From assembly GCA_020051845.1 (NCBI GenBank), contig JAGVQG010000057.1, positions 1 through 57,742 of the forward strand: 57,742 nt of DNA, given 5' to 3'. This document shows positions 1 through 57,742 of the stretch, one piece after another. The notes below the pieces were generated by a model. That model searched no databases, had not been told where the DNA came from, and saw only the letters and a list, made by a program, of their open reading frames with translations. The stretch is from an archaeon. Its GTDB lineage: Archaea; Nanobdellota; Nanobdellia; Woesearchaeales; ARS49. The translations under genes were made by a program, and so were the position numbers. Each line of letters starts with the position of its first letter. Positions within the stretch are counted from its first letter, which is position 1.

Positions 1-169
1 CATGCAAAGTCTGGGCATACCAACGACTCAAACGCTACGGAGAAACATAAATCACATCACACAGTCAAAACTTCGAACGAGTTATGCAACACGGCAATTC
101 AGAATAGAGTTCTGATTGGATGGTGTCCGCGTCTGTCAAGTCTTCACTCATTTCATTTTCCAGGACTGT

Positions 170-1417
170 TCAGAGATTCAGTCCCTTCCTCTTCGCCCGT
201 TCGATGGAGGCTTTCTTGAAAGCTACGAATTCCTCGATGAACTTGGAATTTTTGTGGGCCTCTAGGGCGGCGTCGAGCGCGCTGAACTCGTTGTTTTTCT
301 TCTTGTTCTTCGGCCTACGTTTATCGCCGTCTTTTGCGCTCCTGCTTTCTATCAGCCGACGCAGGGTCAGCCGCGCTTCCATCTCCGGTTCCCTGTCGAA
401 GTCCGGATTGTTGTCGAAGAATCTCTTGATCCCTTTCCTGTTCAGTCCGAAGCGCAGGTCGCGCACTGTTCCTTTCATGTAGTCGGCTATCGTGAATGGC
501 GGCACGTCGCGCGCTATGCCCAGGTTTGCCACGACGTATGATAGCGTGCCTATTTCGACGAACCTGTCGACCTTGACGGCTCCTGCGAGAGCCGCGTAGG
601 GATGCATCACCACGTGTCCTGCGAGCTTGCTACCTGAGCCGACGTGCGCGTTGCGCATCAGATGGCAGTCGTGCGCTATGTGGGTGTGGTCCTGTATGTC
701 CACGTGATCATCGAGCGTGGTGGTGTGGTCTTTGGACTCTTTCTTGAGCGTGCCTCTCGAGATTCTGCATCCTTCTTTGACGATGCATTCCTTTCCGAGG
801 ATGGTGTATGTGGGGCCGACAGTGGTCTTCCCTTTCTCTTCAGGATTTTGTCGCAGGTATTCCCTGACTTTCCTCAGTTCGGCTTGCCAGGTGTTGTCCT
901 GTGGGTGGACGCCGATCTCGCAGTTGTACAGTTGCGTTCCGTCGCCTATTTGGGTCCAATAGAATATCGTGGTGTTAGGGCCGATGAATGCGTCGTAGCC
1001 GATCTTGATGTTGTTGCCCAGCGCCGCGTTTATGCCGAGCTGTGATTCATTCCCTATGGTGACCGGTCCGCTGTAGGGCAGGCCTTTCTGGCGCATGCAA
1101 TTGATCTTGGATTGCGCGTCTATGGTGACGTTCTCTCCGATGTCCACAGGGAAGCCGTCGGCACGGATGATGCATTGCGAGTCGATGCTGGTGCCTCGTC
1201 TGATGCGCAGTTCAGAATCAGCGCCCTCGCCGCCCCAGAGCTCGGTGTTGTGGCCGAGTATGACTCCTGCCTCGATGCGTATGTTGCCGCACAGGTAGAC
1301 CACGCCGTTGATGCGGACGTCTTTGTCAACGCCCGCGGGCAGGGGGTCGCCGGGATGGTAGGCCTTAAGCTGTCGTGTGCGGTCTATGTCAGAATCGTAA
1401 ACTCCGCTGGCAACCAT
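170..1417 (-). CDS. LpxA-like hexapeptide-repeat (left-handed beta-helix) acyltransferase with extended N-terminal beta-helix
   Basis: Many [IVL]G hexapeptide repeats; LpxA-type motifs GVHPQD, ISRGT, HIAHDC, LAGHV, DVPPF and GLNRKGIKR, then a helical C-terminal domain. Confidence 0.75.
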   Translation of the reverse strand: MVASGVYDSDIDRTRQLKAYHPGDPLPAGVDKDVRINGVVYLCGNIRIEAGVILGHNTELWGGEGADSELRIRRGTSIDSQCIIRADGFPVDIGENVTIDAQSKINCMRQKGLPYSGPVTIGNESQLGINAALGNNIKIGYDAFIGPNTTIFYWTQIGDGTQLYNCEIGVHPQDNTWQAELRKVREYLRQNPEEKGKTTVGPTYTILGKECIVKEGCRISRGTLKKESKDHTTTLDDHVDIQDHTHIAHDCHLMRNAHVGSGSKLAGHVVMHPYAALAGAVKVDRFVEIGTLSYVVANLGIARDVPPFTIADYMKGTVRDLRFGLNRKGIKRFFDNNPDFDREPEMEARLTLRRLIESRSAKDGDKRRPKNKKKNNEFSALDAALEAHKNSKFIEEFVAFKKASIERAKRKGLNL

Positions 1418-1545
1418 AATACTACTGTGAAGTGATTAAGCGAATAATAACCTTTCGTATATGAGATGCATTTCAAGCTTAATGTCCATAACCTTTAAAA
1501 AGGGACCGTCGGCTGGTGACTTTAGAGAAACAGGGGGAATTTCAC

Positions 1546-3177
1546 ATGGGAAACCAAGTCCAACCGATATTCATACTGCCCGAAGGCACGCAACGCACGA
1601 CAGGCAGGAACGCGCAGCGCAACAACATAATGGCGGCCAAGCTTGTCGCTGAGACCGTCCGCACCACTCTTGGTCCCAAGGGCATGGACAAGATGATCGT
1701 CGACTCGCTCGGCGACATCACGGTCACCAATGACGGCGTCACGATCCTGGAAGAGATGAAGATCGAGCATCCTGCTGCGAAGATGCTTGTCGAGATCGCC
1801 AAGACCCAGGAGAACGAGGTCGGCGACGGGACCACGACCGCTGTCGTCATCGCAGGCGAACTGCTCCGTCTCGCAGAGGAATTGCTCGACAAGGATGTCC
1901 ATCCGACAGTCATCGCGCGCGGTTATCGTCTCGCGGCAGAGAAGTCATTGCAGGTCCTCAACGCCATGGCCGAAGAAGTCACCGAGAAGGAAGAGATCGT
2001 CCTCAAGAAGATCGCGGGCACCGCGATCACAGGCAAGGGCGCCGAGATCGCCAAGGATCATCTTGCAGCCATAGCTGTCGAGGCCGTGCGCCGCGTGGCT
2101 GACCACGTGGACGGCGAGTGGCGCTTCGACAAGGAGAACATCAAGCTCGAGAAGAAGGTGGGCGGCTCTGTCGAGGACACGCAGCTGATCGACGGTCTCG
2201 TCATCGAGAAGGAGGCAGTCCATCCTTCGATGCCAAAGCACGTTCAAGACGCCAAGATCGCGCTCATCGACGCGGCCATTGAGATCAAGGACACCGAGAT
2301 CGACGCCAAGATAGAGATAACAGACCCGTCCCAGATGCAGGGCTTCCTCGACCAGGAAGAGCGCATGATCCGGACCATGGTCGACAAGATCATAAAGTCG
2401 GGCGCGAACGTCGTCTTCTGCCAGAAGGGCATTGACGACATCGCGCAGCACTTCCTCGCAAAGGCCGGCGTCTACGCTGCCCGTCGCGTTAAGAAGAGTG
2501 ACATGGAGGCTCTTGCACGTGCTACCGGCGCGACGATCGTCAGCAACCTCGATGACCTGACAGCCAAGGACCTTGGCAAGGCAGGCGCTGTCGAGGAGCG
2601 CAAGATCGGCAGTGACGAGCTGACCTATGTCACCGGCTGCAAGAATCCCAAGAGCATAACGATACTTGTGCGCGGTGGCACAGAGCATGTCGTGGCAGAA
2701 GCCAGGCGCGCCATGACCGACGCTGTCGGCGATGTCGCGGCGTCATTGCGCACCGGTAAGATAGTCGCCGGCGCAGGCGCCTGCGAGATAGAGCTTGCCA
2801 AGGAGCTGCGCAAGTTCAGCGAGTCTTTGGAAGGCCGCGAGCAGCTTGCCGTCATGTCGTTTGCCGAGGCCATGGAAGTGATTCCACGGACGCTCGCAGA
2901 GAACGCAGGACTCGATCCGATCGATTGCATCACTGAATTGAAAGCCGCCCACGACAAGAAGCAGAAGTGGGCAGGCATCAATGTCTTCACAGGAAAGGTC
3001 ATGGACGCATGGAAAGCGGGCGTGCTCGAGCCTTTGAAGATCAAGACCCAGGCCATAAGCAGCGCTGCCGAGGTCGCGCAGATGATCCTGCGAATCGACG
3101 ACGTCATCGCAGGCGGTTCTGCACGGGGCGGCATGCCTCCTGGTGGAATGGGCGGCATGCCTCCGATGGATATGTGA
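1546..3177 (+). CDS. thsA: Thermosome subunit (group II chaperonin)
   Basis: [38 protein letters not shown] motifs and a GGM-rich tail; likely ATG at 1546 after a GGGGG RBS. Confidence 0.97.
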
Positions 3178-3184
3178 TCGGGAT

Positions 3185-3529
3185 ATGTACGAGAATAAAT
3201 TCCCGTCCGCTCCGGACGAAGTTCCCACGGTCTTCGATGTCAATGACGACCGTCATGTCCACTATAACTACCACGATGGACCGAAAAAGTTCTATCTTTT
3301 CTTCAACAGGGAATCAGGCATATTAAGGATATCGTCGAGCTTGCATGCATTGGAGCAGTTGGCCGAGATCGAGAGCGGCGTCAAGAAGGATGGGATAGTC
3401 CGGTTGCTTCTTCCGCCTAACAACAAGGAGTTAAGCTTGGTCGACGTGAGAGAGATGAGATATCGCTCGACAGCGGAAACCAATCTGAAAGGCGGCGATT
3501 ATCGTTCATCCGGCGTCAATCCGGGTTAG
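3185..3529 (+). CDS. Hypothetical protein (~114 aa)
   Basis: ATG 8 nt after the thermosome stop; fills the gap before the next promoter; no recognisable motif. Confidence 0.6.
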   Translation: MYENKFPSAPDEVPTVFDVNDDRHVHYNYHDGPKKFYLFFNRESGILRISSSLHALEQLAEIESGVKKDGIVRLLLPPNNKELSLVDVREMRYRSTAETNLKGGDYRSSGVNPG

Positions 3530-3605
3530 TCGTGTTTTGTTTGTCTGTCACCAAACCTTTATAAATCCCGCCGAGTTAGGCTCGCTATAGAAAAAGGGTG
3601 ATGTT

Positions 3606-4163
3606 ATGGCCGATGATGATGCTCAATGGTCTGCTCCGCAGGAAGAATACGAACTTGTTCCTTACAAGGAGATCAACGAACTCAAGGATGAATTGCACAA
3701 GCTGAAGGATTATCCTATCCCTAGCAGCAAGAAGCTCCAGGTGACGATGGACGAGCTCGCTTTGAAGCTCGACCGCATGACTGCTATTCTTGAGGAAGCG
3801 AGCCATGAGTTGCACGCCGAGGAAGGCGGCATGACTTTCCAGGAGAAGATGAGGCCTCTTCTCGAGAAGATGAACAAGATCCTCGAGCAGAACAGCGAGA
3901 TCGCGAAGGGCATCGTTGCCGTGGCCGATCTTGTCGAGGAACTCAAGGGCCGCCTTGAATCGGGTTTCATGGTGAAGGAGAATGTCTCTCCAGGCTTTAT
4001 GCCGCAGGAGCAGAGCGTCGCGCAGATGGCGCCGCCGTCCATGCAGTCTATGCCTGAGATGGGTTCGATGGGACCTCCTATGGGTTCGCCCATGGGCCAG
4101 CAGCCGCAGCCGTTGCCTGGCGTGATGCCTCCGCCCCCTCCTAAGAAAAAAGGATTTTTCTGA
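3606..4163 (+). CDS. Coiled-coil protein with Pro/Met-rich tail
   Basis: Heptad-rich N-terminal half, ends PPPPPKKKGFF; TTTATAAA box near 3558. Confidence 0.8.
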   Translation: MADDDAQWSAPQEEYELVPYKEINELKDELHKLKDYPIPSSKKLQVTMDELALKLDRMTAILEEASHELHAEEGGMTFQEKMRPLLEKMNKILEQNSEIAKGIVAVADLVEELKGRLESGFMVKENVSPGFMPQEQSVAQMAPPSMQSMPEMGSMGPPMGSPMGQQPQPLPGVMPPPPPKKKGFF

Positions 4164-4165
4164 TC

Positions 4166-4684
4166 ATGGCAGTTGATCCGCAAAAGGCGTTGTTGTACAA
4201 ACGCTATCTGGCGAAGTCCGCCAAGCGCATGCTCGACAGGGACGTGGCGCGCGAGCGTCTGCAGGCGCAGATCGATGAGCTACGCAAGATAGACTCCAAA
4301 GGTATGCAGGCGAAGATCGATGAATTGGAGCGCCGCATCGCCGATGCCGTGAGCCGCGAGACCACTTTGCGCACGCACCACCAGATGGAGGACTTGTTCC
4401 ATCGCAAGCTGCGTGACCGCATGTCGGAATTGGAAGGCAGGATCGACAAGTATCTCAAGACACGCGAGAGCAGGTTGCAGCGCATCACAGAGCTTGAGGA
4501 GAAGATCGCAGGCCGGCTTTCGAACAAGAACGAGATGGTCGAGGCATTGCGGATCGAGATAGTCCAGCTCGAGAAGATGTCGCAGGAGCTCGAGGGCGAG
4601 CCGAAGTCGGCCAAGAAGCTGAATAAAATACAGGATAAAATCAAGTCATTGAAGAAAGACATCGAAGCGAAGGCCGCTTCCTGA
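4166..4684 (+). CDS. Coiled-coil hypothetical protein
   Basis: Continuous charged heptads; starts 2 nt after the previous stop. Confidence 0.8.
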   Translation: MAVDPQKALLYKRYLAKSAKRMLDRDVARERLQAQIDELRKIDSKGMQAKIDELERRIADAVSRETTLRTHHQMEDLFHRKLRDRMSELEGRIDKYLKTRESRLQRITELEEKIAGRLSNKNEMVEALRIEIVQLEKMSQELEGEPKSAKKLNKIQDKIKSLKKDIEAKAAS

Positions 4685-4700
4685 GCGATGTCGATTATTC

Positions 4701-4862
4701 TTAGATGTCCTTCGCCATTATCGTGCGTCTGCCGTTGGCTTCTGCGCGCTTGACAGCGTCCTTCACCATCTGTTCTACCTTCTGGTCGAGCGCGTCCGCG
4801 AAGTCTCCACCGACATTGATCTCGCCCACGATTTCCTTGATCTTAGATTTCACGATGATCAT
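4701..4862 (-). CDS. Short histone-fold protein (53 aa; DUF1931/short-alpha3 type), not in ORF track
   Basis: Manual translation MIIVKSKIKEIVGEINVGGDFADALDQKVEQMVKDAVKRAEANGRRTIMAKDI*; histone-fold signature A..A...GR.T....D; GAGGTG RBS upstream. Confidence 0.85.
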   Translation of the reverse strand: MIIVKSKIKEIVGEINVGGDFADALDQKVEQMVKDAVKRAEANGRRTIMAKDI

Positions 4863-4960
4863 TGGTGCACCTCTGGCCGTCTAAAGCGTCTATAATACTT
4901 AAAGGTTGCCTTTATGGGGGTTGTTAGCTGCGGTGTTATTGTTTGCTGAGAACGTCACGC

Positions 4961-6643
4961 TCACTTGTTCGTGAACCAGAAGTGGTGGGTGTCCTTTTCC
5001 ACGCGGTCGAGCCTGCAGAATCCGAAGCGTTCGAATTGTATCACGTCGTCAACCTTCAATTCCTTGGCTCCTGGTTCGACGACGCCGTGCAGTGTCGTCG
5101 CGTCAGGCATCATGATATCTGCCTTGAGGTTTCCTTCGGCCGGTAGCCAGTGCATTATGCCGCCGCTTTTCTTGCGGTAGCTTTCGACGTCTTTGCTGTC
5201 GAAGACCAGTTTCTGTCCTTCCTTCCTGAAGTTGAGGCATTCCATCATGCGATAGAGTCGTCCTTCCTCGAGTTTGTTGAAGTCGTCTTCTGGCAATAGG
5301 AATTCCGTGCCTGTCTTCATTATGCGCTGGCCGCGTTCAGGATGGTCAGGGTGTCTGTGCAGTTCGACTGTCTGGGATGGCGCTCCTTCTATGCGCACTG
5401 AGATAGGGTTGGGTAAGAAGAACAGCCTGTCCGTCTTTCCATCGACGAGTTTCCTGCTGATCGCGGCCACTATGCTGTAGTCGAGTCTGACCTGGCCCTT
5501 GTCCCAGCCTAATTCATAGATGAGTTCCTTGAGCGCTTCTGGTCTTATGCCCCTGCGTCTGAGCGCGGCGACAGTCACCAGTCTAGGGTCGTCCCAGCCA
5601 AGGTATTCTCCGCTCTGGACTTTCTCACGGATCTCCCTGCCTTGGGTTATGCTGCCTATGACGTTGATCCTGCCGAACTGCAACACTTCCTGCGTCCGCA
5701 GGTCGAGCTTCTGCTTGATGAGGTTCTGCAGGTCTATGCGCTGGTCGAATTCGGCAGAGCGGAAGATGTGCGTGACGCCGTTTATGTCCTCGGCGATCGG
5801 GCTTTCGAAGTCGTACATCGGCCAGACCTTGTATTTCGTTCCGTGCCTGAAGTGGGGCGCTTCCACGATGCGCATTATCACTGGATCGCGTAGCGTTCCA
5901 TTCGGGTTCTGCATGTCGCCGACGAAGCGAAGCACGCACTTGCCCTCTCTGTGGGTTCCGTCGATCATCTTGCGCCAGTTGTCCAGGTTCTGGTCGACGC
6001 TGGCGTCGCGGCAGGCGCAGGCGATGCTTTTGAATCGTAGATCCCTCATCGTGTCCTGGTCGCAGAAGCAGACGTAGGCGTCCTTTTGTTTGATGAGGCG
6101 TTCCGCTTTCTCGTAGTAGGCGTCCATGTAATCCGATGCGTAGACTTCTTTGTCAGCGACCATTCCGAGCCACTTGAAATCCTCGCGCATGAAGTCGAGC
6201 GTCTCCTGGGTGCTTTTCTCGGGGTTGGTCTCTTCCCAGCGAAGTATGAACTTGCCGTCGTGCTCCTTGGCTTCAAGATAGTTGAGGAGCGCCGCGCAGA
6301 CATGGCCGAGGTGCATCGTCTTGCTCGGTTCTGGCGGGAAGCGTGTCACGACCTTGCCTTTCTCCATGCCTTCGAGTCTTGGCAGTTCCCGTGTCTTCTC
6401 CTCCTTGGGTTTTGGAGCGAGCAGTTCTGGAGCTGTCTTCTGCAACTCGGCCAGTTGAGCGTCGGGCTTCATCGCGTTGACTTCTTTTATGACAGCTGCT
6501 ATCTCTTTTGATAGCGTCTTCATGTCGTTCTTGGCATCAGGATGGTTTGCGATGACTCCGCCCACCACAGCGCCAGGATTGGCCTTTCCGCCGTACTTTA
6601 CGGCGTTGGCAAGAGCGAGCTTGCGTATGAGGGACTTGTCCAT
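4961..6643 (-). CDS. gltX: Glutamate--tRNA ligase (archaeal type)
   Basis: TRFPPEPS, HLGH (HIGH), Zn motif CFC...CACR, LRDP, WPMYDF, GWDDPRL.T, QFERFGF; archaeal N-terminal NA.K.GGKA extension. Confidence 0.96.
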   Translation of the reverse strand: MDKSLIRKLALANAVKYGGKANPGAVVGGVIANHPDAKNDMKTLSKEIAAVIKEVNAMKPDAQLAELQKTAPELLAPKPKEEKTRELPRLEGMEKGKVVTRFPPEPSKTMHLGHVCAALLNYLEAKEHDGKFILRWEETNPEKSTQETLDFMREDFKWLGMVADKEVYASDYMDAYYEKAERLIKQKDAYVCFCDQDTMRDLRFKSIACACRDASVDQNLDNWRKMIDGTHREGKCVLRFVGDMQNPNGTLRDPVIMRIVEAPHFRHGTKYKVWPMYDFESPIAEDINGVTHIFRSAEFDQRIDLQNLIKQKLDLRTQEVLQFGRINVIGSITQGREIREKVQSGEYLGWDDPRLVTVAALRRRGIRPEALKELIYELGWDKGQVRLDYSIVAAISRKLVDGKTDRLFFLPNPISVRIEGAPSQTVELHRHPDHPERGQRIMKTGTEFLLPEDDFNKLEEGRLYRMMECLNFRKEGQKLVFDSKDVESYRKKSGGIMHWLPAEGNLKADIMMPDATTLHGVVEPGAKELKVDDVIQFERFGFCRLDRVEKDTHHFWFTNK

Positions 6644-6743
6644 GATGTATCCGAGCAGAATGTCGCTATATAAAACTTGTCCGTGTCCGAAGTTTTATAA
6701 ACCAGGGTTATCACTGGATTTCATCAAAAGAGGTAATGCAACA

Positions 6744-7379
6744 ATGGCGCGCAATCCCGGACATGTTTCAATATCGAGGACTTCGCTTTACGTTCTCGCG
6801 GTCATCGCTGTCGTGGCTGGTGTGGTCGGGACTTATCTTTCAATCCAGCACGTGCAAAGCATAACCGGTCTTTACACTGGTTTGTCCCAGGTCGGTTCCA
6901 TATCTTTCAACGAACAGGGAGTCATGTCATTGCGCTTGACAGATGCGTCTTCTTCGTTCGGAAACATAACTTCCAATAACAGCGGCGTGTGCGTCGTCAC
7001 GACAGAAGGGCCTGTGATGAGCGGTATTAATTGTTACAAGACAGGAGGTCCTGATCCGATGACCGTCAACAACGACGGCAACTTGAACATCACAGTCACC
7101 ATCAACGCGACAGGTTTCAGTCTAGGGACAGGCGGCGGCCAGGCTTTCAAGGCCACGGAAGGCGCGCCAGGCATCTGCGCCTTGTCTTTGGCATCTTCGT
7201 ATGTTTCGTTGCCGTCTTCCACGCCAGCTTTGGTCTGTGATCAGCTCAAATTCTCGGACGGTGTGGATGATCTGACCATCGACATCCGTCTCACTGTCGG
7301 TGAGGACTTGCAGCCTGGCAACCAGACAGAGAATGTCACGCTCTGGGCTTGCTTGGCTGGTTCAGGCAGTTGTCCTTGA
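6744..7379 (+). CDS. Membrane-anchored/secreted beta-rich surface protein
   Basis: N-terminal TM followed by ITG motif; Ser/Thr/Asn/Gly-rich with paired Cys and N-x-S/T sequons; ATG after GAGGT RBS. Confidence 0.75.
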   Translation: MARNPGHVSISRTSLYVLAVIAVVAGVVGTYLSIQHVQSITGLYTGLSQVGSISFNEQGVMSLRLTDASSSFGNITSNNSGVCVVTTEGPVMSGINCYKTGGPDPMTVNNDGNLNITVTINATGFSLGTGGGQAFKATEGAPGICALSLASSYVSLPSSTPALVCDQLKFSDGVDDLTIDIRLTVGEDLQPGNQTENVTLWACLAGSGSCP

Positions 7380-7457
7380 TCAGCTTGTTTTTCAACACTG
7401 GTCGGTTATCAATGCCCGTGCACAAACTTTATATACGACGATGGTGGCCGTCGGGAT

Positions 7458-7661
7458 ATGAAAAAGGAAATCGTGACTATGGTTCTGGTGGTGCTTGTCG
7501 TCATAGCTGTCGTGCAAGCGGTTCAGTTCAACACTCTCAAGGCTAAGGTCAGCGAGAAGTTCGCGACGCCTACCGCCGCGGTTGTGGCGCAGCCCACTGA
7601 TGGCGACGTCGACACAGCGCCAGAAGTTGTGCCTGAAGCCGTGCCTGAAGTCGCTGAGTGA
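7458..7661 (+). CDS. Small membrane-anchored protein
   Basis: N-terminal TM helix, acidic Pro-rich tail; TATA box near 7428. Confidence 0.65.
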   Translation: MKKEIVTMVLVVLVVIAVVQAVQFNTLKAKVSEKFATPTAAVVAQPTDGDVDTAPEVVPEAVPEVAE

Positions 7662-7673
7662 GGAGGGATCACT

Positions 7674-8831
7674 ATGAACAAGCTCAACCTGAATTTCGTT
7701 AATATGTTGCTGGTCGCCGTCCTTGCGGTCGTTCTTTTGGTGAACGTCATATCGATCGCAGGCGTCAACACGCTCATCAAGTCGCCGCCGAACGTGACCG
7801 TTACTGCCGCGAGTCCTACCATCGAGGTCATAGCGATCAAGGAGGATTCCTGTGCTGACTGCGCCGATGTTCAGCAGATCATCGATTCACTCAAGCAATC
7901 AGGCCAGGTGACTGTCTCCAAGGACACGGTCCTGTCTTCGACTGACAAGGACGCGCAGGCGCTCATCACCAAGTACACGATCACAAGATTACCTGTTATA
8001 ATGATGAAGGGCGACATCGACAAGCTTCCGGAGAACCCGATGCTTGAGAAGTCGGGCGACGTCATGCTGCTGCGCCAGCTTCCTCCGCCTTACTTTGACA
8101 TCGCCACCAAGAAGGTCAAGGGCCTGGTCGACGTGACATATCTGACCGCTCCGCTGTGCCAGAAGTGCGCGGATATAACGCTGCTCTCCAAGCAGTTGGG
8201 AACAGCGGGTGTCGTCATGGGCAAGGAGACCAGTGTGGTCTACGATTCGGATGACGGCAAGGCTTTGGTCAAGAAGTACAACCTGACCGGCGTGCCTACG
8301 GCGATTTTCTCGCCCGATGCCAAGGAATACCAGATCTTCGAGCAGGCATGGCAGACAGCGGGCACAGTGGCCGACGATGGCTCCTACGTGCTGCGACAGC
8401 TTATGCCGCCGTATATCGACATCAAGACCGACAAGCTCAGGGGTTTCGTCGACGTGGTCTACCTGTCTGACAAGTCCTGCGCCGACTGCTACAACGCGTC
8501 CATGCACAAGACGATACTTGTCCAGAACTTCGGCCTCGCTGTCGACAAGGAGACGGACTATGATGTCGCGAGCGCCGACGGCGCCAAGCTTGTCAAGAGC
8601 TACAACATCACTTCTGTGCCTACGGTCATCCTGTCAGGGGACATCGGTGCATACCCGTCGCTGGGCCAGGCCTGGGAACAGGTGGGCACTGTCGAGAAGG
8701 ACGGTTCGCTCATCTTCCGCAATATAGCCCTGTTGCAGGTCGCCTACAAGGATCTTGCGACAGGAAAGGTAGTGCCAGCGTCAGCCGCTCCGGAAGTCGC
8801 GCCTGAAGACACCGTCGATACGACAGAGTGA
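7674..8831 (+). CDS. Membrane-anchored protein with three tandem thioredoxin-like CxxC domains
   Basis: TM anchor; CADC, CQKC, CADC, each followed by a Y.IT.(L/V)P-type cis-Pro loop; GGAGG RBS. Confidence 0.85.
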   Translation: MNKLNLNFVNMLLVAVLAVVLLVNVISIAGVNTLIKSPPNVTVTAASPTIEVIAIKEDSCADCADVQQIIDSLKQSGQVTVSKDTVLSSTDKDAQALITKYTITRLPVIMMKGDIDKLPENPMLEKSGDVMLLRQLPPPYFDIATKKVKGLVDVTYLTAPLCQKCADITLLSKQLGTAGVVMGKETSVVYDSDDGKALVKKYNLTGVPTAIFSPDAKEYQIFEQAWQTAGTVADDGSYVLRQLMPPYIDIKTDKLRGFVDVVYLSDKSCADCYNASMHKTILVQNFGLAVDKETDYDVASADGAKLVKSYNITSVPTVILSGDIGAYPSLGQAWEQVGTVEKDGSLIFRNIALLQVAYKDLATGKVVPASAAPEVAPEDTVDTTE

Positions 8832-8862
8832 TTGTTTTTTTGTTTTATTATATTTTTATTCT
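8832..8862 (+). terminator. Oligo(T) archaeal terminator
   Basis: T-runs immediately after the stop codon. Confidence 0.5.
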
Positions 8863-8956
8863 GCGTTCTTTAGGGTTTGGATTGAAGCTGATCAATGATT
8901 AGGTCTGATAGAAGAATGCTGAAAGGTCGTTATTTGATCCAGAACGATATTGTCCT

Positions 8957-9133
8957 TTATCTGCGGCCGGACATGCCGCGTTCCATCTCGTCGACTTCAC
9001 GGAGCAGGTCCTCTGCGGAGCTGCTTGTGTCTTCTGCGATGGTGGCTTTGCCGCAGAAGGGGCACAGGTTAGGTGCGACGCTGCGTGAGAACTTGTAACG
9101 GCACGAACTGCACCGAAGCGCTATCTTTGCCAT
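8957..9133 (-). CDS. Small zinc-ribbon protein (58 aa)
   Basis: MAKIALRCSSC...CPFCG with acidic C-terminal helix; GGA RBS before ATG 9133. Confidence 0.75.
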   Translation of the reverse strand: MAKIALRCSSCRYKFSRSVAPNLCPFCGKATIAEDTSSSAEDLLREVDEMERGMSGRR

Positions 9134-9185
9134 GTTTCCTTTGTTGGGGCGCAAATATTTAAGCTTTTGGGGATTGCTCTTCTGC

Positions 9186-9329
9186 ATGCGAATGAAACCC
9201 ATGAATGTTGTCATTATATTGCTGTTTCTTCTCGTTCTTGTGCTTATAATCGACCTCGCAATCAACGTATTCTTCCCTACGCCTTCGCCGATGGCTTTCG
9301 CCGGCGCTCTTGGGGTGCCTGGATCATGA
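9186..9329 (+). CDS. Small single-TM protein
   Basis: Strongly hydrophobic helix; stop overlaps the next start (ATGA at 9326-9329). Confidence 0.45.
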   Translation: MRMKPMNVVIILLFLLVLVLIIDLAINVFFPTPSPMAFAGALGVPGS

Positions 9330-10147
9330 GGTTGTTCTCGGATGCCCGGAATGCGTTGTTCATCTGGCTGAAGTCGCCTTCGTGGTTCATACTCAGCGTC
9401 ATTCTGGACCTTCTCTTCATGATCGTCTATGGTTTCGTCACTGCTCCGATAAAGGGCAAGATAGTGGAGCACGTCCTTGTCATCGGCGGCCTGATATCAC
9501 AGGCAGCGCAGGAGAGCGGCGAGGTGGCTGTCCAGAAGGGGCAGAGCATCATTGCGTTGATGCTTGAAAGGCCTGAAGTTTCTCCTTACTTCCACAGCCT
9601 GTTGCTTCTTTTCGTGATACTGGCAGTCGCGAGCTTTGTCACCTATATCCTGTTCCAGGCGTGCGTCTGGTTTCTGGCGCACCGCAGAGCATCGATGGAG
9701 ATGGATTTGCCCGAGTTCATCAGCAGGTTCGCCTCTTTGAACATCTGGTGGGGCATCCTGGTGATGTTATATAGCGCGGTCACGCTCATCGACTCGATCC
9801 GCATCGCCGTGACAAATTCACAGTCCGACCTGTTCAGCCAATCGCTGATGGTGTTGGCTGTCATAGTCGGCGTCGTCGCGTCATGGACATACGCGTTGCC
9901 CATGAGACAGTCTGGCTGGCGCGGTGCAATCGATGGTTCTGTTTCCGTTTTCAAGCGTTGGAAAGTGACCCTTCCAGCGACATTGCTGGTCATCGTGGGA
10001 TTTGTTCTCCTGAACTACGCGATAATGGGCATCGCGAATTTGTCGACGACAGCGGCGTTCATCGCAGGCATTGTCCTGCTTTTCCCGATAATGGCTTGGG
10101 CGCGCCTTTTCATGGTCGAGTCTGCGAGGCACCATGTGGACGCATGA
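9326..10147 (+). CDS. Multi-pass membrane protein
   Basis: About 6 hydrophobic helices; overlaps the lgt start. Confidence 0.75.
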   Translation: MRLFSDARNALFIWLKSPSWFILSVILDLLFMIVYGFVTAPIKGKIVEHVLVIGGLISQAAQESGEVAVQKGQSIIALMLERPEVSPYFHSLLLLFVILAVASFVTYILFQACVWFLAHRRASMEMDLPEFISRFASLNIWWGILVMLYSAVTLIDSIRIAVTNSQSDLFSQSLMVLAVIVGVVASWTYALPMRQSGWRGAIDGSVSVFKRWKVTLPATLLVIVGFVLLNYAIMGIANLSTTAAFIAGIVLLFPIMAWARLFMVESARHHVDA

Positions 10148-10916
10148 CTTGAATCCTATCGCGATATCGCTTGGCTCGCTTGAGATACGCTGGTACGGCA
10201 TAATGTACGTTCTCGCTTTCATCTTCACCTGGTTCTACATGCGCCGTCGCGCGAAGCTGGGAAAGATACCATTGTCTCTGGACGATGTCGAGAGCGCGAT
10301 GACCTGGCTCGTTGTAGGAGTCGTTGTCGGCGGCCGTCTTGGCCATGTGTTGTTCTACGAGCCTTTGTATTATTTGCAGCATCCTATTGAGATATTCGCG
10401 GTCTGGCAGGGCGGATTGTCGTTCCATGGCGGATTGCTGGCGTGCGTGGTTTTCTGCTACATATTCGCGAGGAAGAGGGGCATCGACTTCCTTGAGTTGG
10501 CTGACGCATTCGCCGTTCCTTTGGCGATCGACCAGACTTTCGGCAGGATGGGCAACTTCATCAACGGCGAGCTTTTCGGCCGCGTGACGACCGTTGCCTG
10601 GGCGATGATCTTCCCCGCGGCAGGCGATCTTCTGCCGCGTCACCCGTCCATGCTTTACGAGGCAGGGTACAACTTGATAATCGGCGGGATCCTGTTCTTG
10701 TTGCGCGATGGCAAGAGGAAGCCGGGATTCCTCATCGGCTTGTGGTTCATGTTATACGCCATCGCCCGAGGTATTGTCGAGTTCGTGCGCGTGCCTGACT
10801 ACATGGTCGGACCGCTGACGGCAGGACAGATGTTGAGCATCCCGATGTTCATCGTCGGATTGTGGCTTGTTCTAAGAAAAGACACTCGAAAAAAGGTCAG
10901 CGCGGCAAAGCTTTGA
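10134..10916 (+). CDS. lgt: Prolipoprotein diacylglyceryl transferase
   Basis: IRWYG, GGRLG.VLFY, GGLSFHGG, GR.GNFINGELFGR, RHPS.LYE, R..VEF.R.PD, GQ.LS.P motifs. Confidence 0.95.
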   Translation: MWTHDLNPIAISLGSLEIRWYGIMYVLAFIFTWFYMRRRAKLGKIPLSLDDVESAMTWLVVGVVVGGRLGHVLFYEPLYYLQHPIEIFAVWQGGLSFHGGLLACVVFCYIFARKRGIDFLELADAFAVPLAIDQTFGRMGNFINGELFGRVTTVAWAMIFPAAGDLLPRHPSMLYEAGYNLIIGGILFLLRDGKRKPGFLIGLWFMLYAIARGIVEFVRVPDYMVGPLTAGQMLSIPMFIVGLWLVLRKDTRKKVSAAKL

Positions 10917-11313
10917 GCAATGCTTCGTGGTTAACTATCTGGTCGGCGATCAGGTTCTTCGCTTTTTCGATGATTACGACTAGTTTTGTCACCTCTCCGC
11001 CGACGCCTTTGTTCTTCTTCTCGATTGGCAGTCCCATTCTCTTGAAATAGACGACCTCTTGCGCTGCCCTGTCGATCTTGTTTGATAGGTCGACGAAGTC
11101 GGTCGTCAGTTTTAATCCGCAGGATTTTGACAAGATGTTTATGACTTCTATTCTGCGTTCTTTTGAGAGTACGTCCTTGCCGCTTAATGACACGAGGGCT
11201 TCCTTTAATCTGACTAGTTCTTCACCGACGTCCTTTCTGGTGAATACCTTCGTGTCAGACATATTGCCTGCATGAGAATCCGCATTAATTAAAGTTGCGG
11301 TGATGGAACTCAT
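10897..11313 (-). CDS. Hypothetical protein
   Basis: ATGA-coupled to the upstream flavin reductase gene; no motif. Confidence 0.55.
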   Translation of the reverse strand: MSSITATLINADSHAGNMSDTKVFTRKDVGEELVRLKEALVSLSGKDVLSKERRIEVINILSKSCGLKLTTDFVDLSNKIDRAAQEVVYFKRMGLPIEKKNKGVGGEVTKLVVIIEKAKNLIADQIVNHEALLKALPR

Positions 11314-11843
11314 TGCGTCGTCGTGAACTTGTCACCTTCGACGTGGAAGAGTCTTTTTGCTTCCTTGTGGGGAAGGTCTGCGTGCAGTATCCTGCCGATG
11401 AAGATGATGTGGTCGTCTGTCTCGACGTCTCTGTTGAGTTCGCATTCTGCCCAGCCGACCGCTTCCATCACTCTTGGGCATGGCACCATGACTCCTTCTG
11501 CTTTTGTGAGTCCACTTGCCTTGAATGGGTCGTCGAATGCCATCTCGTGACTGGAGAGTTTGACGACAGCGTCCTCGAGTTCTTTTCCTAAGAAATTGAC
11601 TATGAACCTTCCTTCGTCGCGTATGACTGCGATCGCCTGCTCCTGGGATTTTGGTATTATCACGAGATACATCGCGGGTTCCTGGCAGCAGGGTGAGTGC
11701 CATGTCGTGGGCACCACATAATCCCTTTCCGCCATCCTGCCGACGATTATGGTCCTACCGCGGCAGCTGACGAGCACCATCTGCCGTGGATTGTAGAGAA
11801 GCACCATGTTAGAATTCTTCAGGTATGAACCGGTCTGCTTCAT
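11310..11843 (-). CDS. Flavin reductase-like FMN-binding protein
   Basis: P...VLVS, W..P....P, F.VNF, P.V.EA....EC, DH..FIG.I motifs. Confidence 0.85.
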   Translation of the reverse strand: MKQTGSYLKNSNMVLLYNPRQMVLVSCRGRTIIVGRMAERDYVVPTTWHSPCCQEPAMYLVIIPKSQEQAIAVIRDEGRFIVNFLGKELEDAVVKLSSHEMAFDDPFKASGLTKAEGVMVPCPRVMEAVGWAECELNRDVETDDHIIFIGRILHADLPHKEAKRLFHVEGDKFTTTQ

Positions 11844-12030
11844 ATTGTTGTATGGTGGATGTGTGGTTATCGGGCATGATGGTCATCACGTGTACATTAT
11901 ATTAAAATGTGACGTTCAGCCCCGTCGGGCATTATCTCTTGTTGATTGACGTCACCGATGTCTGTGCAGTATTGTGCGAGCCCGTTGCTCTGGCGGACAT
12001 GGTCGGTATTTGTGTAGAAAGGTTTAAATA

Positions 12031-12046
12031 GATATACCGATATATC
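12031..12046. promoter_or_regulatory. Palindromic operator directly after the TATA box of the MNT-HEPN operon
   Basis: GATATA-ccga-TATATC next to TTTAAATA (12023-12030). Confidence 0.5.
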
Positions 12047-12062
12047 AAAGAAATTGAACCGA

Positions 12063-12605
12063 ATGATAAAATTAGATGAACTTTTGGGACAACGGAAGGC
12101 ATGGAGGCTGCTGCTTGTGTTTCTGCGGCATCCTTCTAATGAGTTTTTGCAGCGAGAGCTGAGGAAAAAGACGGGTCTATCGAAGGCGACGCTCATCAAA
12201 TGGTTGGGTGTGCTTCACAAACATGATCTGCTTGGGTTGAAGAAGAAAGGAAATGTCCATCTGTATACGCTGCAGAAAGAGGATCCTGTCATAAGGCACC
12301 TCAAAGTCATGGACACGCTTATTCGTATACGTACGCTCAGGACGGTATGTGTGCATCACGGTTGCGAGGCATTCTTGTATGGGAGCGCCGCTCGTGGTGA
12401 GGATAGCGAGGATAGTGATATCGATATCTTGCTCATTGGTAAGATCTCCCGTCTGCAGATCATCGATGAGGTGGATGCGATTGCGCAGAAGATAGGTAAA
12501 CGGATTTCGCTGCAATTGTTTACCTCTATGGAGTGGGCGGCGATGGCTAAGAAAGACCCGGCGTTCTTCGAAAGGGTTGAACATGACAAGGTGAATGTGG
12601 CATGA
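12063..12605 (+). CDS. HTH-fused minimal nucleotidyltransferase (MNT antitoxin)
   Basis: N-terminal winged HTH; LYGS-X10-DID motif. Confidence 0.9.
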   Translation: MIKLDELLGQRKAWRLLLVFLRHPSNEFLQRELRKKTGLSKATLIKWLGVLHKHDLLGLKKKGNVHLYTLQKEDPVIRHLKVMDTLIRIRTLRTVCVHHGCEAFLYGSAARGEDSEDSDIDILLIGKISRLQIIDEVDAIAQKIGKRISLQLFTSMEWAAMAKKDPAFFERVEHDKVNVA

Positions 12606-13030
12606 ATGTGAATGAGTGTGTGCAGAAGGGCTGGCTGGTGCGCATCGCGCCTGACCAAGAGCTTGTTCACAAGGAGTTGGTCGAGTCCGCGTATGACTTG
12701 GAGAAGGCAGGGAGCGCGCTGGACGATGAAGATTACAAGTGGGGCATCGTCAAGAGCTATTATGCGATGTTTCATGCCGCACGCGCGATTCTCTTCTCTC
12801 TTGGTTACCAGGAAAAGAGGCATGCTGCGGTGACGATAGTGCTTGAAGAGCTGCACAAACAGGGAAAGATCGAGTCGAAATTCGTGACGCAGTTCAAGGC
12901 GGCGATCTCGGCGAGGGAAGACGCGGATTATCATTACACGTACTCTGATGTTCTGGCACGACAGAGTCTTGATATGGCTGAGGAATTCACGCATAGGATG
13001 CAGAAACTTCTTAATCGCGCAGATAAGTGA
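12602..13030 (+). CDS. HEPN domain protein (UPF0332-like toxin)
   Basis: YYAMFHAARA.L and REDADYH motifs; ATGA overlap with MNT. Confidence 0.9.
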   Translation: MNVNECVQKGWLVRIAPDQELVHKELVESAYDLEKAGSALDDEDYKWGIVKSYYAMFHAARAILFSLGYQEKRHAAVTIVLEELHKQGKIESKFVTQFKAAISAREDADYHYTYSDVLARQSLDMAEEFTHRMQKLLNRADK

Positions 13031-13042
13031 GGTATTGACCGA

Positions 13043-13522
13043 TCATCGCGCATTGCAGATGAATATCTTGTCGTTGCGCTGGTCTATCGTCTCGACGACC
13101 TTGAATATCTTATTGATCATCTTCTCGATGTCTTTTGCTTTGGTGCTCCTTTTCTGCAGGGCTATCGCGACGTCGCGTACAGTCACTCGTTCAATCTCAG
13201 CCAACCCTTTCTCAGGGTCGTCGAAATTGTGGATTGCGCTGACGCAGACGCATACGTCGAATGACTTGTCTTTGAATGGGAGCTCCTCAGCTTTTCCGAT
13301 GAGTGTCTTGAACGGGCATTGTTTCGCGAGTTCCTTGCTTGGCTCTAGTCCTGTCTTCTTGCCTTTGAGATATTGGCTTCCAAGCCCGCTTCCGCAGCCG
13401 ACATCCAGGATGGTGTCGGTCTCGCTTGTCTGAAGATGCTGGCTGATTATGAGTGCTTTCTCGGCCTGTTCGCTGCCATGCAATTCGTTGTAGGACGCCG
13501 CGATGTCGTCGTAGGAGGGCAT
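13043..13522 (-). CDS. Class I SAM-dependent methyltransferase
   Basis: ILDVGCGSG, AEELPF.D.SFD motifs. Confidence 0.9.
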   Translation of the reverse strand: MPSYDDIAASYNELHGSEQAEKALIISQHLQTSETDTILDVGCGSGLGSQYLKGKKTGLEPSKELAKQCPFKTLIGKAEELPFKDKSFDVCVCVSAIHNFDDPEKGLAEIERVTVRDVAIALQKRSTKAKDIEKMINKIFKVVETIDQRNDKIFICNAR

Positions 13523-13578
13523 TGGGTGTGTATTCTGCAGGGGTTTTTAAGCTGATTTATGGTTTGTTGTCCTTTAAT

Positions 13579-13609
13579 AGTAGTTAAAAAATGGTAAGAT
13601 TTATAAAGG
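13579..13609 (+). promoter_or_regulatory. Extended BRE-TATA promoter, shared motif copy 1
   Basis: AGTAGTTAAAAAATGGTAAGATTTATAAAGG; similar copies at 18576, 42346, 43582. Confidence 0.65.
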
Positions 13610-13629
13610 GGTGTTACTTAGCGCCTATC

Positions 13630-14517
13630 ATGGTCCATATCACAAAATTCACTGATGATTATATCCGGGTTCCTATGTTCCGCGGCCTTGAGGAAGTTGT
13701 AATATTCCCTGGTTCTGAGAATAGGAAATCAATCCCTAACAGCACGGTTTGGGTCTTCAATAAAGAAGGGCATTCGTATAAATCAGAGATATTGCATAAT
13801 GATGTTGGTTGCGGCGTAGCCGGTTTTATCATTTCACAGGTGGATGTTCGTGGATCGGCGGATAAGATATATGATCTGCTCGCGGGAAAGAATATCCTCG
13901 GAAGGGGCAATCATTTTGTGGACGTGTGCGGACCTTTTGATTATTCTGTTCAGGGAATCAATGAACCTCCACATAATCTTCTTTTAATACATTGTGATGG
14001 TAAGACTGTCGATTCTGCCGTTCCGCGTTCGATCGAGGATGCATTGAAAGTGCAGTTGCGCGCGGAACGGTTTAGGCTGGACTTGGGTGAGAGGATCATC
14101 AGTTCTATTGGTGCCAAGGGGAAACTGCTTGGTAACTGGACCCACAATAGTGTGGAGGTTGGTGATTCTGTGATTTATCGTAGGGGCGTTATTAAGGTTC
14201 AAAGTCGCAAGGTTCATCCTTTTCTACGGAGCGTAGGAAGACCGATCGAGTTCTACTCATTCGATGCTGTTTTGCCTGTTTATGACTCGATGCCTCATGG
14301 AGTGGGACGTAAAGGTCCGCTTGGTGAGACTAAGGTGTCATTGCAGGATGCTGCTGCTTTTAGGGCGCGGGTATATGTTCCTGCGGGCATAGCTGACACT
14401 TCATTGAGAAGCGAGCATCCTGATTGTTATAGGACAGGTAGTGATGTTAACAGAATATGTAAGGATATTTTGTGGTTGGGTAAAACTGACGTTCTTGCGT
14501 ATGTTGGAAAGGTTTGA
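13630..14517 (+). CDS. rtcB: Compact, divergent RtcB-family RNA ligase
   Basis: NDVGCG, LG.GNHF, IH, HN, PHGVGR and E.P..Y motifs in RtcB order; only ~295 aa. Confidence 0.75.
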   Translation: MVHITKFTDDYIRVPMFRGLEEVVIFPGSENRKSIPNSTVWVFNKEGHSYKSEILHNDVGCGVAGFIISQVDVRGSADKIYDLLAGKNILGRGNHFVDVCGPFDYSVQGINEPPHNLLLIHCDGKTVDSAVPRSIEDALKVQLRAERFRLDLGERIISSIGAKGKLLGNWTHNSVEVGDSVIYRRGVIKVQSRKVHPFLRSVGRPIEFYSFDAVLPVYDSMPHGVGRKGPLGETKVSLQDAAAFRARVYVPAGIADTSLRSEHPDCYRTGSDVNRICKDILWLGKTDVLAYVGKV

Positions 14518-14543
14518 GTCCTCCAATCGGTTCTTTTAGGTAT

Positions 14544-17500
14544 TCAATTGTTCACAACTAGATGTATGCTCTTAGATGGCAATCCAGGTAGTTTTATTTC
14601 GACATTCACGTGTGGCTCTTTGAGCGGTGTTCCAAGATCTATCTCGGGCGTTTGGTGGATCCTCCAGAATCTCCTGAAAGTCACATATACATTAGGATCG
14701 ACATAATTGATCTCGTCCGAATATGATATCAGTTGGGCGAGATCGGTCTTGCTTATTCTTGTCACGAGCAAGTCTGTTCCTTCGAGTTTCTCCGCGTTTT
14801 GATATGCTTCTTTGATTATGGGGCTGATTTCACTGGATATTATGTTTCTTTTCAAGGATGTCTGTGATTTTGCTTTCAGGAAATAGTCGGCCGCCTCTTT
14901 CGCTATCGTCCGGAGTGTGCCATCGAGCAGCAGTATCCTGTCCTTGTCTGTTGTCATTGTTTCGTATTTTTCGAGAGTCGAATCTATGATGGCCATGTTT
15001 TTCTCTGATAGGATTGTGTCCCTGAATTTTTCCAGGGAATTCATCTCGGATATCGATGCAACTCGGTTGGTGCCGGGTTCACCAAGTATCCTGTTATCCG
15101 CTTTGTTAACGAATGTATCCAAGCTAGGTAATAAGTGGTCATCTATTATCTCGGTCTTTTCAATTGCTAGGGAGTAACTTGCTATATTTGGGTCATATTG
15201 TCTCAATTCCTCGCGTGTATTGATCAATGCCTTCAATTGTTCGTTCATTTTTCTTAGTGTTTTGCTCATTTTTAACGCGCGGTTGTCGGTGTCTGTGATT
15301 AGTGATTCCCATTCAGGGTCGTTCGAAGGTCTTTTTTGATCTTGCGTTCTTATTATATCGCCAATCATTCCGTTTCGGATCTCGTGAGGGACAAAATCTA
15401 TTTCAGGAGTCCATCCATCTTTTATGGACGCCATAAGTTCAGGAGTGAACATCACGCCTTCCACGTTCCTGAATAGATCACCTTTGCCATTTCTTTCGAG
15501 TGCCAGGAGCAGATTGTTGAAATCTCCATTCTTCACATCAATGCTCAGGATATCTCTTGATGTGGGGTCTAGTGCCAAGCGCACTGTTTTTGACAGTTCG
15601 CTCAGGCGCTCGCTTTGCTCTTGCATCAGTGGTATTCCCGCGTTTTGTCGTGAGAGCAGGGACACGAATTCTTCCTCGATTGATCTCAATGACTCGCGTG
15701 CTTTTGCGGATGTGATCAGTCCATGGTACATTTCGTGCAGGTATAGATAGTTCGTAGCTTGTTCGTCTTTTATGCCAGGTATCTCTTTTTTCAGCTCGGT
15801 TTTGGCCGTTTTGAAATCATATAAGCTGTATGGTTTTCCGTCCGAAAGTGTGAATTCAGCCCCCACCACTTTCTTACCTACGCGCATGAATCTCGGCGTC
15901 TCCTTGGATTCTATCTCCTCTACGAGCTGCTGCTCGACGGCTTTTCCTTCCACGAGCCTGTTCCAGGTGCGCACCGCGGCCTCGCTGATCTGTGCAGGAC
16001 TCAACCAATTGAACTTATCGCCTTTGGCGCTGACCATGTCTCGCGCCGTCCTTGCGGTCTCTGCTATTGTTCCTATGATGTTTATTGCTGGGTTCGTGAG
16101 TATCGACAGAACAGCCGCTGCTCTTCCCGTCCTTGCCGCGACTCCTGCCGGAGTTGTTTCAGGCACGAGCGAAGGGCCTGTCGTTCCTGCGGGTGCCGGT
16201 GATTCTACGCTTTCGAAGAATTCAGCGTATCTTTCCCTTCTTGCAAGGGATCTTTGAAGGTCTGCCGCGAGGAATCGGGGGTTGGCGCTGGACCATTTGT
16301 CAGCCTCGACCTGCATATCCTCTATCACGAGTTGTGTCTTGCGATATTGGGATTCCTGCAGGTTTCCGTACCTTAATTTGGCAGTCAGGTCTATTAGGGC
16401 ACTGTCTTCGCCTCGCATGTAGTCGTCCATCATGCGTCTTAGCTCGTTGTCCGTGATCTCGTTCTTTGATCGCGCTATTAGCGCGTTCTGGAGCAATCGT
16501 TCGCGTGCGCGCATCGCGGTCATCTCTTGGGTTGATGAGAATCGTGTCAGGAAATCGTCAGTAGGCGCGCCCTCTATCTTTGAGAGCATTTCATCGATCC
16601 TTTTGCTTGTGGTTTCGGTGTTGTCTCTTATCGTCAGCGCTAGCTCTCGTCCGCGCACTTGCTTGTATAAACTTGAGTCGTGGTTGGCCATCTGGACGTT
16701 CATATCTGCGCCGAGTTTGGCTTCAGGGTATACTGCCCAATAATCGAGCTGCTGCTTGATCATCTCTTTTGTCGGTCTAGTGTATCCTTGGTGTATGAGT
16801 GTTGCTGTGGCAAGCTCTGAGTCTTTTGCCCGTATTTGAGAATCAGTCAGTCCTCCAAGCCGGTTCTGTTCATTCGCTTTGTTTACGGTCTTGATTATAA
16901 GGTCGGGCACCAAGGATAGTTCGCCAGCTTGAAGTGGTACGTCGAATGCGTTGGCCTGTTCATGCAATTCGACGATCTTCAGCATTGTGTTCTCATTTAG
17001 TGTGGCTCTGACTGATGTGGCCATCAGTTCTGGCGCGCTCATCCCTGCGTCCTTGAATATCTGCTCGAGTTTCCCTGGTTCGAGCAATCCTGTGGCTTTC
17101 GCTTTCTCTACGAGCGCGAGTCCTGTGCGGGCCATCTCTGCCACGTCGAACTTTCCATCCGCTTTCATGAAGGCGTTCGGTGGAGTGTATGCTGGGATGT
17201 ATGACGCGTCCCCTATTCCGTCGACAGAAAGTCCTTTCTCGGTCTGGAACGCGGCTCCGCGATCAACTGGCTCTATGTTGATCACGGGTTTTCCATCGCG
17301 TGTTATGGGCTCTCCTTTTGAGTTGCGCGCTTCTGTGTATGCGAAATTGGTGCCCATGTCTACGTGGTGTGTTGCGAGCATCCTGGTCCAGGCAAGCATC
17401 ATATCGATGTCAGGGCTGGTGAGTCTTGCCAATCCGCTTTGTATTGCGCTGTGTGCCAGGTTTTGGTCTATGGCGTTCTCGAGCAGAGGCACAAGGAGTA

Positions 17501-18359
17501 CTGTTGTCTCTTTGCCGTTGACTTCGACGGTGAGCCTGCGTGATTCTTGCAGGTTCGTTCCTAATAGTAGATTGGTGATTCTTGTCTCTGCTATGTCGCG
17601 GGCGGCGTTCTCCCTGTTTCCTGTTATTATTATGTCGCTCCTTCCGTTCTCGATGACATTTTTTAATGGTACTTTCGTGTTCTTGTTCTCTCTGACGAAA
17701 TTTGCGTCGACAGAAGGGATTGCCACCCACTTGCTTTCGACGGTTCCTGAAGGCGTCTGTTCTTTGAGCGTCACTCTGTAAACGCTGGGCATCACACCGA
17801 ACTGTGTCAGCATGGCTATATTGAATCGGTCGAGCGTAGGGTCCTTTCCGAACGCTGATTGCGCGTAAAGGATTTGGGAGTTAAGTCCTCCGGTGCTTCC
17901 TTCCTTGAAGGTCAACACGCTTAGTCCGTCGCGAGATTTGTATTGTGGTTCTTGGACCTGTTCTGGCGTTTCAAACGATCTGAGTCCTTCTTTTGGATTC
18001 TTGTTCGCAGCAAGTCTGTCGTGACGGACCATCCTTTGTTCATTGGATAGTTCGTTCACAGGTTTTTCCGCAACGATCGACTCTATGTTGTGGATGCGCT
18101 CTGCTTCTTGTATGGCTCCGACACTGTCTATTGTGGTCGGCGGTGTAGTTATCTCGTAAAGGACTTGTCGTATCTCGCCTTTGTATGTAGGATCCGATTC
18201 AGAATTGAGTCTTATCTTCAGGAATTTCACGATCTGTTCTTGCGTTGTTCCTTTCTCGCGCATTCTCGCGATAGTTTCGTATAGTTCTGCGCAGCTAGCG
18301 AATGTCGATTGCGCGAGTATCAATATGAGAAGCAGGGCTATGGCATGTCTGAACTTCAT
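14544..18359 (-). CDS. Large secreted multi-domain protein (putative polymorphic toxin/effector)
   Basis: Signal peptide; kinase-like motifs HVDMGTNF/VDRGAAF; HEMYH zincin motif; C-terminal RIH...PHVNVE...IHL. Confidence 0.8.
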   Translation of the reverse strand: MKFRHAIALLLILILAQSTFASCAELYETIARMREKGTTQEQIVKFLKIRLNSESDPTYKGEIRQVLYEITTPPTTIDSVGAIQEAERIHNIESIVAEKPVNELSNEQRMVRHDRLAANKNPKEGLRSFETPEQVQEPQYKSRDGLSVLTFKEGSTGGLNSQILYAQSAFGKDPTLDRFNIAMLTQFGVMPSVYRVTLKEQTPSGTVESKWVAIPSVDANFVRENKNTKVPLKNVIENGRSDIIITGNRENAARDIAETRITNLLLGTNLQESRRLTVEVNGKETTVLLVPLLENAIDQNLAHSAIQSGLARLTSPDIDMMLAWTRMLATHHVDMGTNFAYTEARNSKGEPITRDGKPVINIEPVDRGAAFQTEKGLSVDGIGDASYIPAYTPPNAFMKADGKFDVAEMARTGLALVEKAKATGLLEPGKLEQIFKDAGMSAPELMATSVRATLNENTMLKIVELHEQANAFDVPLQAGELSLVPDLIIKTVNKANEQNRLGGLTDSQIRAKDSELATATLIHQGYTRPTKEMIKQQLDYWAVYPEAKLGADMNVQMANHDSSLYKQVRGRELALTIRDNTETTSKRIDEMLSKIEGAPTDDFLTRFSSTQEMTAMRARERLLQNALIARSKNEITDNELRRMMDDYMRGEDSALIDLTAKLRYGNLQESQYRKTQLVIEDMQVEADKWSSANPRFLAADLQRSLARRERYAEFFESVESPAPAGTTGPSLVPETTPAGVAARTGRAAAVLSILTNPAINIIGTIAETARTARDMVSAKGDKFNWLSPAQISEAAVRTWNRLVEGKAVEQQLVEEIESKETPRFMRVGKKVVGAEFTLSDGKPYSLYDFKTAKTELKKEIPGIKDEQATNYLYLHEMYHGLITSAKARESLRSIEEEFVSLLSRQNAGIPLMQEQSERLSELSKTVRLALDPTSRDILSIDVKNGDFNNLLLALERNGKGDLFRNVEGVMFTPELMASIKDGWTPEIDFVPHEIRNGMIGDIIRTQDQKRPSNDPEWESLITDTDNRALKMSKTLRKMNEQLKALINTREELRQYDPNIASYSLAIEKTEIIDDHLLPSLDTFVNKADNRILGEPGTNRVASISEMNSLEKFRDTILSEKNMAIIDSTLEKYETMTTDKDRILLLDGTLRTIAKEAADYFLKAKSQTSLKRNIISSEISPIIKEAYQNAEKLEGTDLLVTRISKTDLAQLISYSDEINYVDPNVYVTFRRFWRIHQTPEIDLGTPLKEPHVNVEIKLPGLPSKSIHLVVNN

Positions 18360-18493
18360 TTCTGCTCTCCCTCCAGCGCGTCAAGGGCGAGTCCGATTAT
18401 GTAGTCGTTAGGCTCGTATCCGCTCTTCTTGAGTTTCTGTATACGTTCGAAATTGCGTTGTGATATCTTGGTTATTTTTGTAAGTACTGCCAC
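18356..18493 (-). CDS. Small ribbon-helix-helix/antitoxin-like DNA-binding protein (45 aa), not in ORF track
   Basis: GTG start; MAVLTKITKISQRNFERIQKLKKSGYEPNDYIIGLALDALEGEQK*; ATGA overlap with the 1271-aa gene; TATA box ~25 nt upstream. Confidence 0.65.
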   Translation of the reverse strand: MAVLTKITKISQRNFERIQKLKKSGYEPNDYIIGLALDALEGEQK

Positions 18494-18575
18494 AAGCACT
18501 TCTGGTATACTGGAGTATATAAAAGTTGTCTAAAGATTACTGTGGTTAACCATTTATATATATTAATCACTGATA

Positions 18576-18605
18576 AGTAATAAAAACTAGAAACATTTAT
18601 AAAGG
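18576..18605 (+). promoter_or_regulatory. Extended BRE-TATA promoter, shared motif copy 2
   Basis: AGTAATAAAAACTAGAAACATTTATAAAGG. Confidence 0.65.
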
Positions 18606-18633
18606 TCGCGGATATAGGGGGTGAAGAACGGAC

Positions 18634-19530
18634 ATGGTAGATATTGAACTACGTGACATTATTGATGGCTTCAAGGATCCTGAATACGCGATATCTCGTA
18701 TGAAAAAGGATATTCCTACTGATGCTACTGTTCTTGAGGGTAGGATTCGTGATGCGGGTCTAAGGTTGGTCGGCGCCTCGCAAGGGCATCCTGCAAGACA
18801 TCTGGTGACCGCTATCGGCACTTTTCACGACGACCCTGAGCAGGACGCGGCTGTTGTTAGCTACATCTCTTCTTTCAAGAAGGTTTACAGGACACTATAT
18901 TTGTCAGAGGGAGATAAAGGGACTTATGATGTTCCGCTCTCACTTCGCATTAATGGAGAGTTGGCCCGTCTAGGCTGTATAGGTCCTGATGGTCGTCTTG
19001 TGCTTGGTGAGCTTGGATTCTTGGATAAACAGATGGCTGCATTGTCCGATGAACTTGTCAAGGACAAGCGTCTTATTATGGTGCTTAGGAATGAGGGTCG
19101 CGTCAAGGTCAGGAAGATAAAGTCCGATTCTGTCGAGGCCAAATTGGCGCCGTTCTGGTTCGAACACAAAAGTGAGGTGCGTTTCACCGAGGATATTGAT
19201 GCATATGCCGATCAGAATGCGGCCAATGCGCGCTATATCGAGACTATGAACGGTAAGCAGATCCCTGTCCCAGGAACGAAGGAATATGATGCTTGGGAAT
19301 CATTGTTCGCAGGAGTGGTTCATGGAATGGCTTCACGCGACGATCATTTTATTTTCGACGCGACCACTGAATCTCGCTCGCGTCCTGTGATATTGAGGGT
19401 CGGAGCAGGCCACATCATAGGTGGTACTTTGGGTAAGTTCATGGAATATCAAGAAGTGCCTAGTATTCTGTTGTTGCCTGATAAGCCATTCAAGTCTTTT
19501 TTCGGCCAAACATCAAGAATAGGGTCTTAG
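18634..19530 (+). CDS. ChaN/EreA/TIKI-like protein, paralogue of 42396..43115
   Basis: IG.FH, LYLSEG, RD..., VGAGH.IGG.L motifs; no signal peptide. Confidence 0.6.
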   Translation: MVDIELRDIIDGFKDPEYAISRMKKDIPTDATVLEGRIRDAGLRLVGASQGHPARHLVTAIGTFHDDPEQDAAVVSYISSFKKVYRTLYLSEGDKGTYDVPLSLRINGELARLGCIGPDGRLVLGELGFLDKQMAALSDELVKDKRLIMVLRNEGRVKVRKIKSDSVEAKLAPFWFEHKSEVRFTEDIDAYADQNAANARYIETMNGKQIPVPGTKEYDAWESLFAGVVHGMASRDDHFIFDATTESRSRPVILRVGAGHIIGGTLGKFMEYQEVPSILLLPDKPFKSFFGQTSRIGS

Positions 19531-19908
19531 TTCTATCAACCTGTCCGCCAGGTCGCCTTCACATATATCTGTGCCGCTTGTTATGCTTGTTGTGATGGAC
19601 GCAGGCAGCAGTCCTGCTTCGTACGAACAGGTCATCTCGCTGCCTTCCAGATATTCAGCCATCCTTGGCGTTGCGTTCTGTATCGAGATCATCCTTTTTC
19701 TCAGCACACATCCATTCTCGGTGATCCGCGCGCTTCCACGATCATCTATGACTGTCATACTGGCTTCTTCGCAGGCGTTCGCTTTCTTCTCGAAGCAGGC
19801 AGCGTTTGTTCCGCAATCAGTGGTCGGCCAGGACAGCCATATCGTCATCCCGACAAGCGCGATCATCAGGATTGCCGTTATTATCATCCATCTCTTTTGG
19901 GTTTCCAT
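19513..19908 (-). CDS. Membrane-anchored six-Cys protein, paralogue of 43125..43532
   Basis: TM then DCG....CF......C, C, M.C, C.G.L.D.L pattern; starts 1 nt after the giant gene stop. Confidence 0.8.
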   Translation of the reverse strand: METQKRWMIITAILMIALVGMTIWLSWPTTDCGTNAACFEKKANACEEASMTVIDDRGSARITENGCVLRKRMISIQNATPRMAEYLEGSEMTCSYEAGLLPASITTSITSGTDICEGDLADRLIELRPYS

Positions 19909-19909
19909 A

Positions 19910-22900
19910 TCAGGTTCTGCAGGCTAGTTTCGCTGCCTCGATATCTCTTAGCGCTTCTGTGATCTTTACGATGGGTTCTGTCGACCTTGTCGTCACGTCG
20001 CGTGTCAGGTCGGCGTCCTTTGGCGAAGCCTTTGACTTTGATGCGGATAGCGACGCTTTCTGCGCTTGTTCGGCTATCGTGCTCTCTTGGGCTGCGGCAG
20101 GGGGTTGTGCGTTTCCTGGTCTTTCCAGTCTCACGAATGCGAGGCTCATGTCATCGTTGTATATGCGCTTGATGCTTCCGTCTTCTATGGTCTTGTATTC
20201 GGAAAGCAATTCCGCGCTTTGGCGTCTTGCTGCGCTACCTATGAATGTGTTATCAATCCATCTTATCGCGCTATCTACCGCTGCTTTTGTCGATTCCCAA
20301 GACTTAGTGAGTATGTTGTTGGCTTTTTTTGGCAGGTATGCTTCTTCTGTGACTATCTTGTTGAACTGTTCACGCATGGCTTCGACTTCGGTGTAGTCGT
20401 TCGAGACTTTTTTGCCTAGTTCAATCATCTCTTTCGCTGAAGGCACCGCTCCCTTATCTAGTACTTCCTGCAGGCGCGCGTCGAATGACTTGAGTTTTTC
20501 TGGTAGTTGGCGTTGTATGAAGTCATTGATTTTCGCGATGTCTGATTGCGATGCGCCCGCGCGTTCCATCCTCGCTCGGACTTTTCTCGCTAGTTCTACT
20601 ATCTCAGGGGATCCTGGTTGCATCGCTTTTTCGGTGAGCGCGTTCAATTCTGATATTTTTATTTGTATTTCTGATTGTAATGTCTTCTGCACCTCTGCAG
20701 GTGTTCTCAGATCCATTGTCTTGAACATCTTTGTTCTTGTCAGGTCTGTGCTCTCAGCTATTCCGTCATTGCGCAGCACCACTGCTTCGAGTCCGTTTGT
20801 CGGTAGTTCGACGCTCTTGACATTTCCGACCACTCCTACCACAGTGCCTCCTTTTGCGGCTGATGGGTTGAATAATAGTTTTCCGTTCACTCTGCTTATC
20901 GTGCTGATGTCGTATCCGAACATGTGCGCTGTCGCGCTCTGGCTGTTCACGTCAAGCACGACTCCGCTCATGAAATGTCCTGGTAGGCTCTTCATGTTCG
21001 CTTTTGAGACGATTGTTGCCATCTGTTTCAACAATTCATTGCGGCCCATCACTGGTGATAGTGCAATCTCCAATTCCGCGTATGTCGCGCTTGTTATTGG
21101 CTTGCCGAGCGTGTTCTCTACAGTGGTTCTCTTCTGCGCTTCGAGTTTGAGCGCTAGGTCCTGCAGCGCGTATCTGCGCATCCTTGAGGTGTAGGCTCTT
21201 AGCGCAGCCGCTTCTGTGCCGTGGTTCTTCTGGTCGCTGAACTCAAAACTGATGGTGTCCTGTCCATTCACGTCTTTGAATGTCCTTGCGCTTACAGTGT
21301 CGCCTCCGAATGTCTGCAGTTGTTGCAGCCACAGGCCCACGTCTTTGACTCCGATGGCTTTTGCCACTGCTTGCACGTCGGCAGGGAGGTCCTCTAACCG
21401 TGATGCTTCCATGCTCTTGGCTTGCGCGAGCTCTTCATAGGTTATCCTTCCGCCAGGCAGTGTCGCCGGGTCTTTCTTTGTGGCTTCTGTGACGAGTGAG
21501 TTCGCGAAGTCGGATACTGCCCTCTTTGCTATTTCGACACTTGTCTGCACAGCTGAATCTTGTGTGGTGGAGAATGTCTCTATGTGTCTTGTTAGCGCCT
21601 CCACCATTATGTCTGCTTCTACCAGTTCAGGTTCACCTCGCAGTTTCTCGAGCCTCTTCACTGCGTCATTGAGGGTCAATGTCTTTCTTTGGCCCCCGAT
21701 GACGATGTTTATCTCTTCGGTCTCTTTTGCCGCGGGTACTAGTGTCTCTCTTATGAACACGGTGGGTGTCCTTGTCTCTTCGCCCATTATGGTCTCAAGA
21801 CGCATCTGAACCTGCTCTGTGAGAAGTGCGGATTTGGTGTGGTCTTGCGCGGTGTAATCCGTAGACTCTATCCTTGTCTGCAGTTCTTGCAGTATGCCTT
21901 GCTTTCCTTGCAGCACTTCTTCTCTTGTGGTGATTCGCAGTTCGTTGACTATGTTTCGTATCGCGGCTTTTTGTTGTTCTCCGCGCAGTGCGGTCGTCGC
22001 ATGTAGCGCGTCAGGTGCTGTGAGTGGGTTGTTCACCCATTCCGCAATCCGTTGTCGGGTTATGATCTCTGTCGCCGCGAGAACCGCGCGTTCGTACGCG
22101 TTGCCCGAGACGAATTCCCTTGTCGCGGCCGTGTTCTCGACGACGGTTTTCTCGATTCCGGCTGGGAATGCCTGTCTTTGCGCAGCAGCTATCACGTCTT
22201 GCGGTGTGTTTGGTGAGTTTTCGTATAGTTCGGGATTTGTCGCTCGTTCCAGCTCCTGCCTGACTCTCCACGCCTCGCGCAGCACAGTCCGGTCTGTCGG
22301 GGGTATTGTCGATATGAAGTCGGCCTCTGCCAACAAGCCTATCTCATGCGCTCGTGTGGGTGAGAAGCCGTGGTTTAGCGCGGCCGCTTCAGATAGTTCG
22401 TGCGTCAGTATCATCTTTTCCAGTTGTGCTTTCTGGGCAGGGTTTGCCGCTACCCTGTCTGTTATCATCGTGGTGAACGCGTCGATGTTCTCCCTGATTA
22501 TGACTACTTCGTAGATCGGCCTTCCCGTGATCGTGTTTATCCCGATCTCCCTTCTTGTCGCGGGGTCTAGTACAGGGTCGCCGGCAGTTCTTGTGGATTG
22601 GACGCTGATCTTAACTTCTGCCGCTATCGCAGGATCTTGCAGTCCACGCACTGGCAGTTTAGGTAGTTCGATTGTGTTGACCGCGGATAGGACTTTCGGG
22701 ATCACTTCAGATGCTTCTTTGTTTGTCTCTGCTGTTGATTCGACGCTTTCCTTGCCGACTGCGCGTTCGATGACTTCCAACGATCCCAAGTATGCTCCTT
22801 TGTTGCCGTATTCGGCGCTGATGAATTCTTTGCTTCCGATCTTGAGGCCTTGTAGCTGGCTGGGTTTGAGGTTGACCTCTTTTGTTGGTTGTATATTTTG

Positions 22901-25900
22901 GCTGCCTACTTCGATGGAGTTCGTGCCGACGTTCTTTATCTTGACCAGTCCATTTTGGAATACTATCTCAAGCTGGTCCCTTGAGATTTTTAGCTGTCCT
23001 TCGTTGGCGATTTGTAGTCGTTTAGGATCCCCTGCTTCAGACCGCCTTCCAAGTATTATCTTTTCTCCTTCATTGAGTGATAGTTGTTTTCCATCGTTCA
23101 CACGTATCACGACGCCGCCTTTTGGCTTGGCGGCTGGCGCGGATATCTCGGCGCCCAGGGATATCACGACATTCTTTGCGAATCCTATCTGTGTGTCTGT
23201 GGTTAGTGGTGCTGCTTTGAATCCGATGTTCTGTCCATTAACGCGGACTCCGTTCTTGCTGCCTATGTCTTGGATCATAACAACGCCGTTCTCTATGAAT
23301 ACCTCTGCGTGTCTTCCCGAGACTGTCATGTCACCTATGATGAAGTTGTTCGGATTTTCGGTCTCTAGTGCTTTGTCACGTCCTATGACTAGCCTTTCCC
23401 CGGGCCTTAGGATGACTGTCTTTCCTGCGATGGTTATCTTTCGCGCGGTTTCAACTGCGGGGCCAGCGACTATCTGCACTGGTGGTTCGGCGACAGCGGG
23501 CTGTGCAGCGGGTCCTCCGAATATGTTTCCTATCGGCAGTTCTTTCACTTCGACAATCGTCTTCTCTCCTCCTTCTCTCGGGGTCACTTCGATTCGGTCA
23601 GCGACGACCCTGTTCTGGCCGTCGGTTTCCACTATCCTGACGATCTTATTGTTGCCGATTATTCTCTCATCTCCAAGCACGGTCTTGGTTTTTACCGGGC
23701 CTTCTTGTACGATGTTCATCCTTTCAAGGCGTTGGAAGCCGTACATGTCTCCGAAACCTTCGATCTTTCCTTCGTATGTCTTTATCCAGACTATTCCGTC
23801 TAAGTCGACTGCCACGGAATCGAATCTCTTGCCTTGCTTGAGTCCGGAATCAAGTGATTGTGCGAGTCTGTCTTTTGCTGTGAGCGGCACCTTGACCGCA
23901 GGAACCACTGATTCGGGTGCGGCGGGTTTTTGAGCTTTTGATTCTGCCAGTTCGATGGTTTTTGGTATGTCTCCTTGTCCTGTGATGAACTCATCATAGG
24001 TGACTATTCTTCTTGAGATTGAGTCGGCGTTCGGTTTGTCTATCAATCCGGCTGTCTGCGCTTTGTTGAGCATCTCGCGCAGCGCGATTCTGTCTATTGC
24101 TTCGGGTACGACGTATGCTTTGTGGTTTGCAATATCAGATGGATTTCCCTTCACAGGGTTTGTGTCGACAACAATGTAGAATGGGCCGTGCGGACCTGCG
24201 GTTGTTGTTGTATCGCCATTCGCAAGTTGACCGAATTGTCCCTGTATGATTTCTCCTTCAATCATTATTCTAATGATATTGCTTAGACCGCCTTTTTCGA
24301 TTTCTGTTCCCTGGGCCCATAGATTTTTGTCTGCCCCAATGTCCAATACTTCTAGTCGCTGTTTCTCTAGCTTGTCGGAATTTTTTCTATCGGTTATCTT
24401 TTGATTGACTTCTGGGTTGTTCTTCACTGCATCTGAGAATGCCTTTTGTTCGTAAATGAATAAGTATGCGTCAAGGGTTTTCTTAGCGCCAGCGCTTAGT
24501 TGTGATTGGACTTGTGCTCTTATTTCAGGGGCAAGATTAGAGTATATGATGTGTCCCATTATGCCTTTTGATTCAATCATATTTACTACGTTCTGGAGTG
24601 TGTATTCCTGGTCTAAATCTCTCGCGATTATCTCGTTCTGGGCGACTGGCAATTTCACTGCGGGTGCTGGTGTCTGTGCCGCGGGTTTTGGCGATTGTTG
24701 TGCGATATCTTGCGCTGTTTGTATGGTCTCTCTATCTATTATGGCCAGTCGTGTGTTCTGTTTTCCGAACAATTGTGCAAGTCTTGTGCTTCCAAAGCTT
24801 GTCGCGTCGCGTTCGAAGTACAGATTATCTCCTTCGTATCGCATCGTTATGTCTGTGTTGGCTATTCTTCTTGTGTATCCTAATCCTGAAACAAGGTAGT
24901 ACGTGTCAGTTCCTCCTTCGCGTGCGATGTCGACCTTTGCGACTGTGTCTACTGCTGATTCGAACATCGTTATTGATTTTACTCCTTCGCCTGCGGGTAA
25001 TCGTATCTGGTTGGCAAGTTCTTTGTTGACTGTGTCGATTGTCGTCCTGACTTTTGTAGTGGGTGCGGCGGGTGTCACGACTGGTTGCGGTCTTGGTTGT
25101 GCTTCAGGTTGTGCAATAGGCTCGGGCACGACTGGTTTTGCTTCTACTGGTGCAGGTTTTGCGGTGGCTGGCGCTTCGGGTTTAACGACAGGTTCAGGCA
25201 CTTTCACGACTGGTGCGGGCGTTACTGATTCTGGCGGCGTTATTGCGGGTTTCTCGGCTACGGGTTTCGCAATCGCTTCAGCCGCTGCTCTCGCTTTTGT
25301 CAGGTCGATCGGAGTGCCGACTTTATTGCCGCGGTCGCTGCTTCTTAGGGAGCTCAGCTCGACCCAGTCTGATGGTGTGTATTTGACAAGCTGGTTTATT
25401 CCTGTGTAGATTCGTTTCAATGGGACTAGGTTCAGGAAGGCTAATGGAGTGAGCATCCCTGTTGCAGTCACTGTTGCAGCGGTTATGGCTATGTCTGTCG
25501 GTATTCCTAGTTTTGTCAAGTATCTAGGATAGAATGGCATTATTTGCGCTTGTGTTGATTGACCTATGATCTCTCCGTTTTCATCTTTTATGTTCACCTT
25601 TTCTACCCTTAGCACCTTTCCGTCCGAGAGTCTCATCACGTCTCCGACAGCCATCGTGCGTTGGGTTTCTATGCTCTTTCCGAGCAATCCTAGGCTGAAT
25701 ATCCTTGGCAGTATTCCTCTGGGTTGGGTTGTCTTGACTAGCAATGTTCCTTGGTCTGTCGTTCTTAGGGATACTGTCACAGGGGTGGTGATTGTTCCTT
25801 TGCTGTCTTTGATATGCATTGACTCTTGCATTTTGCTGCCGAATATGCCGCCCTCGACAGTGCTTGTTGGTTTCACGACTGCATCGTTTAATTGGAGTTT

Positions 25901-28900
25901 TCCGTCCACAACGCTCAGTGTGCGTCCGTTCTCTAGGGTGTATACTCTGTTGGTGTCGAGTGTTAAGGTTTTGGACGTCCTTGATCCTAGCAGGCTACTC
26001 TGTTCAAGCTGCACGATTGTTTCACCTGTTGGAAGAACGGTGATATCTGTGATGCTTGTGCGTGGTGGTAGGTACTGTCGTAGGTTTGCGGCTTCTTCTG
26101 CTGTCGGTGTGACTTTGTTCGTAGTCTCGGGCGCAACGGGCGCTTGTTGCGCAGGTGCTACAGGTTTGCCCGTTTCTATAGGTGCGGCTTGCGGAGCCGC
26201 TGGCGCGCCTGCTTTTGTGGCTTCAATGAATGTTTGTGCGAGTACTGATTCGTCGACTTTGCCATTGGTCGTTGATTGTCCGACCATATTTGCATATTCT
26301 TGTGATGTCGGTATCTTGTTGTTGAGGGCTTCAGATAGGGTGAGTTTGCCTTCCATCACACCCTGGAGCGCTGTGCTGAGCCTGTCATTGTCGACTTTTC
26401 CGTTCTCAGTGAATCTCTCACGCAGTTTCACGAGGTTGTCGCCTGCGAATATTTCCTTTAGATTCAATTCAAGGTTGCGCTGTATCGATGGGCCTTTTGG
26501 ATCGAAGCCGCTCTTATCTAGATATTTGTAAAGGCCCATCTCGGTCATCATTCTGTCTGCTATCTCTGGATGCAGGGTGTCTGTTGCCAACTTCAGGAGC
26601 TGTTTGACAGTCACTGCGCGATCTGTCGGGAAAGTTGATCCGATCCTATCGAGGTCTTTGTTTCCTTTTATCGCATCCATAGCTGCTTTGTAGTCTGCTT
26701 CTACTGGTTTGTATCCCTCGATTGTTGTCACGCTACGGACGAATCTTAGTGGGAACTCGTGGCGCTGCGGCAGGTTTGTTTCAGGTATCACGAACCTGTT
26801 CTGTTGGGCATCGCTCACGAAAGAATCAGGTGTTGATATTCGTCCATCTGAACCGATGAGGTTCCTTGTCCTTGACAGTCCTTGTATGAATGCGATGTCT
26901 GGTGAATACTTGCCATCGACAGCTACTACGTCGAGGCGCACGCCAGATCCGCCCGCGTCGAGGATCATCTGCATGTTGGCTAGAAGTTTTTCTTGTTGTG
27001 GTCCGAGATTCCTTCCTAGCCGTGCCTGCTCGGCCAGCATCTGTTTGGCGCTTTCGGTGAGAGGCGCGTCTTGCAGCTTCACTACTGCGAGCGCCGCCTC
27101 GCTCGGTATGCCTATGTCCAGATCGCGGCCTTCGCCTGCTGTCGGTTTGGCTCCGCGCAAAGCTTTCTCTGCGTTGCCTCCTGCTATCTGTACGTTTATG
27201 CCTAGTTTGTTGGCGTAGTCAAAGACGCTCGATACTGCTTCGTCGACTTTTATCGTGACTGCTCTTCCGCTTTCGGATACTATGGATTGTTCGTTCCTTG
27301 TCTGTTCAGTGAATGGCTTTGCAGGTAGTGATAGTGCTTCTGCTTGTGCAGGCGCTTCTCTGCGTACCTGGGCTGTTGTGTCATCGAACATGATTTTTTC
27401 TGTTATTACGCTTCCATCTGCGTTTCGCAGGTATGACCCGTCTGTGTTCCTCAATCTTACATTAATCCCTGTGGCATCGACGCTTATGAACTCTGCTTGT
27501 TGAGCATCCTTTCCTTGGCGTCGGACTTCGAGCGCGCTGCCTTCGGTCATTTCTCTTGCGGCGATACGTAATGCCTCTCCGGATCGGGGTTCACCGAATA
27601 GAGGCACTATCTTTGGAGGTGCGGGTGTTACTTCGACGGGTGTTGGTCGTACTGCAGGTTGCGCGACTGCAGGTGTTGCTGGAGCGGCGGGTACTGCTGC
27701 GGGTTGAGCGGCTGCTTCTACTGCTTTGGCTGATTCTGCCAGGTTGCTTCTCACTATCGCTTGCGCCGCGAGGTTCTCGCCGACGATGCTTGCGACGGTA
27801 GCGACTTGGGCCTGACCCGCGCTTTGCACGTAGTCGAATGCTGCTTTCTTTACTTCTGCGCTGTCGCGGCTTATCTCTAGACGGAGTTCGTTCATAAGTT
27901 CTGCCGGCAGAGTCTCTCCTGCCGCGAGCCGTCTCGCGACCTCTGCGTTCACTCCAGCATCACGGAATGGTTTGCCTCCTGCAAGTACTTGGGCAAATCT
28001 GTTGTTGAGTTCCTGCTCGACCATCGCGCGTTTGTAGAGTTCATACTTCTGGACCTGTTCAGTGGTCATGGTCTTGATTTTGAGATCAGTGGGTGGAGTG
28101 TTACTCTGCTGTTCCTGGTATTCTTGTTGTGCTTTCACGAATTCAGGGTCGCCAGTGAAACGGATGAGCTCTGCGGTTGCGGGCTTCGCTGTCTCAGATC
28201 TTGCTTTTGTTGTCGCGTCCTGTAGTATCTGCGCGGCGGTTTCTGCCCTTGCGTATGGCTCGAGATTTACGTCTCCGTTATTCTTGATAGACGCCACTAC
28301 TGCGTTGGCGACCTGTTGAGCGTCTGCTGCGCTCTCGGCGTCAAGCGGGGTTGCCGAGGCTGCTGCTTGCTGTCTCTGTAGTTCTTGTACGAGCGGCGCT
28401 ATCTTGGATTGGTCGTTTATTCCCTCCTTCTGCTGTCTTTCGACTTCTTTGGCGAGTTTTCCGAGGGCTTCGTAATATGTCTTGGTTCGGCTCAGCGCGC
28501 CTCCCTCGGCGTTTGCCATAGATTCAGAAAATGATCCCAATGCCGCGGTCAAATCAGAGGCTGCTTTCTCTCTTATGGTTTTTGCTGCTTCAGGCAGTAG
28601 TGTCGCTTTGTTCGTCTCTATGAATTGTGCCGCGTGTATCGCATTCTGCGCTTTTGGTATCACTTCGCTTACTGCTCGGTCTATGACGCCGCCTGTTTCT
28701 GCTATTGAGCGAACCATTGACTCGGCAGTGCCTGTGGTGATCATTCCGAGCCGCCGTTGCTGGTCAACGACTTCAATGGCTGCTTGGGTGTGTTTTAGGT
28801 TCGCTAGCTTGAACGCTGTTGCGTCCAGGCCGGGTGATTTCATTCCTGCCTTGACCTCTTCAGGTGTAAGCACGCCCGTCGCTTTTGCGCGTTCAGCAGC

Positions 28901-31900
28901 GGCTTCGTTCATTCGTTGCACGGCAGAGATGAGATTATCATTACCTTGGACTTTGTCAAGGGCGGCATTGATGGTTTTCTGCGTCTTACCTTCACCGACC
29001 ACTTCAGCCAATACATTTGCTCTTGCTTTGGTCTCCGCAGCCGCGTATTGTGCGTTTATCTCGGATTCCGCTTGGTTCTTGGTTCCTGCAGTAAGTGATC
29101 CTAGTTTCTTTATCGCGGCGTCTCTTTGAGCGGTCAAAGGTTCGAGCGCATCCTTCACCTTTGCTTCGTACGCAATTTTTTGTGGTTCTGCTAGTCTTCT
29201 TTCCACGGCCTGCGTCGCGAATGTGGCGTCCTGCAACGCGGTCGCTCTTTCTTGTGATGCTCGTTGTGTGATCTCAGGAACGGTCCTACCCAGGATTCTT
29301 CCGGTGGTGCGCGCTGCTGCTGCTTCCATTCCACGCGTGCCGATGGCGAAGGTTACGCCGCCGACCAGGGCATGTCCTGCTATGCTTTCTATGTCGATCT
29401 TTTCTCCTTTCAACCACGCAGAAGTTACTTCTGGAACGACCGCGGGCACTAGCATTGCTGTTTGTGTTATTGCCTCTTTTCCTACGAACTCCGCGAGCTT
29501 ACCGATGGTCTGGCCGCTGTTTAGGGAACCTTGCACGAATGAACGCACGCCATTACCGAAACTCGCCGCCGCGCTGTGCGATATCGATCCTGCACCGAAG
29601 AAGGCAAGTGACGTCGAGTACGCGTTTGCGGCGGCTATGCTCGTGCCCAGGACTCCGCGCTCGCTCAGCGTAGTTATTCCAAGATTGTCCTTCCAGGATT
29701 GTGCGTTTGTGATCTTGCCGTTGTAGGCCATGTCCATCGTGTTTATGGCAAGTCCGCCGCCGTATTGTGCGGCTTGATTCACTCCTTCGAAGATGGCCGT
29801 TCTGGCCAAGAATTGCACGGCAGGTCTTGCGCCAGCCCGCACTCCTGTGGAAAGCCAATTGATTGCTTGTACTGCTTTGGCCCCTCCCATGACGGATGTT
29901 CCAAGTCCCATGGTCGCCAGACTGAGTACTAAAGTTTGGTCTCCTAGATATGTGTCCATCCAATTTTCCTTTAGTCCATATTCGATGTTTGCATCGACGT
30001 GGACAGCCGCGTTCTTGATGTATTCCCGGTTTATGCTGAGCGTTCCAGCTTTTTTGTCTTCAGTGATGACGCCTTGTTTGATGGCATTCTGCTTGAGTCC
30101 TTCATCGAGATTGTTGATGCCTTGTGCCGCGACAAGGCTCATGACGAGACCGCGCGCAACGTTCGTTTTCGCCGTTGCCAGGGAGCTGTCGGTGTACTCG
30201 TTGAAATTTCCATTGACTGCTTGTGTTACGAGTCTGTTGCTCTTTGAGAGGTATGATCCTTCGAGGCGGTGTTCGACAAGATATCTGGCGTAGTTGCCCT
30301 CAAGGTCTGTGGCTGCCGCGCCTGCGTTGAGCGCCATGATGTCGTTCGTGTTTCTGTTGCCTATTATCGAGTCGAGTTGTTTCTTGTAAGCTGCGACTGA
30401 ATTCACGTAGTTTTCTTGCGGCATGGTTTTCTGCTGGGTTTGCAGTCTGTCCATGCCGGTCTTTATCTCAGCCAGAATTTTACTTTGTTGGACGAACGCG
30501 AAATCCGAATCCCTTGTGGTCGTTGTGCCGTCGCTCAGGTATGCGTTCATTAGATCCTGCCCCGATCGTGCGGTCGCCATTCTTTTTCCTGTGAGCTCGT
30601 TGAGGGATTTGACGTCGTTGTCGTTTTGAAGCGCTTTTGTCATTGCTTTTGCGGCGTCATCATAGCGTGTTCCCTTGTCCATGAGGTCGCGCATGCCTTT
30701 CGCGATATTTTCATCTATGCTTGTCTCTAATTGTTGTTTGATCTCGACTTGCGCCCTGTTGAACGCGTAATCCTGCAGGTTCGTGCCTGCCATGTTCTGT
30801 GACTGCATCGAGAAGCTCGGGTGTTTCTGCACGAACTGTGCCATCTGAGATTCGAGAAGCTCGCCTGTCGCTCCGTTCTTTATGGCGCGGTAGCTCTCCA
30901 TGTTTGCGGCTTTCTTGAAGTCGGTCTCAAGAACCTGGTCTGCGGCGTTGCGGACTGTCGCTACCCACTCTTGTGTGTGTTGGTTGTCATAATCTGATTT
31001 CAGTGCCGTTCCGTACTTCCTCTGGTTGTAGGCTTGGTCTTGTGCGAAAGCGAGCGCGAGTGAGGGGTCTCCGTTCATGATGATCTTGGCGCGCAAGGCC
31101 ATCAATTGCATGTCTTTGCTGTTCTCGGCTTGTTTGTCGACGTAGTCTTTTGTTGACATGCTTGGCGCTTGGTCGACCCAGGTCTTCAGTCGTGAATCCG
31201 TGTCAATCATTAGTGCGGAGAAGCTCGAGACTATTGCTCGTTTGTTCTCAGTCTTTACAGTGTCGAGATCATTGACTGCTGTCTTGATTAGGTCTGGTAC
31301 GTTGGCATTCTGGCCAAGTTTTCCTCGTTCTGCCAAGGATAGACCACTGAGCAGCCTGATTCGTTCCTCCTGCGCCCGTATGTCCAGATTGTCAGAACCC
31401 TTCCTGCCTTGTATGTCAGCGAGTGCGGTGGTTGTGGCTTTGACTATGTTCTCTTGGTTTGTGATTTGCTGCTCTAGGGTCTTTTGGTAATCTGTGAATT
31501 GTCCAGAATCAGCTTTGAGCTTGTCTATTCGTTCACTCAGGAATATCTTCTCGTTGGCGTCTGTTGTTCTGCTTAGTCTGTCCTGCAAGGTCTTGATTCT
31601 TGTGTCGATTGCTTCGTTCCCAGTCTGGATCGCGTACTTTGCGCTTTTCAGAAGGTCTTGCTGTCCTGCCCTTATTTTGAGGAGCCTGTCAAGTTCGGTC
31701 GCAGTGGTGCTTGGCCGGCCCAGGCCAATTCTTGTGGCTTCGACCTGGTTGTATTGCGCTTCGGCCATCTTGTCCTTGCGTCCGGCCAGTGCGACATTGT
31801 CGATTGATAGCGACCGCAGGTCGCTTATCTGTTCCAGAAGATCGATGCTTTCGGGTTTGACTCCTTGTCGTGTCAGGAATGATTTGTCGTTTTCAGTCAG

Positions 31901-34900
31901 CGTGTTTGCCTTTGCGCGGGCGTAGACATCGGTCCACTGTTGGTTTTCGTTGAGGCGCTGTGTGAATTCGTGGTCTGCCAGTCCCCAGGCAATCATGTTA
32001 TTATATTGTGTGTTGGCCTGGTAATTTGTTTCACGCGAGTTTTGCAGGCTCTTTATGAGATCGCCGTTCTTCTTCACGACATCGCTGTCGATGTATGCCG
32101 CATCTTTCTGGAGTTGTTTCGCCCTTGTGATGTCTTCATTCAGTTTGGGGTTTGCTTTGAGGTATTCTGGATCGTTGATGCGTGATAGGTCTATTCTCAT
32201 CGCTGCCAGTTCTGCCTTTGCTGCGACGGCTTTATCGTACTTCTGCAGGTCGATTTTCGCGATCTCTGCATTGGTCATGGCGTTCGTGACTGCTTGGTCT
32301 GACGCGGTGGCGGCCGATTTTGTGCTGTCGATGGCGTTGCCGCGTTGAGCGTATGCGTTCGCCATCGTTGTGCTTAGTTGCAATGACTTGATTGTGTTTT
32401 GCACTATCTCGTCGAGCTGTTCTTTGGTGTATGCGCTCTTGTAATTATCACGTATCAGGCTATCGACCGCGTTCTCCATAGCTTTCGTGTCGCCGGTATT
32501 GTCGAATTCTTTGGCGAGCACCAATAGTGCGGTCTTGTGTTCGTCATCCTTGTCTGATAGGACTTGCATGACGAGCGAAGCGTAGAGATTGTTGACTGCC
32601 TGCTGTCCGGCGTTTCCTTTTGCAAGGTCGGCGATTTCTTTCTTCTCGGAATAAGTATTCAATGTGTTGAATGCTTGTTCGTAGCTTCGGTCAAGAGATG
32701 CCTTGATGTCATTTTTGCGTTGGTCGATGGCCTTCTTTTCGTTGTCGTCTTTTGGCTTTGTTGAGTCAAGTTCTGTGATTGCTGCTAATGTGTCATAGGT
32801 GATGATTGTGAGTATGCCTTTTGTATTGGTGGCGTCCTGTCGCGCGGCGGCGTCTTGAAGCATTGTCTGCAAGGCGCCGATGTTCTGGTCGAGCAGGTGT
32901 TGGCGTTCCTCTGTCTTGAGCGCGTTCCATGCAGGGGTGTTCCTGACATTCTCGACGTTCTTCGTTATTGAGCTGGCTGCAGTCGCCGCGTTTGCTAGAT
33001 CTCCGATTCGCACATATGCATCTTTGATCTGTCCGAGCATTGTGTTCTGGTTCTGCTTACCTGCGCTCGCGTCGAAGATGAATGGCAGGGCGGTCTTTGC
33101 GCGGGTTATCAGATCGTTGCTGGCGGTATTGATCTCTCGCTGGGCAGCATCGATTGCGGCCTTGGCGTTGGATGCTTCCTGGGTGTTTTTCGCCGTGGCT
33201 AGTTGTTTCGTCGCTGCATTAAATTGGTTTATCGCGGTGGATGTCTTTGCTTCGTCTATGCGCAATCCGAGGCTTGCCAGGTCATAATTCTTCAGAGCGA
33301 AAGAATAATAGTCGAATCCTTTGAGCGGATCGAAGTCCTTGGCGACTGCCTGGTCTCTGTTCGCCGCCTGCGCTTTGGCCGCGGCTTCAGCAGCCGCGCC
33401 GGTATTTCCTTGTGCCAGGTATATTTGGGCCAGGGTTTCGTAGATGTCTGTTGGCGTTTGCCGTCCTTGTTGTTTGGCGATGAAATCCCTCAGTCCTTGG
33501 CCTGCGTTTTCGAGCATTTCCTTTGCGCGGGCCTGGTCTGCGGGGTTTGTCGAGCGTGAAAGGATGAATGCTTGTTGTGCCAAGTCGTTTGACTTGCGTT
33601 GTATGTCCCTCAGGGTCATCTCGAGCTTGGCGTCGTCGCTCAATTTTGCCCAGACATCTGGATTTTGCGCCTTCATTTCGTCAGCAGTGGCTCCTAGTCG
33701 AAGCATGAGATCATTCTTGTCTTGATCCGAAAGCGTAGCGCTTGTCGCGGATGATATGGCGACTGCTAGTGCATCTTTGTAAGCCTGCTCATTGCGCTTC
33801 GGGTCGTTGGCTATGGCACTTGCTGCCTCCACCAGGTATTGTGCACGGGCTCGCAAGAAATCAGGGTCAGTGTCGGATTGCACTTTGAGTTTTGATGCAA
33901 TGTTTTGGTACATGTCGGCGCGCGTCTTGGAATCGAGAGTGTTCTGCGCTTCGGCCGCGTCTATGGACGCCTCAATCAGACTGTAGACTGGTTGGTCTGA
34001 CTTCGGGAGCGCTGCTTTCGCTGCTTTGAAATCTTTGGCTTCAATGTACGTGCTGACAACGCCTTGAAGCGCTCGTTTGCTGTCCCCTCCTTTTGAGGCG
34101 TATTCATTGAATGCATTCACTGCATCGGCATATTTCCCTTCGGCACGGGCAGTGAGCGCGTTATAGAGCGACACTCTTGCGTCAGCCGGATCTTTGATCA
34201 TCTTCAGGAAGTCCTCGCCCAGGAAGCCCGTCGTCTGGCCTTGGGTGAGCACGCGTCCATAGATTGACGGTGTCTCTATGTTGCCTAACTGTGCGGCGGT
34301 TTGTTCCTTGGCTTTTGTGTATACTACCACACCAAATGCTTTTTGCAGCTCATCTTTAGTTGGTTCGCGATTTAGTTTTGCTTTTATTTCGTCGTATGCT
34401 TGTTGGGTGTATTCCGTCTTCTGGTGTTCTGTGAGCTTGCCCATGTAGTATGCTGTGAGCTCATCTGAGAGCTCTTTTGCTACGCGTTCGCCCTTGCTCC
34501 ATCCCTTCTCAAGGTCCTTGAGGACGTTGACGTTCGCTTCACCGTTCGTGTACTGGGTCTTGTAGAAATCGCCAAGCTTGCCGCTCTGTCCTGCTCCGAA
34601 CAACAGTACGTTCTCGCCTGTTATGCGCAGCACTTTACCGTCGCCATGGAAGACCTTGATGCTGTTGTCCATGGCCTTGGCAAGGTCGCGGCTGAAGGTG
34701 TAGTCTGAAGCGAGCAATCCCGTCTTGTCGTTGAGGACGCTCTGTAGCACTATATCATCGGTGCGCATTCTGGCTGTGTTCTTTTCGACGCCGTTCTCTG
34801 TGGTCTTGCTGAAGGTCTCTGTTGTGCTCAGTGCTTTTGCATTGGTGATCATTGATTTGTCTTGCGCGTTATTCGGGTCTAGTTGCTTTCCACTTGAGTC

Positions 34901-36991
34901 GTAATAGATGCCGTCTTTTAGGAATATTAGTGCGGGCTTGCCATTTACTGTTACTCCAAGCACTTGGCGTCCGTTCTTGTCCTGTATATCGAATTGCTGG
35001 TTGAATGTCAGATAATCTTGGTCATCTGCCGCTGAGCTGCCGACCAGGAAGTATCTTGTCGGATCCCGTGTCTTTTCTTTGGAGTCCGGTGGCGTGCTTC
35101 TGTATGCGAAATTGGCGCCTTTGCTCACGGAATCGACTTTCAATCCATCAGCAGTGAGTATGTGGCTGGGGCCGCTTCCCGCGATGTCTCCGTTGAGCCA
35201 GCCTCTTTCAGGATGGTAGAATCTTGACAAGAATATCTCGGGCTTGCTTGTGAGGTCCTGTTCCAGGCCGTTGAGTGTTTTCTTGTCGAGTTTTGTGTTG
35301 AACAGTTGCTGCAGGGTCATTCCTCCGCAGTTGATTGTGTCTCCTTGGGCAGAACAATCGTAACTCTTCGAGGTGATTGTGCCATCCGCCGCTCGTTCTG
35401 GTACTGTCACTTTTGATTTCTTGCCGTTCTTCAAATCCTCCTCGAGGCGATTTTGCACTGCCTGTAATCCTTCTTTTGCCGCTCGCACTGCTGCCAGGGC
35501 GTTTGCCTTGGCGTCGAGAAGCTCCCTGCCGTTCCCGGTCTGGAGATGATAGGTTACGGCTATTGGTCTGTTTTCCTTGTCTGCCGCTCCTGTGATTAGT
35601 TTGTATCCTGCGATGATCGCGTTGGCTCCTGTCCCGGTGAGCGTGAAATCGGTCATTTCCTGTGCGTTGTTCTTTATCTGCGTCACGAACGACCAGCTGT
35701 TTTCTTTGGTTGAATGGAAGCGGTCATCTGTCGGATGCTCTCCTGATCCTTTTACGACTGCGTCCACGTAGTCCTTTCCGGAGTAACTGAAGCCGGTCGC
35801 GGTCTGGGCTATTGATAGCGTTCCGTCAAAGATCTTGAATTGGTTGTCTCTGTGTGTGACAAGTATTGGTTTGTTGGCGTTTTCCGCCGTGCTCTTCACA
35901 TCGATGGCATCCCCTTCAAGGGTCTTTCGTCGGTAGATGTCGATGGAGCCGGCACCTTCTATTATTACCTTGTCGGTTCCGATATTTGCTTCGATTTTCC
36001 CGTTCTGCAGGTGTGTGATTGACACTACTCCTTGGTCTGTGAGTTCTTTTATCTCGTGGACCGTTCCTTTGAACAGCGACGAGCAGATTGTGCCGGAACA
36101 ATAGTTGATGTTTCCATTCGCATCCATTGCCATGCTGTTGAAGACCTCATTGCCGAAGATGTAGATTGGGGGGTGGCCTTCGCGCAATATCACAAATCCT
36201 TGTTCCTTGCCTTCGAAATTTCCGACCACGTCCTTTCCAACAGGTTGTAGCAGGCGCACTTTATTGAGTCCTGTCATCTCAAGCCCTTGTGGTGGAGTCG
36301 CGCCTTTTGAGCAGTCGTTGAAGGCGGCATTGCACAGGTATGCCTTGCCGTCTGGAGTTGTGAGGAACACTATGTCGGTCGAACCGATCAGGTTCACATC
36401 GGTGTTCGCGAGGTTTGGGAATATCTTCTTCAATGCAGCGTTCGCGGCAGCAGGATCAAGACCTGAGAGTCCGGGTTTCTCGCCCGCGATCGCGTTGAGG
36501 ACTGCGGCGTTGCCGAGCTGATCGACAGTCATCAATTTCTTCATTTCTTGCGGTAGTTTGGAAAGAGTTTCTGGGCTTGTCGTAGCCAGGTGTTGTATTT
36601 GTTCAGCCGTGACTTGCTTCACTAGCGTCGGGTCACCTTCCATGATTTTCATCACTTCGACGAGCTGTTGTGTGTTCGGTCTGCCTTGGTACATCCCTAA
36701 TTGTGCGATTATCTTCGGGTTTGATTTAGCAAGGGCCTGTATATCGGAGAGTTTCATGGATTTGATCTGGTCAGCAGTGACCGATATTTTGTCTATTACT
36801 CCCTTGTAGGCTAGAGGTTGGTCAGGGCAGAAAGTGCTGGCGCAGTCTTTTACGGGCTGTGCGGACGGTTGTGCTGGTTGTGATCCGGTGCTGCCTGTTG
36901 ATGGGTTTTGCGCGAACGCAACAGGGAAGCTGCTGATGATAAGCATGATCGTTAGGACGATGCTTGCCAGTCCGCGTGTTGTCTCGTTCAT
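19910..36991 (-). CDS. Giant 5693-aa secreted multi-domain protein
   Basis: Uninterrupted 17-kb ORF; signal peptide (VAFA|Q); TPR-like helices; hydrophobic segment; CCA/PAP-like NTase, two FHA, HExxE and PP2C-like motifs. Confidence 0.92.
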   Translation of the reverse strand: MNETTRGLASIVLTIMLIISSFPVAFAQNPSTGSTGSQPAQPSAQPVKDCASTFCPDQPLAYKGVIDKISVTADQIKSMKLSDIQALAKSNPKIIAQLGMYQGRPNTQQLVEVMKIMEGDPTLVKQVTAEQIQHLATTSPETLSKLPQEMKKLMTVDQLGNAAVLNAIAGEKPGLSGLDPAAANAALKKIFPNLANTDVNLIGSTDIVFLTTPDGKAYLCNAAFNDCSKGATPPQGLEMTGLNKVRLLQPVGKDVVGNFEGKEQGFVILREGHPPIYIFGNEVFNSMAMDANGNINYCSGTICSSLFKGTVHEIKELTDQGVVSITHLQNGKIEANIGTDKVIIEGAGSIDIYRRKTLEGDAIDVKSTAENANKPILVTHRDNQFKIFDGTLSIAQTATGFSYSGKDYVDAVVKGSGEHPTDDRFHSTKENSWSFVTQIKNNAQEMTDFTLTGTGANAIIAGYKLITGAADKENRPIAVTYHLQTGNGRELLDAKANALAAVRAAKEGLQAVQNRLEEDLKNGKKSKVTVPERAADGTITSKSYDCSAQGDTINCGGMTLQQLFNTKLDKKTLNGLEQDLTSKPEIFLSRFYHPERGWLNGDIAGSGPSHILTADGLKVDSVSKGANFAYRSTPPDSKEKTRDPTRYFLVGSSAADDQDYLTFNQQFDIQDKNGRQVLGVTVNGKPALIFLKDGIYYDSSGKQLDPNNAQDKSMITNAKALSTTETFSKTTENGVEKNTARMRTDDIVLQSVLNDKTGLLASDYTFSRDLAKAMDNSIKVFHGDGKVLRITGENVLLFGAGQSGKLGDFYKTQYTNGEANVNVLKDLEKGWSKGERVAKELSDELTAYYMGKLTEHQKTEYTQQAYDEIKAKLNREPTKDELQKAFGVVVYTKAKEQTAAQLGNIETPSIYGRVLTQGQTTGFLGEDFLKMIKDPADARVSLYNALTARAEGKYADAVNAFNEYASKGGDSKRALQGVVSTYIEAKDFKAAKAALPKSDQPVYSLIEASIDAAEAQNTLDSKTRADMYQNIASKLKVQSDTDPDFLRARAQYLVEAASAIANDPKRNEQAYKDALAVAISSATSATLSDQDKNDLMLRLGATADEMKAQNPDVWAKLSDDAKLEMTLRDIQRKSNDLAQQAFILSRSTNPADQARAKEMLENAGQGLRDFIAKQQGRQTPTDIYETLAQIYLAQGNTGAAAEAAAKAQAANRDQAVAKDFDPLKGFDYYSFALKNYDLASLGLRIDEAKTSTAINQFNAATKQLATAKNTQEASNAKAAIDAAQREINTASNDLITRAKTALPFIFDASAGKQNQNTMLGQIKDAYVRIGDLANAATAASSITKNVENVRNTPAWNALKTEERQHLLDQNIGALQTMLQDAAARQDATNTKGILTIITYDTLAAITELDSTKPKDDNEKKAIDQRKNDIKASLDRSYEQAFNTLNTYSEKKEIADLAKGNAGQQAVNNLYASLVMQVLSDKDDEHKTALLVLAKEFDNTGDTKAMENAVDSLIRDNYKSAYTKEQLDEIVQNTIKSLQLSTTMANAYAQRGNAIDSTKSAATASDQAVTNAMTNAEIAKIDLQKYDKAVAAKAELAAMRIDLSRINDPEYLKANPKLNEDITRAKQLQKDAAYIDSDVVKKNGDLIKSLQNSRETNYQANTQYNNMIAWGLADHEFTQRLNENQQWTDVYARAKANTLTENDKSFLTRQGVKPESIDLLEQISDLRSLSIDNVALAGRKDKMAEAQYNQVEATRIGLGRPSTTATELDRLLKIRAGQQDLLKSAKYAIQTGNEAIDTRIKTLQDRLSRTTDANEKIFLSERIDKLKADSGQFTDYQKTLEQQITNQENIVKATTTALADIQGRKGSDNLDIRAQEERIRLLSGLSLAERGKLGQNANVPDLIKTAVNDLDTVKTENKRAIVSSFSALMIDTDSRLKTWVDQAPSMSTKDYVDKQAENSKDMQLMALRAKIIMNGDPSLALAFAQDQAYNQRKYGTALKSDYDNQHTQEWVATVRNAADQVLETDFKKAANMESYRAIKNGATGELLESQMAQFVQKHPSFSMQSQNMAGTNLQDYAFNRAQVEIKQQLETSIDENIAKGMRDLMDKGTRYDDAAKAMTKALQNDNDVKSLNELTGKRMATARSGQDLMNAYLSDGTTTTRDSDFAFVQQSKILAEIKTGMDRLQTQQKTMPQENYVNSVAAYKKQLDSIIGNRNTNDIMALNAGAAATDLEGNYARYLVEHRLEGSYLSKSNRLVTQAVNGNFNEYTDSSLATAKTNVARGLVMSLVAAQGINNLDEGLKQNAIKQGVITEDKKAGTLSINREYIKNAAVHVDANIEYGLKENWMDTYLGDQTLVLSLATMGLGTSVMGGAKAVQAINWLSTGVRAGARPAVQFLARTAIFEGVNQAAQYGGGLAINTMDMAYNGKITNAQSWKDNLGITTLSERGVLGTSIAAANAYSTSLAFFGAGSISHSAAASFGNGVRSFVQGSLNSGQTIGKLAEFVGKEAITQTAMLVPAVVPEVTSAWLKGEKIDIESIAGHALVGGVTFAIGTRGMEAAAARTTGRILGRTVPEITQRASQERATALQDATFATQAVERRLAEPQKIAYEAKVKDALEPLTAQRDAAIKKLGSLTAGTKNQAESEINAQYAAAETKARANVLAEVVGEGKTQKTINAALDKVQGNDNLISAVQRMNEAAAERAKATGVLTPEEVKAGMKSPGLDATAFKLANLKHTQAAIEVVDQQRRLGMITTGTAESMVRSIAETGGVIDRAVSEVIPKAQNAIHAAQFIETNKATLLPEAAKTIREKAASDLTAALGSFSESMANAEGGALSRTKTYYEALGKLAKEVERQQKEGINDQSKIAPLVQELQRQQAAASATPLDAESAADAQQVANAVVASIKNNGDVNLEPYARAETAAQILQDATTKARSETAKPATAELIRFTGDPEFVKAQQEYQEQQSNTPPTDLKIKTMTTEQVQKYELYKRAMVEQELNNRFAQVLAGGKPFRDAGVNAEVARRLAAGETLPAELMNELRLEISRDSAEVKKAAFDYVQSAGQAQVATVASIVGENLAAQAIVRSNLAESAKAVEAAAQPAAVPAAPATPAVAQPAVRPTPVEVTPAPPKIVPLFGEPRSGEALRIAAREMTEGSALEVRRQGKDAQQAEFISVDATGINVRLRNTDGSYLRNADGSVITEKIMFDDTTAQVRREAPAQAEALSLPAKPFTEQTRNEQSIVSESGRAVTIKVDEAVSSVFDYANKLGINVQIAGGNAEKALRGAKPTAGEGRDLDIGIPSEAALAVVKLQDAPLTESAKQMLAEQARLGRNLGPQQEKLLANMQMILDAGGSGVRLDVVAVDGKYSPDIAFIQGLSRTRNLIGSDGRISTPDSFVSDAQQNRFVIPETNLPQRHEFPLRFVRSVTTIEGYKPVEADYKAAMDAIKGNKDLDRIGSTFPTDRAVTVKQLLKLATDTLHPEIADRMMTEMGLYKYLDKSGFDPKGPSIQRNLELNLKEIFAGDNLVKLRERFTENGKVDNDRLSTALQGVMEGKLTLSEALNNKIPTSQEYANMVGQSTTNGKVDESVLAQTFIEATKAGAPAAPQAAPIETGKPVAPAQQAPVAPETTNKVTPTAEEAANLRQYLPPRTSITDITVLPTGETIVQLEQSSLLGSRTSKTLTLDTNRVYTLENGRTLSVVDGKLQLNDAVVKPTSTVEGGIFGSKMQESMHIKDSKGTITTPVTVSLRTTDQGTLLVKTTQPRGILPRIFSLGLLGKSIETQRTMAVGDVMRLSDGKVLRVEKVNIKDENGEIIGQSTQAQIMPFYPRYLTKLGIPTDIAITAATVTATGMLTPLAFLNLVPLKRIYTGINQLVKYTPSDWVELSSLRSSDRGNKVGTPIDLTKARAAAEAIAKPVAEKPAITPPESVTPAPVVKVPEPVVKPEAPATAKPAPVEAKPVVPEPIAQPEAQPRPQPVVTPAAPTTKVRTTIDTVNKELANQIRLPAGEGVKSITMFESAVDTVAKVDIAREGGTDTYYLVSGLGYTRRIANTDITMRYEGDNLYFERDATSFGSTRLAQLFGKQNTRLAIIDRETIQTAQDIAQQSPKPAAQTPAPAVKLPVAQNEIIARDLDQEYTLQNVVNMIESKGIMGHIIYSNLAPEIRAQVQSQLSAGAKKTLDAYLFIYEQKAFSDAVKNNPEVNQKITDRKNSDKLEKQRLEVLDIGADKNLWAQGTEIEKGGLSNIIRIMIEGEIIQGQFGQLANGDTTTTAGPHGPFYIVVDTNPVKGNPSDIANHKAYVVPEAIDRIALREMLNKAQTAGLIDKPNADSISRRIVTYDEFITGQGDIPKTIELAESKAQKPAAPESVVPAVKVPLTAKDRLAQSLDSGLKQGKRFDSVAVDLDGIVWIKTYEGKIEGFGDMYGFQRLERMNIVQEGPVKTKTVLGDERIIGNNKIVRIVETDGQNRVVADRIEVTPREGGEKTIVEVKELPIGNIFGGPAAQPAVAEPPVQIVAGPAVETARKITIAGKTVILRPGERLVIGRDKALETENPNNFIIGDMTVSGRHAEVFIENGVVMIQDIGSKNGVRVNGQNIGFKAAPLTTDTQIGFAKNVVISLGAEISAPAAKPKGGVVIRVNDGKQLSLNEGEKIILGRRSEAGDPKRLQIANEGQLKISRDQLEIVFQNGLVKIKNVGTNSIEVGSQNIQPTKEVNLKPSQLQGLKIGSKEFISAEYGNKGAYLGSLEVIERAVGKESVESTAETNKEASEVIPKVLSAVNTIELPKLPVRGLQDPAIAAEVKISVQSTRTAGDPVLDPATRREIGINTITGRPIYEVVIIRENIDAFTTMITDRVAANPAQKAQLEKMILTHELSEAAALNHGFSPTRAHEIGLLAEADFISTIPPTDRTVLREAWRVRQELERATNPELYENSPNTPQDVIAAAQRQAFPAGIEKTVVENTAATREFVSGNAYERAVLAATEIITRQRIAEWVNNPLTAPDALHATTALRGEQQKAAIRNIVNELRITTREEVLQGKQGILQELQTRIESTDYTAQDHTKSALLTEQVQMRLETIMGEETRTPTVFIRETLVPAAKETEEINIVIGGQRKTLTLNDAVKRLEKLRGEPELVEADIMVEALTRHIETFSTTQDSAVQTSVEIAKRAVSDFANSLVTEATKKDPATLPGGRITYEELAQAKSMEASRLEDLPADVQAVAKAIGVKDVGLWLQQLQTFGGDTVSARTFKDVNGQDTISFEFSDQKNHGTEAAALRAYTSRMRRYALQDLALKLEAQKRTTVENTLGKPITSATYAELEIALSPVMGRNELLKQMATIVSKANMKSLPGHFMSGVVLDVNSQSATAHMFGYDISTISRVNGKLLFNPSAAKGGTVVGVVGNVKSVELPTNGLEAVVLRNDGIAESTDLTRTKMFKTMDLRTPAEVQKTLQSEIQIKISELNALTEKAMQPGSPEIVELARKVRARMERAGASQSDIAKINDFIQRQLPEKLKSFDARLQEVLDKGAVPSAKEMIELGKKVSNDYTEVEAMREQFNKIVTEEAYLPKKANNILTKSWESTKAAVDSAIRWIDNTFIGSAARRQSAELLSEYKTIEDGSIKRIYNDDMSLAFVRLERPGNAQPPAAAQESTIAEQAQKASLSASKSKASPKDADLTRDVTTRSTEPIVKITEALRDIEAAKLACRT

Positions 36992-37944
36992 GTTATTTGT
37001 ATTGGGATATTAATCTTCCAGGTCGCTTCTTTGTTGTCTGTTATAGTGACGATTGCTTCATATGTTCCTTCGGAAGCAGCGGTTACGGTCAGTGTGCCGT
37101 CTTGCTCTATCGTCGAGAACGGGCTGTCGACGGAGTAGGTTATCGGGTCGCCGTCAGGATCGCTACCTTCGATTTTCACGGTCCTTCTGTCGTCCGTGTG
37201 CATCACGAGGCTTACGGGTGATGGTGCATATGGTGGATTATTAGGGGTCAATATTACAGCGAAGGCGAAGGTCGCGGATCCTCTGTTGAGTCTGAAGAGG
37301 ATGGTGCCAGGACCTTGTGTCAGATATGTGATATTCGAGCCAAGAGATTCATGCATTCCTAGGTCTATGGCGTCATCGGTTATTGATGCAGCTACTGTCG
37401 CGGCATCGTCCCTTAGTTCGAGAAGTGGGAAGTTGTCCGCCGCGGTCATTTGTGTTATCTGCTGTGTGAAGTTGCCTTTCGATATCGTCATGTCCCATGT
37501 GAGGGTCGCCGTTACTTTGCCTGGTTTTGCGTCGACCGTGACTTGAGGCGAGTCTCGTCTTTCGACGTTGAATCCAAGTGCCTGTATTTTTTGGGGGTCT
37601 GCGCAGATCGTCAATAGTTTGACCGTGAGTCCTGCGATGTCTGGAGTTATTGAGTCAATTGGTGGGACAGAATCTCCTTGGGCGTCTCGTTCAATCACGA
37701 CAAACTCTGTTCCTATGTCGATCGCGTTGGTGGGCCTTACGGCATATCCGCCAGTGCCTGCGACGAACGTGATTGCGTCGTGTAGTGATGTCTCGAGGCA
37801 GGATTGTATGAGGCTTCTCGCCATTCCTGTGTCAACAACCACCGGTTTTGGCGCGCTAGTCTGAAGCATTAACACGAACGCGACCGTTATCACCACAAGC
37901 AGTCCGATTATCATGAATATCGTGAGTTGCGCGCGTCGTTTCAT
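36988..37944 (-). CDS. Class III signal peptide (pilin-like) protein with C-terminal cadherin/Ig-like domain
   Basis: MKRRA|QLTIFMIIG; C-terminal N.PP...DPDGDPITYS...VTITD; ATGA-coupled to the giant gene. Confidence 0.8.
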   Translation of the reverse strand: MKRRAQLTIFMIIGLLVVITVAFVLMLQTSAPKPVVVDTGMARSLIQSCLETSLHDAITFVAGTGGYAVRPTNAIDIGTEFVVIERDAQGDSVPPIDSITPDIAGLTVKLLTICADPQKIQALGFNVERRDSPQVTVDAKPGKVTATLTWDMTISKGNFTQQITQMTAADNFPLLELRDDAATVAASITDDAIDLGMHESLGSNITYLTQGPGTILFRLNRGSATFAFAVILTPNNPPYAPSPVSLVMHTDDRRTVKIEGSDPDGDPITYSVDSPFSTIEQDGTLTVTAASEGTYEAIVTITDNKEATWKINIPIQIT

Positions 37945-38426
37945 GGTTGGCTCCTGTGGGTGTAGAAGTATTCCGCTCCTCGCAGCGGTATGGCGTCGCT
38001 CATCGAGGGTGTTATTGCTGTTGTGAGATGCACTTCGACCCCACGTACAGTCATTGTCCCCTCGTAATGAGTTATCGCTGTGAGATTTCCGTCTTTGTAC
38101 AGTATCGTTTGCGCGCTGGCAAGATGGGCGTCAGTGGCCAATTCGTTCATTTGTTTGATTAAAGGGTCCGCGGCGCGTTCAGACGCCACGACGCATAAAA
38201 GTGCTACGCAGAGATTGTTCTTGAGGTTTGGGGTTACGGTTATGCTTGGTCCTATGTGCTCGGTCAATAGCACACCTTTCTTTGCGAGATCGTGGACGTG
38301 CTTGTTGGTCCACCCGTAACTGAGGTTTATTTTTGCGGAGAGCTGTCGTATGGTTATGGGTCTGGGTAGATGTTCGAAATGGCGTATTATGGGATAGCCG
38401 CTAAGGGGTCCCTCTTTTATGCGCAT
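37941..38426 (-). CDS. Winged-HTH transcriptional regulator
   Basis: TIRQLSAKINLSYGWTNKHVHDLAKKGVL; first gene of the giant-protein operon. Confidence 0.75.
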   Translation of the reverse strand: MRIKEGPLSGYPIIRHFEHLPRPITIRQLSAKINLSYGWTNKHVHDLAKKGVLLTEHIGPSITVTPNLKNNLCVALLCVVASERAADPLIKQMNELATDAHLASAQTILYKDGNLTAITHYEGTMTVRGVEVHLTTAITPSMSDAIPLRGAEYFYTHRSQP

Positions 38427-38428
38427 AG

Positions 38429-38536
38429 TTGATTGTTATCAAATTATTAGTATATATATCTTTGCATTAGACTTATATTAATCTATATTATGATAACATA
38501 ATCAAAAAAATATTAGCATTATCATATTTTTGATAA
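38429..38536. promoter_or_regulatory. AT-rich promoter with TGATAA/TTATCA operator array
   Basis: TTGAT-tgtt-ATCAA (38429-38442), TGATAACATAATCAA (38491-38505), TTATCA-N6-TGATAA (38519-38536) around a TATA tract. Confidence 0.55.
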
Positions 38537-38574
38537 TAACATGGTGTTTATGACCCTGCTTTTCTGCGGGTTCT

Positions 38575-39174
38575 TCACTCTATATTGCGGGTGTCAACGT
38601 AGCTCAGAAGTGTCATAACCGTCACGATTCCCCATAGGTTGAAGAAAGTGGCCACAAAATATGTCACAGGGGCTTCTGCGATAACAGCCAACAATGTGAG
38701 TGTGAAGAACATGAGGTTAATGATCACCGCCATCAACCAGCGTGTCGCGTATTCTTTTTTGAGACCGATAGATATCACTTTCCGAGGGTTCAATGCAGAG
38801 CGCGCTTTTTGGGCTCTGCTAAGGATGAGGAATGCTGCTGGCACGAAATATGCTGCGCATAAGAATATAATTCCGATTAGCAGCATTGGCATCCGCATTG
38901 CGAGTAGCGAGTCTGCAAAAAAGGTGTATGCTGCAACAAGCACCAAGAAAGGTATCGCGAACCACTCAACAAGTATCATCAACGCGAACAAGGTGTGCAA
39001 AAGTAGTCTTCTGATTGGGGTGCGTGGTATTCCTGCATCTGCTTCAGTCATGCAGGATATGCCCAAACCCAGGAGAAGCGGGCTCAAAAGGGGGATGCTC
39101 GAGACTAGCCACCACAGTAGCAGGCGCAGCGGCCTGCGGAAAGGACGCGTCAATGCGGTTAGTAGGGATATCAT
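38575..39174 (-). CDS. Multi-pass membrane protein (DUF4013-like)
   Basis: AL..PF....LL, IP......LG, Y.VPAA, A.NP..VI pattern; several TM helices; ATGA-coupled. Confidence 0.6.
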   Translation of the reverse strand: MISLLTALTRPFRRPLRLLLWWLVSSIPLLSPLLLGLGISCMTEADAGIPRTPIRRLLLHTLFALMILVEWFAIPFLVLVAAYTFFADSLLAMRMPMLLIGIIFLCAAYFVPAAFLILSRAQKARSALNPRKVISIGLKKEYATRWLMAVIINLMFFTLTLLAVIAEAPVTYFVATFFNLWGIVTVMTLLSYVDTRNIE

Positions 39175-41261
39175 TTCTTTGTCTCAGGTTGCTTGACTTT
39201 CTGCACGGCATTCCATGCTTGGTTGTAGGATTCGGAATTCTCGAAGACGTATGGTTTGCCTCCGACGGTAATTGTTTTTGTGGTGGGGTTTCCGCTGACA
39301 TCTGCTGTCTTGGCGGCATCGATGATGCTTGTTATCCTCATGTTGAATTCAGTCGCGCTTATCAAATAAGGATTGGGAGTCGGCATCTCCTTTACATCCT
39401 TGTTCACTTCCACCTTCTTGTCGGCATCGGCAGGTGTTTTTGCGGGTGTCGCCGGAGTCGACGCCACTGTCGTCTCCCCTGGTTCCGCCACGAGCGTGTA
39501 CTTCTTCCCGTCCGATCCTGTGGCTGTGAATTCCGCGCCGATCGGTTGCGTCTTTGTCGTGGGTTTCTGTCCTTCTGCGCCTTTTGATTCTGCCTCGTCG
39601 ATTAGTCGCACAGGTCCTGTCTTGGCCGCGTTCGGGTTCTTTGGATCGTTGACGAGCGTGTATGTCTTGCCGTCATTGTTGACTGTGACAGTGCCTATCT
39701 GGCCGGTAGGTGCGTCTTTCGGAACATTGACGTTGACCGCGGATTTCTCCTTCTGTCCGAAGTCTTCTGTTGTTCTGAGCCGTGGATCGACTGTCGCGCT
39801 GACTGCCTTGGTCGGATCTAATGTTGTCTTGCCATCGCCGCCGTTGAGTTTGACGCTCACAGGGTTGCCGTCGACGTTCACGCCTCCGATGGCGCTGCCT
39901 GATATGCCGACAGTCCCTTTTTCTCCGAAGATGCCTCCGCCAGCTATCTTGATGTTCTTGTCAAGACCCAAATTGTTCGAAGCGACCTCTGTCTGCGCGA
40001 GTGTGACCAAGGCAGACATGGCTTTCGGGGATAGGTCGCTGCCAGAGAATTGCACTGCTGTCGGGCCCAGACCGCGTATCCTTCGCATCCCCTCGGTCAA
40101 GGGTCCGAGCGCGTCGCTTCCGTCTTTTGCGGGAGGATTGGTGAAGACTCCGATTTCAAAGCCTTTGGTGCCGGCTATGAGTAGGGCGGGGTGTTCATCG
40201 ACATCCACAAATATTTCTGACCCGTCTTGGGTTTGCAATTTGCCTTCTGCTCGGGTCACTGATGCGCGTGGGGCTCCTTTGGTATAATCGACTTTTAATG
40301 ATCCGGGTGTTTCGGAATTGGATTCAAGGAAGCTTTCTGAGAATTCGGAGTGGTAGAGTCCGAGGGCTAGATCTATGTCGTTGACTCTCCAACTCTTGCC
40401 TTCTATGCCTGCTAGCTGTCCCTTATCGTTGAAGTTGATCGCGGCATTCCCACCGCTCCAGATATCATATGATTCCTTCGTGTAGCCGTTGATTGAATGG
40501 ACTATGTTGGTGCTGCCTCCGATGACAGAGACGCTGTTGGGGGTGAAAGTGGTCGTGGCAGATTGAACACCTTTGCAGGTGAACCTGCCGGAGGGTGTAT
40601 CAACGGCGTATGCCGCCGTGGCGCCACGTATGGCCATTCCGTCCGCGGTGGCCAGGATAGTCGCGTCCTTCAGTCCCTTCTGCGAGATGTCGAGCGTCGT
40701 GGTCTTTCCGCCAGTTGGGCCTATGGTCATCTTGTTGCCGTTGAAGCCGACGTCGGCCGCTCCATCGACGCCGCAATTTGCGCCTGCGGTCGCCGCACAG
40801 TACTTGGATGCTATTATCTTGTCGTTCTTGTCAGCGACCGCCTTCTTCGGGTCTTTGCTGCTGAGATATTTGTTGAGGTATTCACCGGCCGCTTTTTTCG
40901 CGACAGGGTCTGTCTGGAAGTTGGCCTTTTGGTCATTCGCCATGTAATCCTTGAAGGCTTCCTTGCTCTTGTCACGGAAAGATGTGTAATCGCTATTGGA
41001 TGGTTTGCTTAGTTTCTTGAAATCGGCTGTCGTTGGACTTGCCAGCTTCTGGAAGTCTGCCGATGTAGGATTTGAGAGTTTTTGGTAGTCCGCCGATGTC
41101 GGGTTGGATAGTTTCTGGTAGTCGGCGGATGTGGGGGTTGATAACTTCTGGTAGTTTGCGGATGTTGGATTCTTCTCGAATTCCTTGCGCGGGTCTGCCG
41201 CGACGACTGCTGTCGACACTATGATTGTGACGATCATAAGTGCGACTAGGAGCTTTCTCAT
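39171..41261 (-). CDS. Secreted 696-aa protein with N-terminal 11-aa tandem repeats
   Basis: Signal peptide; PTSADYQKLSN repeats; Gly/Thr-rich beta region; ATGA-coupled to the pilin-like gene. Confidence 0.85.
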   Translation of the reverse strand: MRKLLVALMIVTIIVSTAVVAADPRKEFEKNPTSANYQKLSTPTSADYQKLSNPTSADYQKLSNPTSADFQKLASPTTADFKKLSKPSNSDYTSFRDKSKEAFKDYMANDQKANFQTDPVAKKAAGEYLNKYLSSKDPKKAVADKNDKIIASKYCAATAGANCGVDGAADVGFNGNKMTIGPTGGKTTTLDISQKGLKDATILATADGMAIRGATAAYAVDTPSGRFTCKGVQSATTTFTPNSVSVIGGSTNIVHSINGYTKESYDIWSGGNAAINFNDKGQLAGIEGKSWRVNDIDLALGLYHSEFSESFLESNSETPGSLKVDYTKGAPRASVTRAEGKLQTQDGSEIFVDVDEHPALLIAGTKGFEIGVFTNPPAKDGSDALGPLTEGMRRIRGLGPTAVQFSGSDLSPKAMSALVTLAQTEVASNNLGLDKNIKIAGGGIFGEKGTVGISGSAIGGVNVDGNPVSVKLNGGDGKTTLDPTKAVSATVDPRLRTTEDFGQKEKSAVNVNVPKDAPTGQIGTVTVNNDGKTYTLVNDPKNPNAAKTGPVRLIDEAESKGAEGQKPTTKTQPIGAEFTATGSDGKKYTLVAEPGETTVASTPATPAKTPADADKKVEVNKDVKEMPTPNPYLISATEFNMRITSIIDAAKTADVSGNPTTKTITVGGKPYVFENSESYNQAWNAVQKVKQPETKK
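40971..41168 (-). repeat. 33-nt coding tandem repeat, ~6 units
   Basis: PTSANYQKLST/PTSADYQKLSN/PTSADYQKLSN/PTSADFQKLAS/PTTADFKKLSK/PSNSDYTSFRD. Confidence 0.85.
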
Positions 41262-42274
41262 TCAGTGTCGACCTCGATTGTCGTGTATTCCTTGAGGCCT
41301 TGCTGATCAGTGACCTTCACCATCGCGGTGTTCTTGCCTGGTCTGAGGCCTTGCGTCGTGATCAGGCCGTTCTGGTCGATGGTCATGATTGAGGAGATTA
41401 TGCTGTATTGTATTCTCCCTCCTTCAGGATCATAGGCATTCACTTGGATGGTCGTGCTCTGGCCGAGTCCTAATTTGACCGGCGCGACCGGTTCTATGAC
41501 TGGCGGCAGGTTGACCTGTGGCTCTGCCATGCGCACAGCGAAGGCGAAGTCGTAGACAGGTGGCGTCATCTTCTGCGCTTCCGAGCGCATCAGCACTATC
41601 TTTTCGAGCCGTGAGACGTTGTAGATCGTGTTCGTGCTCGGCATACTTAGTTGCAGCGAGAGGTCGATTCCTGTCTTGTCTTCTGCGAGCTGGTCTGTTA
41701 TGCGTTGCGCGTCGGTCAAAGACGTTCCCAAATCAGCGTCTAGGTCGATCTGGAATTCGTCTATCGTCGCCTTGGTGTCGCCGTATGTCACGGTGACCGG
41801 CATGATGACCGTCGTGAGTATGTGTTCATCGGCTATGCGTACGTCTGCTCTTGCGGTCTTTGGCTCTGCGAAGCTGAATCCTGGCACGTCGAGTCTGGTG
41901 CAGGTCTTGGCGTCTGCGGCGATCCTCTCGCCCAGGCGTTTCTCTGCTTCTTGTCTTGTTATGATCTTCCCGTTCTCTGGTGTGTACCAGTATGGTACTG
42001 AGATGTTGTTGACATTGATGCTTTGTACGTCGATGTTGATGTAGCCGCCTTGGATCCCGATGAGTCTTGTGGCTGCTTCCAGGCGTTGGTGTATGCAGTC
42101 TTCGAGCGCCTGCTGCGCCGGCCTGAACTGTTCTGGCAATGAGAGTCGCGCAGGCGCCTGCATCTCGGGCTTGTTGCCGACATACAGTATGAGCGCCGCT
42201 GCTATCAGCATAACCGCGCCTAGCATTATGATTACTGAGAGTTGACCCCTTTTAGACAACCGCATGGGCTTCAT
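41258..42274 (-). CDS. Class III signal peptide (pilin-like) protein with cadherin/Ig-like domain, paralogue of 36988..37944
   Basis: SKRG|QLSVIIMLG; C....L..A...IG.QGGY; N.PP...DPEG..I.YS...VTD. Confidence 0.8.
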   Translation of the reverse strand: MKPMRLSKRGQLSVIIMLGAVMLIAAALILYVGNKPEMQAPARLSLPEQFRPAQQALEDCIHQRLEAATRLIGIQGGYINIDVQSINVNNISVPYWYTPENGKIITRQEAEKRLGERIAADAKTCTRLDVPGFSFAEPKTARADVRIADEHILTTVIMPVTVTYGDTKATIDEFQIDLDADLGTSLTDAQRITDQLAEDKTGIDLSLQLSMPSTNTIYNVSRLEKIVLMRSEAQKMTPPVYDFAFAVRMAEPQVNLPPVIEPVAPVKLGLGQSTTIQVNAYDPEGGRIQYSIISSIMTIDQNGLITTQGLRPGKNTAMVKVTDQQGLKEYTTIEVDTE

Positions 42275-42345
42275 GTTGTTGAGGCCCTTTTAATATGTAA
42301 CTGTGGGTGGTCTGACCAACCACCTGCTTATTGTAACTACCAACA

Positions 42346-42375
42346 AGTAGTGATAAATAGGAAGGTTTATAAAGG
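42346..42375 (+). promoter_or_regulatory. Extended BRE-TATA promoter, shared motif copy 3
   Basis: AGTAGTGATAAATAGGAAGGTTTATAAAGG. Confidence 0.65.
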
Positions 42376-42395
42376 GCAAATGAGTATGTGCCTTG

Positions 42396-43115
42396 ATGGC
42401 GCTATTCGATCCACAGCTCTACTTGAGGCGACTCCATGACCCGATGGCTCATTTCGGACGTGGTTCTGCGCTTGAGGAAGGGCTTGCAAAGGATACCGGA
42501 ATGCGTTTCTATGATAGTCATGCTTCTAAATGCAGAAAAATCGTTCTTTTGGGCGATTTGCACAACGTAGAGCCTGTCCAGAAATCTATCTTTGATTTCG
42601 TGAAAAATAACCACGTTGATGGTATGCAGTATCTTTGCGAGTCTGCGACCGGTGAGTATGATTTCACTCGTTCAGCGCGTGAACCTGACGATGAAAAAGG
42701 TCTCAAACCTATTGTGATGACAGATGGTAAGGGAGTTGTCGTGAACAAGGTCTACGTTCCTTCTTGCAACTATATCGTCGCTTTGCGTGATTTTTGGCAG
42801 TCGAAGAACTGCAAGGTCAGGGCGGTCCAGGATATGGGTTTGTGTTTCGAGGATATGAGGTGGGAGTATGTCGCGAGGAAGCGGTTGGCTGTCGGCGATC
42901 TTGCAGGCGCGGCTGACGCTGGCGAGAAGATGGCTGAAGCATTGATAGAACGCGACAAATATTTCGCGGACAACGTGGAGAGGATTGGATCCGATGGTAT
43001 GCTGATCGTCGGAACTATTCATGTTATGGGTGGCGCTTTGCAAGAATTCCTAAGACAGAAAGGCATCGGTTATGTCTCGTTCGTGCACGACAGGGAATAT
43101 CGGCCGTTTGTCTGA
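42396..43115 (+). CDS. ChaN/EreA/TIKI-like protein
   Basis: VLLGDLH, YLCE, ERD...A, IVG.IH..GG.L...L motifs. Confidence 0.65.
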   Translation: MALFDPQLYLRRLHDPMAHFGRGSALEEGLAKDTGMRFYDSHASKCRKIVLLGDLHNVEPVQKSIFDFVKNNHVDGMQYLCESATGEYDFTRSAREPDDEKGLKPIVMTDGKGVVVNKVYVPSCNYIVALRDFWQSKNCKVRAVQDMGLCFEDMRWEYVARKRLAVGDLAGAADAGEKMAEALIERDKYFADNVERIGSDGMLIVGTIHVMGGALQEFLRQKGIGYVSFVHDREYRPFV

Positions 43116-43124
43116 TTGTCGTCG

Positions 43125-43532
43125 TTAGTATTTCTCGGCATTCGCGGCTTCAACCAACAATTGATGCAACGCGTCCTTCAAATTTCCTGTGCAGGTATTG
43201 CTGCCGAAGATGTCGATGATGGAAGGGTCGAATTCTCCCTTTGCGTGGGTGCATTGCATTGACTTGTATTGTAATGCGTCTGTTATTTGGGTCGTTTCGG
43301 CTGTGCTGAAAGATCCAAATCGCACATTCACTACGCAGTCTTTTGAATCGAATATTATCACACTGCCTGTCTCGAGCGTTTGTGTCATCGTCGCTCTGTT
43401 GCATTCCTTTGCCAGGGCGATGAAGCATTCTTTGTCCTCTCCGCAATCCTGTGGCGTTATGATGACGGCCGCGGTTATCGCCATTGTCATGAACACTGCC
43501 AATACGGAGATCACTATCCAGATTGTGCGCAT
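43125..43532 (-). CDS. Membrane-anchored six-Cys protein
   Basis: TM then DCGEDKECF...C...C...MQC...CTGNLKDAL; same spacing as 19513..19908. Confidence 0.8.
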   Translation of the reverse strand: MRTIWIVISVLAVFMTMAITAAVIITPQDCGEDKECFIALAKECNRATMTQTLETGSVIIFDSKDCVVNVRFGSFSTAETTQITDALQYKSMQCTHAKGEFDPSIIDIFGSNTCTGNLKDALHQLLVEAANAEKY

Positions 43533-43581
43533 GGGTGTGTTTGTTTCATCTTTGTTTCTTATATTATCTTAGTAACTAACG

Positions 43582-43611
43582 AGTGGTAACAAATGGAAAG
43601 ATTTATAAAGG
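43582..43611 (+). promoter_or_regulatory. Extended BRE-TATA promoter, shared motif copy 4
   Basis: AGTGGTAACAAATGGAAAGATTTATAAAGG. Confidence 0.65.
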
Positions 43612-43640
43612 TGAGTGGGGTGTGGTTCACTGATTCCACT

Positions 43641-44480
43641 ATGGTAATGGGTAATATCGCAGTGTTCACTTCCGACCTGCACGGCAATGATGATCAGTAC
43701 CAGAAGCTGCTGCGCTATGCGTCCACCCAGGCCATTGATACGGTCATTCTTGGCGGTGACCTTCTTCCGAAGAACGGGCCTCCGAACGCTTATGTACAAA
43801 TGCAACGCGACTTCCTTGAACACCTTATTGATGAATTGAAGGAGTTCAAGCTGAAAAAACCAAAGACTGTTGTGTATCTTATGCCTGGAAATGATGATGC
43901 TGCGTCCCTTCAGGGTGATTGGGATAAGTATGATGGTGAACTTTACAATAACATCCATCGAAAACGATTCCCGCTTTCAGGCACTCCGTATGATATTATT
44001 GGTTACTCTTTCGTTCCACTCACGAAATATCTGCTCAAGGATTGGGAGATGCCTGATGTCGCGGGCGGATTCAACGAATCATCGCTTAAAGGGGTTAGGA
44101 GCGAGGGTTTGCGTCTTGTTTCTGCTGTTGTCAATCCGAAGATAACGATTGAGTCTGATCTGGACTCCAAATATATGTACTTCAATAGCCGCAAGACAAT
44201 CCATGTTTTCCACGCTCCTCCGGTCGACACCGATCTAGATGTGGCGAAGGATGGAAGCCACATCGGCAGCAAGGCGATAAGGGATTTTATCCACTCGCAC
44301 ACTCCGTATTTCTCTCTCCATGGGCACGTTCATGGCACTGTGGCGCGCTCAGGAAAGTTCATGACGCCAGTGTCTGATTCCTGTGCTATAGCTGCGGGTA
44401 ATGATGATTGCAGTGATAAGCTGGCGATCATCACCCTGGACTTGTATGATCCTGGGTTGATGAGAAGGAAAGTGTTCTGA
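43641..44480 (+). CDS. Calcineurin-like metallophosphoesterase
   Basis: SDLHG, GGD, PGNDD, H.PP, HGHVH motifs. Confidence 0.9.
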   Translation: MVMGNIAVFTSDLHGNDDQYQKLLRYASTQAIDTVILGGDLLPKNGPPNAYVQMQRDFLEHLIDELKEFKLKKPKTVVYLMPGNDDAASLQGDWDKYDGELYNNIHRKRFPLSGTPYDIIGYSFVPLTKYLLKDWEMPDVAGGFNESSLKGVRSEGLRLVSAVVNPKITIESDLDSKYMYFNSRKTIHVFHAPPVDTDLDVAKDGSHIGSKAIRDFIHSHTPYFSLHGHVHGTVARSGKFMTPVSDSCAIAAGNDDCSDKLAIITLDLYDPGLMRRKVF

Positions 44481-44486
44481 TTTTGT

Positions 44487-45728
44487 TCAATCATCCGTAT
44501 GCTGCTCTTTCATCCCTTCCAATCCATATGATGACAAATCCGGCGTCCCGAACACGCCGTCATATCCTGGTTTGAATGGTATCCTCTCATTCCTGTTCGC
44601 GAGTATTATCTCTGTCATTTTCTCGTCGACGATCTTCGCGAGAGCTTCTTTGTCCGCTTTCAGCAGCACATTGAACTCGTCCCCGAACGCCTTGATCAGA
44701 TTGAAGTGCGTCGCGAAGACTTTCTTCGTCGCCACAGCGCATCCTTCTCGCGCCGCGATCAATTCGGATAGTGGAATCAGGTGCTGGAACGGTTTCGCGT
44801 TCGGTGACTTTACTCCTTCCGCTCTTTCTGCGAGTTGTTCGACGCGGTGCATGACTCCGATCGTCAATTCCTTTCCGCATTTCGGGCAGATGTTGTGGAG
44901 TTTGAGCGCGTCGCTTGGTTTCAGGCACACGTCGCAGGCGCGGTGGCCGTCGTAGTGGTATTTTCCTTCTTCAGGGAAGAATTCCAAAGTGCTTGACAAT
45001 CCATCGCCGGTGCGAATCGCCGAGATGATATCTTTGTAAGTCATTTTCGTCTCGAAGAGCGTCGCTTCCCGTCCGAGCTTCCAAGGCCAGTGTGAATGCG
45101 CATCGGAGAATGACACTATCTGCAGTTTGTCCAACTGCTTGATTCGCCAGTTCATCGCAGGATCCGATGACAGTCCTGTCTCGATAGCATGCACGTGCTT
45201 CGACTGGTCGCCGAAGCATTCTGTGAAAGAGTCGAAGCCAGATGCAGAGCCGAACATCGAGAACCAGGGCGTCCAGATGTGCGCAGGTATTATCTCGATC
45301 TCGGTCGATATCGAGCGGAAATTCTCGACGGCTTCCTCGCATGTCATCTTGAAGATTGGTCTACCGTCGTAGTCTATGCGGCCGCGCTTGAGCAGCATCT
45401 CCTGTACTTGTCTGACGACGTCGATCGAAGGGAACAATCCGACAAGGTGCACGCGCCGTCCTTTGCCGCCTTGTGTGTAGACGAAAGCGATCTCTGTCTG
45501 GAGTATGAATGGAAAATCTGTTTTCGTGCGCCAGATTCCATCGCCATCGTCGTCATTGAGCGCTGCTTTGCACTCTTCGAACCATTTCGGGTGCTGCGCA
45601 TCACCTGTCCCGAGCACCGAAATCCCCTTGACGCGAGCCCACTTCTCCATGTTAGGGATTGTGAGTTGGTTGCTTGTCGCGCGTGCGTAATGCGAGTGCA
45701 CGTGCAGGTCGGCGATGATCGGTTGCAT
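44487..45728 (-). CDS. Endonuclease Q-family PHP-domain protein
   Basis: DLHVHS, GTGD, PAHIWTPW, ETGLSSD, SDAHS, GKYHYDGHR.C..C, CPKCG, PGYDGVFG. Confidence 0.9.
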   Translation of the reverse strand: MQPIIADLHVHSHYARATSNQLTIPNMEKWARVKGISVLGTGDAQHPKWFEECKAALNDDDGDGIWRTKTDFPFILQTEIAFVYTQGGKGRRVHLVGLFPSIDVVRQVQEMLLKRGRIDYDGRPIFKMTCEEAVENFRSISTEIEIIPAHIWTPWFSMFGSASGFDSFTECFGDQSKHVHAIETGLSSDPAMNWRIKQLDKLQIVSFSDAHSHWPWKLGREATLFETKMTYKDIISAIRTGDGLSSTLEFFPEEGKYHYDGHRACDVCLKPSDALKLHNICPKCGKELTIGVMHRVEQLAERAEGVKSPNAKPFQHLIPLSELIAAREGCAVATKKVFATHFNLIKAFGDEFNVLLKADKEALAKIVDEKMTEIILANRNERIPFKPGYDGVFGTPDLSSYGLEGMKEQHTDD

Positions 45729-45788
45729 TCTCTTCTGGGAATAAGCCCACTATAAAATTGTTGGCGCCTTTCAGACCGCAAACATTAA

Positions 45789-45820
45789 ATATGTGATGTC
45801 ACATATGTCACATAGGTGAC
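45789..45820. promoter_or_regulatory. Palindromic operator of the antitoxin-PIN operon
   Basis: ATATGTGA-tg-TCACATAT plus GTCAC-atag-GTGAC, between the TATA region and the ATG at 45824. Confidence 0.65.
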
Positions 45821-45823
45821 CAG

Positions 45824-46087
45824 ATGCCGAACATGACGCTTTCAATCCCTGAGGAAACACACAAGCTTCTGAAGAAGCACTCCGAGATCCGCTGGAGCGA
45901 GGTCGCAAGACGCGCCTTGATAGAAAAAGCGGAGAGTCTCGAAATAATGGATAAAATCGCGTCGAAGAGCAAATTGACTCCGGAAATCATACAGGAAATC
46001 GACAAGAAGCTAAAAGAAGGGATACATCGACGTTTGATGGATGATATTGGTCGTCGACGCGAACATAATTCTCGCAGCTCTTCTTAG
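45824..46087 (+). CDS. Ribbon-helix-helix antitoxin (VapB-like)
   Basis: MPNMTLSIPE......KH.EI.WSEVAR; upstream of the PIN gene. Confidence 0.8.
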   Translation: MPNMTLSIPEETHKLLKKHSEIRWSEVARRALIEKAESLEIMDKIASKSKLTPEIIQEIDKKLKEGIHRRLMDDIGRRREHNSRSSS

Positions 46088-46460
46088 GGATTCGACAGCG
46101 AGAGCATTGATCTGTTCTGGTTTGTTGAGGCTGTTATCTCCACACTATGTTCTGTCCGAAATCAAGAAGCACAAGCAGTATGTTATTGATGAGTCCGGAT
46201 TCAGCGAAGAGGGGTTTGAGTTGATTCTTAGTCGTTTGTTGGAGAATATCGTCTTGGTTCCTACGGTTGACTTTGAGCAGTATGTCGGTGTCGCGCTCTA
46301 TGAGATGAGAGACATCGATGAATTCGACACCGCATTCGTGGCCTGCACTTTGGCCACCGATGCGGACGGCATCTGGAGCGACGACAAACATCTGTCGCAG
46401 CAAACTTTGGTGAGGACGTTCACGACGAGAGAATTGGTGGCTTGCTTCATCCAAAAATAG
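46041..46460 (+). CDS. vapC: PIN-domain toxin (VapC-like)
   Basis: VVDANI, E, D..D..FVA, IWSDD motifs. Confidence 0.9.
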   Translation: MILVVDANIILAALLRDSTARALICSGLLRLLSPHYVLSEIKKHKQYVIDESGFSEEGFELILSRLLENIVLVPTVDFEQYVGVALYEMRDIDEFDTAFVACTLATDADGIWSDDKHLSQQTLVRTFTTRELVACFIQK

Positions 46461-46469
46461 TTCAAGGCT

Positions 46470-47282
46470 CTAGAACCTTGCCTGTCCGAAATTCCGCAGT
46501 TCGTGGATGAGCGGGTCCATTCCAGGCCGCTTCTTCGGGTTCTCGTGCAGGTTCAGCGTGACCGCTCCTTTCAATCCGCCGCGCACTTCGTCCTTGAGGA
46601 TCTCTTGGACTGAGTACGCGAGGGAATAAGCGTCTTCTGCCGGGCGCGATGTCAGTTGCAGTCGGTTTAGGCGCGCCCGCGTGCGTTCTGGTGATTCGTA
46701 GTCATCGGTGTAGAAGTTCGGGACTCTTTTGGTTCCTATCTCCTGTGCCGGTTCGAAATCGATGAGTTTGCCTTCGAGTCTTTCAGTGTCGCTGTTTTTC
46801 GCGACGATGATGTTGTGCGGCTTCACGTCGGTGTGGATCATGCCTGCATAGTGCAGGTCCTTGAGTCCTTGTGCCGCGTCTGCAAGGATGCTTGCGAGTA
46901 TTTGCGGTCCTAGTTCGCCTTTTGCCGCCGCATGGCTGAGGTCGCTGCCGTGGTATTCGGTCACGACACAAGGCAGCGGTCTGCCTTCGTACCATAATGG
47001 GATGTCGACCAGAGGCAGCACGTGTGTCGATGCTTGCTGCGCTTTTCTGTGCAGTTCTTGTTCTCGCTGTACAAGGTGCTTGCCTATATCGTCGAACGCG
47101 ACTTTGATGAAGATGTGCTTTTCTGTTTTCTCATTCCACCAGGTGGCTATGTAGTGCTTGTTGTGCCGGGTCTCGGTGTCCTTGTAACACCAGTAGAGAG
47201 GGATCTCGATGTTCTGCAGCCTGCCGATACGGCAGTGCTCGGTAGAAAGGTCTATCTCTTCGACGGGCGTGTTTGATTTCAT
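46470..47282 (-). CDS. Hanks-type Ser/Thr protein kinase
   Basis: FIK, E, HTDVKPHN, LIDFE, Y.SPE, D.YS.A, P..RP motifs. Confidence 0.85.
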   Translation of the reverse strand: MKSNTPVEEIDLSTEHCRIGRLQNIEIPLYWCYKDTETRHNKHYIATWWNEKTEKHIFIKVAFDDIGKHLVQREQELHRKAQQASTHVLPLVDIPLWYEGRPLPCVVTEYHGSDLSHAAAKGELGPQILASILADAAQGLKDLHYAGMIHTDVKPHNIIVAKNSDTERLEGKLIDFEPAQEIGTKRVPNFYTDDYESPERTRARLNRLQLTSRPAEDAYSLAYSVQEILKDEVRGGLKGAVTLNLHENPKKRPGMDPLIHELRNFGQARF

Positions 47283-47471
47283 CTTCACTCACTAGTGTTG
47301 CTACTCTAAAGTGACTATATAAAGCTTTCCGTTATTCGTATGTGTGCTTCTGAATCCTTTCCGCGCCGCTGGCCGTTTTATTAATTTATTGGAATTTTCA
47401 CGGTTTCACTAGGGGTCTTGCTTTGCCGCCCCCTGAAAAGCTTTATAAGTCCGGGCGTCTGGTGCCGTGTT

Positions 47472-48002
47472 ATGGAAAGAGGTAGCAAAGGATTTCTCGA
47501 GAAGTTGCTCGACCACGTCATATGGCGCGTCATCATAAGCGTTCTATACATAACTGGCCTTACTCTGCTTATCCCCTTCGTCTTCCTCTTTGTCTTCCCG
47601 CAGGAGTATGATATAGTGTCGCCGGCGACATCGCCTGTACTGATCTGGTCCGCGATGTTCATGATCCTTGTCAGCATCTTCGTGACAGTGATGTACAAGA
47701 AGTCTCTTGGAGCGGCGTTCAAGTCTTTGGGTCGCGTGACTTTCATCCCAGGATTCATCGGATTGATATTCTCGATTTTCGGGCGCGATGTCGTCCTGCT
47801 CTATCTCGCAGGGACGATCCCTGCTTTCCAGAAGGTGCAGTCATTGTTGACGCTCTATGTCGATGCTGCCGTTCCTCGCGTCAGGTACTTGACGCTTGGC
47901 TTCTTCGTTCTTGGAGTCGTGCTTTGGCTGATGGGCGACAAGCTCGAGACCGACGCGGCGATATCCAAGGCGCGTTACTCGTTCACGAAGTTCGGAAGAT
48001 GA
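47472..48002 (+). CDS. Membrane protein (~4 TM)
   Basis: Hydrophobic helices; TATA box near 47442. Confidence 0.75.
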   Translation: MERGSKGFLEKLLDHVIWRVIISVLYITGLTLLIPFVFLFVFPQEYDIVSPATSPVLIWSAMFMILVSIFVTVMYKKSLGAAFKSLGRVTFIPGFIGLIFSIFGRDVVLLYLAGTIPAFQKVQSLLTLYVDAAVPRVRYLTLGFFVLGVVLWLMGDKLETDAAISKARYSFTKFGR

Positions 48003-48020
48003 TAGTATTTTTTTAAATGT

Positions 48021-49028
48021 CTAGAACAATCGCTTAAGCGCTTTCCTGACGTCTTCAATGCCTTCCTTGCTCTTGGCCGAGATCGCTATCGGTTTGAGGT
48101 CTGCCACAGCGTCTTTCTCCTCTTTCGTCGCTACGTCTGACTTGTTTATGATTATGATGAACGGTACTTTGAACTGTTTTCTTGTGTCGGTGAGCAGCCT
48201 GCGTTGCTCTTCCAATGGGAATCCTGATTGCAGCGTCGGGTCGATGATGAAGATGATCGCGTTGGCGACGTGCGTCATCGCTAACGCAGCCCTTACTTCG
48301 ACTGCGTTGCGCTTGTGCAATGGCCTGTCCAGGATTCCAGGCGTGTCGACGAATTGCACTTCGTTGTCGTCGATTTTGGAGTAGCCTAGCATCAGATGTT
48401 TTGTGGTGAACGGGTATGGTTTGATCTCGGGCTTCGCGCCGGTGATGGCGTGCAGTAAAGTGCTTTTTCCCACGTTCGGCACGCCGGCGATGACGACCGT
48501 GAATATCGATGTCTTCAATGTCGGCAGGTCCTTGAACGCCTTCCTGCATCTTTCTAGTTCTGCAAGATTCTTGTCTATCTGCTTCAAAGTGCTCGCGCAC
48601 CTTCCGTAGAACGCTCTTCGCATCGCGTTGATCTTGTCGAGTTCCTTGCATCGTTCTATCTGGTTGGCATAGGTCTGTGTGAGTGTGTCCACTCTCTCGG
48701 CAGCCCATTTGACTGCTCCTAGTGAATTCCTCAGCGTGTCCATGTCGACTACAGTGCTTATCAGCTCCTGATAGAATGGCGCGAGGTGGTTGAAGCTCGG
48801 AAAGTTGTCGTGTATCGCCATCAATTGCCTTCGTAGCGATTTGCCTGCTCCGAAGACCCTTTGTTTCTCCGCTCTTATGCTCTTGTCAAGCCGTCCGATG
48901 TCCTTCCTTCCGATGATGTCTTTATGGGCGAAATCCCTTCTTTCTCTTGCGGATCGGAAGGCAAGGTCCAGCATGATGCTGCTGTCGGCGATCTTGCTTA
49001 GCGTGACGAATGTCATGGTGCGATTCAT
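48021..49028 (-). CDS. NOG1-family GTPase
   Basis: L.PFY, GVPNVGKS, YPFTT, DTPG.LDRP...RN..E, NKSD, SAK. Confidence 0.93.
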   Translation of the reverse strand: MNRTMTFVTLSKIADSSIMLDLAFRSARERRDFAHKDIIGRKDIGRLDKSIRAEKQRVFGAGKSLRRQLMAIHDNFPSFNHLAPFYQELISTVVDMDTLRNSLGAVKWAAERVDTLTQTYANQIERCKELDKINAMRRAFYGRCASTLKQIDKNLAELERCRKAFKDLPTLKTSIFTVVIAGVPNVGKSTLLHAITGAKPEIKPYPFTTKHLMLGYSKIDDNEVQFVDTPGILDRPLHKRNAVEVRAALAMTHVANAIIFIIDPTLQSGFPLEEQRRLLTDTRKQFKVPFIIIINKSDVATKEEKDAVADLKPIAISAKSKEGIEDVRKALKRLF

Positions 49029-49152
49029 TGAGCGGCACTATATAAAGGAGAAGGGTGGAATGCCGTGTTGATATCTATTGAATGTCATGGTAATGTTTAT
49101 ATATGAAGAGTGGTGATGTTCACACATAAAATTTCATCAAAGAGGTTGTGTC

Positions 49153-50781
49153 ATGAAAAGAAGTGTTGTGATATTGCTTGCTCTAATCATAGTTCCTTGC
49201 GCTTTCGCTGCAGTCGGTCATGATGCACCAGCGATAAGGCCAGGCACTTTCGCGACAGGCAATTACATCTTCCCGCAGAACATTAGCGTGACAGGAAACG
49301 TCGGCATAGGCACGTCGAGTCCTGCGTATAAGTTGTCGCTTTCAGGTCTTGGGACGTCTGATGGTATATTGTTCAATGGTTCGACAAAAGTTGCTTTAAC
49401 GACCACGACTGATTCTGGAACGGACAGTCTTTACTATAAAGGATTGACCAACGGGAGGCACACTGCATTATACATTCAACCGTATGCCTATAGTGGAGGC
49501 AGGGATGCGGCATTGGGATTGTATGACGGAGATACTGGTGGCGTTGAGGGTATGTACATATACAAGAAAGCGTCATCATACGGTGCGATCGATATGTCCG
49601 ACAGTCAGCACCTCATCTTACAATCTTCAGGCGGCAACGTCGGCATCGGGACGACTAGCCCTAACAGTGTTCTTGAAGTGAGAGAAACAAGCATAGGAAC
49701 AAAAAGATTGGCGCAACTCGGAGAAGGCATTGTCTTCACTTCAACAAATGATGGACAATCCTGGATGGGATCTAATCATTGGGGCTACAATGGAAGCTGG
49801 TCAAGAACTGCAGGTTCAACAGCCGCGATATGGGGAACCGAAAACGCCGGTGACTTCGCCGTATGGACTGCTGCCTCGGGCGATTCGCAAACAACTGCGC
49901 CATCAGACACAAATAAACGATTAGTGGTCAAAAACGGCGGTAACGTCGGCATCGGCACGACGAGTCCGGGATACAAGTTACACGTGTCAAATGCAGGGCC
50001 GGTAGAAGCAAGAATATCAGATTCACGAGCGACTAGCGGTGATGGTGCTAAGTTGTCGATAGTTTCAGGTTATGCTTGGCAGTTGATCGCAAACCCTACG
50101 GCGGGCACATCAAACAATTATGGTCTTGATATTTATGATGCTAGCAACGCAGCTACCAGGGTGTCAATCTCGAGTACGGGTAGAGTTGGCATCGGGATGA
50201 CTCCGGTGTATCATCTGGATGTCAATGGATTAATCAGGTCAAGTACTGGTTTTATCGGCCCTTATGGTAGTGGTGGTGCTGGCGCAGGACTTTACACAGC
50301 TGCAGGAAACATGATCCTCTATTTCGATAACAGCGGTAATTCGCACAGGTGGGATACTGATGCAGTCGTCAAGACATTCGTCATCAACCATCCTTTGGAC
50401 AGTTCGAAATATCTCGTGCACGGCACGTTGGAAGGTCCTGAAGGCGCGGTGTATTACAGAGGCACTGCGAAATTGGTCGACGGCAAAGTCGAGATCACAT
50501 TGCCATCATACTTCGAGGCTTTGACAAGGAAAGAAGGGCGTACAGTCCTCTTGTCTAACGTCGATGGCTTTGACAAGCTTGCGGTCAAGAAGACTGCCGG
50601 TCAGCAGATTGTCGACGGCAAGTTCATTGTTTATTCCGACAACGTCGGTTCTATCCAGGAATTCAACTGGGAAGTCAAGGCAGTTAGGGCGGATGTCGCT
50701 CAACTTGTCGTTGAACCGGACAAGAAGGACATCTCTGTCCACGGAGATGGACCATACACGTACGCGATACCAAACAAGTGA
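49153..50781 (+). CDS. Secreted fibre/adhesin-like protein with GNVGIGT repeats
   Basis: Signal peptide; four VGIG repeats; C-terminal KTFVINHP....YLVHG.LEGPE..VYYRG domain of the kind seen in fibre proteins. Confidence 0.85.
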   Translation: MKRSVVILLALIIVPCAFAAVGHDAPAIRPGTFATGNYIFPQNISVTGNVGIGTSSPAYKLSLSGLGTSDGILFNGSTKVALTTTTDSGTDSLYYKGLTNGRHTALYIQPYAYSGGRDAALGLYDGDTGGVEGMYIYKKASSYGAIDMSDSQHLILQSSGGNVGIGTTSPNSVLEVRETSIGTKRLAQLGEGIVFTSTNDGQSWMGSNHWGYNGSWSRTAGSTAAIWGTENAGDFAVWTAASGDSQTTAPSDTNKRLVVKNGGNVGIGTTSPGYKLHVSNAGPVEARISDSRATSGDGAKLSIVSGYAWQLIANPTAGTSNNYGLDIYDASNAATRVSISSTGRVGIGMTPVYHLDVNGLIRSSTGFIGPYGSGGAGAGLYTAAGNMILYFDNSGNSHRWDTDAVVKTFVINHPLDSSKYLVHGTLEGPEGAVYYRGTAKLVDGKVEITLPSYFEALTRKEGRTVLLSNVDGFDKLAVKKTAGQQIVDGKFIVYSDNVGSIQEFNWEVKAVRADVAQLVVEPDKKDISVHGDGPYTYAIPNK

Positions 50782-50796
50782 TGTGAGACTACTACA

Positions 50797-52326
50797 ATGA
50801 AATTATCCACGATATTATTGGCGGCCGTCCTGGCCACGACAGTAACGCTAGCTGCAGTCAGTCACACTGCGACCCAGATAACTCCTGGTCAGTTCGCGAA
50901 CGGGAGTTATTCTTTCCAGCAGAATGTGGGCATCGGGACGTCTACGCCTGGTGCGCGTCTTGGTGTTTTGGGCGCGAAGACATCTGATGCGAGTATGTCG
51001 TATGAGATGACTGTTTGGGATAGCACTGCGTATAATTCGAATCCTGTCGCAGGCATCTTGTTCTTGACGAAGGTGGATAGCGTACCTAATTATGCGGGCA
51101 TGGGTGGTATTTCCGTTGGGAAGTCCAGTACTGGTGCTGATACGGCATCATACTTGGCATTACACACTCGCGCCGCGGGCGGTAATGTCGCTGAGCGTCT
51201 TAGGGTGGACTCGAGCGGCAACGTCGGTATCGGCGCAACGACTCTTGGAGGGAGGTTGGTTGTCAACAATTCTGCCGCAAGTCAGGTCGGGATTGTGATC
51301 AATCGCAACAGCAATTCGAACGGTTATGCCAACATCCGATTCGACACTGGTGGGGATTCCAAGTTTTATGTCGGATTGGACAAAGACTTGACGCCCAATT
51401 CGGACAAGCTTTCATTTTATGAAGTTGCATCCGGCTTGACGATAATGACGATTGTCGACGGCAAGGTCGGCATCGGCACCGTGAGTCCTGGAAATAAGAT
51501 GTCTTTCGGTGCAGGAATAGCCTCGAATCTTTCGATGAAGGACCAGGGTAGTTTCAATTTCTACATTGATCCTTCTGTTCCATATCAGAGGGACTTTGAC
51601 ATGATTGCGCAAGGCGATACTGATTTGAACAATTATGGTGGTGCGCAGATCAGGTTCTTCACGACGCCAGGAGATTATCCTAATGTGGCGGCGATACAAA
51701 GGATGGTCATTGACAGGAACGGCTACGTCGGCATCGGGACGACGAGTCCTAATGCCCCACTTGAAGTCAAAGGTTCAGACCACATTCTTAGGTTGACGGG
51801 TGGTTCTACAGGCGCTTCGAATGTTGCATACATGACATTTTATGACAGCGGCGGAACGCGCAAAGGTTACATTGGCGATGCTTCCGCGGGTGATTCAAAT
51901 ATGTATCTGATTGCTGACGCGGGCGCGATAGTCATCGGCAATCTGAATTTGGGCTACGTGTGCTCTAGTTCTGCAGGCGTTTTGTCATATGGTTCATCGT
52001 GCACTACATCCTCGATCAGATACAAGAAGAACATCAGGAACCTCGAACTTGATTCAAGCAAAGTATTCCAGCTCAAGCCAGTGTCATTCGATTGGAAAGA
52101 GACCAACAAGACTGACTTTGGCTTGATTGCTGAAGATGTCGAGAGAATATATCCACAACTAATCTCTTATAACAAGGATGGCCAGCCCGAAGCGATGAGG
52201 TATGATGTCATGTCTGTCTTGTTGCTAGAACAGATGAGACTGCTCAAGTCCCAGAACGACGCTCTAACAACAGAGAACGTTCAGATCAAGCAGCGTCTTG
52301 ACGCTCTTGAGGCTAAGGTCAAGTAA
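50797..52326 (+). CDS. Secreted GNVGIGT-repeat fibre protein with C-terminal peptidase S74 (intramolecular chaperone) domain
   Basis: Signal peptide; four VGIG repeats; SS.RYKKNI, LKPV.F.WK, GLIAEDV...P, then a coiled coil. Confidence 0.88.
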   Translation: MKLSTILLAAVLATTVTLAAVSHTATQITPGQFANGSYSFQQNVGIGTSTPGARLGVLGAKTSDASMSYEMTVWDSTAYNSNPVAGILFLTKVDSVPNYAGMGGISVGKSSTGADTASYLALHTRAAGGNVAERLRVDSSGNVGIGATTLGGRLVVNNSAASQVGIVINRNSNSNGYANIRFDTGGDSKFYVGLDKDLTPNSDKLSFYEVASGLTIMTIVDGKVGIGTVSPGNKMSFGAGIASNLSMKDQGSFNFYIDPSVPYQRDFDMIAQGDTDLNNYGGAQIRFFTTPGDYPNVAAIQRMVIDRNGYVGIGTTSPNAPLEVKGSDHILRLTGGSTGASNVAYMTFYDSGGTRKGYIGDASAGDSNMYLIADAGAIVIGNLNLGYVCSSSAGVLSYGSSCTTSSIRYKKNIRNLELDSSKVFQLKPVSFDWKETNKTDFGLIAEDVERIYPQLISYNKDGQPEAMRYDVMSVLLLEQMRLLKSQNDALTTENVQIKQRLDALEAKVK

Positions 52327-52470
52327 TTTCGGTTTTTGATTGTTTTGTTTTTTTGTTTAATTTTCATTTTCTCATTTCTCAACTTGTTTTCTATCGTTTT
52401 CTCTTGTTGATTTCTCGTTTTCATTTTCTTCCCTGTTCTTCTTCCAGATTTTTCCCGTTATTCCTCCGTC
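52327..52470 (+). terminator. Long T/pyrimidine-rich tract (terminator region)
   Basis: Repeated T-runs over ~140 nt after the stop. Confidence 0.5.
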
Positions 52471-52547
52471 TGATGCCTAGCTATTTTCCCGTCCTATCCC
52501 CATCCCCATAAACCTTTTATAGGAGTCCCTACTCGCGGGAAGTTAAC

Positions 52548-53729
52548 ATGAGTCGTTTTTCCTATAGCCTTGATGTGGGCGAGGAACTCGCGCGTGAAAA
52601 AGAGGTCAAGCGCAAGATTGCCGCCAAGGGAGAAGAAGAGGAGACTGTCCGTCTAGACCCCAAGTTCGAGCAGGAGATACTCCAGCTCGCCGAGGAGAAG
52701 CAAGTCACCTACGAAGAGGATGATTCTATCGTTATCACTCCTAAGATCAAGCCTGCCAAGGAGGCTCCAAAGCCCACTAAGGTCATGAAGTCCAAGCCTG
52801 AGGCAAGGCCTGAAGCTAAGACGTCTAAGCCTGAAGCCAAGGAGTCGAAACCTGAGCTGAAGGAAGTCAAGAAGAAGGAAGTTAAGCCTAAGAAGGAAGA
52901 GAAGAAGGCTGAACCAGTGCCTTTGAAGGTTGCTCCGAAATCGTTCAAGATCGAGGCAACGCCAATGACTCCCACTCCTGATCCTGCTCCGTTGCATACA
53001 GAGCCTAGGACTCCTGGCGATGGCAGCGGAAGATTGGTTCTTGCGTTGCTGCTCATATCGGTCATAGCGATAATCCTTATCTATAGCGGCCTGGCGTCCC
53101 AGGACGTCTCGCAGAAGCCGGCTGTTCCTTGTTCGGTGCAGTTCGCCGATAACAACAACCTGACGCTGGTCTCACTTTCCAACCTGACTGGTCCACAGCA
53201 GTACTGGTTCAAGAAAGCGCTCCTCGCGGACAACGAGGCAGAGGCTTCGGCGATCATGCGCATGGTGCTTTGCACTGATGATTCGTTGGTTCTTTCTGAA
53301 GACAGCAACCCGATGAATTTCAGCTATTGCGACTATGGAAGCAATGTTATCTCGATCTCAGAATCCGACATGCAGTCCCTTGTCGGTCTTTCGAACTCTT
53401 CCAAGTGTGACTCTTTGGACGATGTCATAATCTGCGACAACGATTATTCTGTCGAGGGCATCATGGCCTACAAGGATGATGAGCGTCCTCAATATTTCAT
53501 CGCAAAGGCCGGCGGAAAGTACACGGTCATAGAGTCCACGGGTTTGCCTATCGCGCTTGCGGTGATGTCCGACAAGAGCGACAAATTCGTCGCCTACACC
53601 CTGCCTGTCGAGAGCCGCAACAAGATGGCGATGAAGCTCTTCGTGGGTGATGACTTCTCGAATTTCAAGCGCGTCTACCTCGACCACAAGTCAGGCAACG
53701 ACAGGGTCGTCGTCTACAAGTTGATCTGA
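52548..53729 (+). CDS. Single-TM protein: Lys/Glu/Pro-rich N-terminus and AglB/STT3 C-terminal-like outer domain
   Basis: YW..KALL..NE..A.AI.RM..C and ..M..KLF......FK.VY......V.VYK resemble the archaeal AglB C-terminal region. Confidence 0.6.
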   Translation: MSRFSYSLDVGEELAREKEVKRKIAAKGEEEETVRLDPKFEQEILQLAEEKQVTYEEDDSIVITPKIKPAKEAPKPTKVMKSKPEARPEAKTSKPEAKESKPELKEVKKKEVKPKKEEKKAEPVPLKVAPKSFKIEATPMTPTPDPAPLHTEPRTPGDGSGRLVLALLLISVIAIILIYSGLASQDVSQKPAVPCSVQFADNNNLTLVSLSNLTGPQQYWFKKALLADNEAEASAIMRMVLCTDDSLVLSEDSNPMNFSYCDYGSNVISISESDMQSLVGLSNSSKCDSLDDVIICDNDYSVEGIMAYKDDERPQYFIAKAGGKYTVIESTGLPIALAVMSDKSDKFVAYTLPVESRNKMAMKLFVGDDFSNFKRVYLDHKSGNDRVVVYKLI

Positions 53730-53748
53730 ATCAGAATTATCTCTCTTT

Positions 53749-54363
53749 TCAGAATTTTGGTCTTAGAAGATAGTTCAGGAATGTTTTCTTCCCTGCCTGT
53801 GTGGGTTCGAAATGTTCGATCGTGAAATCTCGTTCTAATTGCGGACGCAGTTCTTCGTCTGTGTACAAAGAGAACCATCGTCTGGTGTCGGGATATCTAG
53901 GATCGTCGCCGACCCATCCTTCTGTCGTGCCTTCTTTCATTCCGAGGAACAATGTGCCTTTTGGCGTCAAAAGGTCGTGCATCGCTTGCAACGGTTGGTA
54001 GAACCGGGTCTTTGGCAGGTGCAAAAGCGAGGTCCATGAAAGTATGCCGTCGAAAGAGTGCGGCAGGAATCCGTTCAAACCCTCCAGATCCATCTGTTCC
54101 GCTCTGAGCCCGCGTTTGCGGCACATCTCGACCATCTTCGCCGAAAGGTCGATGCACAGCACATCCAGACCGCGCTCCGCAAGGTACGCCGCTTTGTGCC
54201 CTGGTCCTGCACCGACATCGAGCACCTGTCCTTGAGGCGGTAGGTTGGCGATGAATCTGTCCATCACTTCACGCACTTTGAGCTTGCTCCAGTCCTCGAA
54301 TTTCTTGTCATATGCTTCAGGGAAAGTGTCGTAGCTCTTGATGGTCTCGGTCTTGTAACTCAT
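53749..54363 (-). CDS. Class I SAM-dependent methyltransferase
   Basis: VLDVGAGPG, IDLS..MV, FDGI....SLLH. Confidence 0.9.
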   Translation of the reverse strand: MSYKTETIKSYDTFPEAYDKKFEDWSKLKVREVMDRFIANLPPQGQVLDVGAGPGHKAAYLAERGLDVLCIDLSAKMVEMCRKRGLRAEQMDLEGLNGFLPHSFDGILSWTSLLHLPKTRFYQPLQAMHDLLTPKGTLFLGMKEGTTEGWVGDDPRYPDTRRWFSLYTDEELRPQLERDFTIEHFEPTQAGKKTFLNYLLRPKF

Positions 54364-54439
54364 TCTTTCTGTCAGCAAATGAAAGCAATAAAAGACTTGT
54401 GGACCAGTCAGGCATCGTCGGATATTGCCGCTTTCTAGT

Positions 54440-55453
54440 CTATCCTATCGCCACCCTGTTCGTCTCCGACGCTGCCTGGTCGCGCGCTTGTTTGCGTTCT
54501 ACTTCGCGTTGCTGTTGCGTCTGGCACGCTTTTGAATAGGCGGCTTCGAGCTCGCTGTCAGGCATCGTGGTGAATCGAGCGGCGTCGTGCTCGAGCCTGC
54601 TGTATTCCCTGTTGAGTTCGTTGACGCGTTTCAGGGCGAAGTCGCACTCGTCTATCTTCTGCTTCAGCAGTATGACGTGGCTGCTGCTTATGCCTCGCTC
54701 CCATTCTGACAACACCTGGTCCAGATGCGTGCCTTTCTGCCTGAGTATCGCGCACATGTCGGCGACGCGCTGGTACCTGTCCTCCATCGATGAGTACATG
54801 ACGGTGAAGACTTTCGCCGTCCTGTTGTGCTCTTTCATCGATATCTCGAAGTCGTCAAGGGCGGTGTGGGCTTCGTCGAGGTCGGTCTTGTATTCGTTGA
54901 TGAGCTTTCCGCATATCACGCGGCTGGTGTGATCTTTCACTTCAGGTATGTGCAATCTCATCCCATGGATGCTGCTGTTGAGTTCTGTCACCAGATCCTC
55001 GAGATCCATCGCTTTGGACCTGTCCTCTATCGCGGCCTGTCCGTGTCCTGCGCGTTGTGTGGAGTACTCGCCCAGCTTGTTCCTGCAGTAGGCTTGCATC
55101 TCCGTCGCTTGCTGCAGGCGTCCACCGAACTCTGCCCTGTATGACTTTATCCTGTCTGTGAGTATCCTGCACTCCACATGGTTCTGCGTGCTTTGCCCTG
55201 CGCCTTTGTACTTGCCGAACTTGCCGGGAAGTCCGGATAGTTGTTCCAGTTTAGACGCCCACCATATCTTGAGGTGGTCCTGCGTCGTGTATGCCGTCTT
55301 TATGTCCTGGCCGCTTGACACGGCTGAGTAGATGCTTCCGCGGTAGCGTTGCGCAAGGTCGTTCGAGTTCACGGGCGCGTGTATTATCGCCGTGTTCCTT
55401 TCTTTCGCCTCGTGTATGAAGGCGTAGGCAGGATGTTGTGGTTTTTCATCCAT
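54440..55453 (-). CDS. Coiled-coil hypothetical protein
   Basis: Likely start MDEKPQ after GAGGTGAG RBS; long helical heptads. Confidence 0.7.
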   Translation of the reverse strand: MDEKPQHPAYAFIHEAKERNTAIIHAPVNSNDLAQRYRGSIYSAVSSGQDIKTAYTTQDHLKIWWASKLEQLSGLPGKFGKYKGAGQSTQNHVECRILTDRIKSYRAEFGGRLQQATEMQAYCRNKLGEYSTQRAGHGQAAIEDRSKAMDLEDLVTELNSSIHGMRLHIPEVKDHTSRVICGKLINEYKTDLDEAHTALDDFEISMKEHNRTAKVFTVMYSSMEDRYQRVADMCAILRQKGTHLDQVLSEWERGISSSHVILLKQKIDECDFALKRVNELNREYSRLEHDAARFTTMPDSELEAAYSKACQTQQQREVERKQARDQAASETNRVAIG

Positions 55454-55458
55454 TTTTC

Positions 55459-55767
55459 TCACCTCGGTTGGTAGTGCTTGTGGAAGTTCTTGAGCATCGT
55501 CTGCTCCACGAATGAAGGGTTGTCCTTCATCTCTTTGAACATCCCGTCCACGCGGTAGTCTATGTCGCCTAGCTGGAAGTTCTTGTCCAGCGGCTGCGTG
55601 ACGCTGTTCTTCTTGTCCACCACTACATACTGGCCGCCTTGTTGTTGTATCTCGTAGGGCAGGCGTTCGAATTCCGAGCGCCCCCACTTGTAGCCGCCGT
55701 ACATCGTTCCTGTGAGCACGGCGATTCCGCACAATCCTCTTAGCCATCCCATATCGAACACCTCCAT
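55459..55767 (-). CDS. Small membrane-anchored protein
   Basis: N-terminal TM; stop 5 nt before the next start. Confidence 0.65.
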   Translation of the reverse strand: MEVFDMGWLRGLCGIAVLTGTMYGGYKWGRSEFERLPYEIQQQGGQYVVVDKKNSVTQPLDKNFQLGDIDYRVDGMFKEMKDNPSFVEQTMLKNFHKHYQPR

Positions 55768-55837
55768 GTTCTTGTGTTTGATAGGATGGTTTCTTTAATG
55801 GGAATATCGACGAGAAGACCGGATGTCTGACTGGTCC

Positions 55838-56332
55838 CTACGGAAGTGGTTGTGTGCTGTCCGGAGCTGTTCCGGCTTCAGTTGCCGGCTTCGGAAGATA
55901 TTCGGGGCTTTCGAGGAAGTGTTCTTGGCAGATAGTCTCAAGGACGGGGTGGCTGCCGAGGATTTTCGCGCCGTTCGTCAGCTCGCTCTCCAAGATCGCC
56001 TCTTCCTGCCGGGTCTTGGTTATGGTCTCTATGAAGAAATCGCCCGAGTGCAGGCTGCAGATGGTGTTGATCGCTGATAACTTTGTTATTCTCAATTCCC
56101 AGGATGTTTTCTTCTTTGCGTCAGGACGGACGATCCAGAGGACCCTGGAATAGCCGAGTGTTTGCAGATTGAGCAGCGCGACTGATTTTAGCACGTACTC
56201 GTTTATGCAATTCAGCACGCGTTCGTGGGTCGTGGAGATGGGCCAATCCATCTTTCTTGCCAGGGCGCTGTGCTTCATCCTTCCGTTGTTCCTCAAGTGA
56301 TGCAGTACTATCAGGTCTTTTGGGTGTATCAT
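55838..56332 (-). CDS. Lrp/AsnC-family transcriptional regulator (divergent)
   Basis: D..VL..LR.NGR.....LARK...P.ST.HER; C-terminal RAM-like part. Confidence 0.8.
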   Translation of the reverse strand: MIHPKDLIVLHHLRNNGRMKHSALARKMDWPISTTHERVLNCINEYVLKSVALLNLQTLGYSRVLWIVRPDAKKKTSWELRITKLSAINTICSLHSGDFFIETITKTRQEEAILESELTNGAKILGSHPVLETICQEHFLESPEYLPKPATEAGTAPDSTQPLP

Positions 56333-56479
56333 TCAATTATCAGTGTTTTTTCCCTTCTTAAGGCTTTTTTGAGAAACTCCGGCAGAATTTCGGACAGGAA
56401 ATCGTGAAAACACGTGAAAACCGTATCATAATCTTTATATAGTGTGAGAGAAGTGGTTTACCTAGTAAAGAGGGTTGTG

Positions 56480-57598
56480 ATGAGATGTGTTGTGTTGTTC
56501 ACTGTTCTAGTCTTGTTGGCAGCGCCAGCAGTGTTCGCCATAGTAGGTCATGATGCGCCTTCGATAAGGCCAGGGACGTTCGCGACTGGCAATTATGTCT
56601 TCCCGCAGAACGTGACGGTGACAAACAACGCGATTATCAACGGCAACGTAGGGATAGGGACGGCGAACCCGGTTTCAGGTCTTGACGTCGGCAGCTTCAT
56701 CCACATCGGCAATCTTGTCGCATCAGGAGCCGGCGCGTATCTGTATAATGCCGGCCCGTCCTATGGGATTGCAATGATTGCCTACAATTTCAGTGGTGGT
56801 TATGCGATGCCTATTGCTTTCACCTCCAAGAACTTGACGCTGTCGACTTACTATTCAATGAATGGAGTGCCTGCAATCTATATCGGCGAAGCGCCAAGCG
56901 CGTCAGTGAGCGGCAACGTCGGCATCGGTACAGCGATCCCCGCGAATAAGTTGAATGTGGAATATGGCTCATCTGCTCCTACAGGAACGATTGCCGATGC
57001 TTCTGATTTGGCGGGATATGCGACGATATTATCTGCCACGGGCAGTGCTATCAACAGTAAAACCGGTTTGATTGCCGCATTTGGATCCGGTGTTGGTGTC
57101 CCGGCAGGCATCGTCTTCGGACGTGAAGGATCATCTTGGGGAACGTATATCAGCTTCCACAATCATCCAGATGACGCGGTGAATATCGATGCATTGACAG
57201 AAAGTATGAGGATAACCGCGGCAGGCAACGTAGGCATAGGAATGACACCTGCCTCAAGTTGGAAGCTGGAAGTCAATGGACCGTTTGCGGCTTTGGGCAA
57301 AGTAACAAGCTCAGGTTTCATCAACGGAGATGGCACAACCAAATCGTTGGGCCTTCCCGTTGACGCAAGCAATGGCGGGGGAACATACCTGCTGCTCATG
57401 AGCAGACAATGGTCCAATGGCGCGAACACGGACTCATCTATGTATCTGATAAGGTGCAACTATGATGGGAATGGTTATACTGCCACGTTCGTCGCTGGAA
57501 CCGACGGATGGACATTCAGCCAATCAGGCGGCACACTGTACGCCGCGGGTTGCGGATACAACTGGAATTGCAGGTACGCGGTCTTTGCAAACTTCTGA
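56480..57598 (+). CDS. Secreted GNVGIGT-repeat fibre/adhesin protein, paralogue of 49153..50781
   Basis: Near-identical N-terminus VGHDAP.IRPGTFATGNY.FPQN; three GNVGIG repeats; distinct C-terminal domain. Confidence 0.85.
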   Translation: MRCVVLFTVLVLLAAPAVFAIVGHDAPSIRPGTFATGNYVFPQNVTVTNNAIINGNVGIGTANPVSGLDVGSFIHIGNLVASGAGAYLYNAGPSYGIAMIAYNFSGGYAMPIAFTSKNLTLSTYYSMNGVPAIYIGEAPSASVSGNVGIGTAIPANKLNVEYGSSAPTGTIADASDLAGYATILSATGSAINSKTGLIAAFGSGVGVPAGIVFGREGSSWGTYISFHNHPDDAVNIDALTESMRITAAGNVGIGMTPASSWKLEVNGPFAALGKVTSSGFINGDGTTKSLGLPVDASNGGGTYLLLMSRQWSNGANTDSSMYLIRCNYDGNGYTATFVAGTDGWTFSQSGGTLYAAGCGYNWNCRYAVFANF

Positions 57599-57656
57599 TT
57601 AACAGCGGTCCATAGAGAAACCCTTAAAAACCCCGTCTTTTGTTTGCTAGTTCATT

Positions 57657-57731
57657 GGGTCATTAGCTCAGCCTGGCTAGAGCAACCGGCTCTTAACCGG
57701 TAGGTCAAGGGTTCAACTCCCTTATGACCCG
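57657..57731 (+). tRNA. tRNA-Lys(CTT)
   Basis: GGGTCAT/ATGACCC acceptor stem, D-arm AGCTCAG..TGG..AGAGC, ACCGG-ctCTTaa-CCGGT anticodon arm, GGTTCAA T-loop; CCA not encoded. Confidence 0.95.
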
Positions 57732-57742
57732 TTTATGAAAAA

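Follow-up and report, generated by a model that had tools for sequence, protein, structure and literature searches.

The core of the island described here is an order-wide two-gene module, in which a gene for an adaptor with a class-III signal is followed by a gene for a large protein with a Sec signal. The island lies in a stretch of 57,742 nucleotides (the window) from the 1.33-Mb Woesearchaeota-type (DPANN) genome of a tiny archaeon of symbiotic type and is best explained as a hypervariable, fast-evolving surface-protein locus, holding two copies of the module and a third cargo-like gene. New here is that the three large island proteins, and the partners of short adaptors throughout the order, are purged of N-glycosylation sequons and nearly lack cysteines outside close pairs, whereas partners of long adaptors show neither purge. 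The first-pass annotation, made from sequence alone, had placed the DNA in a DPANN archaeon, as was borne out, and had proposed a pilus-associated, contact-dependent system for giant multi-enzyme effectors. The linkage of pilin-like genes to large secreted proteins stands; the multi-enzyme, ChaN-like and immunity readings are unsupported.

Gene layout and accessory genes

The layout described earlier, with its 4-nt overlaps and three paralogous pairs, is real, and the ORFs lie at the positions given in Table 1. Junctions overlap at 41258-41261, 39171-39174, 37941-37944, 36988-36991 and 18356-18359, and the six-Cys gene (19513-19908) starts 1 nt from the stop of the giant's gene. An open frame of 17 kb, as in the giant's gene, is impossible by chance. 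The 148-nt spacer 5' of unit 2 (24% G+C) contains TATA-like boxes and repeated TGATAA/TTATCA words. Each of the four plus-strand genes is divergent from a minus-strand unit, with spacers of 60-134 nt and 31-41% G+C. Paralogy in BLASTP was clear for the pilin-like proteins (318 versus 338 aa, E 2e-12) and the six-Cys proteins (131 versus 135 aa, E 3e-14, all six Cys aligned), and weak for the 298- and 240-aa proteins (E 2e-5, 20% identity).

Table 1. Features of the island, with positions in the window.
Feature	Position	Strand	Basis or remark
Adaptor 1, 338 aa	41258..42274	-	class-III N-terminus, paralogue of adaptor 2
Cargo 1, 696 aa, Sec signal	39171..41261	-	4-nt overlap with adaptor 1; sequon-free, Cys-poor
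Polytopic membrane protein, 199 aa, closes unit 1	38575..39174	-	about 5 hydrophobic segments; 4-nt overlap with cargo 1
Spacer 5' of unit 2, candidate promoter/operator	38427..38574		direct sequence reading
Putative winged-helix regulator, 161 aa, opens unit 2	37941..38426	-	HTH_24 E 0.007, sub-cut-off
Adaptor 2, 318 aa, partner of giant	36988..37944	-	class-III signal, AF2 model
Cargo 2 (giant), 5693 aa, Sec-type signal peptide	19910..36991	-	ORF, Pfam, composition
Six-Cys membrane-anchored protein, 131 aa, closes unit 2	19513..19908	-	N-terminal TM segment and six invariant Cys
Orphan, 298 aa (earlier 'ChaN-like')	18634..19530	+	convergent with and overlapping six-Cys gene
47-aa ORF, GTG start, possible ribbon-helix-helix	18356..18499	-	4-nt overlap with 1271-aa gene downstream
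Cargo-like secreted protein, 1271 aa	14544..18359	-	no adaptor gene; signal peptide end ..TFASC
240-aa protein	42393..43115	+	convergent with second six-Cys gene; weak paralogue of 298-aa orphan
Second six-Cys protein, 135 aa, stand-alone	43125..43532	-	paralogue of 131-aa protein
Calcineurin-like metallophosphoesterase, 295 aa, without signal peptide	43593..44480	+	Metallophos match; divergent from six-Cys gene
Short RtcB-family protein, 308 aa	13591..14517	+	62 homologues

The six-Cys family is present in 13 of 41 genomes. Its supposed linkage to large secreted proteins was found in three of ten fetched neighbourhoods and not in the rest. A homologue of the 199-aa membrane protein (E 4e-6) adjoins six-Cys genes in genome G005, and homologues of the 161-aa regulator lie directly 5' of an adaptor gene in G026 (E 1e-11) and G031 (E 3e-5). 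The helix-turn-helix label of this regulator has a weak match behind it (Table 1), and the ribbon-helix-helix label of the 47-aa ORF has no significant family match in the databases. All four plus-strand genes had been taken for enzymes; membership of an enzyme family is shown for two. The 295-aa product matches Metallophos above cut-off (E 1.6e-11, 45.4 bits), and the 308-aa protein has 62 homologues at 35-51% identity in Woesearchaeota/Nanoarchaeota records, several of them named RtcB family or carrying PF01139; its gene probably belongs to the conserved flank and not to the system. The 298-aa protein matches no Pfam or NCBIfam family and found only itself among 5.8 billion proteins (163-522 aa searched), which leaves the ChaN-like label without support. 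The proposed role as immunity or repair factors fares no better, since one of these proteins is an orphan, another a conserved RtcB-family member, and the same-genus genome lacks counterparts of all four in its syntenic island.

The adaptor family and its large partners

The N-termini of adaptor 1 (..KRGQLSVIIML..) and adaptor 2 (MKRRAQLTIFMII..) confirm the pilin-like label as regards a class-III-type start. Of 15 aligned family members, 13 carry the motif [KR][GA]Q ahead of a hydrophobic helix, namely all four from the window and its own genome and nine of the 11 relatives. Adaptor 1 is 39% identical to a further copy, C40. An AF2 model of adaptor 2 (pLDDT 88) places a TM helix at residues 3-29, an alpha/beta domain at 40-231 and an Ig domain at 235-318; a low-confidence linker (residues 30-36) splits the hydrophobic helix from the globular part. 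The model shows this break in place of one continuous pilin helix, which counts against a pilin reading. Cys49 and Cys114 (adaptor 2 numbering) are conserved. The cadherin label holds for the C-terminus, which matches Pfam Big_9 (E 2.8e-5) as well as SraP and cadherin-23 and in VIA-align reached Z 11.9 with an rmsd of 1.6 across 84 residues. For the N-domain, a Foldseek structure search returned nothing at E<=1e-3, and in VIA-align the best Z was 6.5, with pilins at Z 4.2-4.7, within noise.

The adaptor family profile matched all 41 genomes of the order searched (a count that takes in G000 and the unpublished G010), with several copies per genome. Twenty stretches were fetched from 16 genomes; 24 profile-matching ORFs were found in 19 of them, and 22 lie directly 5' of a large protein with a hydrophobic N-terminus, the other two being a fusion of 2618 aa and one exception. 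In a second set such a partner was present for 15 of 17 new adaptors; these genomes are related and not independent samples. The background rate of such pairing in the window's own genome, which holds seven adaptor-partner pairs, is 29 of 1369 genes (2.1%). Linkage of the pilin-like gene to large secreted proteins is therefore conserved order-wide. The postulated link to a pilus also found backing elsewhere in the genome, which encodes one A24 prepilin peptidase, three T2SSE matches and four T2SSF matches, the ATPase and platform genes forming two type IV filament loci. Pilins beside these loci carry Q1 and E5. The adaptors lack E5 and their genes are not adjacent to the loci, a distance that counts against a filament reading.

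The cargo proteins have a signal peptide and no anchor of their own; in the giant the sole hydrophobic segment of this kind is N-terminal. Four closely spaced Cys pairs fall within its first 555 residues, followed by a long, Ala-rich, Cys-free body with weak TPR matches. Two patches, at about 2349-2560 and 3825-3860, are hydrophobic, uncharged and Gly-rich, and residues from about 4535 to 4700 form a tandem FHA region whose GR, SxxH and NG motifs align to GarA. Pfam, searched with ten segments of the giant at E<=1, returned no enzyme domain, PDB sequences gave no match apart from FHA, and no relative of 3131-9963 aa was found among 5.8 billion proteins. Judged by these searches the giant is a sequence orphan with tandem FHA as its sole recognisable module, and the idea of a giant multi-enzyme effector is unsupported. 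Cargo 1 has an 11-residue N-terminal repeat (..PTSADYQKLSN..), three Cys in total and a weak paralogue 3' of the C40 adaptor. The 696- and 1271-aa proteins match no Pfam or PHROG family, and the latter has no homologue in the fetched loci. Long-adaptor cargo has FN3-like N-termini. Comparison of cargo N-termini revealed no detectable shared homology that might mark a common docking site.

In the same-genus relative G001, the same genomic slot between the same housekeeping genes holds an unrelated giant of 4888 aa. Flanking genes of G000 and G001 are 66% and 75% identical, whereas the adaptor is 26% and the six-Cys proteins are 28-31% identical (31% for the 135-aa copy), and the giants are unrelated outside one 110-residue patch. 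The C-terminal end of the G001 giant is pyruvate-phosphate-dikinase-like (PPDK-like), with ATP-grasp and phosphohistidine matches (E 2e-39 and 3e-17); against the PDB this module aligned at E 4e-77, including the catalytic His region.

Sequon and cysteine depletion of the cargo

Together the three large island proteins contain one N-x-S/T sequon against 56 expected (giant, 1 versus 39.9; 1271-aa protein, 0 versus 9.1; 696-aa protein, 0 versus 6.9), and the single one is at residue 2 of the giant, inside the signal peptide. Shuffling the giant 1000 times gave a mean of 39.9 sequons and a minimum of 19, and control motifs are frequent in it ([ST]xN 31, QxS/T 37, DxS/T 52). The genome encodes an AglB/STT3 oligosaccharyltransferase; its genome-wide observed/expected sequon ratio is 1.26-1.42, and its other giants are sequon-enriched (397 versus 195 expected). 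Nine of 75 testable proteins are depleted, all with a hydrophobic N-terminus and five of them partners of short adaptors. Among relatives, again related genomes and not independent samples, short-adaptor partners have 12 sequons against 129.6 expected, long-adaptor partners 72 against 106.8 and other ORFs of the loci 314 against 324.8. A replicate set of 13 adaptor partners gave 39 against 82.7; the ratio is 0.4 or lower for 11 of them, and the remaining two, like two of the 12 partners from the first set, are not depleted.

Cys makes up 0.24% of short-adaptor cargo, where most occur as pairs spaced by 3-9 residues, and 2.36% of long-adaptor cargo. The 1271-aa protein has no Cys outside its signal peptide; that it is sequon-free without an adaptor gene counts against the pilin-anchored reading. 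Since the same adaptor N-domain precedes Cys-rich cargo with near-normal sequons, the adaptor itself is not specific to threading.

Export, delivery or display

Because sequons and distant Cys have been purged, short-adaptor cargo appears to be exposed to AglB and to oxidation and to have to stay unmodified. The simplest explanation is that, once exported by Sec, it is threaded through a narrow passage while extended. Scarce, closely spaced Cys characterise proteins that meet an oxidising compartment and then pass unfolded through a narrow channel, and autotransporter and type I RTX adhesin passengers share this trait. Those are bacterial outer-membrane systems, and the added purge of sequons is a feature particular to an archaeon that has AglB. 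Pilin-anchored export or display of such unmodified, threaded cargo has, in our estimate, an even chance of being correct. In each module the first gene encodes an adaptor whose short class-III leader and hydrophobic helix precede two domains, a conserved alpha/beta one with a disulfide and a cadherin-like Ig domain; the translationally coupled second gene encodes anchorless Sec-exported cargo (696 and 5693 aa). The single prepilin peptidase would cut the adaptor, which would then join, probably in the role of tip or minor subunit, a type IV filament whose assembly machinery lies elsewhere in the genome. There it would hold the cargo and carry it across the envelope, to be displayed on the host cell or handed over to it.

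Coupling of a class-III-signal protein to an anchorless Sec-exported protein resembles minor-pilin/tip-adhesin modules of type IV filaments (bacterial PilY1 with minor pilins, GspK). The adaptor lacks Glu5, which the genome's canonical pilins have; GspK, a tip pseudopilin in type II secretion, lacks it as well. Unlike such modules, those described here stand alone, away from ATPase and platform genes, and occur in seven copies in the genome; the adaptor N-domain lacks a clear structural match to solved pilins, and the cargo, without sequons and with few Cys, can be as long as 5693 aa. Archaeal type IV filament loci encode large adhesin-like and PilY-like proteins, the systems are scarce in DPANN, and such cassettes are absent from the available part of that account (PMC13705601).

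Contact-dependent delivery, by which short-adaptor cargo including the giant would enter host cytoplasm or membrane as a polymorphic-toxin-like effector while six-Cys protein or metallophosphoesterase protects the producer, is doubtful but keeps some weight. An all-or-none purge is what a second narrow translocation step would select, FHA is a cytoplasmic-type domain, the PPDK module of the G001 giant needs ATP, and the hydrophobic patches also fit. As in polymorphic toxin or contact-dependent inhibition systems, a large secreted protein sits in a hypervariable locus at a fixed site, with small variable genes 3', and the relative's giant ends in an enzyme module. However, no known toxin domain occurs in the window giant or five other cargos, divergence spans the whole protein beyond the C-terminal tip, the product of the gene 3' of the giant is an extracytoplasmic membrane protein, which typical immunity proteins are not, six-Cys genes follow large secreted proteins in only three of ten fetched cases, plus-strand genes are not conserved along with the system, and no translocon was identified. 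A hypervariable archaeal module arranged like polymorphic toxin systems, VARTIG of Thermococcales, centres on Ig-domain proteins and, in the accessible part of its description, has no counterpart reported outside Thermococcales (PMC8416519). It is unlikely that adaptors are filament-free membrane anchors (class-III or signal-anchor) tethering elongated, mostly alpha-helical giant adhesins; equally unlikely, as part of that reading, is that sequon and Cys scarcity stems from fibre packing rather than translocation. Anchorless cargo, the adhesion-type domain of the adaptor, the Ala-rich body with TPR-like stretches and long-adaptor cargo resembling ordinary surface proteins all agree with plain display, as do the large adhesin-like proteins of archaeal filament loci, going by the available account (PMC13705601). 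Giant DPANN surface proteins are also known: the SPEARE proteins of Nanohaloarchaeota (4000-8500 aa) are mostly extracytoplasmic, with a proposed role in host interaction. Yet SPEARE proteins, in the accessible part of their description, have laminin-G, serine-protease, toxin-like and restriction-endonuclease domains, a transmembrane anchor and no adaptor gene described (PMC6642349); the window giant has none of these domains in Pfam. One glycan in 5693 residues should be harmless to an adhesin, yet sequons are all but gone from the giant and enriched in the genome's other giants, and neither FHA nor PPDK-like modules have an obvious extracellular role. We consider it very improbable that the giant is tape-measure-like or virion-associated and the island an integrated mobile element or virus remnant. 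Tail-fibre-like ORFs (PHROG E 1e-14 to 9e-22, Peptidase_S74 E 1e-11) lie 5 kb rightward at 49153-52326, island G+C (0.46-0.53) is somewhat below that of the left flank (0.52-0.56), in the Atlas the 298-aa orphan has viral 'hypothetical' clusters as neighbours, though with scores below 0.9, and the giant combines a high Ala and low Cys content with Gly-rich hydrophobic patches. Against this, the 1271- and 696-aa proteins, scanned against PHROG, matched no family, no integrase, capsid or terminase family occurred among the genes scanned, a second species has the locus flanked by the same housekeeping genes, every searched genome of the order has several chromosomal copies of the module, and Sec signal peptides with sequon purge indicate cellular export. 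For pilin-anchored export or display, the stripped glycosylation sites and cysteines suggest that the cargo is built for threading through a narrow passage.

Adaptor and cargo genes across the order

Every ORF described in the first-pass annotation was recovered at its coordinates, 4-nt overlaps couple the genes within the minus-strand units, and the three paralogous gene pairs reported there were confirmed (E 2e-12, 3e-14 and 2e-5). The contig (C12) belongs to a genome of 1.33 Mb (68 contigs, 96.6% complete), and genes for a thermosome subunit, a glutamyl-tRNA synthetase and a NOG1-type GTPase flank the island. The nearest clusters of the pilin-like protein and the homologues of the 308-aa protein, both given below, place the organism among DPANN archaea of the Woesearchaeota type. 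Paralogues of the two class-III-signal proteins, here termed adaptors, were found elsewhere in this genome, each immediately preceding a large protein (the cargo) whose N-terminus is hydrophobic, usually with a 4-nt overlap. Adaptors of 328, 319, 647 and 723 aa precede proteins of 754 (contig C40), 1347 (C58), 2255 (C24) and 1218 aa (C65), respectively, and a partial adaptor copy precedes a 689-aa protein on C41. Together with the two in the window, the genome contains seven such modules.

A profile built from four adaptor copies matched all 41 genomes of the order, a count that takes in the genome under study and the unpublished G010, with several copies in each. From the top of the match list, 20 stretches of 16 genomes were picked, and 19 of them contained a total of 24 profile-matching ORFs. 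A large protein with a hydrophobic N-terminus directly follows 22 of these on the same strand; 21 partners range from 669 aa to above 4835 aa, and the remaining one is truncated at 339 aa where the locus ends. In the relative G005 adaptor and cargo are fused into one protein of 2618 aa, and the one partnerless ORF is lipoprotein-like and lacks the class-III motif. Lower-ranked matches gave 22 ORFs with a matching N-terminus, of which 4 lay at contig ends and 1 was a duplicate locus; 15 of the 17 new adaptors have a secreted-type partner of at least 508 aa. As a background, 29 of the 1369 genes of the window's genome (2.1%) precede a secreted-type protein of at least 600 aa in such an arrangement. 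Linkage of the accessory genes to large secreted proteins in other genomes, which the first-pass annotation had made decisive for its proposal, is thus clear for the adaptors. For the six-Cys family, present in 13 of 41 genomes, it stood in part, being seen in 3 of 10 fetched regions.

A small, putative winged-helix gene lies just ahead of the adaptor in the window and in the relatives G026 and G031. The spacer upstream of the HTH–adaptor–giant unit (24% G+C) contains several TGATAA/TTATCA words and TATA-like boxes, and may act as the operator of the 161-aa regulator. An all-against-all phmmer comparison of 15 stretches of 450 residues from cargo N-termini found just one orthologous pair, and a common docking motif was rejected on this basis. 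A net charge of -5 or lower over about 40 residues after the signal peptide was found in 11 of 16 short-adaptor partners (loci L034-L042) versus 10% of other secreted-type proteins; this acidic start is not seen in the two cargos of the window.

The single-contig genome G040 packs at least five adaptor-like genes into some 30 kb, and four of these genes are followed by a large secreted protein, so that the window is not alone in gathering cassettes into an island. Downstream of the C40 cassette lie genes for large membrane proteins and for an AAA+ ATPase that looks MoxR-like by eye from its N-terminal sequence. This neighborhood is reminiscent of the putative secretion system that PMC5898192 describes around arCOG01314.

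Coordinates of features in the window and at other loci (lengths in aa unless noted)
Feature	Location	Strand	Length
RtcB-related 308-aa protein	window 13591-14517		308
Cargo-like protein without adaptor gene	window 14544-18359	-	1271
298-aa protein	window 18634-19530		298
Giant	window 19910-36991	-	5693
Adaptor preceding the giant	window 36988-37944	-	
Spacer, candidate operator	window 38427-38574		148 nt
696-aa cargo	window 39171-41261	-	696
Adaptor preceding the 696-aa cargo	window 41258-42274	-	
240-aa protein	window 42393-43115		240
Metallophosphoesterase with six-Cys gene	window 43125-44480		
Metallophosphoesterase alone	window 43593-44480		
Tail-fibre-like ORFs, adjacent	window 49153-52326	+	542 and 509
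Tail-fibre-like ORF, weak match	window 56444-57598	+	
Metallophosphoesterase with six-Cys gene	fetched locus L033 7018-8450		
Metallophosphoesterase with six-Cys gene	fetched locus L053 6008-7314		
Metallophosphoesterase with six-Cys gene	fetched locus L054		
Giant of same-genus genome G001	L084:1512-16178 (contig G001:C4)	-	4888
Adaptor cluster of G040	L037, L082 (C1:17609-62900)		
Cassette with MoxR-like gene, own genome	G000:C40:14890-25968		
Sequon-enriched ORF, own genome	G000:C4:9366-39344	-	9992
Sequon-free protein, own genome	G000:C5:14682-17012	-	776
Pilin genes of the C5 filament locus	G000:C5, from 17957		
ATPase gene of the C5 filament locus	G000:C5, at 22346		

Adaptor fold, the giant and the remaining island genes

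Both window adaptors start with a short basic leader that ends in [KR][GA]; next come Q and a hydrophobic helix roughly 20 residues long. Of 15 aligned family members, 13 carry [KR][GA]Q. The N-terminus of the giant's adaptor reads MKRRA, then QLTIFMIIGLLVVITVAFVLML, and that of the second adaptor ..SKRG, then QLSVIIMLGAVMLIAAALILYV, with predicted cleavage between the two parts, a position given by the motif alone. The mature proteins would start QLTIF and QLSVI and, unlike polymerizing pilins, have no Glu at position 5. In the pilin-like ORFs that adjoin the filament loci of C5 and C27 the pattern is Q1...E5; E5 is missing from the adaptors throughout. Tip subunits typically have no Glu5, tip pseudopilins such as GspK among them. 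By analogy, the missing residue suggests a tip or initiating role of the adaptor and is compatible with a minor pilin. The genome encodes a single A24 prepilin peptidase (one PF01478 match, on C19) and, at two loci on C5 and C27, an assembly ATPase together with a platform protein (three PF00437 and four PF00482 matches, respectively). The peptidase, ATPase and platform genes are all located outside the window.

An AlphaFold2 model of the adaptor, based on a 15-sequence alignment, reached a pLDDT of 88. The hydrophobic helix (residues 3-29) is joined by a linker of low confidence to an alpha/beta domain (40-231), which contains an invariant pair of cysteines, and a beta-sandwich (235-318) forms the C-terminus. 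The alpha/beta domain has no clear relative among solved structures, and Foldseek returned no match for it at E<=1e-3. Modeled by itself, the N-domain reached a pLDDT of 92, and VIA-align paired it with the pilins PilX (Z 4.7, rmsd 3.7, 87 aligned), P1 pilin (Z 4.3) and PilJ (Z 4.2), the best Z against any structure, 6.5, being still within noise. The model is compatible with a pilin-like domain, a helix packed on an antiparallel sheet. The cadherin-like or bacterial Ig label of the C-terminus holds: Big_9 was matched over its cut-off (E 2.8e-5, 25.4 bits versus 23.6), and the sandwich superimposes over 84 residues on SraP (4m00_A, Z 11.9, rmsd 1.6), with numerous domains of cadherin-23 and protocadherin-15 next in the ranking. 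In the Atlas, the adaptor comes closest to Woesearchaeota clusters labeled 'hypothetical proteins' (0.98 and 0.97). The full-length profile gave 50,011 matches at E<=1e-3 among 1.84 billion representatives, a list swamped by cadherin-repeat giants that yields no usable family size; the best 150 include 10 full-length proteins of 314-504 aa. Complex prediction for the second adaptor (residues 40-338) with the 696-aa cargo (23-696), run without controls, scored 0.30 versus a mark of 0.32 and counts neither for nor against binding.

The giant has a Sec-type signal peptide and no further hydrophobic segment at a threshold of 1.6. Four tight pairs account for eight cysteines, all in the first 555 residues, and one more lies near the C-terminus; the long, Ala-rich body contains two uncharged hydrophobic patches. 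An FHA domain at about 4535-4604 (PF00498, E 4.8e-15, 56.2 bits versus a cut-off of 20.7) is followed by a weaker second copy. It aligns to 3gqs and GarA with IGRD, SGRHAE and SKNG in register; GR, SxxH and NG are hallmark motifs of FHA domains. When ten segments were compared with Pfam at E<=1, no enzyme domain was found and FHA alone exceeded its cut-off, the PDB sequence search matched FHA domains only, and a motif scan revealed no HExxH, no Walker A and one GxSxG. Because these searches find no enzyme domain, the earlier multi-enzyme reading is unsupported, and the picture of the giant as a chain of enzymes is corrected here; divergent, undetectable enzyme domains may be present. Neither internal repeats nor similarity to own-genome proteins of at least 600 aa was found. 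In 40 related genomes no homologous stretch appeared beyond two short patches in G001, and a search of 5.8 billion sequences, confined to proteins of 3131-9963 aa, recovered the giant alone.

Most of the supposed accessory enzymes turned out to be orphans or ordinary conserved genes. The label ChaN-like (ChaN or Tiki-TraB-type) could not be maintained for the 298-aa and 240-aa proteins, which match no Pfam or NCBIfam family at E<=0.1 and whose nearest Atlas clusters are unnamed (at most 0.89). The 298-aa protein, the one of the pair that was searched, has no relatives in the sequence search. The 308-aa protein has no Pfam match of its own (NCBIfam E 0.016); its 62 homologues (35-51% identity), from Candidatus Woesearchaeota or Nanoarchaeota archaeon records, include entries named RtcB family or carrying PF01139. 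By homology it appears to be a conserved short form (about 300 aa) of the RtcB family, better seen as a flank gene. A calcineurin-like metallophosphoesterase gene adjoins the six-Cys gene in the window, G001 and the relative G022, and lies close to it in G005. In a crude motif scan, metallophosphoesterase-like genes were also seen near adaptor cassettes in G026 and G005, which makes for a tentative link. Outside the island, the adjacent tail-fibre-like ORFs match phage PHROGs (E 4e-14 for the 542-aa and 9e-22 for the 509-aa protein), the latter with an intramolecular-chaperone domain, Peptidase_S74, at its C-terminus (E 1e-11). These ORFs might encode surface proteins of a fibre-like type or be what is left of a virus.

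Sequons and cysteines in cargo proteins

N-x-S/T is the sequon of N-glycosylation, and a gene for the oligosaccharyltransferase AglB/STT3 is present in the genome. The giant contains a single sequon, which falls within the signal peptide (residue 2), versus 39.9 expected and a minimum of 19 in 1000 shuffles. Control motifs occurred at normal levels (reversed motif 31, QxS/T 37, DxS/T 52). The 1271-aa and 696-aa proteins have no sequon at all (9.1 and 6.9 expected). The genome as a whole has an observed/expected ratio of 1.26-1.42, and its other giants are about two-fold enriched, the 9992-aa protein, for instance, with 397 versus 195. Among 75 proteins with at least four expected sequons, the ratio was 0.2 or below in nine, all with a hydrophobic N-terminus; five of these partner short adaptors (about 320-340 aa) and three lie in the island.

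The pattern, spotted first in the window, was repeated in the own genome, the relatives and a replicate set, with adaptor classes set by length ahead of the sequon and Cys counts. In the relatives, the 4888-aa giant that occupies the window giant's slot in G001 is sequon-free versus 26.1 expected, the G031 giant has 1 versus 33.7 and a G026 protein 0 versus 22.0. Cysteine content parallels this division: Cys makes up 0.24% of short-adaptor cargo, where most of it occurs as pairs spaced by 3-9 residues, versus 2.36% of long-adaptor cargo. Since related genomes are not independent samples, the depletion is given without a P-value.

Sequon counts by adaptor class
Protein set	Observed	Expected	Spread
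Short-adaptor partners, own genome	2	63.6	
Short-adaptor partners, relatives	12	129.6	10 of 12 with 0-1
Short-adaptor partners, replicate set	39	82.7	11 of 13 at <=0.4, two outliers
Long-adaptor partners, relatives	72	106.8	
Other ORFs of the same loci	314	324.8	

The own genome has 28 ORFs of at least 1000 aa, and further large ORFs show the opposite of the island proteins (131 versus 48.5 and 106 versus 42.5 expected). A secreted 776-aa protein adjoining the type IV filament locus on C5 has no sequon (10.5 expected). In the 1271-aa protein, the end of the signal peptide (..AQSTFASC) resembles a lipobox and holds the protein's sole Cys.

Variable cargo and the possible role of the cassettes

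In G001 the island is bordered by the same two genes, for a methyltransferase (66% identical) and a PHP-type protein (75%) of the TIGR00375 family, that of endonuclease Q. Between them the adaptors are 26% and the six-Cys proteins 28-31% identical to those of the window, the metallophosphoesterases are not alignable, and the 1271-, 696-, 298-, 240- and 308-aa proteins have no counterpart. The two G001 giants (4888 and 2944 aa) are unrelated to that of the window save for a 110-residue patch. The C-terminus of the longer one matches PPDK_N (ATP-grasp, E 2e-39) and PEP-utilizers (phosphohistidine, E 3e-17). Its last 515 or so residues align to PPDK in the PDB (E 4e-77, residues 10-514 of 874), the catalytic His region included. 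The module is truncated and lacks the PEP/pyruvate domain; speculatively, this acceptor-less form might act as an ATP-consuming module or as a phosphotransferase module for proteins or small molecules. No Pfam domain exceeded its cut-off in the G031 giant or in five other short-adaptor cargos. ATP-dependent and FHA modules are normally cytoplasmic. Despite these cytoplasm-type modules, the FHA- and PPDK-bearing giants have signal peptides, and they bear the mark of exposure to AglB.

We see an about even chance that the prepilin-type adaptor anchors or presents a Sec-exported cargo that otherwise has no anchor, probably on a type IV filament, and that short-adaptor cargo is threaded, in extended form, through a narrow passage after export. 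Such threading would be the reason why this cargo is kept free of glycans and long-range disulfides. The passage would end either at the envelope of the producer, as display, or in the host cell, as delivery. The cadherin domain and the long-adaptor class are also accounted for by a plain adhesin, which leaves the sequon purge unexplained; we regard this reading as rather improbable. Delivery, by contrast, would explain both the all-or-none purge and the cytoplasm-type domains, and has against it the lack of a toxin domain, a translocon or a convincing immunity gene, so that we hold it to be doubtful. In its full form, a hitherto undescribed two-step route of Woesearchaeales in which the adaptor takes up giant, Sec-exported cargo free of glycans and long disulfides and threads it across the envelope into the host cell, where the cytoplasm-type modules act, it is likewise a tentative proposal. 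A mobile-element origin of the island is very unlikely.

Known systems differ from the island in several respects. Polymorphic toxin systems combine a known C-terminal toxin domain, a conserved N-terminal body and a downstream immunity gene. In contrast, Pfam scans of the window giant reveal no toxin domain, it diverges from the same-slot G001 giant throughout, the shared patch apart, and the next gene encodes a membrane-anchored extracytoplasmic six-Cys protein; a functional resemblance is nevertheless possible. As described in PMC6642349, SPEARE proteins carry laminin-G and other adhesion domains, a serine protease, a restriction-endonuclease domain and a transmembrane anchor. These domains are absent from the giant in Pfam, and its only hydrophobic segment at a threshold of 1.6 is N-terminal. 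Archaeal type IV filament loci encode large adhesin-like proteins and PilY-like adhesins (PMC13705601), and VARTIG is a hypervariable module (PMC8416519); with SPEARE these are the nearest systems described. The paper listings, passages and abstracts searched describe no stand-alone, multi-copy adaptor–cargo cassette in Woesearchaeota, no sequon depletion in DPANN secreted proteins and no sequon and Cys depletion of cassette cargo. DPANN-specific clusters such as cls.004306 and cls.004634 are treated in PMC6393860 and PMC5898192, and the adaptor family may be named among clusters of this kind.

The combination of adaptor N-domain, downstream Sec-signal protein and sequon/Cys depletion defines a searchable module, which flags a candidate host-interaction secretome in each genome of the order examined and splits it into two cargo classes. 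The ways in which DPANN archaea attach to their hosts and exploit them have long been in question; Woesearchaeota are uncultured and, to our knowledge, almost nothing is known in this respect about them. The purge is an internal indicator, readable from sequence only, that cargo passes the glycosylation machinery yet must remain bare, and it gives specific, testable predictions that proteomics, cryo-tomography and export assays in a heterologous host could address. If true, the delivery route would give archaea their first contact-dependent system for effector translocation; its hypervariable orphan effectors would reach 5693 aa, and their modules would include FHA here and a PPDK-like, ATP-consuming phosphotransferase in the sister species.

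Follow-up and report, generated by a model that had tools for sequence, protein, structure and literature searches.

A giant archaeal protein with a predicted export signal and a cysteine-free string of intracellular-type modules, a candidate tool acting on the host cell

To our knowledge, the ways in which DPANN archaea manipulate their hosts are largely unknown. Among the giant proteins and toxins available for comparison, MARTX toxins are characterized by Gly-rich tandem repeats at both ends, an autoprocessing cysteine protease, and a C-terminal type-I signal together with dedicated transporter genes. The SPEARE proteins of Nanohaloarchaeota, for which serine protease, adhesion (laminin-G), and restriction endonuclease domains are described (Hamm et al. 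2019, PMC6642349), are the sole giant-protein candidate found in the DPANN literature as far as it was searched. For the giant proteins of Omnitrophota, numerous TM helices and SecA_DEAD domains are described (bioRxiv 10.1101/2023.11.21.568195).

A giant protein encoded in the window analyzed here, a stretch of 57,742 nucleotides, adds a different, testable module set with conserved catalytic residues. The main texts of the literature searched contain no description of this protein, of its module set, or of its GPHGP[YF]Y module. The protein can be regarded as a lineage-specific mosaic and as a candidate tool acting on the host cell, because it combines an export signal with a long Cys-free string of modules that are normally intracellular. 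The reading preferred here, tentatively and with slightly less than even confidence, is that of an exported, host-directed multi-effector protein of a DPANN-type archaeon, for which we infer a host and an episymbiotic lifestyle.

Open reading frame, operon, and genome

As stated in an earlier note on this DNA, the protein is encoded by a single open reading frame (ORF) at 19910..36991 (minus strand, as for every feature of this ORF and its operon given below). This frame of about 17 kb starts with ATG, encodes 5693 aa plus stop and has zero internal stops; it is a real ORF. The DNA stems from an archaeon with a 1.33-Mb genome. An assembly chimera, which the earlier note had raised, or a non-functional open frame could be suspected because the DNA comes from a metagenome-type draft assembly in 68 contigs and because a word-based homolog search found no full-length homolog of similar length. 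This explanation has a very small probability: chance cannot yield an open frame of 5693 codons, the composition is uniform along the ORF (GC 0.48-0.53, AT skew -0.37 to -0.42), start and stop are coupled to the adjoining genes, four of the modules have independent homologs elsewhere, and archaeal housekeeping genes are found on both flanks of the ORF on the same contig.

The giant ORF is part of a tight operon. Its start forms an ATGA overlap with the stop of the upstream gene (36988..37944), which encodes a protein of 318 aa with a class-III-signal-like N-terminus and an Ig-like domain (Big_9, E 2.8e-5). The downstream ORF (19513..19908) starts 2 nt past the giant ORF's stop and encodes a protein of 131 aa with an N-terminal TM segment and a Cys-rich domain, of which a paralog is encoded at 43125-43532. 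Products of the operon include a secreted repeat protein and two pilin-like Ig-domain proteins. These operon mates, as predicted from their sequences, speak for export of the giant protein. The surface-related character of the remaining operon genes would also fit a surface or matrix protein that stays entirely outside the cell and whose modules have decayed or are re-used as binders (e.g., FHA as a peptide binder), with neither delivery nor catalysis. We regard such a protein as quite improbable in view of its cysteine content and the residues conserved in its modules, both of which are described below.

No paralog of the giant protein was found in its own genome by tblastn, and self-BLASTP revealed no internal repeats at E ≤ 1. 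The N-terminal 3000 aa have zero relatives in 400 genomes of the phylum and in a same-genus genome, and aa 3100-5693 matched one shorter protein in the word-based search. In other giant ORFs from the same order, the modules recur in shuffled form; at the sequence level, this shuffling and the N-terminal 3000 aa without relatives would fit fast-evolving contact proteins. A halophile origin was rejected because the net charge is near 0 per 100 aa, i.e., the protein is not acidic. PADLOC returned a single helical LeoA match, which was judged to be coiled-coil noise.

Export signal, hydrophobic segments, and cysteine depletion

Judged by its sequence and in agreement with the earlier note, the protein starts with a cleavable Sec-type signal peptide (aa 1-27, 36911..36991). 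The N-terminus, MNETTRG-LASIVLTIMLIISSFPVAF-A before Q, comprises n, h, and c regions and an A-x-A site (AFA before Q), and its hydropathy (Kyte-Doolittle, KD, 19-residue window) is 2.33 over aa 8-26. The region that follows has a low content of helix formers and contains four close Cys pairs (50/55, 220/227, 298/303, and 546/555; 35312..36847). Pfam windows yielded zero family matches for this region, and the one PHROG match obtained with 47 windows, a weak match to an endolysin at aa 383-466 (E 8.5e-4), is marginal. Helix formers are enriched at aa ~800-2340 (29972..34594) and again at aa 2560-3086 (27734..29314). The beta-rich region and the helical stalk proposed earlier are putative features read from composition, and the proposed TPR-like helices correspond to weak TPR matches at aa 949-995 and 1183-1211, all of which are below the Pfam cut-offs (TPR_19 E 6e-4, 20.5 bits vs. 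a cut-off of 25; TPR_2 E 0.025).

A Gly/Ala-rich hydrophobic stretch, likewise proposed before, does exist at aa 2352-2552 (29336..29938), but it is weak, with four KD peaks of 1.35 (aa 2353-2371), 1.15 (aa 2447-2465), 1.11 (aa 2507-2525), and 1.34 (aa 2532-2550). In the ESM Atlas, this region gave hypothetical proteins and a lead to PT-TG (PF14449, score 0.88, rank 11), for which Pfam found no match in the giant protein. A charge-free hydrophobic segment of 25 residues at aa 3834-3858 (25418..25492, KD 1.53-1.58), followed by KR, was absent from the earlier note's list. Segment 2353-2371 has acidic residues before and K/R-rich residues after it. On the sequence evidence, these flanks and the KR after aa 3834-3858 fit stop-transfer segments, as in SPEARE, and such stop-transfer-like flanks count against export.

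An alternative, formulated in the earlier note as a receptor with an intracellular tail, is a SPEARE-like type-I membrane protein with a cleaved signal, an ectodomain (28-2351), an anchor at aa 2353-2371 supplemented by amphipathic Gly/Ala helices, and a cytoplasmic tail (~2560-5693), the NTase, FHA, and SpoIIE-like modules of which would signal or act inside the archaeon itself upon host contact. This architecture has a DPANN precedent in the SPEARE proteins of Nanohaloarchaeota, in which a TM domain is described between a large extracytoplasmic portion and a cytoplasmic end with enzymatic domains (PMC6642349). The charges on both sides of aa 2353-2371 follow the positive-inside rule, and the phosphoproteins and NTPs needed by FHA, PP2C, and NTase modules would come from the producer's own cytoplasm. 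The same-genus protein P0002 starts with a signal peptide and has a hydrophobic segment (KD 1.81, aa 591), with all 3 Cys residues of the protein located ahead of this segment and the modules behind it, and several carriers of the unnamed module described below (P0004, P0010) have many strong TM peaks ahead of this module. However, the candidate anchors reach KD values of 1.35-1.58, compared with 1.9-3.3 for the membrane anchors of the genome's other giants; no internal segment is as hydrophobic as the genome's real anchors, which speaks for export. If aa 2353-2371 and 3834-3858 were both membrane-spanning, half of the modules would lie outside. In addition, other carriers of the unnamed module are signal-peptide proteins without any anchor, and the exclusion of Cys from at least 3100 tail residues has no known reason in a cytoplasmic tail, since cytoplasm-sized ORFs average 1.4% Cys. 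Altogether, we consider the SPEARE-like membrane protein rather unlikely, though the main competitor.

Cysteine depletion is also in favor of export. Residues 556-5690 contain zero Cys, while ~74 are expected. Past residue 555, Cys accounts for 0.02% of residues (C5691 counted), compared with 1.46% in the genome's other ORFs of at least 250 aa, and its share in residues 1-555 is normal (1.44%). The Cys-free run of 5135 residues is the longest in the genome by 4-fold, and the ten other ORFs of at least 1500 aa contain 12-131 Cys each. W and H are also 3-fold depleted, so that the Cys deficit may be partly compositional, which counts against the export reading; position-specific base composition still predicts ~30 Cys. 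Avoidance of stop codons in giant ORFs was rejected as a cause because the genome's other giant ORFs are Cys-rich. As the extracellular giant proteins of this genome are also Cys-rich rather than Cys-free, the Cys-free run argues against the wholly extracellular surface or matrix protein considered above.

Modules of the C-terminal half

As proposed before, the modules are separated by Pro/Ala linkers (aa 3087-3128, 3591-3626, and ~3890-3980). Pfam was run on 1200-aa and 240-aa windows of the protein. NCBIfam identified FHA and nothing else, a PDB sequence search with protein pieces returned FHA chains only, and the module profiles A1, A5, and A6 had no significant match to PDB sequences.

For aa ~3245-3560 (26312..27259), the assignment as a class-II CCA/poly(A)-polymerase-like nucleotidyltransferase (NTase) module is supported by sequence profiles, in line with the NTase domain of the earlier note. 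Neither Pfam (PF01743 included) nor the PDB sequence search matched the module, and a PDB search with a 6-sequence family profile (A6) gave poly(A) polymerase as its best lead (E 0.66). Alignment of A6 with six PF01743 proteins by hhalign resulted in a Prob of 92.9% and an E of 3.8e-7 over 246 columns. The score was 59.2, compared with ≤19.0 for 12 controls (10 column-shuffled, 1 reversed, 1 unrelated) and merely 13.2 for the giant protein alone against PF01743. The Asp triad (D3290, D3292, and D3354) and the RxxR motif (R3416, R3419) are invariant in 6/6 family members, and a Gly-rich turn (GG, GS, or AS; GG 3271-2 in the giant protein) lies 18 residues upstream of the DxD motif. As in the class-II NTases of the PolyA_pol family, i.e., CCA-adding enzymes and poly(A) polymerase, head and neck are covered by the alignment, and GG...DxD, the third Asp, and the RxxRF helix are kept. 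In contrast to these enzymes, the module is below the detection of Pfam models and PDB sequence searches and forms part of giant proteins, in which a signal peptide precedes it.

A module in common with P0002, which contains GSTRLAQLFG, is located at 24737..25048 (BLASTP 37% identity, E 1.7e-9). It is followed by a conserved unnamed module at aa 4105-4340 (23972..24679) with the signature KGG...IMxEG...GPHGP[YF]Y...AY[LIV]VP...TYxEF, consisting of a helical N-lobe and an alpha/beta core. The unnamed module accounts for 50 of the 51 non-query matches in a full HMMER scan. It had no Pfam match among 24 sequences tested and no NCBIfam or PDB sequence match. Its AF2 model (pLDDT 80.5) yielded weak matches of the predicted fold to Tpt1/DarT, and a repeat fold search returned nothing beyond Tpt1. 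ADP-ribosyltransferases (ARTs) are classified by triads of the H-Y-[EDQ] type, in this order. In the unnamed module, H4268 and Y4293 are each conserved in 36/38 sequences, and position 4334 is E, D, or Q in 33 of 36 (E22/D8/Q3), so that the order H4268-Y4293-[EDQ]4334 could fit an ART-type triad. PF01885 references for a profile comparison were found in none of 151 phylum genomes or 5 bacterial genomes, and a single KptA from E. coli scored no higher than the shuffled controls.

A degenerate DNA motif scan of 185,579 species genomes produced 7 matches, and 7/7 are true members of the unnamed module. They belong to Chlamydiae (2), Omnitrophota (2), Oligoflexia, Micrarchaeota, and Woesearchaeota. 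Chlamydiae, Omnitrophota, Oligoflexia, and DPANN lineages are host-dependent or predatory. Within the sequences covered, all lineages with the module, bacterial and archaeal alike, are of this host-dependent or predatory kind, which gives the module an interest of its own, independent of the role of the giant protein. In three carriers (P0040, P0041, and P0021), the signal peptide is not followed by any hydrophobic peak of 1.5 or more, and the whole protein contains 0-1 Cys. This lineage distribution and the three signal-peptide-only carriers would argue for export as far as sequence can tell. Half of the carriers have no signal peptide, which counts against it, although some of them may be truncated.

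The FHA domain reported in the earlier note is present at aa 4535-4604 (23180..23389; PF00498 E 6.9e-16, 58.9 bits, cut-off 20.7) and is matched by PDB FHA chains (E 2e-5). A weaker second copy is located at aa 4635-4700 (22892..23089; FHA_2 E 0.0015, 18.9 bits, under the cut-off of 23.1). Phosphothreonine binding by FHA domains depends on GR, SxxH, and NG motifs. All three are found in the first domain (GR4537-8, S4558..H4561, NG4580-1), and the second retains GR only, with SRDQ in place of SxxH and NS in place of NG. The subsequent region (aa 4730-5190, 21422..22804) has no Pfam family match and contains the string THELSE.

The PP2C domain of the earlier note corresponds to a probable SpoIIE/PP2C-like module at aa 5217-5625 (20117..21343) with the motif residues D5253..HG5257-8, H5356..G5359-D5361, D5409-G5410, and D5613-D5614, and its support from sequence is transitive only, via two related giant proteins. 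PF07228 and PF13672 had no match on the giant protein at E ≤ 1 and none in the whole genome, and comparison with seven PP2C_2 proteins remained inside the control range (hhalign P 0.13). The module matches P0002 by BLASTP (E 1e-7 and 2e-5); P0002 reaches 23.1 bits against SpoIIE (E 8e-5), short of the cut-off of 25, and a segment of the related giant protein G004 matches SpoIIE with E 2e-17. A profile of the giant protein plus P0002 aligned to G004 with an hhalign score of 28.6, compared with ≤19.9 for 20 shuffles. The AF2 model of the region is unreliable (pLDDT 41.4), a word-based search with aa 5190-5640 found no homolog, and the ESM Atlas gave no match. As in SpoIIE/PP2C (PF07228), D-x-x-x-H-G, H..G.D, x-D-G, and D-D-x-[ST] blocks are present and collinear with the bona fide SpoIIE modules of the related giants. 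Differences from this family are the missing direct family match, the change of GHG to NHG, and a helical insert of ~170 residues.

Some features of these modules are compatible with decay in a wholly extracellular protein: in the second FHA domain, the His and the NG used for phosphothreonine binding are missing, the SpoIIE-like module is missed by every direct family model, and THELSE resembles a degenerate HExxH. This is opposed by the invariant Asp triad and RxxR of the NTase, by the conserved H, Y, and E/D/Q positions of the unnamed module, and by the three Asp-bearing SpoIIE motifs, which are retained in the giant protein in alignment with related modules. Such residue conservation argues for activity, as far as sequences indicate.

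Proposed role and comparison with known systems

The paradox pointed out in the earlier note, cytoplasm-type modules behind a Sec-type signal, is real, and unrelated proteins that carry one of the modules show this layout as well. According to the preferred reading as an exported, host-directed protein, the giant protein would be exported by the Sec pathway and would work at the contact with the host cell. The disulfide-capable N-terminus may serve surface binding or anchoring, and the helical part, ~1500 residues rich in helix formers, may reach across to the host. Rather than forming a permanent anchor, the segments of weak hydrophobicity would insert into a membrane only conditionally. The Cys-free module string (~3100 residues on Pro/Ala linkers) would stay unfoldable and could be threaded into the host cytoplasm. 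NTPs and phosphoproteins are present only there or in the producer's cytoplasm. The analysis found neither a machinery for translocation nor a domain known to serve it, which counts against this reading; PT-TG is just the Atlas lead mentioned above.

A bolder version, which we consider unlikely, is that of an archaeal counterpart of self-delivering multi-effector toxins, in which the Gly/Ala segments enter the host membrane and the enzymes are threaded into the cytoplasm of the host archaeon. These would comprise the CCA/poly(A)-polymerase-like NTase, the H-Y-E-type module (which may be an ADP-ribosyltransferase), the FHA domains, and the SpoIIE-like phosphatase. If this were true, the unnamed module would be a previously undescribed effector domain of Chlamydiae, Omnitrophota, Bdellovibrio-like predators, and DPANN archaea. 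More such proteins could be searched for by a simple signature, namely a signal peptide and a Cys-free run of thousands of residues in a protein that has no strong anchor.

With MARTX toxins, the giant protein shares a single giant polypeptide, unrelated cytoplasm-acting modules in series, a near absence of Cys, and moderately hydrophobic or Gly-rich regions of the kind proposed to aid translocation. Membership in this group, to which the earlier note had likened the protein, was nevertheless dismissed, although a toxin-like delivery function may still apply. Gly-rich tandem repeats were not found by self-BLASTP (E ≤ 1), a cysteine protease domain had no Pfam match and is impossible in aa 556-5690 because this part has zero Cys, and no ABC/MFP transporter genes were present among the ORFs scanned in the window. 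Moreover, the protein is made by an archaeon, has an N-terminal Sec signal in place of the C-terminal type-I signal, and shows no similarity to MARTX toxins in sequence.

Like the giant protein, the polymorphic toxin systems of bacteria and archaea combine a trafficking signal at the N-terminus with a long filament or linker, and their enzyme modules are shuffled and vary among close relatives (PMC6393860). In contrast to one C-terminal toxin, the giant protein has several modules in series. It is not followed by a recognizable immunity gene, the 131-aa downstream ORF encoding a membrane/Cys-rich protein, and DUF4157 or another signature domain was not found in it by Pfam.

The giant proteins of Omnitrophota are likewise very large and poorly annotated, belong to ultrasmall host-dependent cells, and have been analyzed piecewise; TM predictions are reported as unreliable in both cases (bioRxiv 10.1101/2023.11.21.568195). 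Two Omnitrophota ORFs of at least 1805 and at least 2666 aa bear the unnamed module. SecA_DEAD domains and numerous TM helices were not found in the giant protein.

Like the SPEARE proteins (PMC6642349), the giant protein is a DPANN protein of several thousand residues with an enzyme-bearing end; in both cases, most of the chain is predicted to be extracytoplasmic, a mediating role in host interaction is assumed, and relatives differ strongly. Serine protease, laminin-G/adhesion, and restriction-endonuclease domains were not found in the Pfam windows of the giant protein. Unlike SPEARE, the giant protein carries NTase-like, FHA, SpoIIE-like, and unnamed modules, no strong TM segment, and a Cys-free tail.

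Gene and genomic setting

The giant is encoded at 19910-36991 on the minus strand of a contig that the window covers completely, in a genome of 1.33 Mb (68 contigs, estimated completeness 96.6%). Genes for a thermosome, an archaeal-type GluRS and a NOG1 GTPase lie on either side of it on the same contig. These archaeal housekeeping genes and the small genome identify the organism as a DPANN-type archaeon with a reduced genome size. The ORF consists of 5693 uninterrupted codons with an ATG start and is even in composition along its length (GC 0.48-0.53, AT skew -0.37 to -0.42). It is the sixth of seven genes in a co-directional run; its start codon shares an ATGA with the stop codon of the gene before it, and the downstream gene begins 2 nt past its own stop.

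Two of the six operon partners start with class-III-signal-like sequences and end in Ig-like domains. The other four are a secreted protein of 696 aa with repeats, a polytopic membrane protein, a small protein that may be of the wHTH type and a small membrane/Cys-rich protein. The Ig-like proteins (36988-37944 and 41258-42274, both minus strand) are paralogs with the prepilin-like signals RRA/QLT and KRG/QLS, and the 318-aa one has eight matches in the same-genus genome. The 696-aa protein (39171-41261, minus strand), for which no family match was obtained, repeats a PTSADYQKLS-type decapeptide several times near its N-terminus. The operon is bracketed by two similar small proteins (19513-19908 and 43125-43532, minus strand) with an N-terminal TM segment and a Cys-rich domain starting at DCG.

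Elsewhere in the window, a full-length prolipoprotein diacylglyceryl transferase (LGT, PF01790, E 1.6e-76) is encoded in this archaeal genome at 10134-10916 (plus strand). A nearby 1271-aa secreted protein (14544-18359, minus strand) has a signal peptide with the lipobox-like end TFAS-C, this cysteine being its only one, a weakly hydrophobic mid-segment and an HEMYH (HExxH) string. It has no Pfam match and resembles the giant in its exported, Cys-poor, enzyme-like appearance. At 50797-52326 (plus strand), a 509-aa protein carries a Peptidase_S74 (endosialidase chaperone) domain (E 1.1e-11), a domain commonly located at phage tail-fibre ends.

Cytoplasm-type modules of the C-terminal half

The earlier note had described FHA, PP2C and NTase domains, separated by Pro/Ala linkers, behind a signal peptide. 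The linkers are real, and the FHA domain is certain and present in two copies. For the NTase region, Pfam, NCBIfam and PDB sequence searches returned nothing, and a full HMMER scan of aa 3121-4320 against 1.84 billion representatives yielded a single stand-alone protein related to this part (P0011, 432 aa, E 3e-9). A profile built from the giant and P0011 and run against 400 further genomes of the phylum also located the module in same-order giant ORFs of the genomes G525 (3096 aa, E 4e-45) and G537 (at least 5913 aa, E 1e-33; locus L020, contig C18), in the latter at the C-terminus, and in weaker copies in G005 and G031. D3290, D3292, D3354, R3416 and R3419 are invariant in the six-sequence alignment. 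When compared with six bacterial CCA-adding/poly(A)-polymerase-family proteins chosen by PF01743, the family profile matched over 246 columns, from the GG...DxD head through the RxxRF neck (hhalign probability 92.9%, E 3.8e-7, score 59.2); ten column-shuffled, one reversed and one unrelated control scored at most 19.0. The giant alone reached a non-significant 13.2, so its assignment to the NTase fold, which holds, rests on the family.

A SpoIIE/PP2C-like module is probable from a chain of sequence homology, although no PP2C or SpoIIE family model matches the giant. P0002, a 2944-aa protein of the same genus, aligns with aa 5221-5297 (E 1e-7) and 5338-5464 (E 2e-5), and its segment matches SpoIIE slightly below the cut-off (E 8e-5, 23.1 bits). 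A segment of a 12,045-aa ORF in genome G004, found from P0002 (E 0.007), contains a clear SpoIIE domain (E 2e-17). Four motif blocks align across all three proteins, and giant plus P0002 scored 28.6 against G004 in hhalign, compared with at most 19.9 for 20 shuffles. Against seven PP2C_2 proteins the score was 18.6, within the control range, and an AF2 model of the region (pLDDT 41) was too low to use.

Most matches of the HMMER scan concern an unnamed module at aa ~4105-4340, on which 50 of 51 non-query matches land. No Pfam family was detected in any of the 24 matches scanned, and at the sequence level the family profile matches no solved structure. A degenerate DNA motif for AGPHGP[YF]Y[VI] occurred at seven sites in 185,579 species genomes, all of them true members. 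Two are in Chlamydiae and two in Omnitrophota, the latter in ORFs of at least 1805 and at least 2666 aa; the remaining three are in Oligoflexia, in Micrarchaeota (ORF of at least 2489 aa) and in Woesearchaeota (ORF of at least 1766 aa). The AF2 model from 38 sequences (pLDDT 80.5) consists of a helical lobe and an alpha/beta core with pLDDT above 90. The best structural matches of the core, which are weak, are ADP-ribosyltransferase-fold enzymes (Foldseek top Tpt1, E 0.51), and the conserved residues H...Y...[E/D/Q] would fit this fold. The profile gave no signal with E. coli KptA. We consider it rather unlikely that the module is an ADP-ribosyltransferase and treat it as unassigned. In the 2000-aa metagenomic protein P0003 the module precedes FHA, as in the giant, which suggests a conserved pair. 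P0003 also contains a transglutaminase-like Cys-His string and an HEYVH string.

Cysteine exclusion and possible membrane passage

The signal peptide is read from the sequence as a basic n-region, a 19-residue h-region (Kyte-Doolittle, KD, 2.33) and AFA/Q, followed by an S/T/P/Q linker. With FHA and NTase holding and PP2C probably so, the paradox of cytoplasm-type modules behind it is genuine. Composition agrees with the proposed beta-rich region and helical stalk (helix formers 31-41% at aa 200-800, 47-56% at aa 800-2300), and the TPR-like helices have matches under Pfam cut-offs. Of 47 windows compared with PHROGs, one in the exported N-terminal region, at 35594-35845 (aa 383-466), gave a marginal match to an endolysin family (E 8.5e-4). 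The Gly/Ala-rich stretch is located where it had been claimed (aa 2352-2552) but is weak, its top 19-residue window reaching only KD 1.35. A further hydrophobic 25-mer without charges lies at aa 3834-3858 (KD 1.58), and past the signal peptide no segment exceeds this value. The earlier note was largely right. That its membrane segment serves as a permanent anchor is doubtful.

Residues 1-555 contain eight cysteines in four close pairs, a normal content for the genome; residues 556-5690 contain none. The sole later cysteine, C5691 (19919-19921), is third from the C-terminus (KLACRT). Counting it, cysteine makes up 0.02% past aa 555 versus 1.46% in other ORFs, a rate at which about 74 would be expected; position-specific base composition still predicts about 30 in the Cys-free stretch. 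Next in length among the genome's Cys-free runs is one of 1288 residues. Depletion extends to W and H, though by 3-fold and not 70-fold.

The genome has 11 ORFs of at least 1500 aa, the giant included, amounting to 8.4% of bases. The other ten (1500 to at least 10,011 aa; contigs C4, C7, C55, C8, C24, C61, C37, C32, C1 and C15) each contain 12-131 cysteines spread along the chain. Seven of them have a TM-like peak (KD 1.65-3.3) beyond the N-terminal signal, at 1.9-3.3 in six and near the C-terminus in five. All ten are Cys-rich, unlike the giant, and several have strong C-terminal anchors.

The same cysteine split is seen in P0002, with all three cysteines before the hydrophobic segment. The unnamed module also occurs in P0040 (1071 aa), P0041 (945 aa) and P0021 (4537 aa). 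All three have a signal peptide with no hydrophobic peak of 1.5 or more past it, and they contain 1, 0 and 0 cysteines, respectively. As these proteins combine a signal peptide with at most one cysteine, a Cys-free cytoplasm-type module behind a signal peptide is a recurring design and not an accident of the giant's gene.

Cysteine tends to be absent from polypeptides that have to pass through a membrane in the unfolded state once they have been exposed to the exterior; substrates of type-I and type-V secretion and colicins are examples. For this reason, export of the giant followed by putative delivery to a host is favoured. Alternatively, the giant may be membrane-anchored with a tail, as in SPEARE; besides this precedent, the charge pattern flanking aa 2353-2371 and the numerous TM peaks in the module carriers P0004 and P0010 support this live alternative.

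Relatives and known systems

Among proteins of comparable length, none is similar to the giant. Its N-terminal 3000 residues had no match in 400 other phylum genomes, apart from a marginal one (E 0.003), or in the same-genus genome, nor did its C-terminal 963 residues in 300 genomes of the order. Single modules alone recur, in varied order, in other giant ORFs. Since full relatives are lacking and only these modules recur, the sequences indicate a species-level mosaic from a shared module pool. Besides L020, larger same-order ORFs with single recognisable modules include L024 (G004, contig C21; 12,045 aa, SpoIIE) and L030 (G031, contig C1; 6471 aa, PP2C_2).

Neither the extreme cysteine exclusion nor the GPHGP[YF]Y module was found described in the article texts searched. 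SPEARE membership was rejected on membership features, and the MARTX-like toxin of the earlier note does not apply in the sense of family membership. The giant is filed among the giant host-interaction proteins of ultrasmall symbionts. While a member of neither MARTX nor SPEARE, it is closest in kind to these two, together with polymorphic toxins and the Omnitrophota giant proteins.
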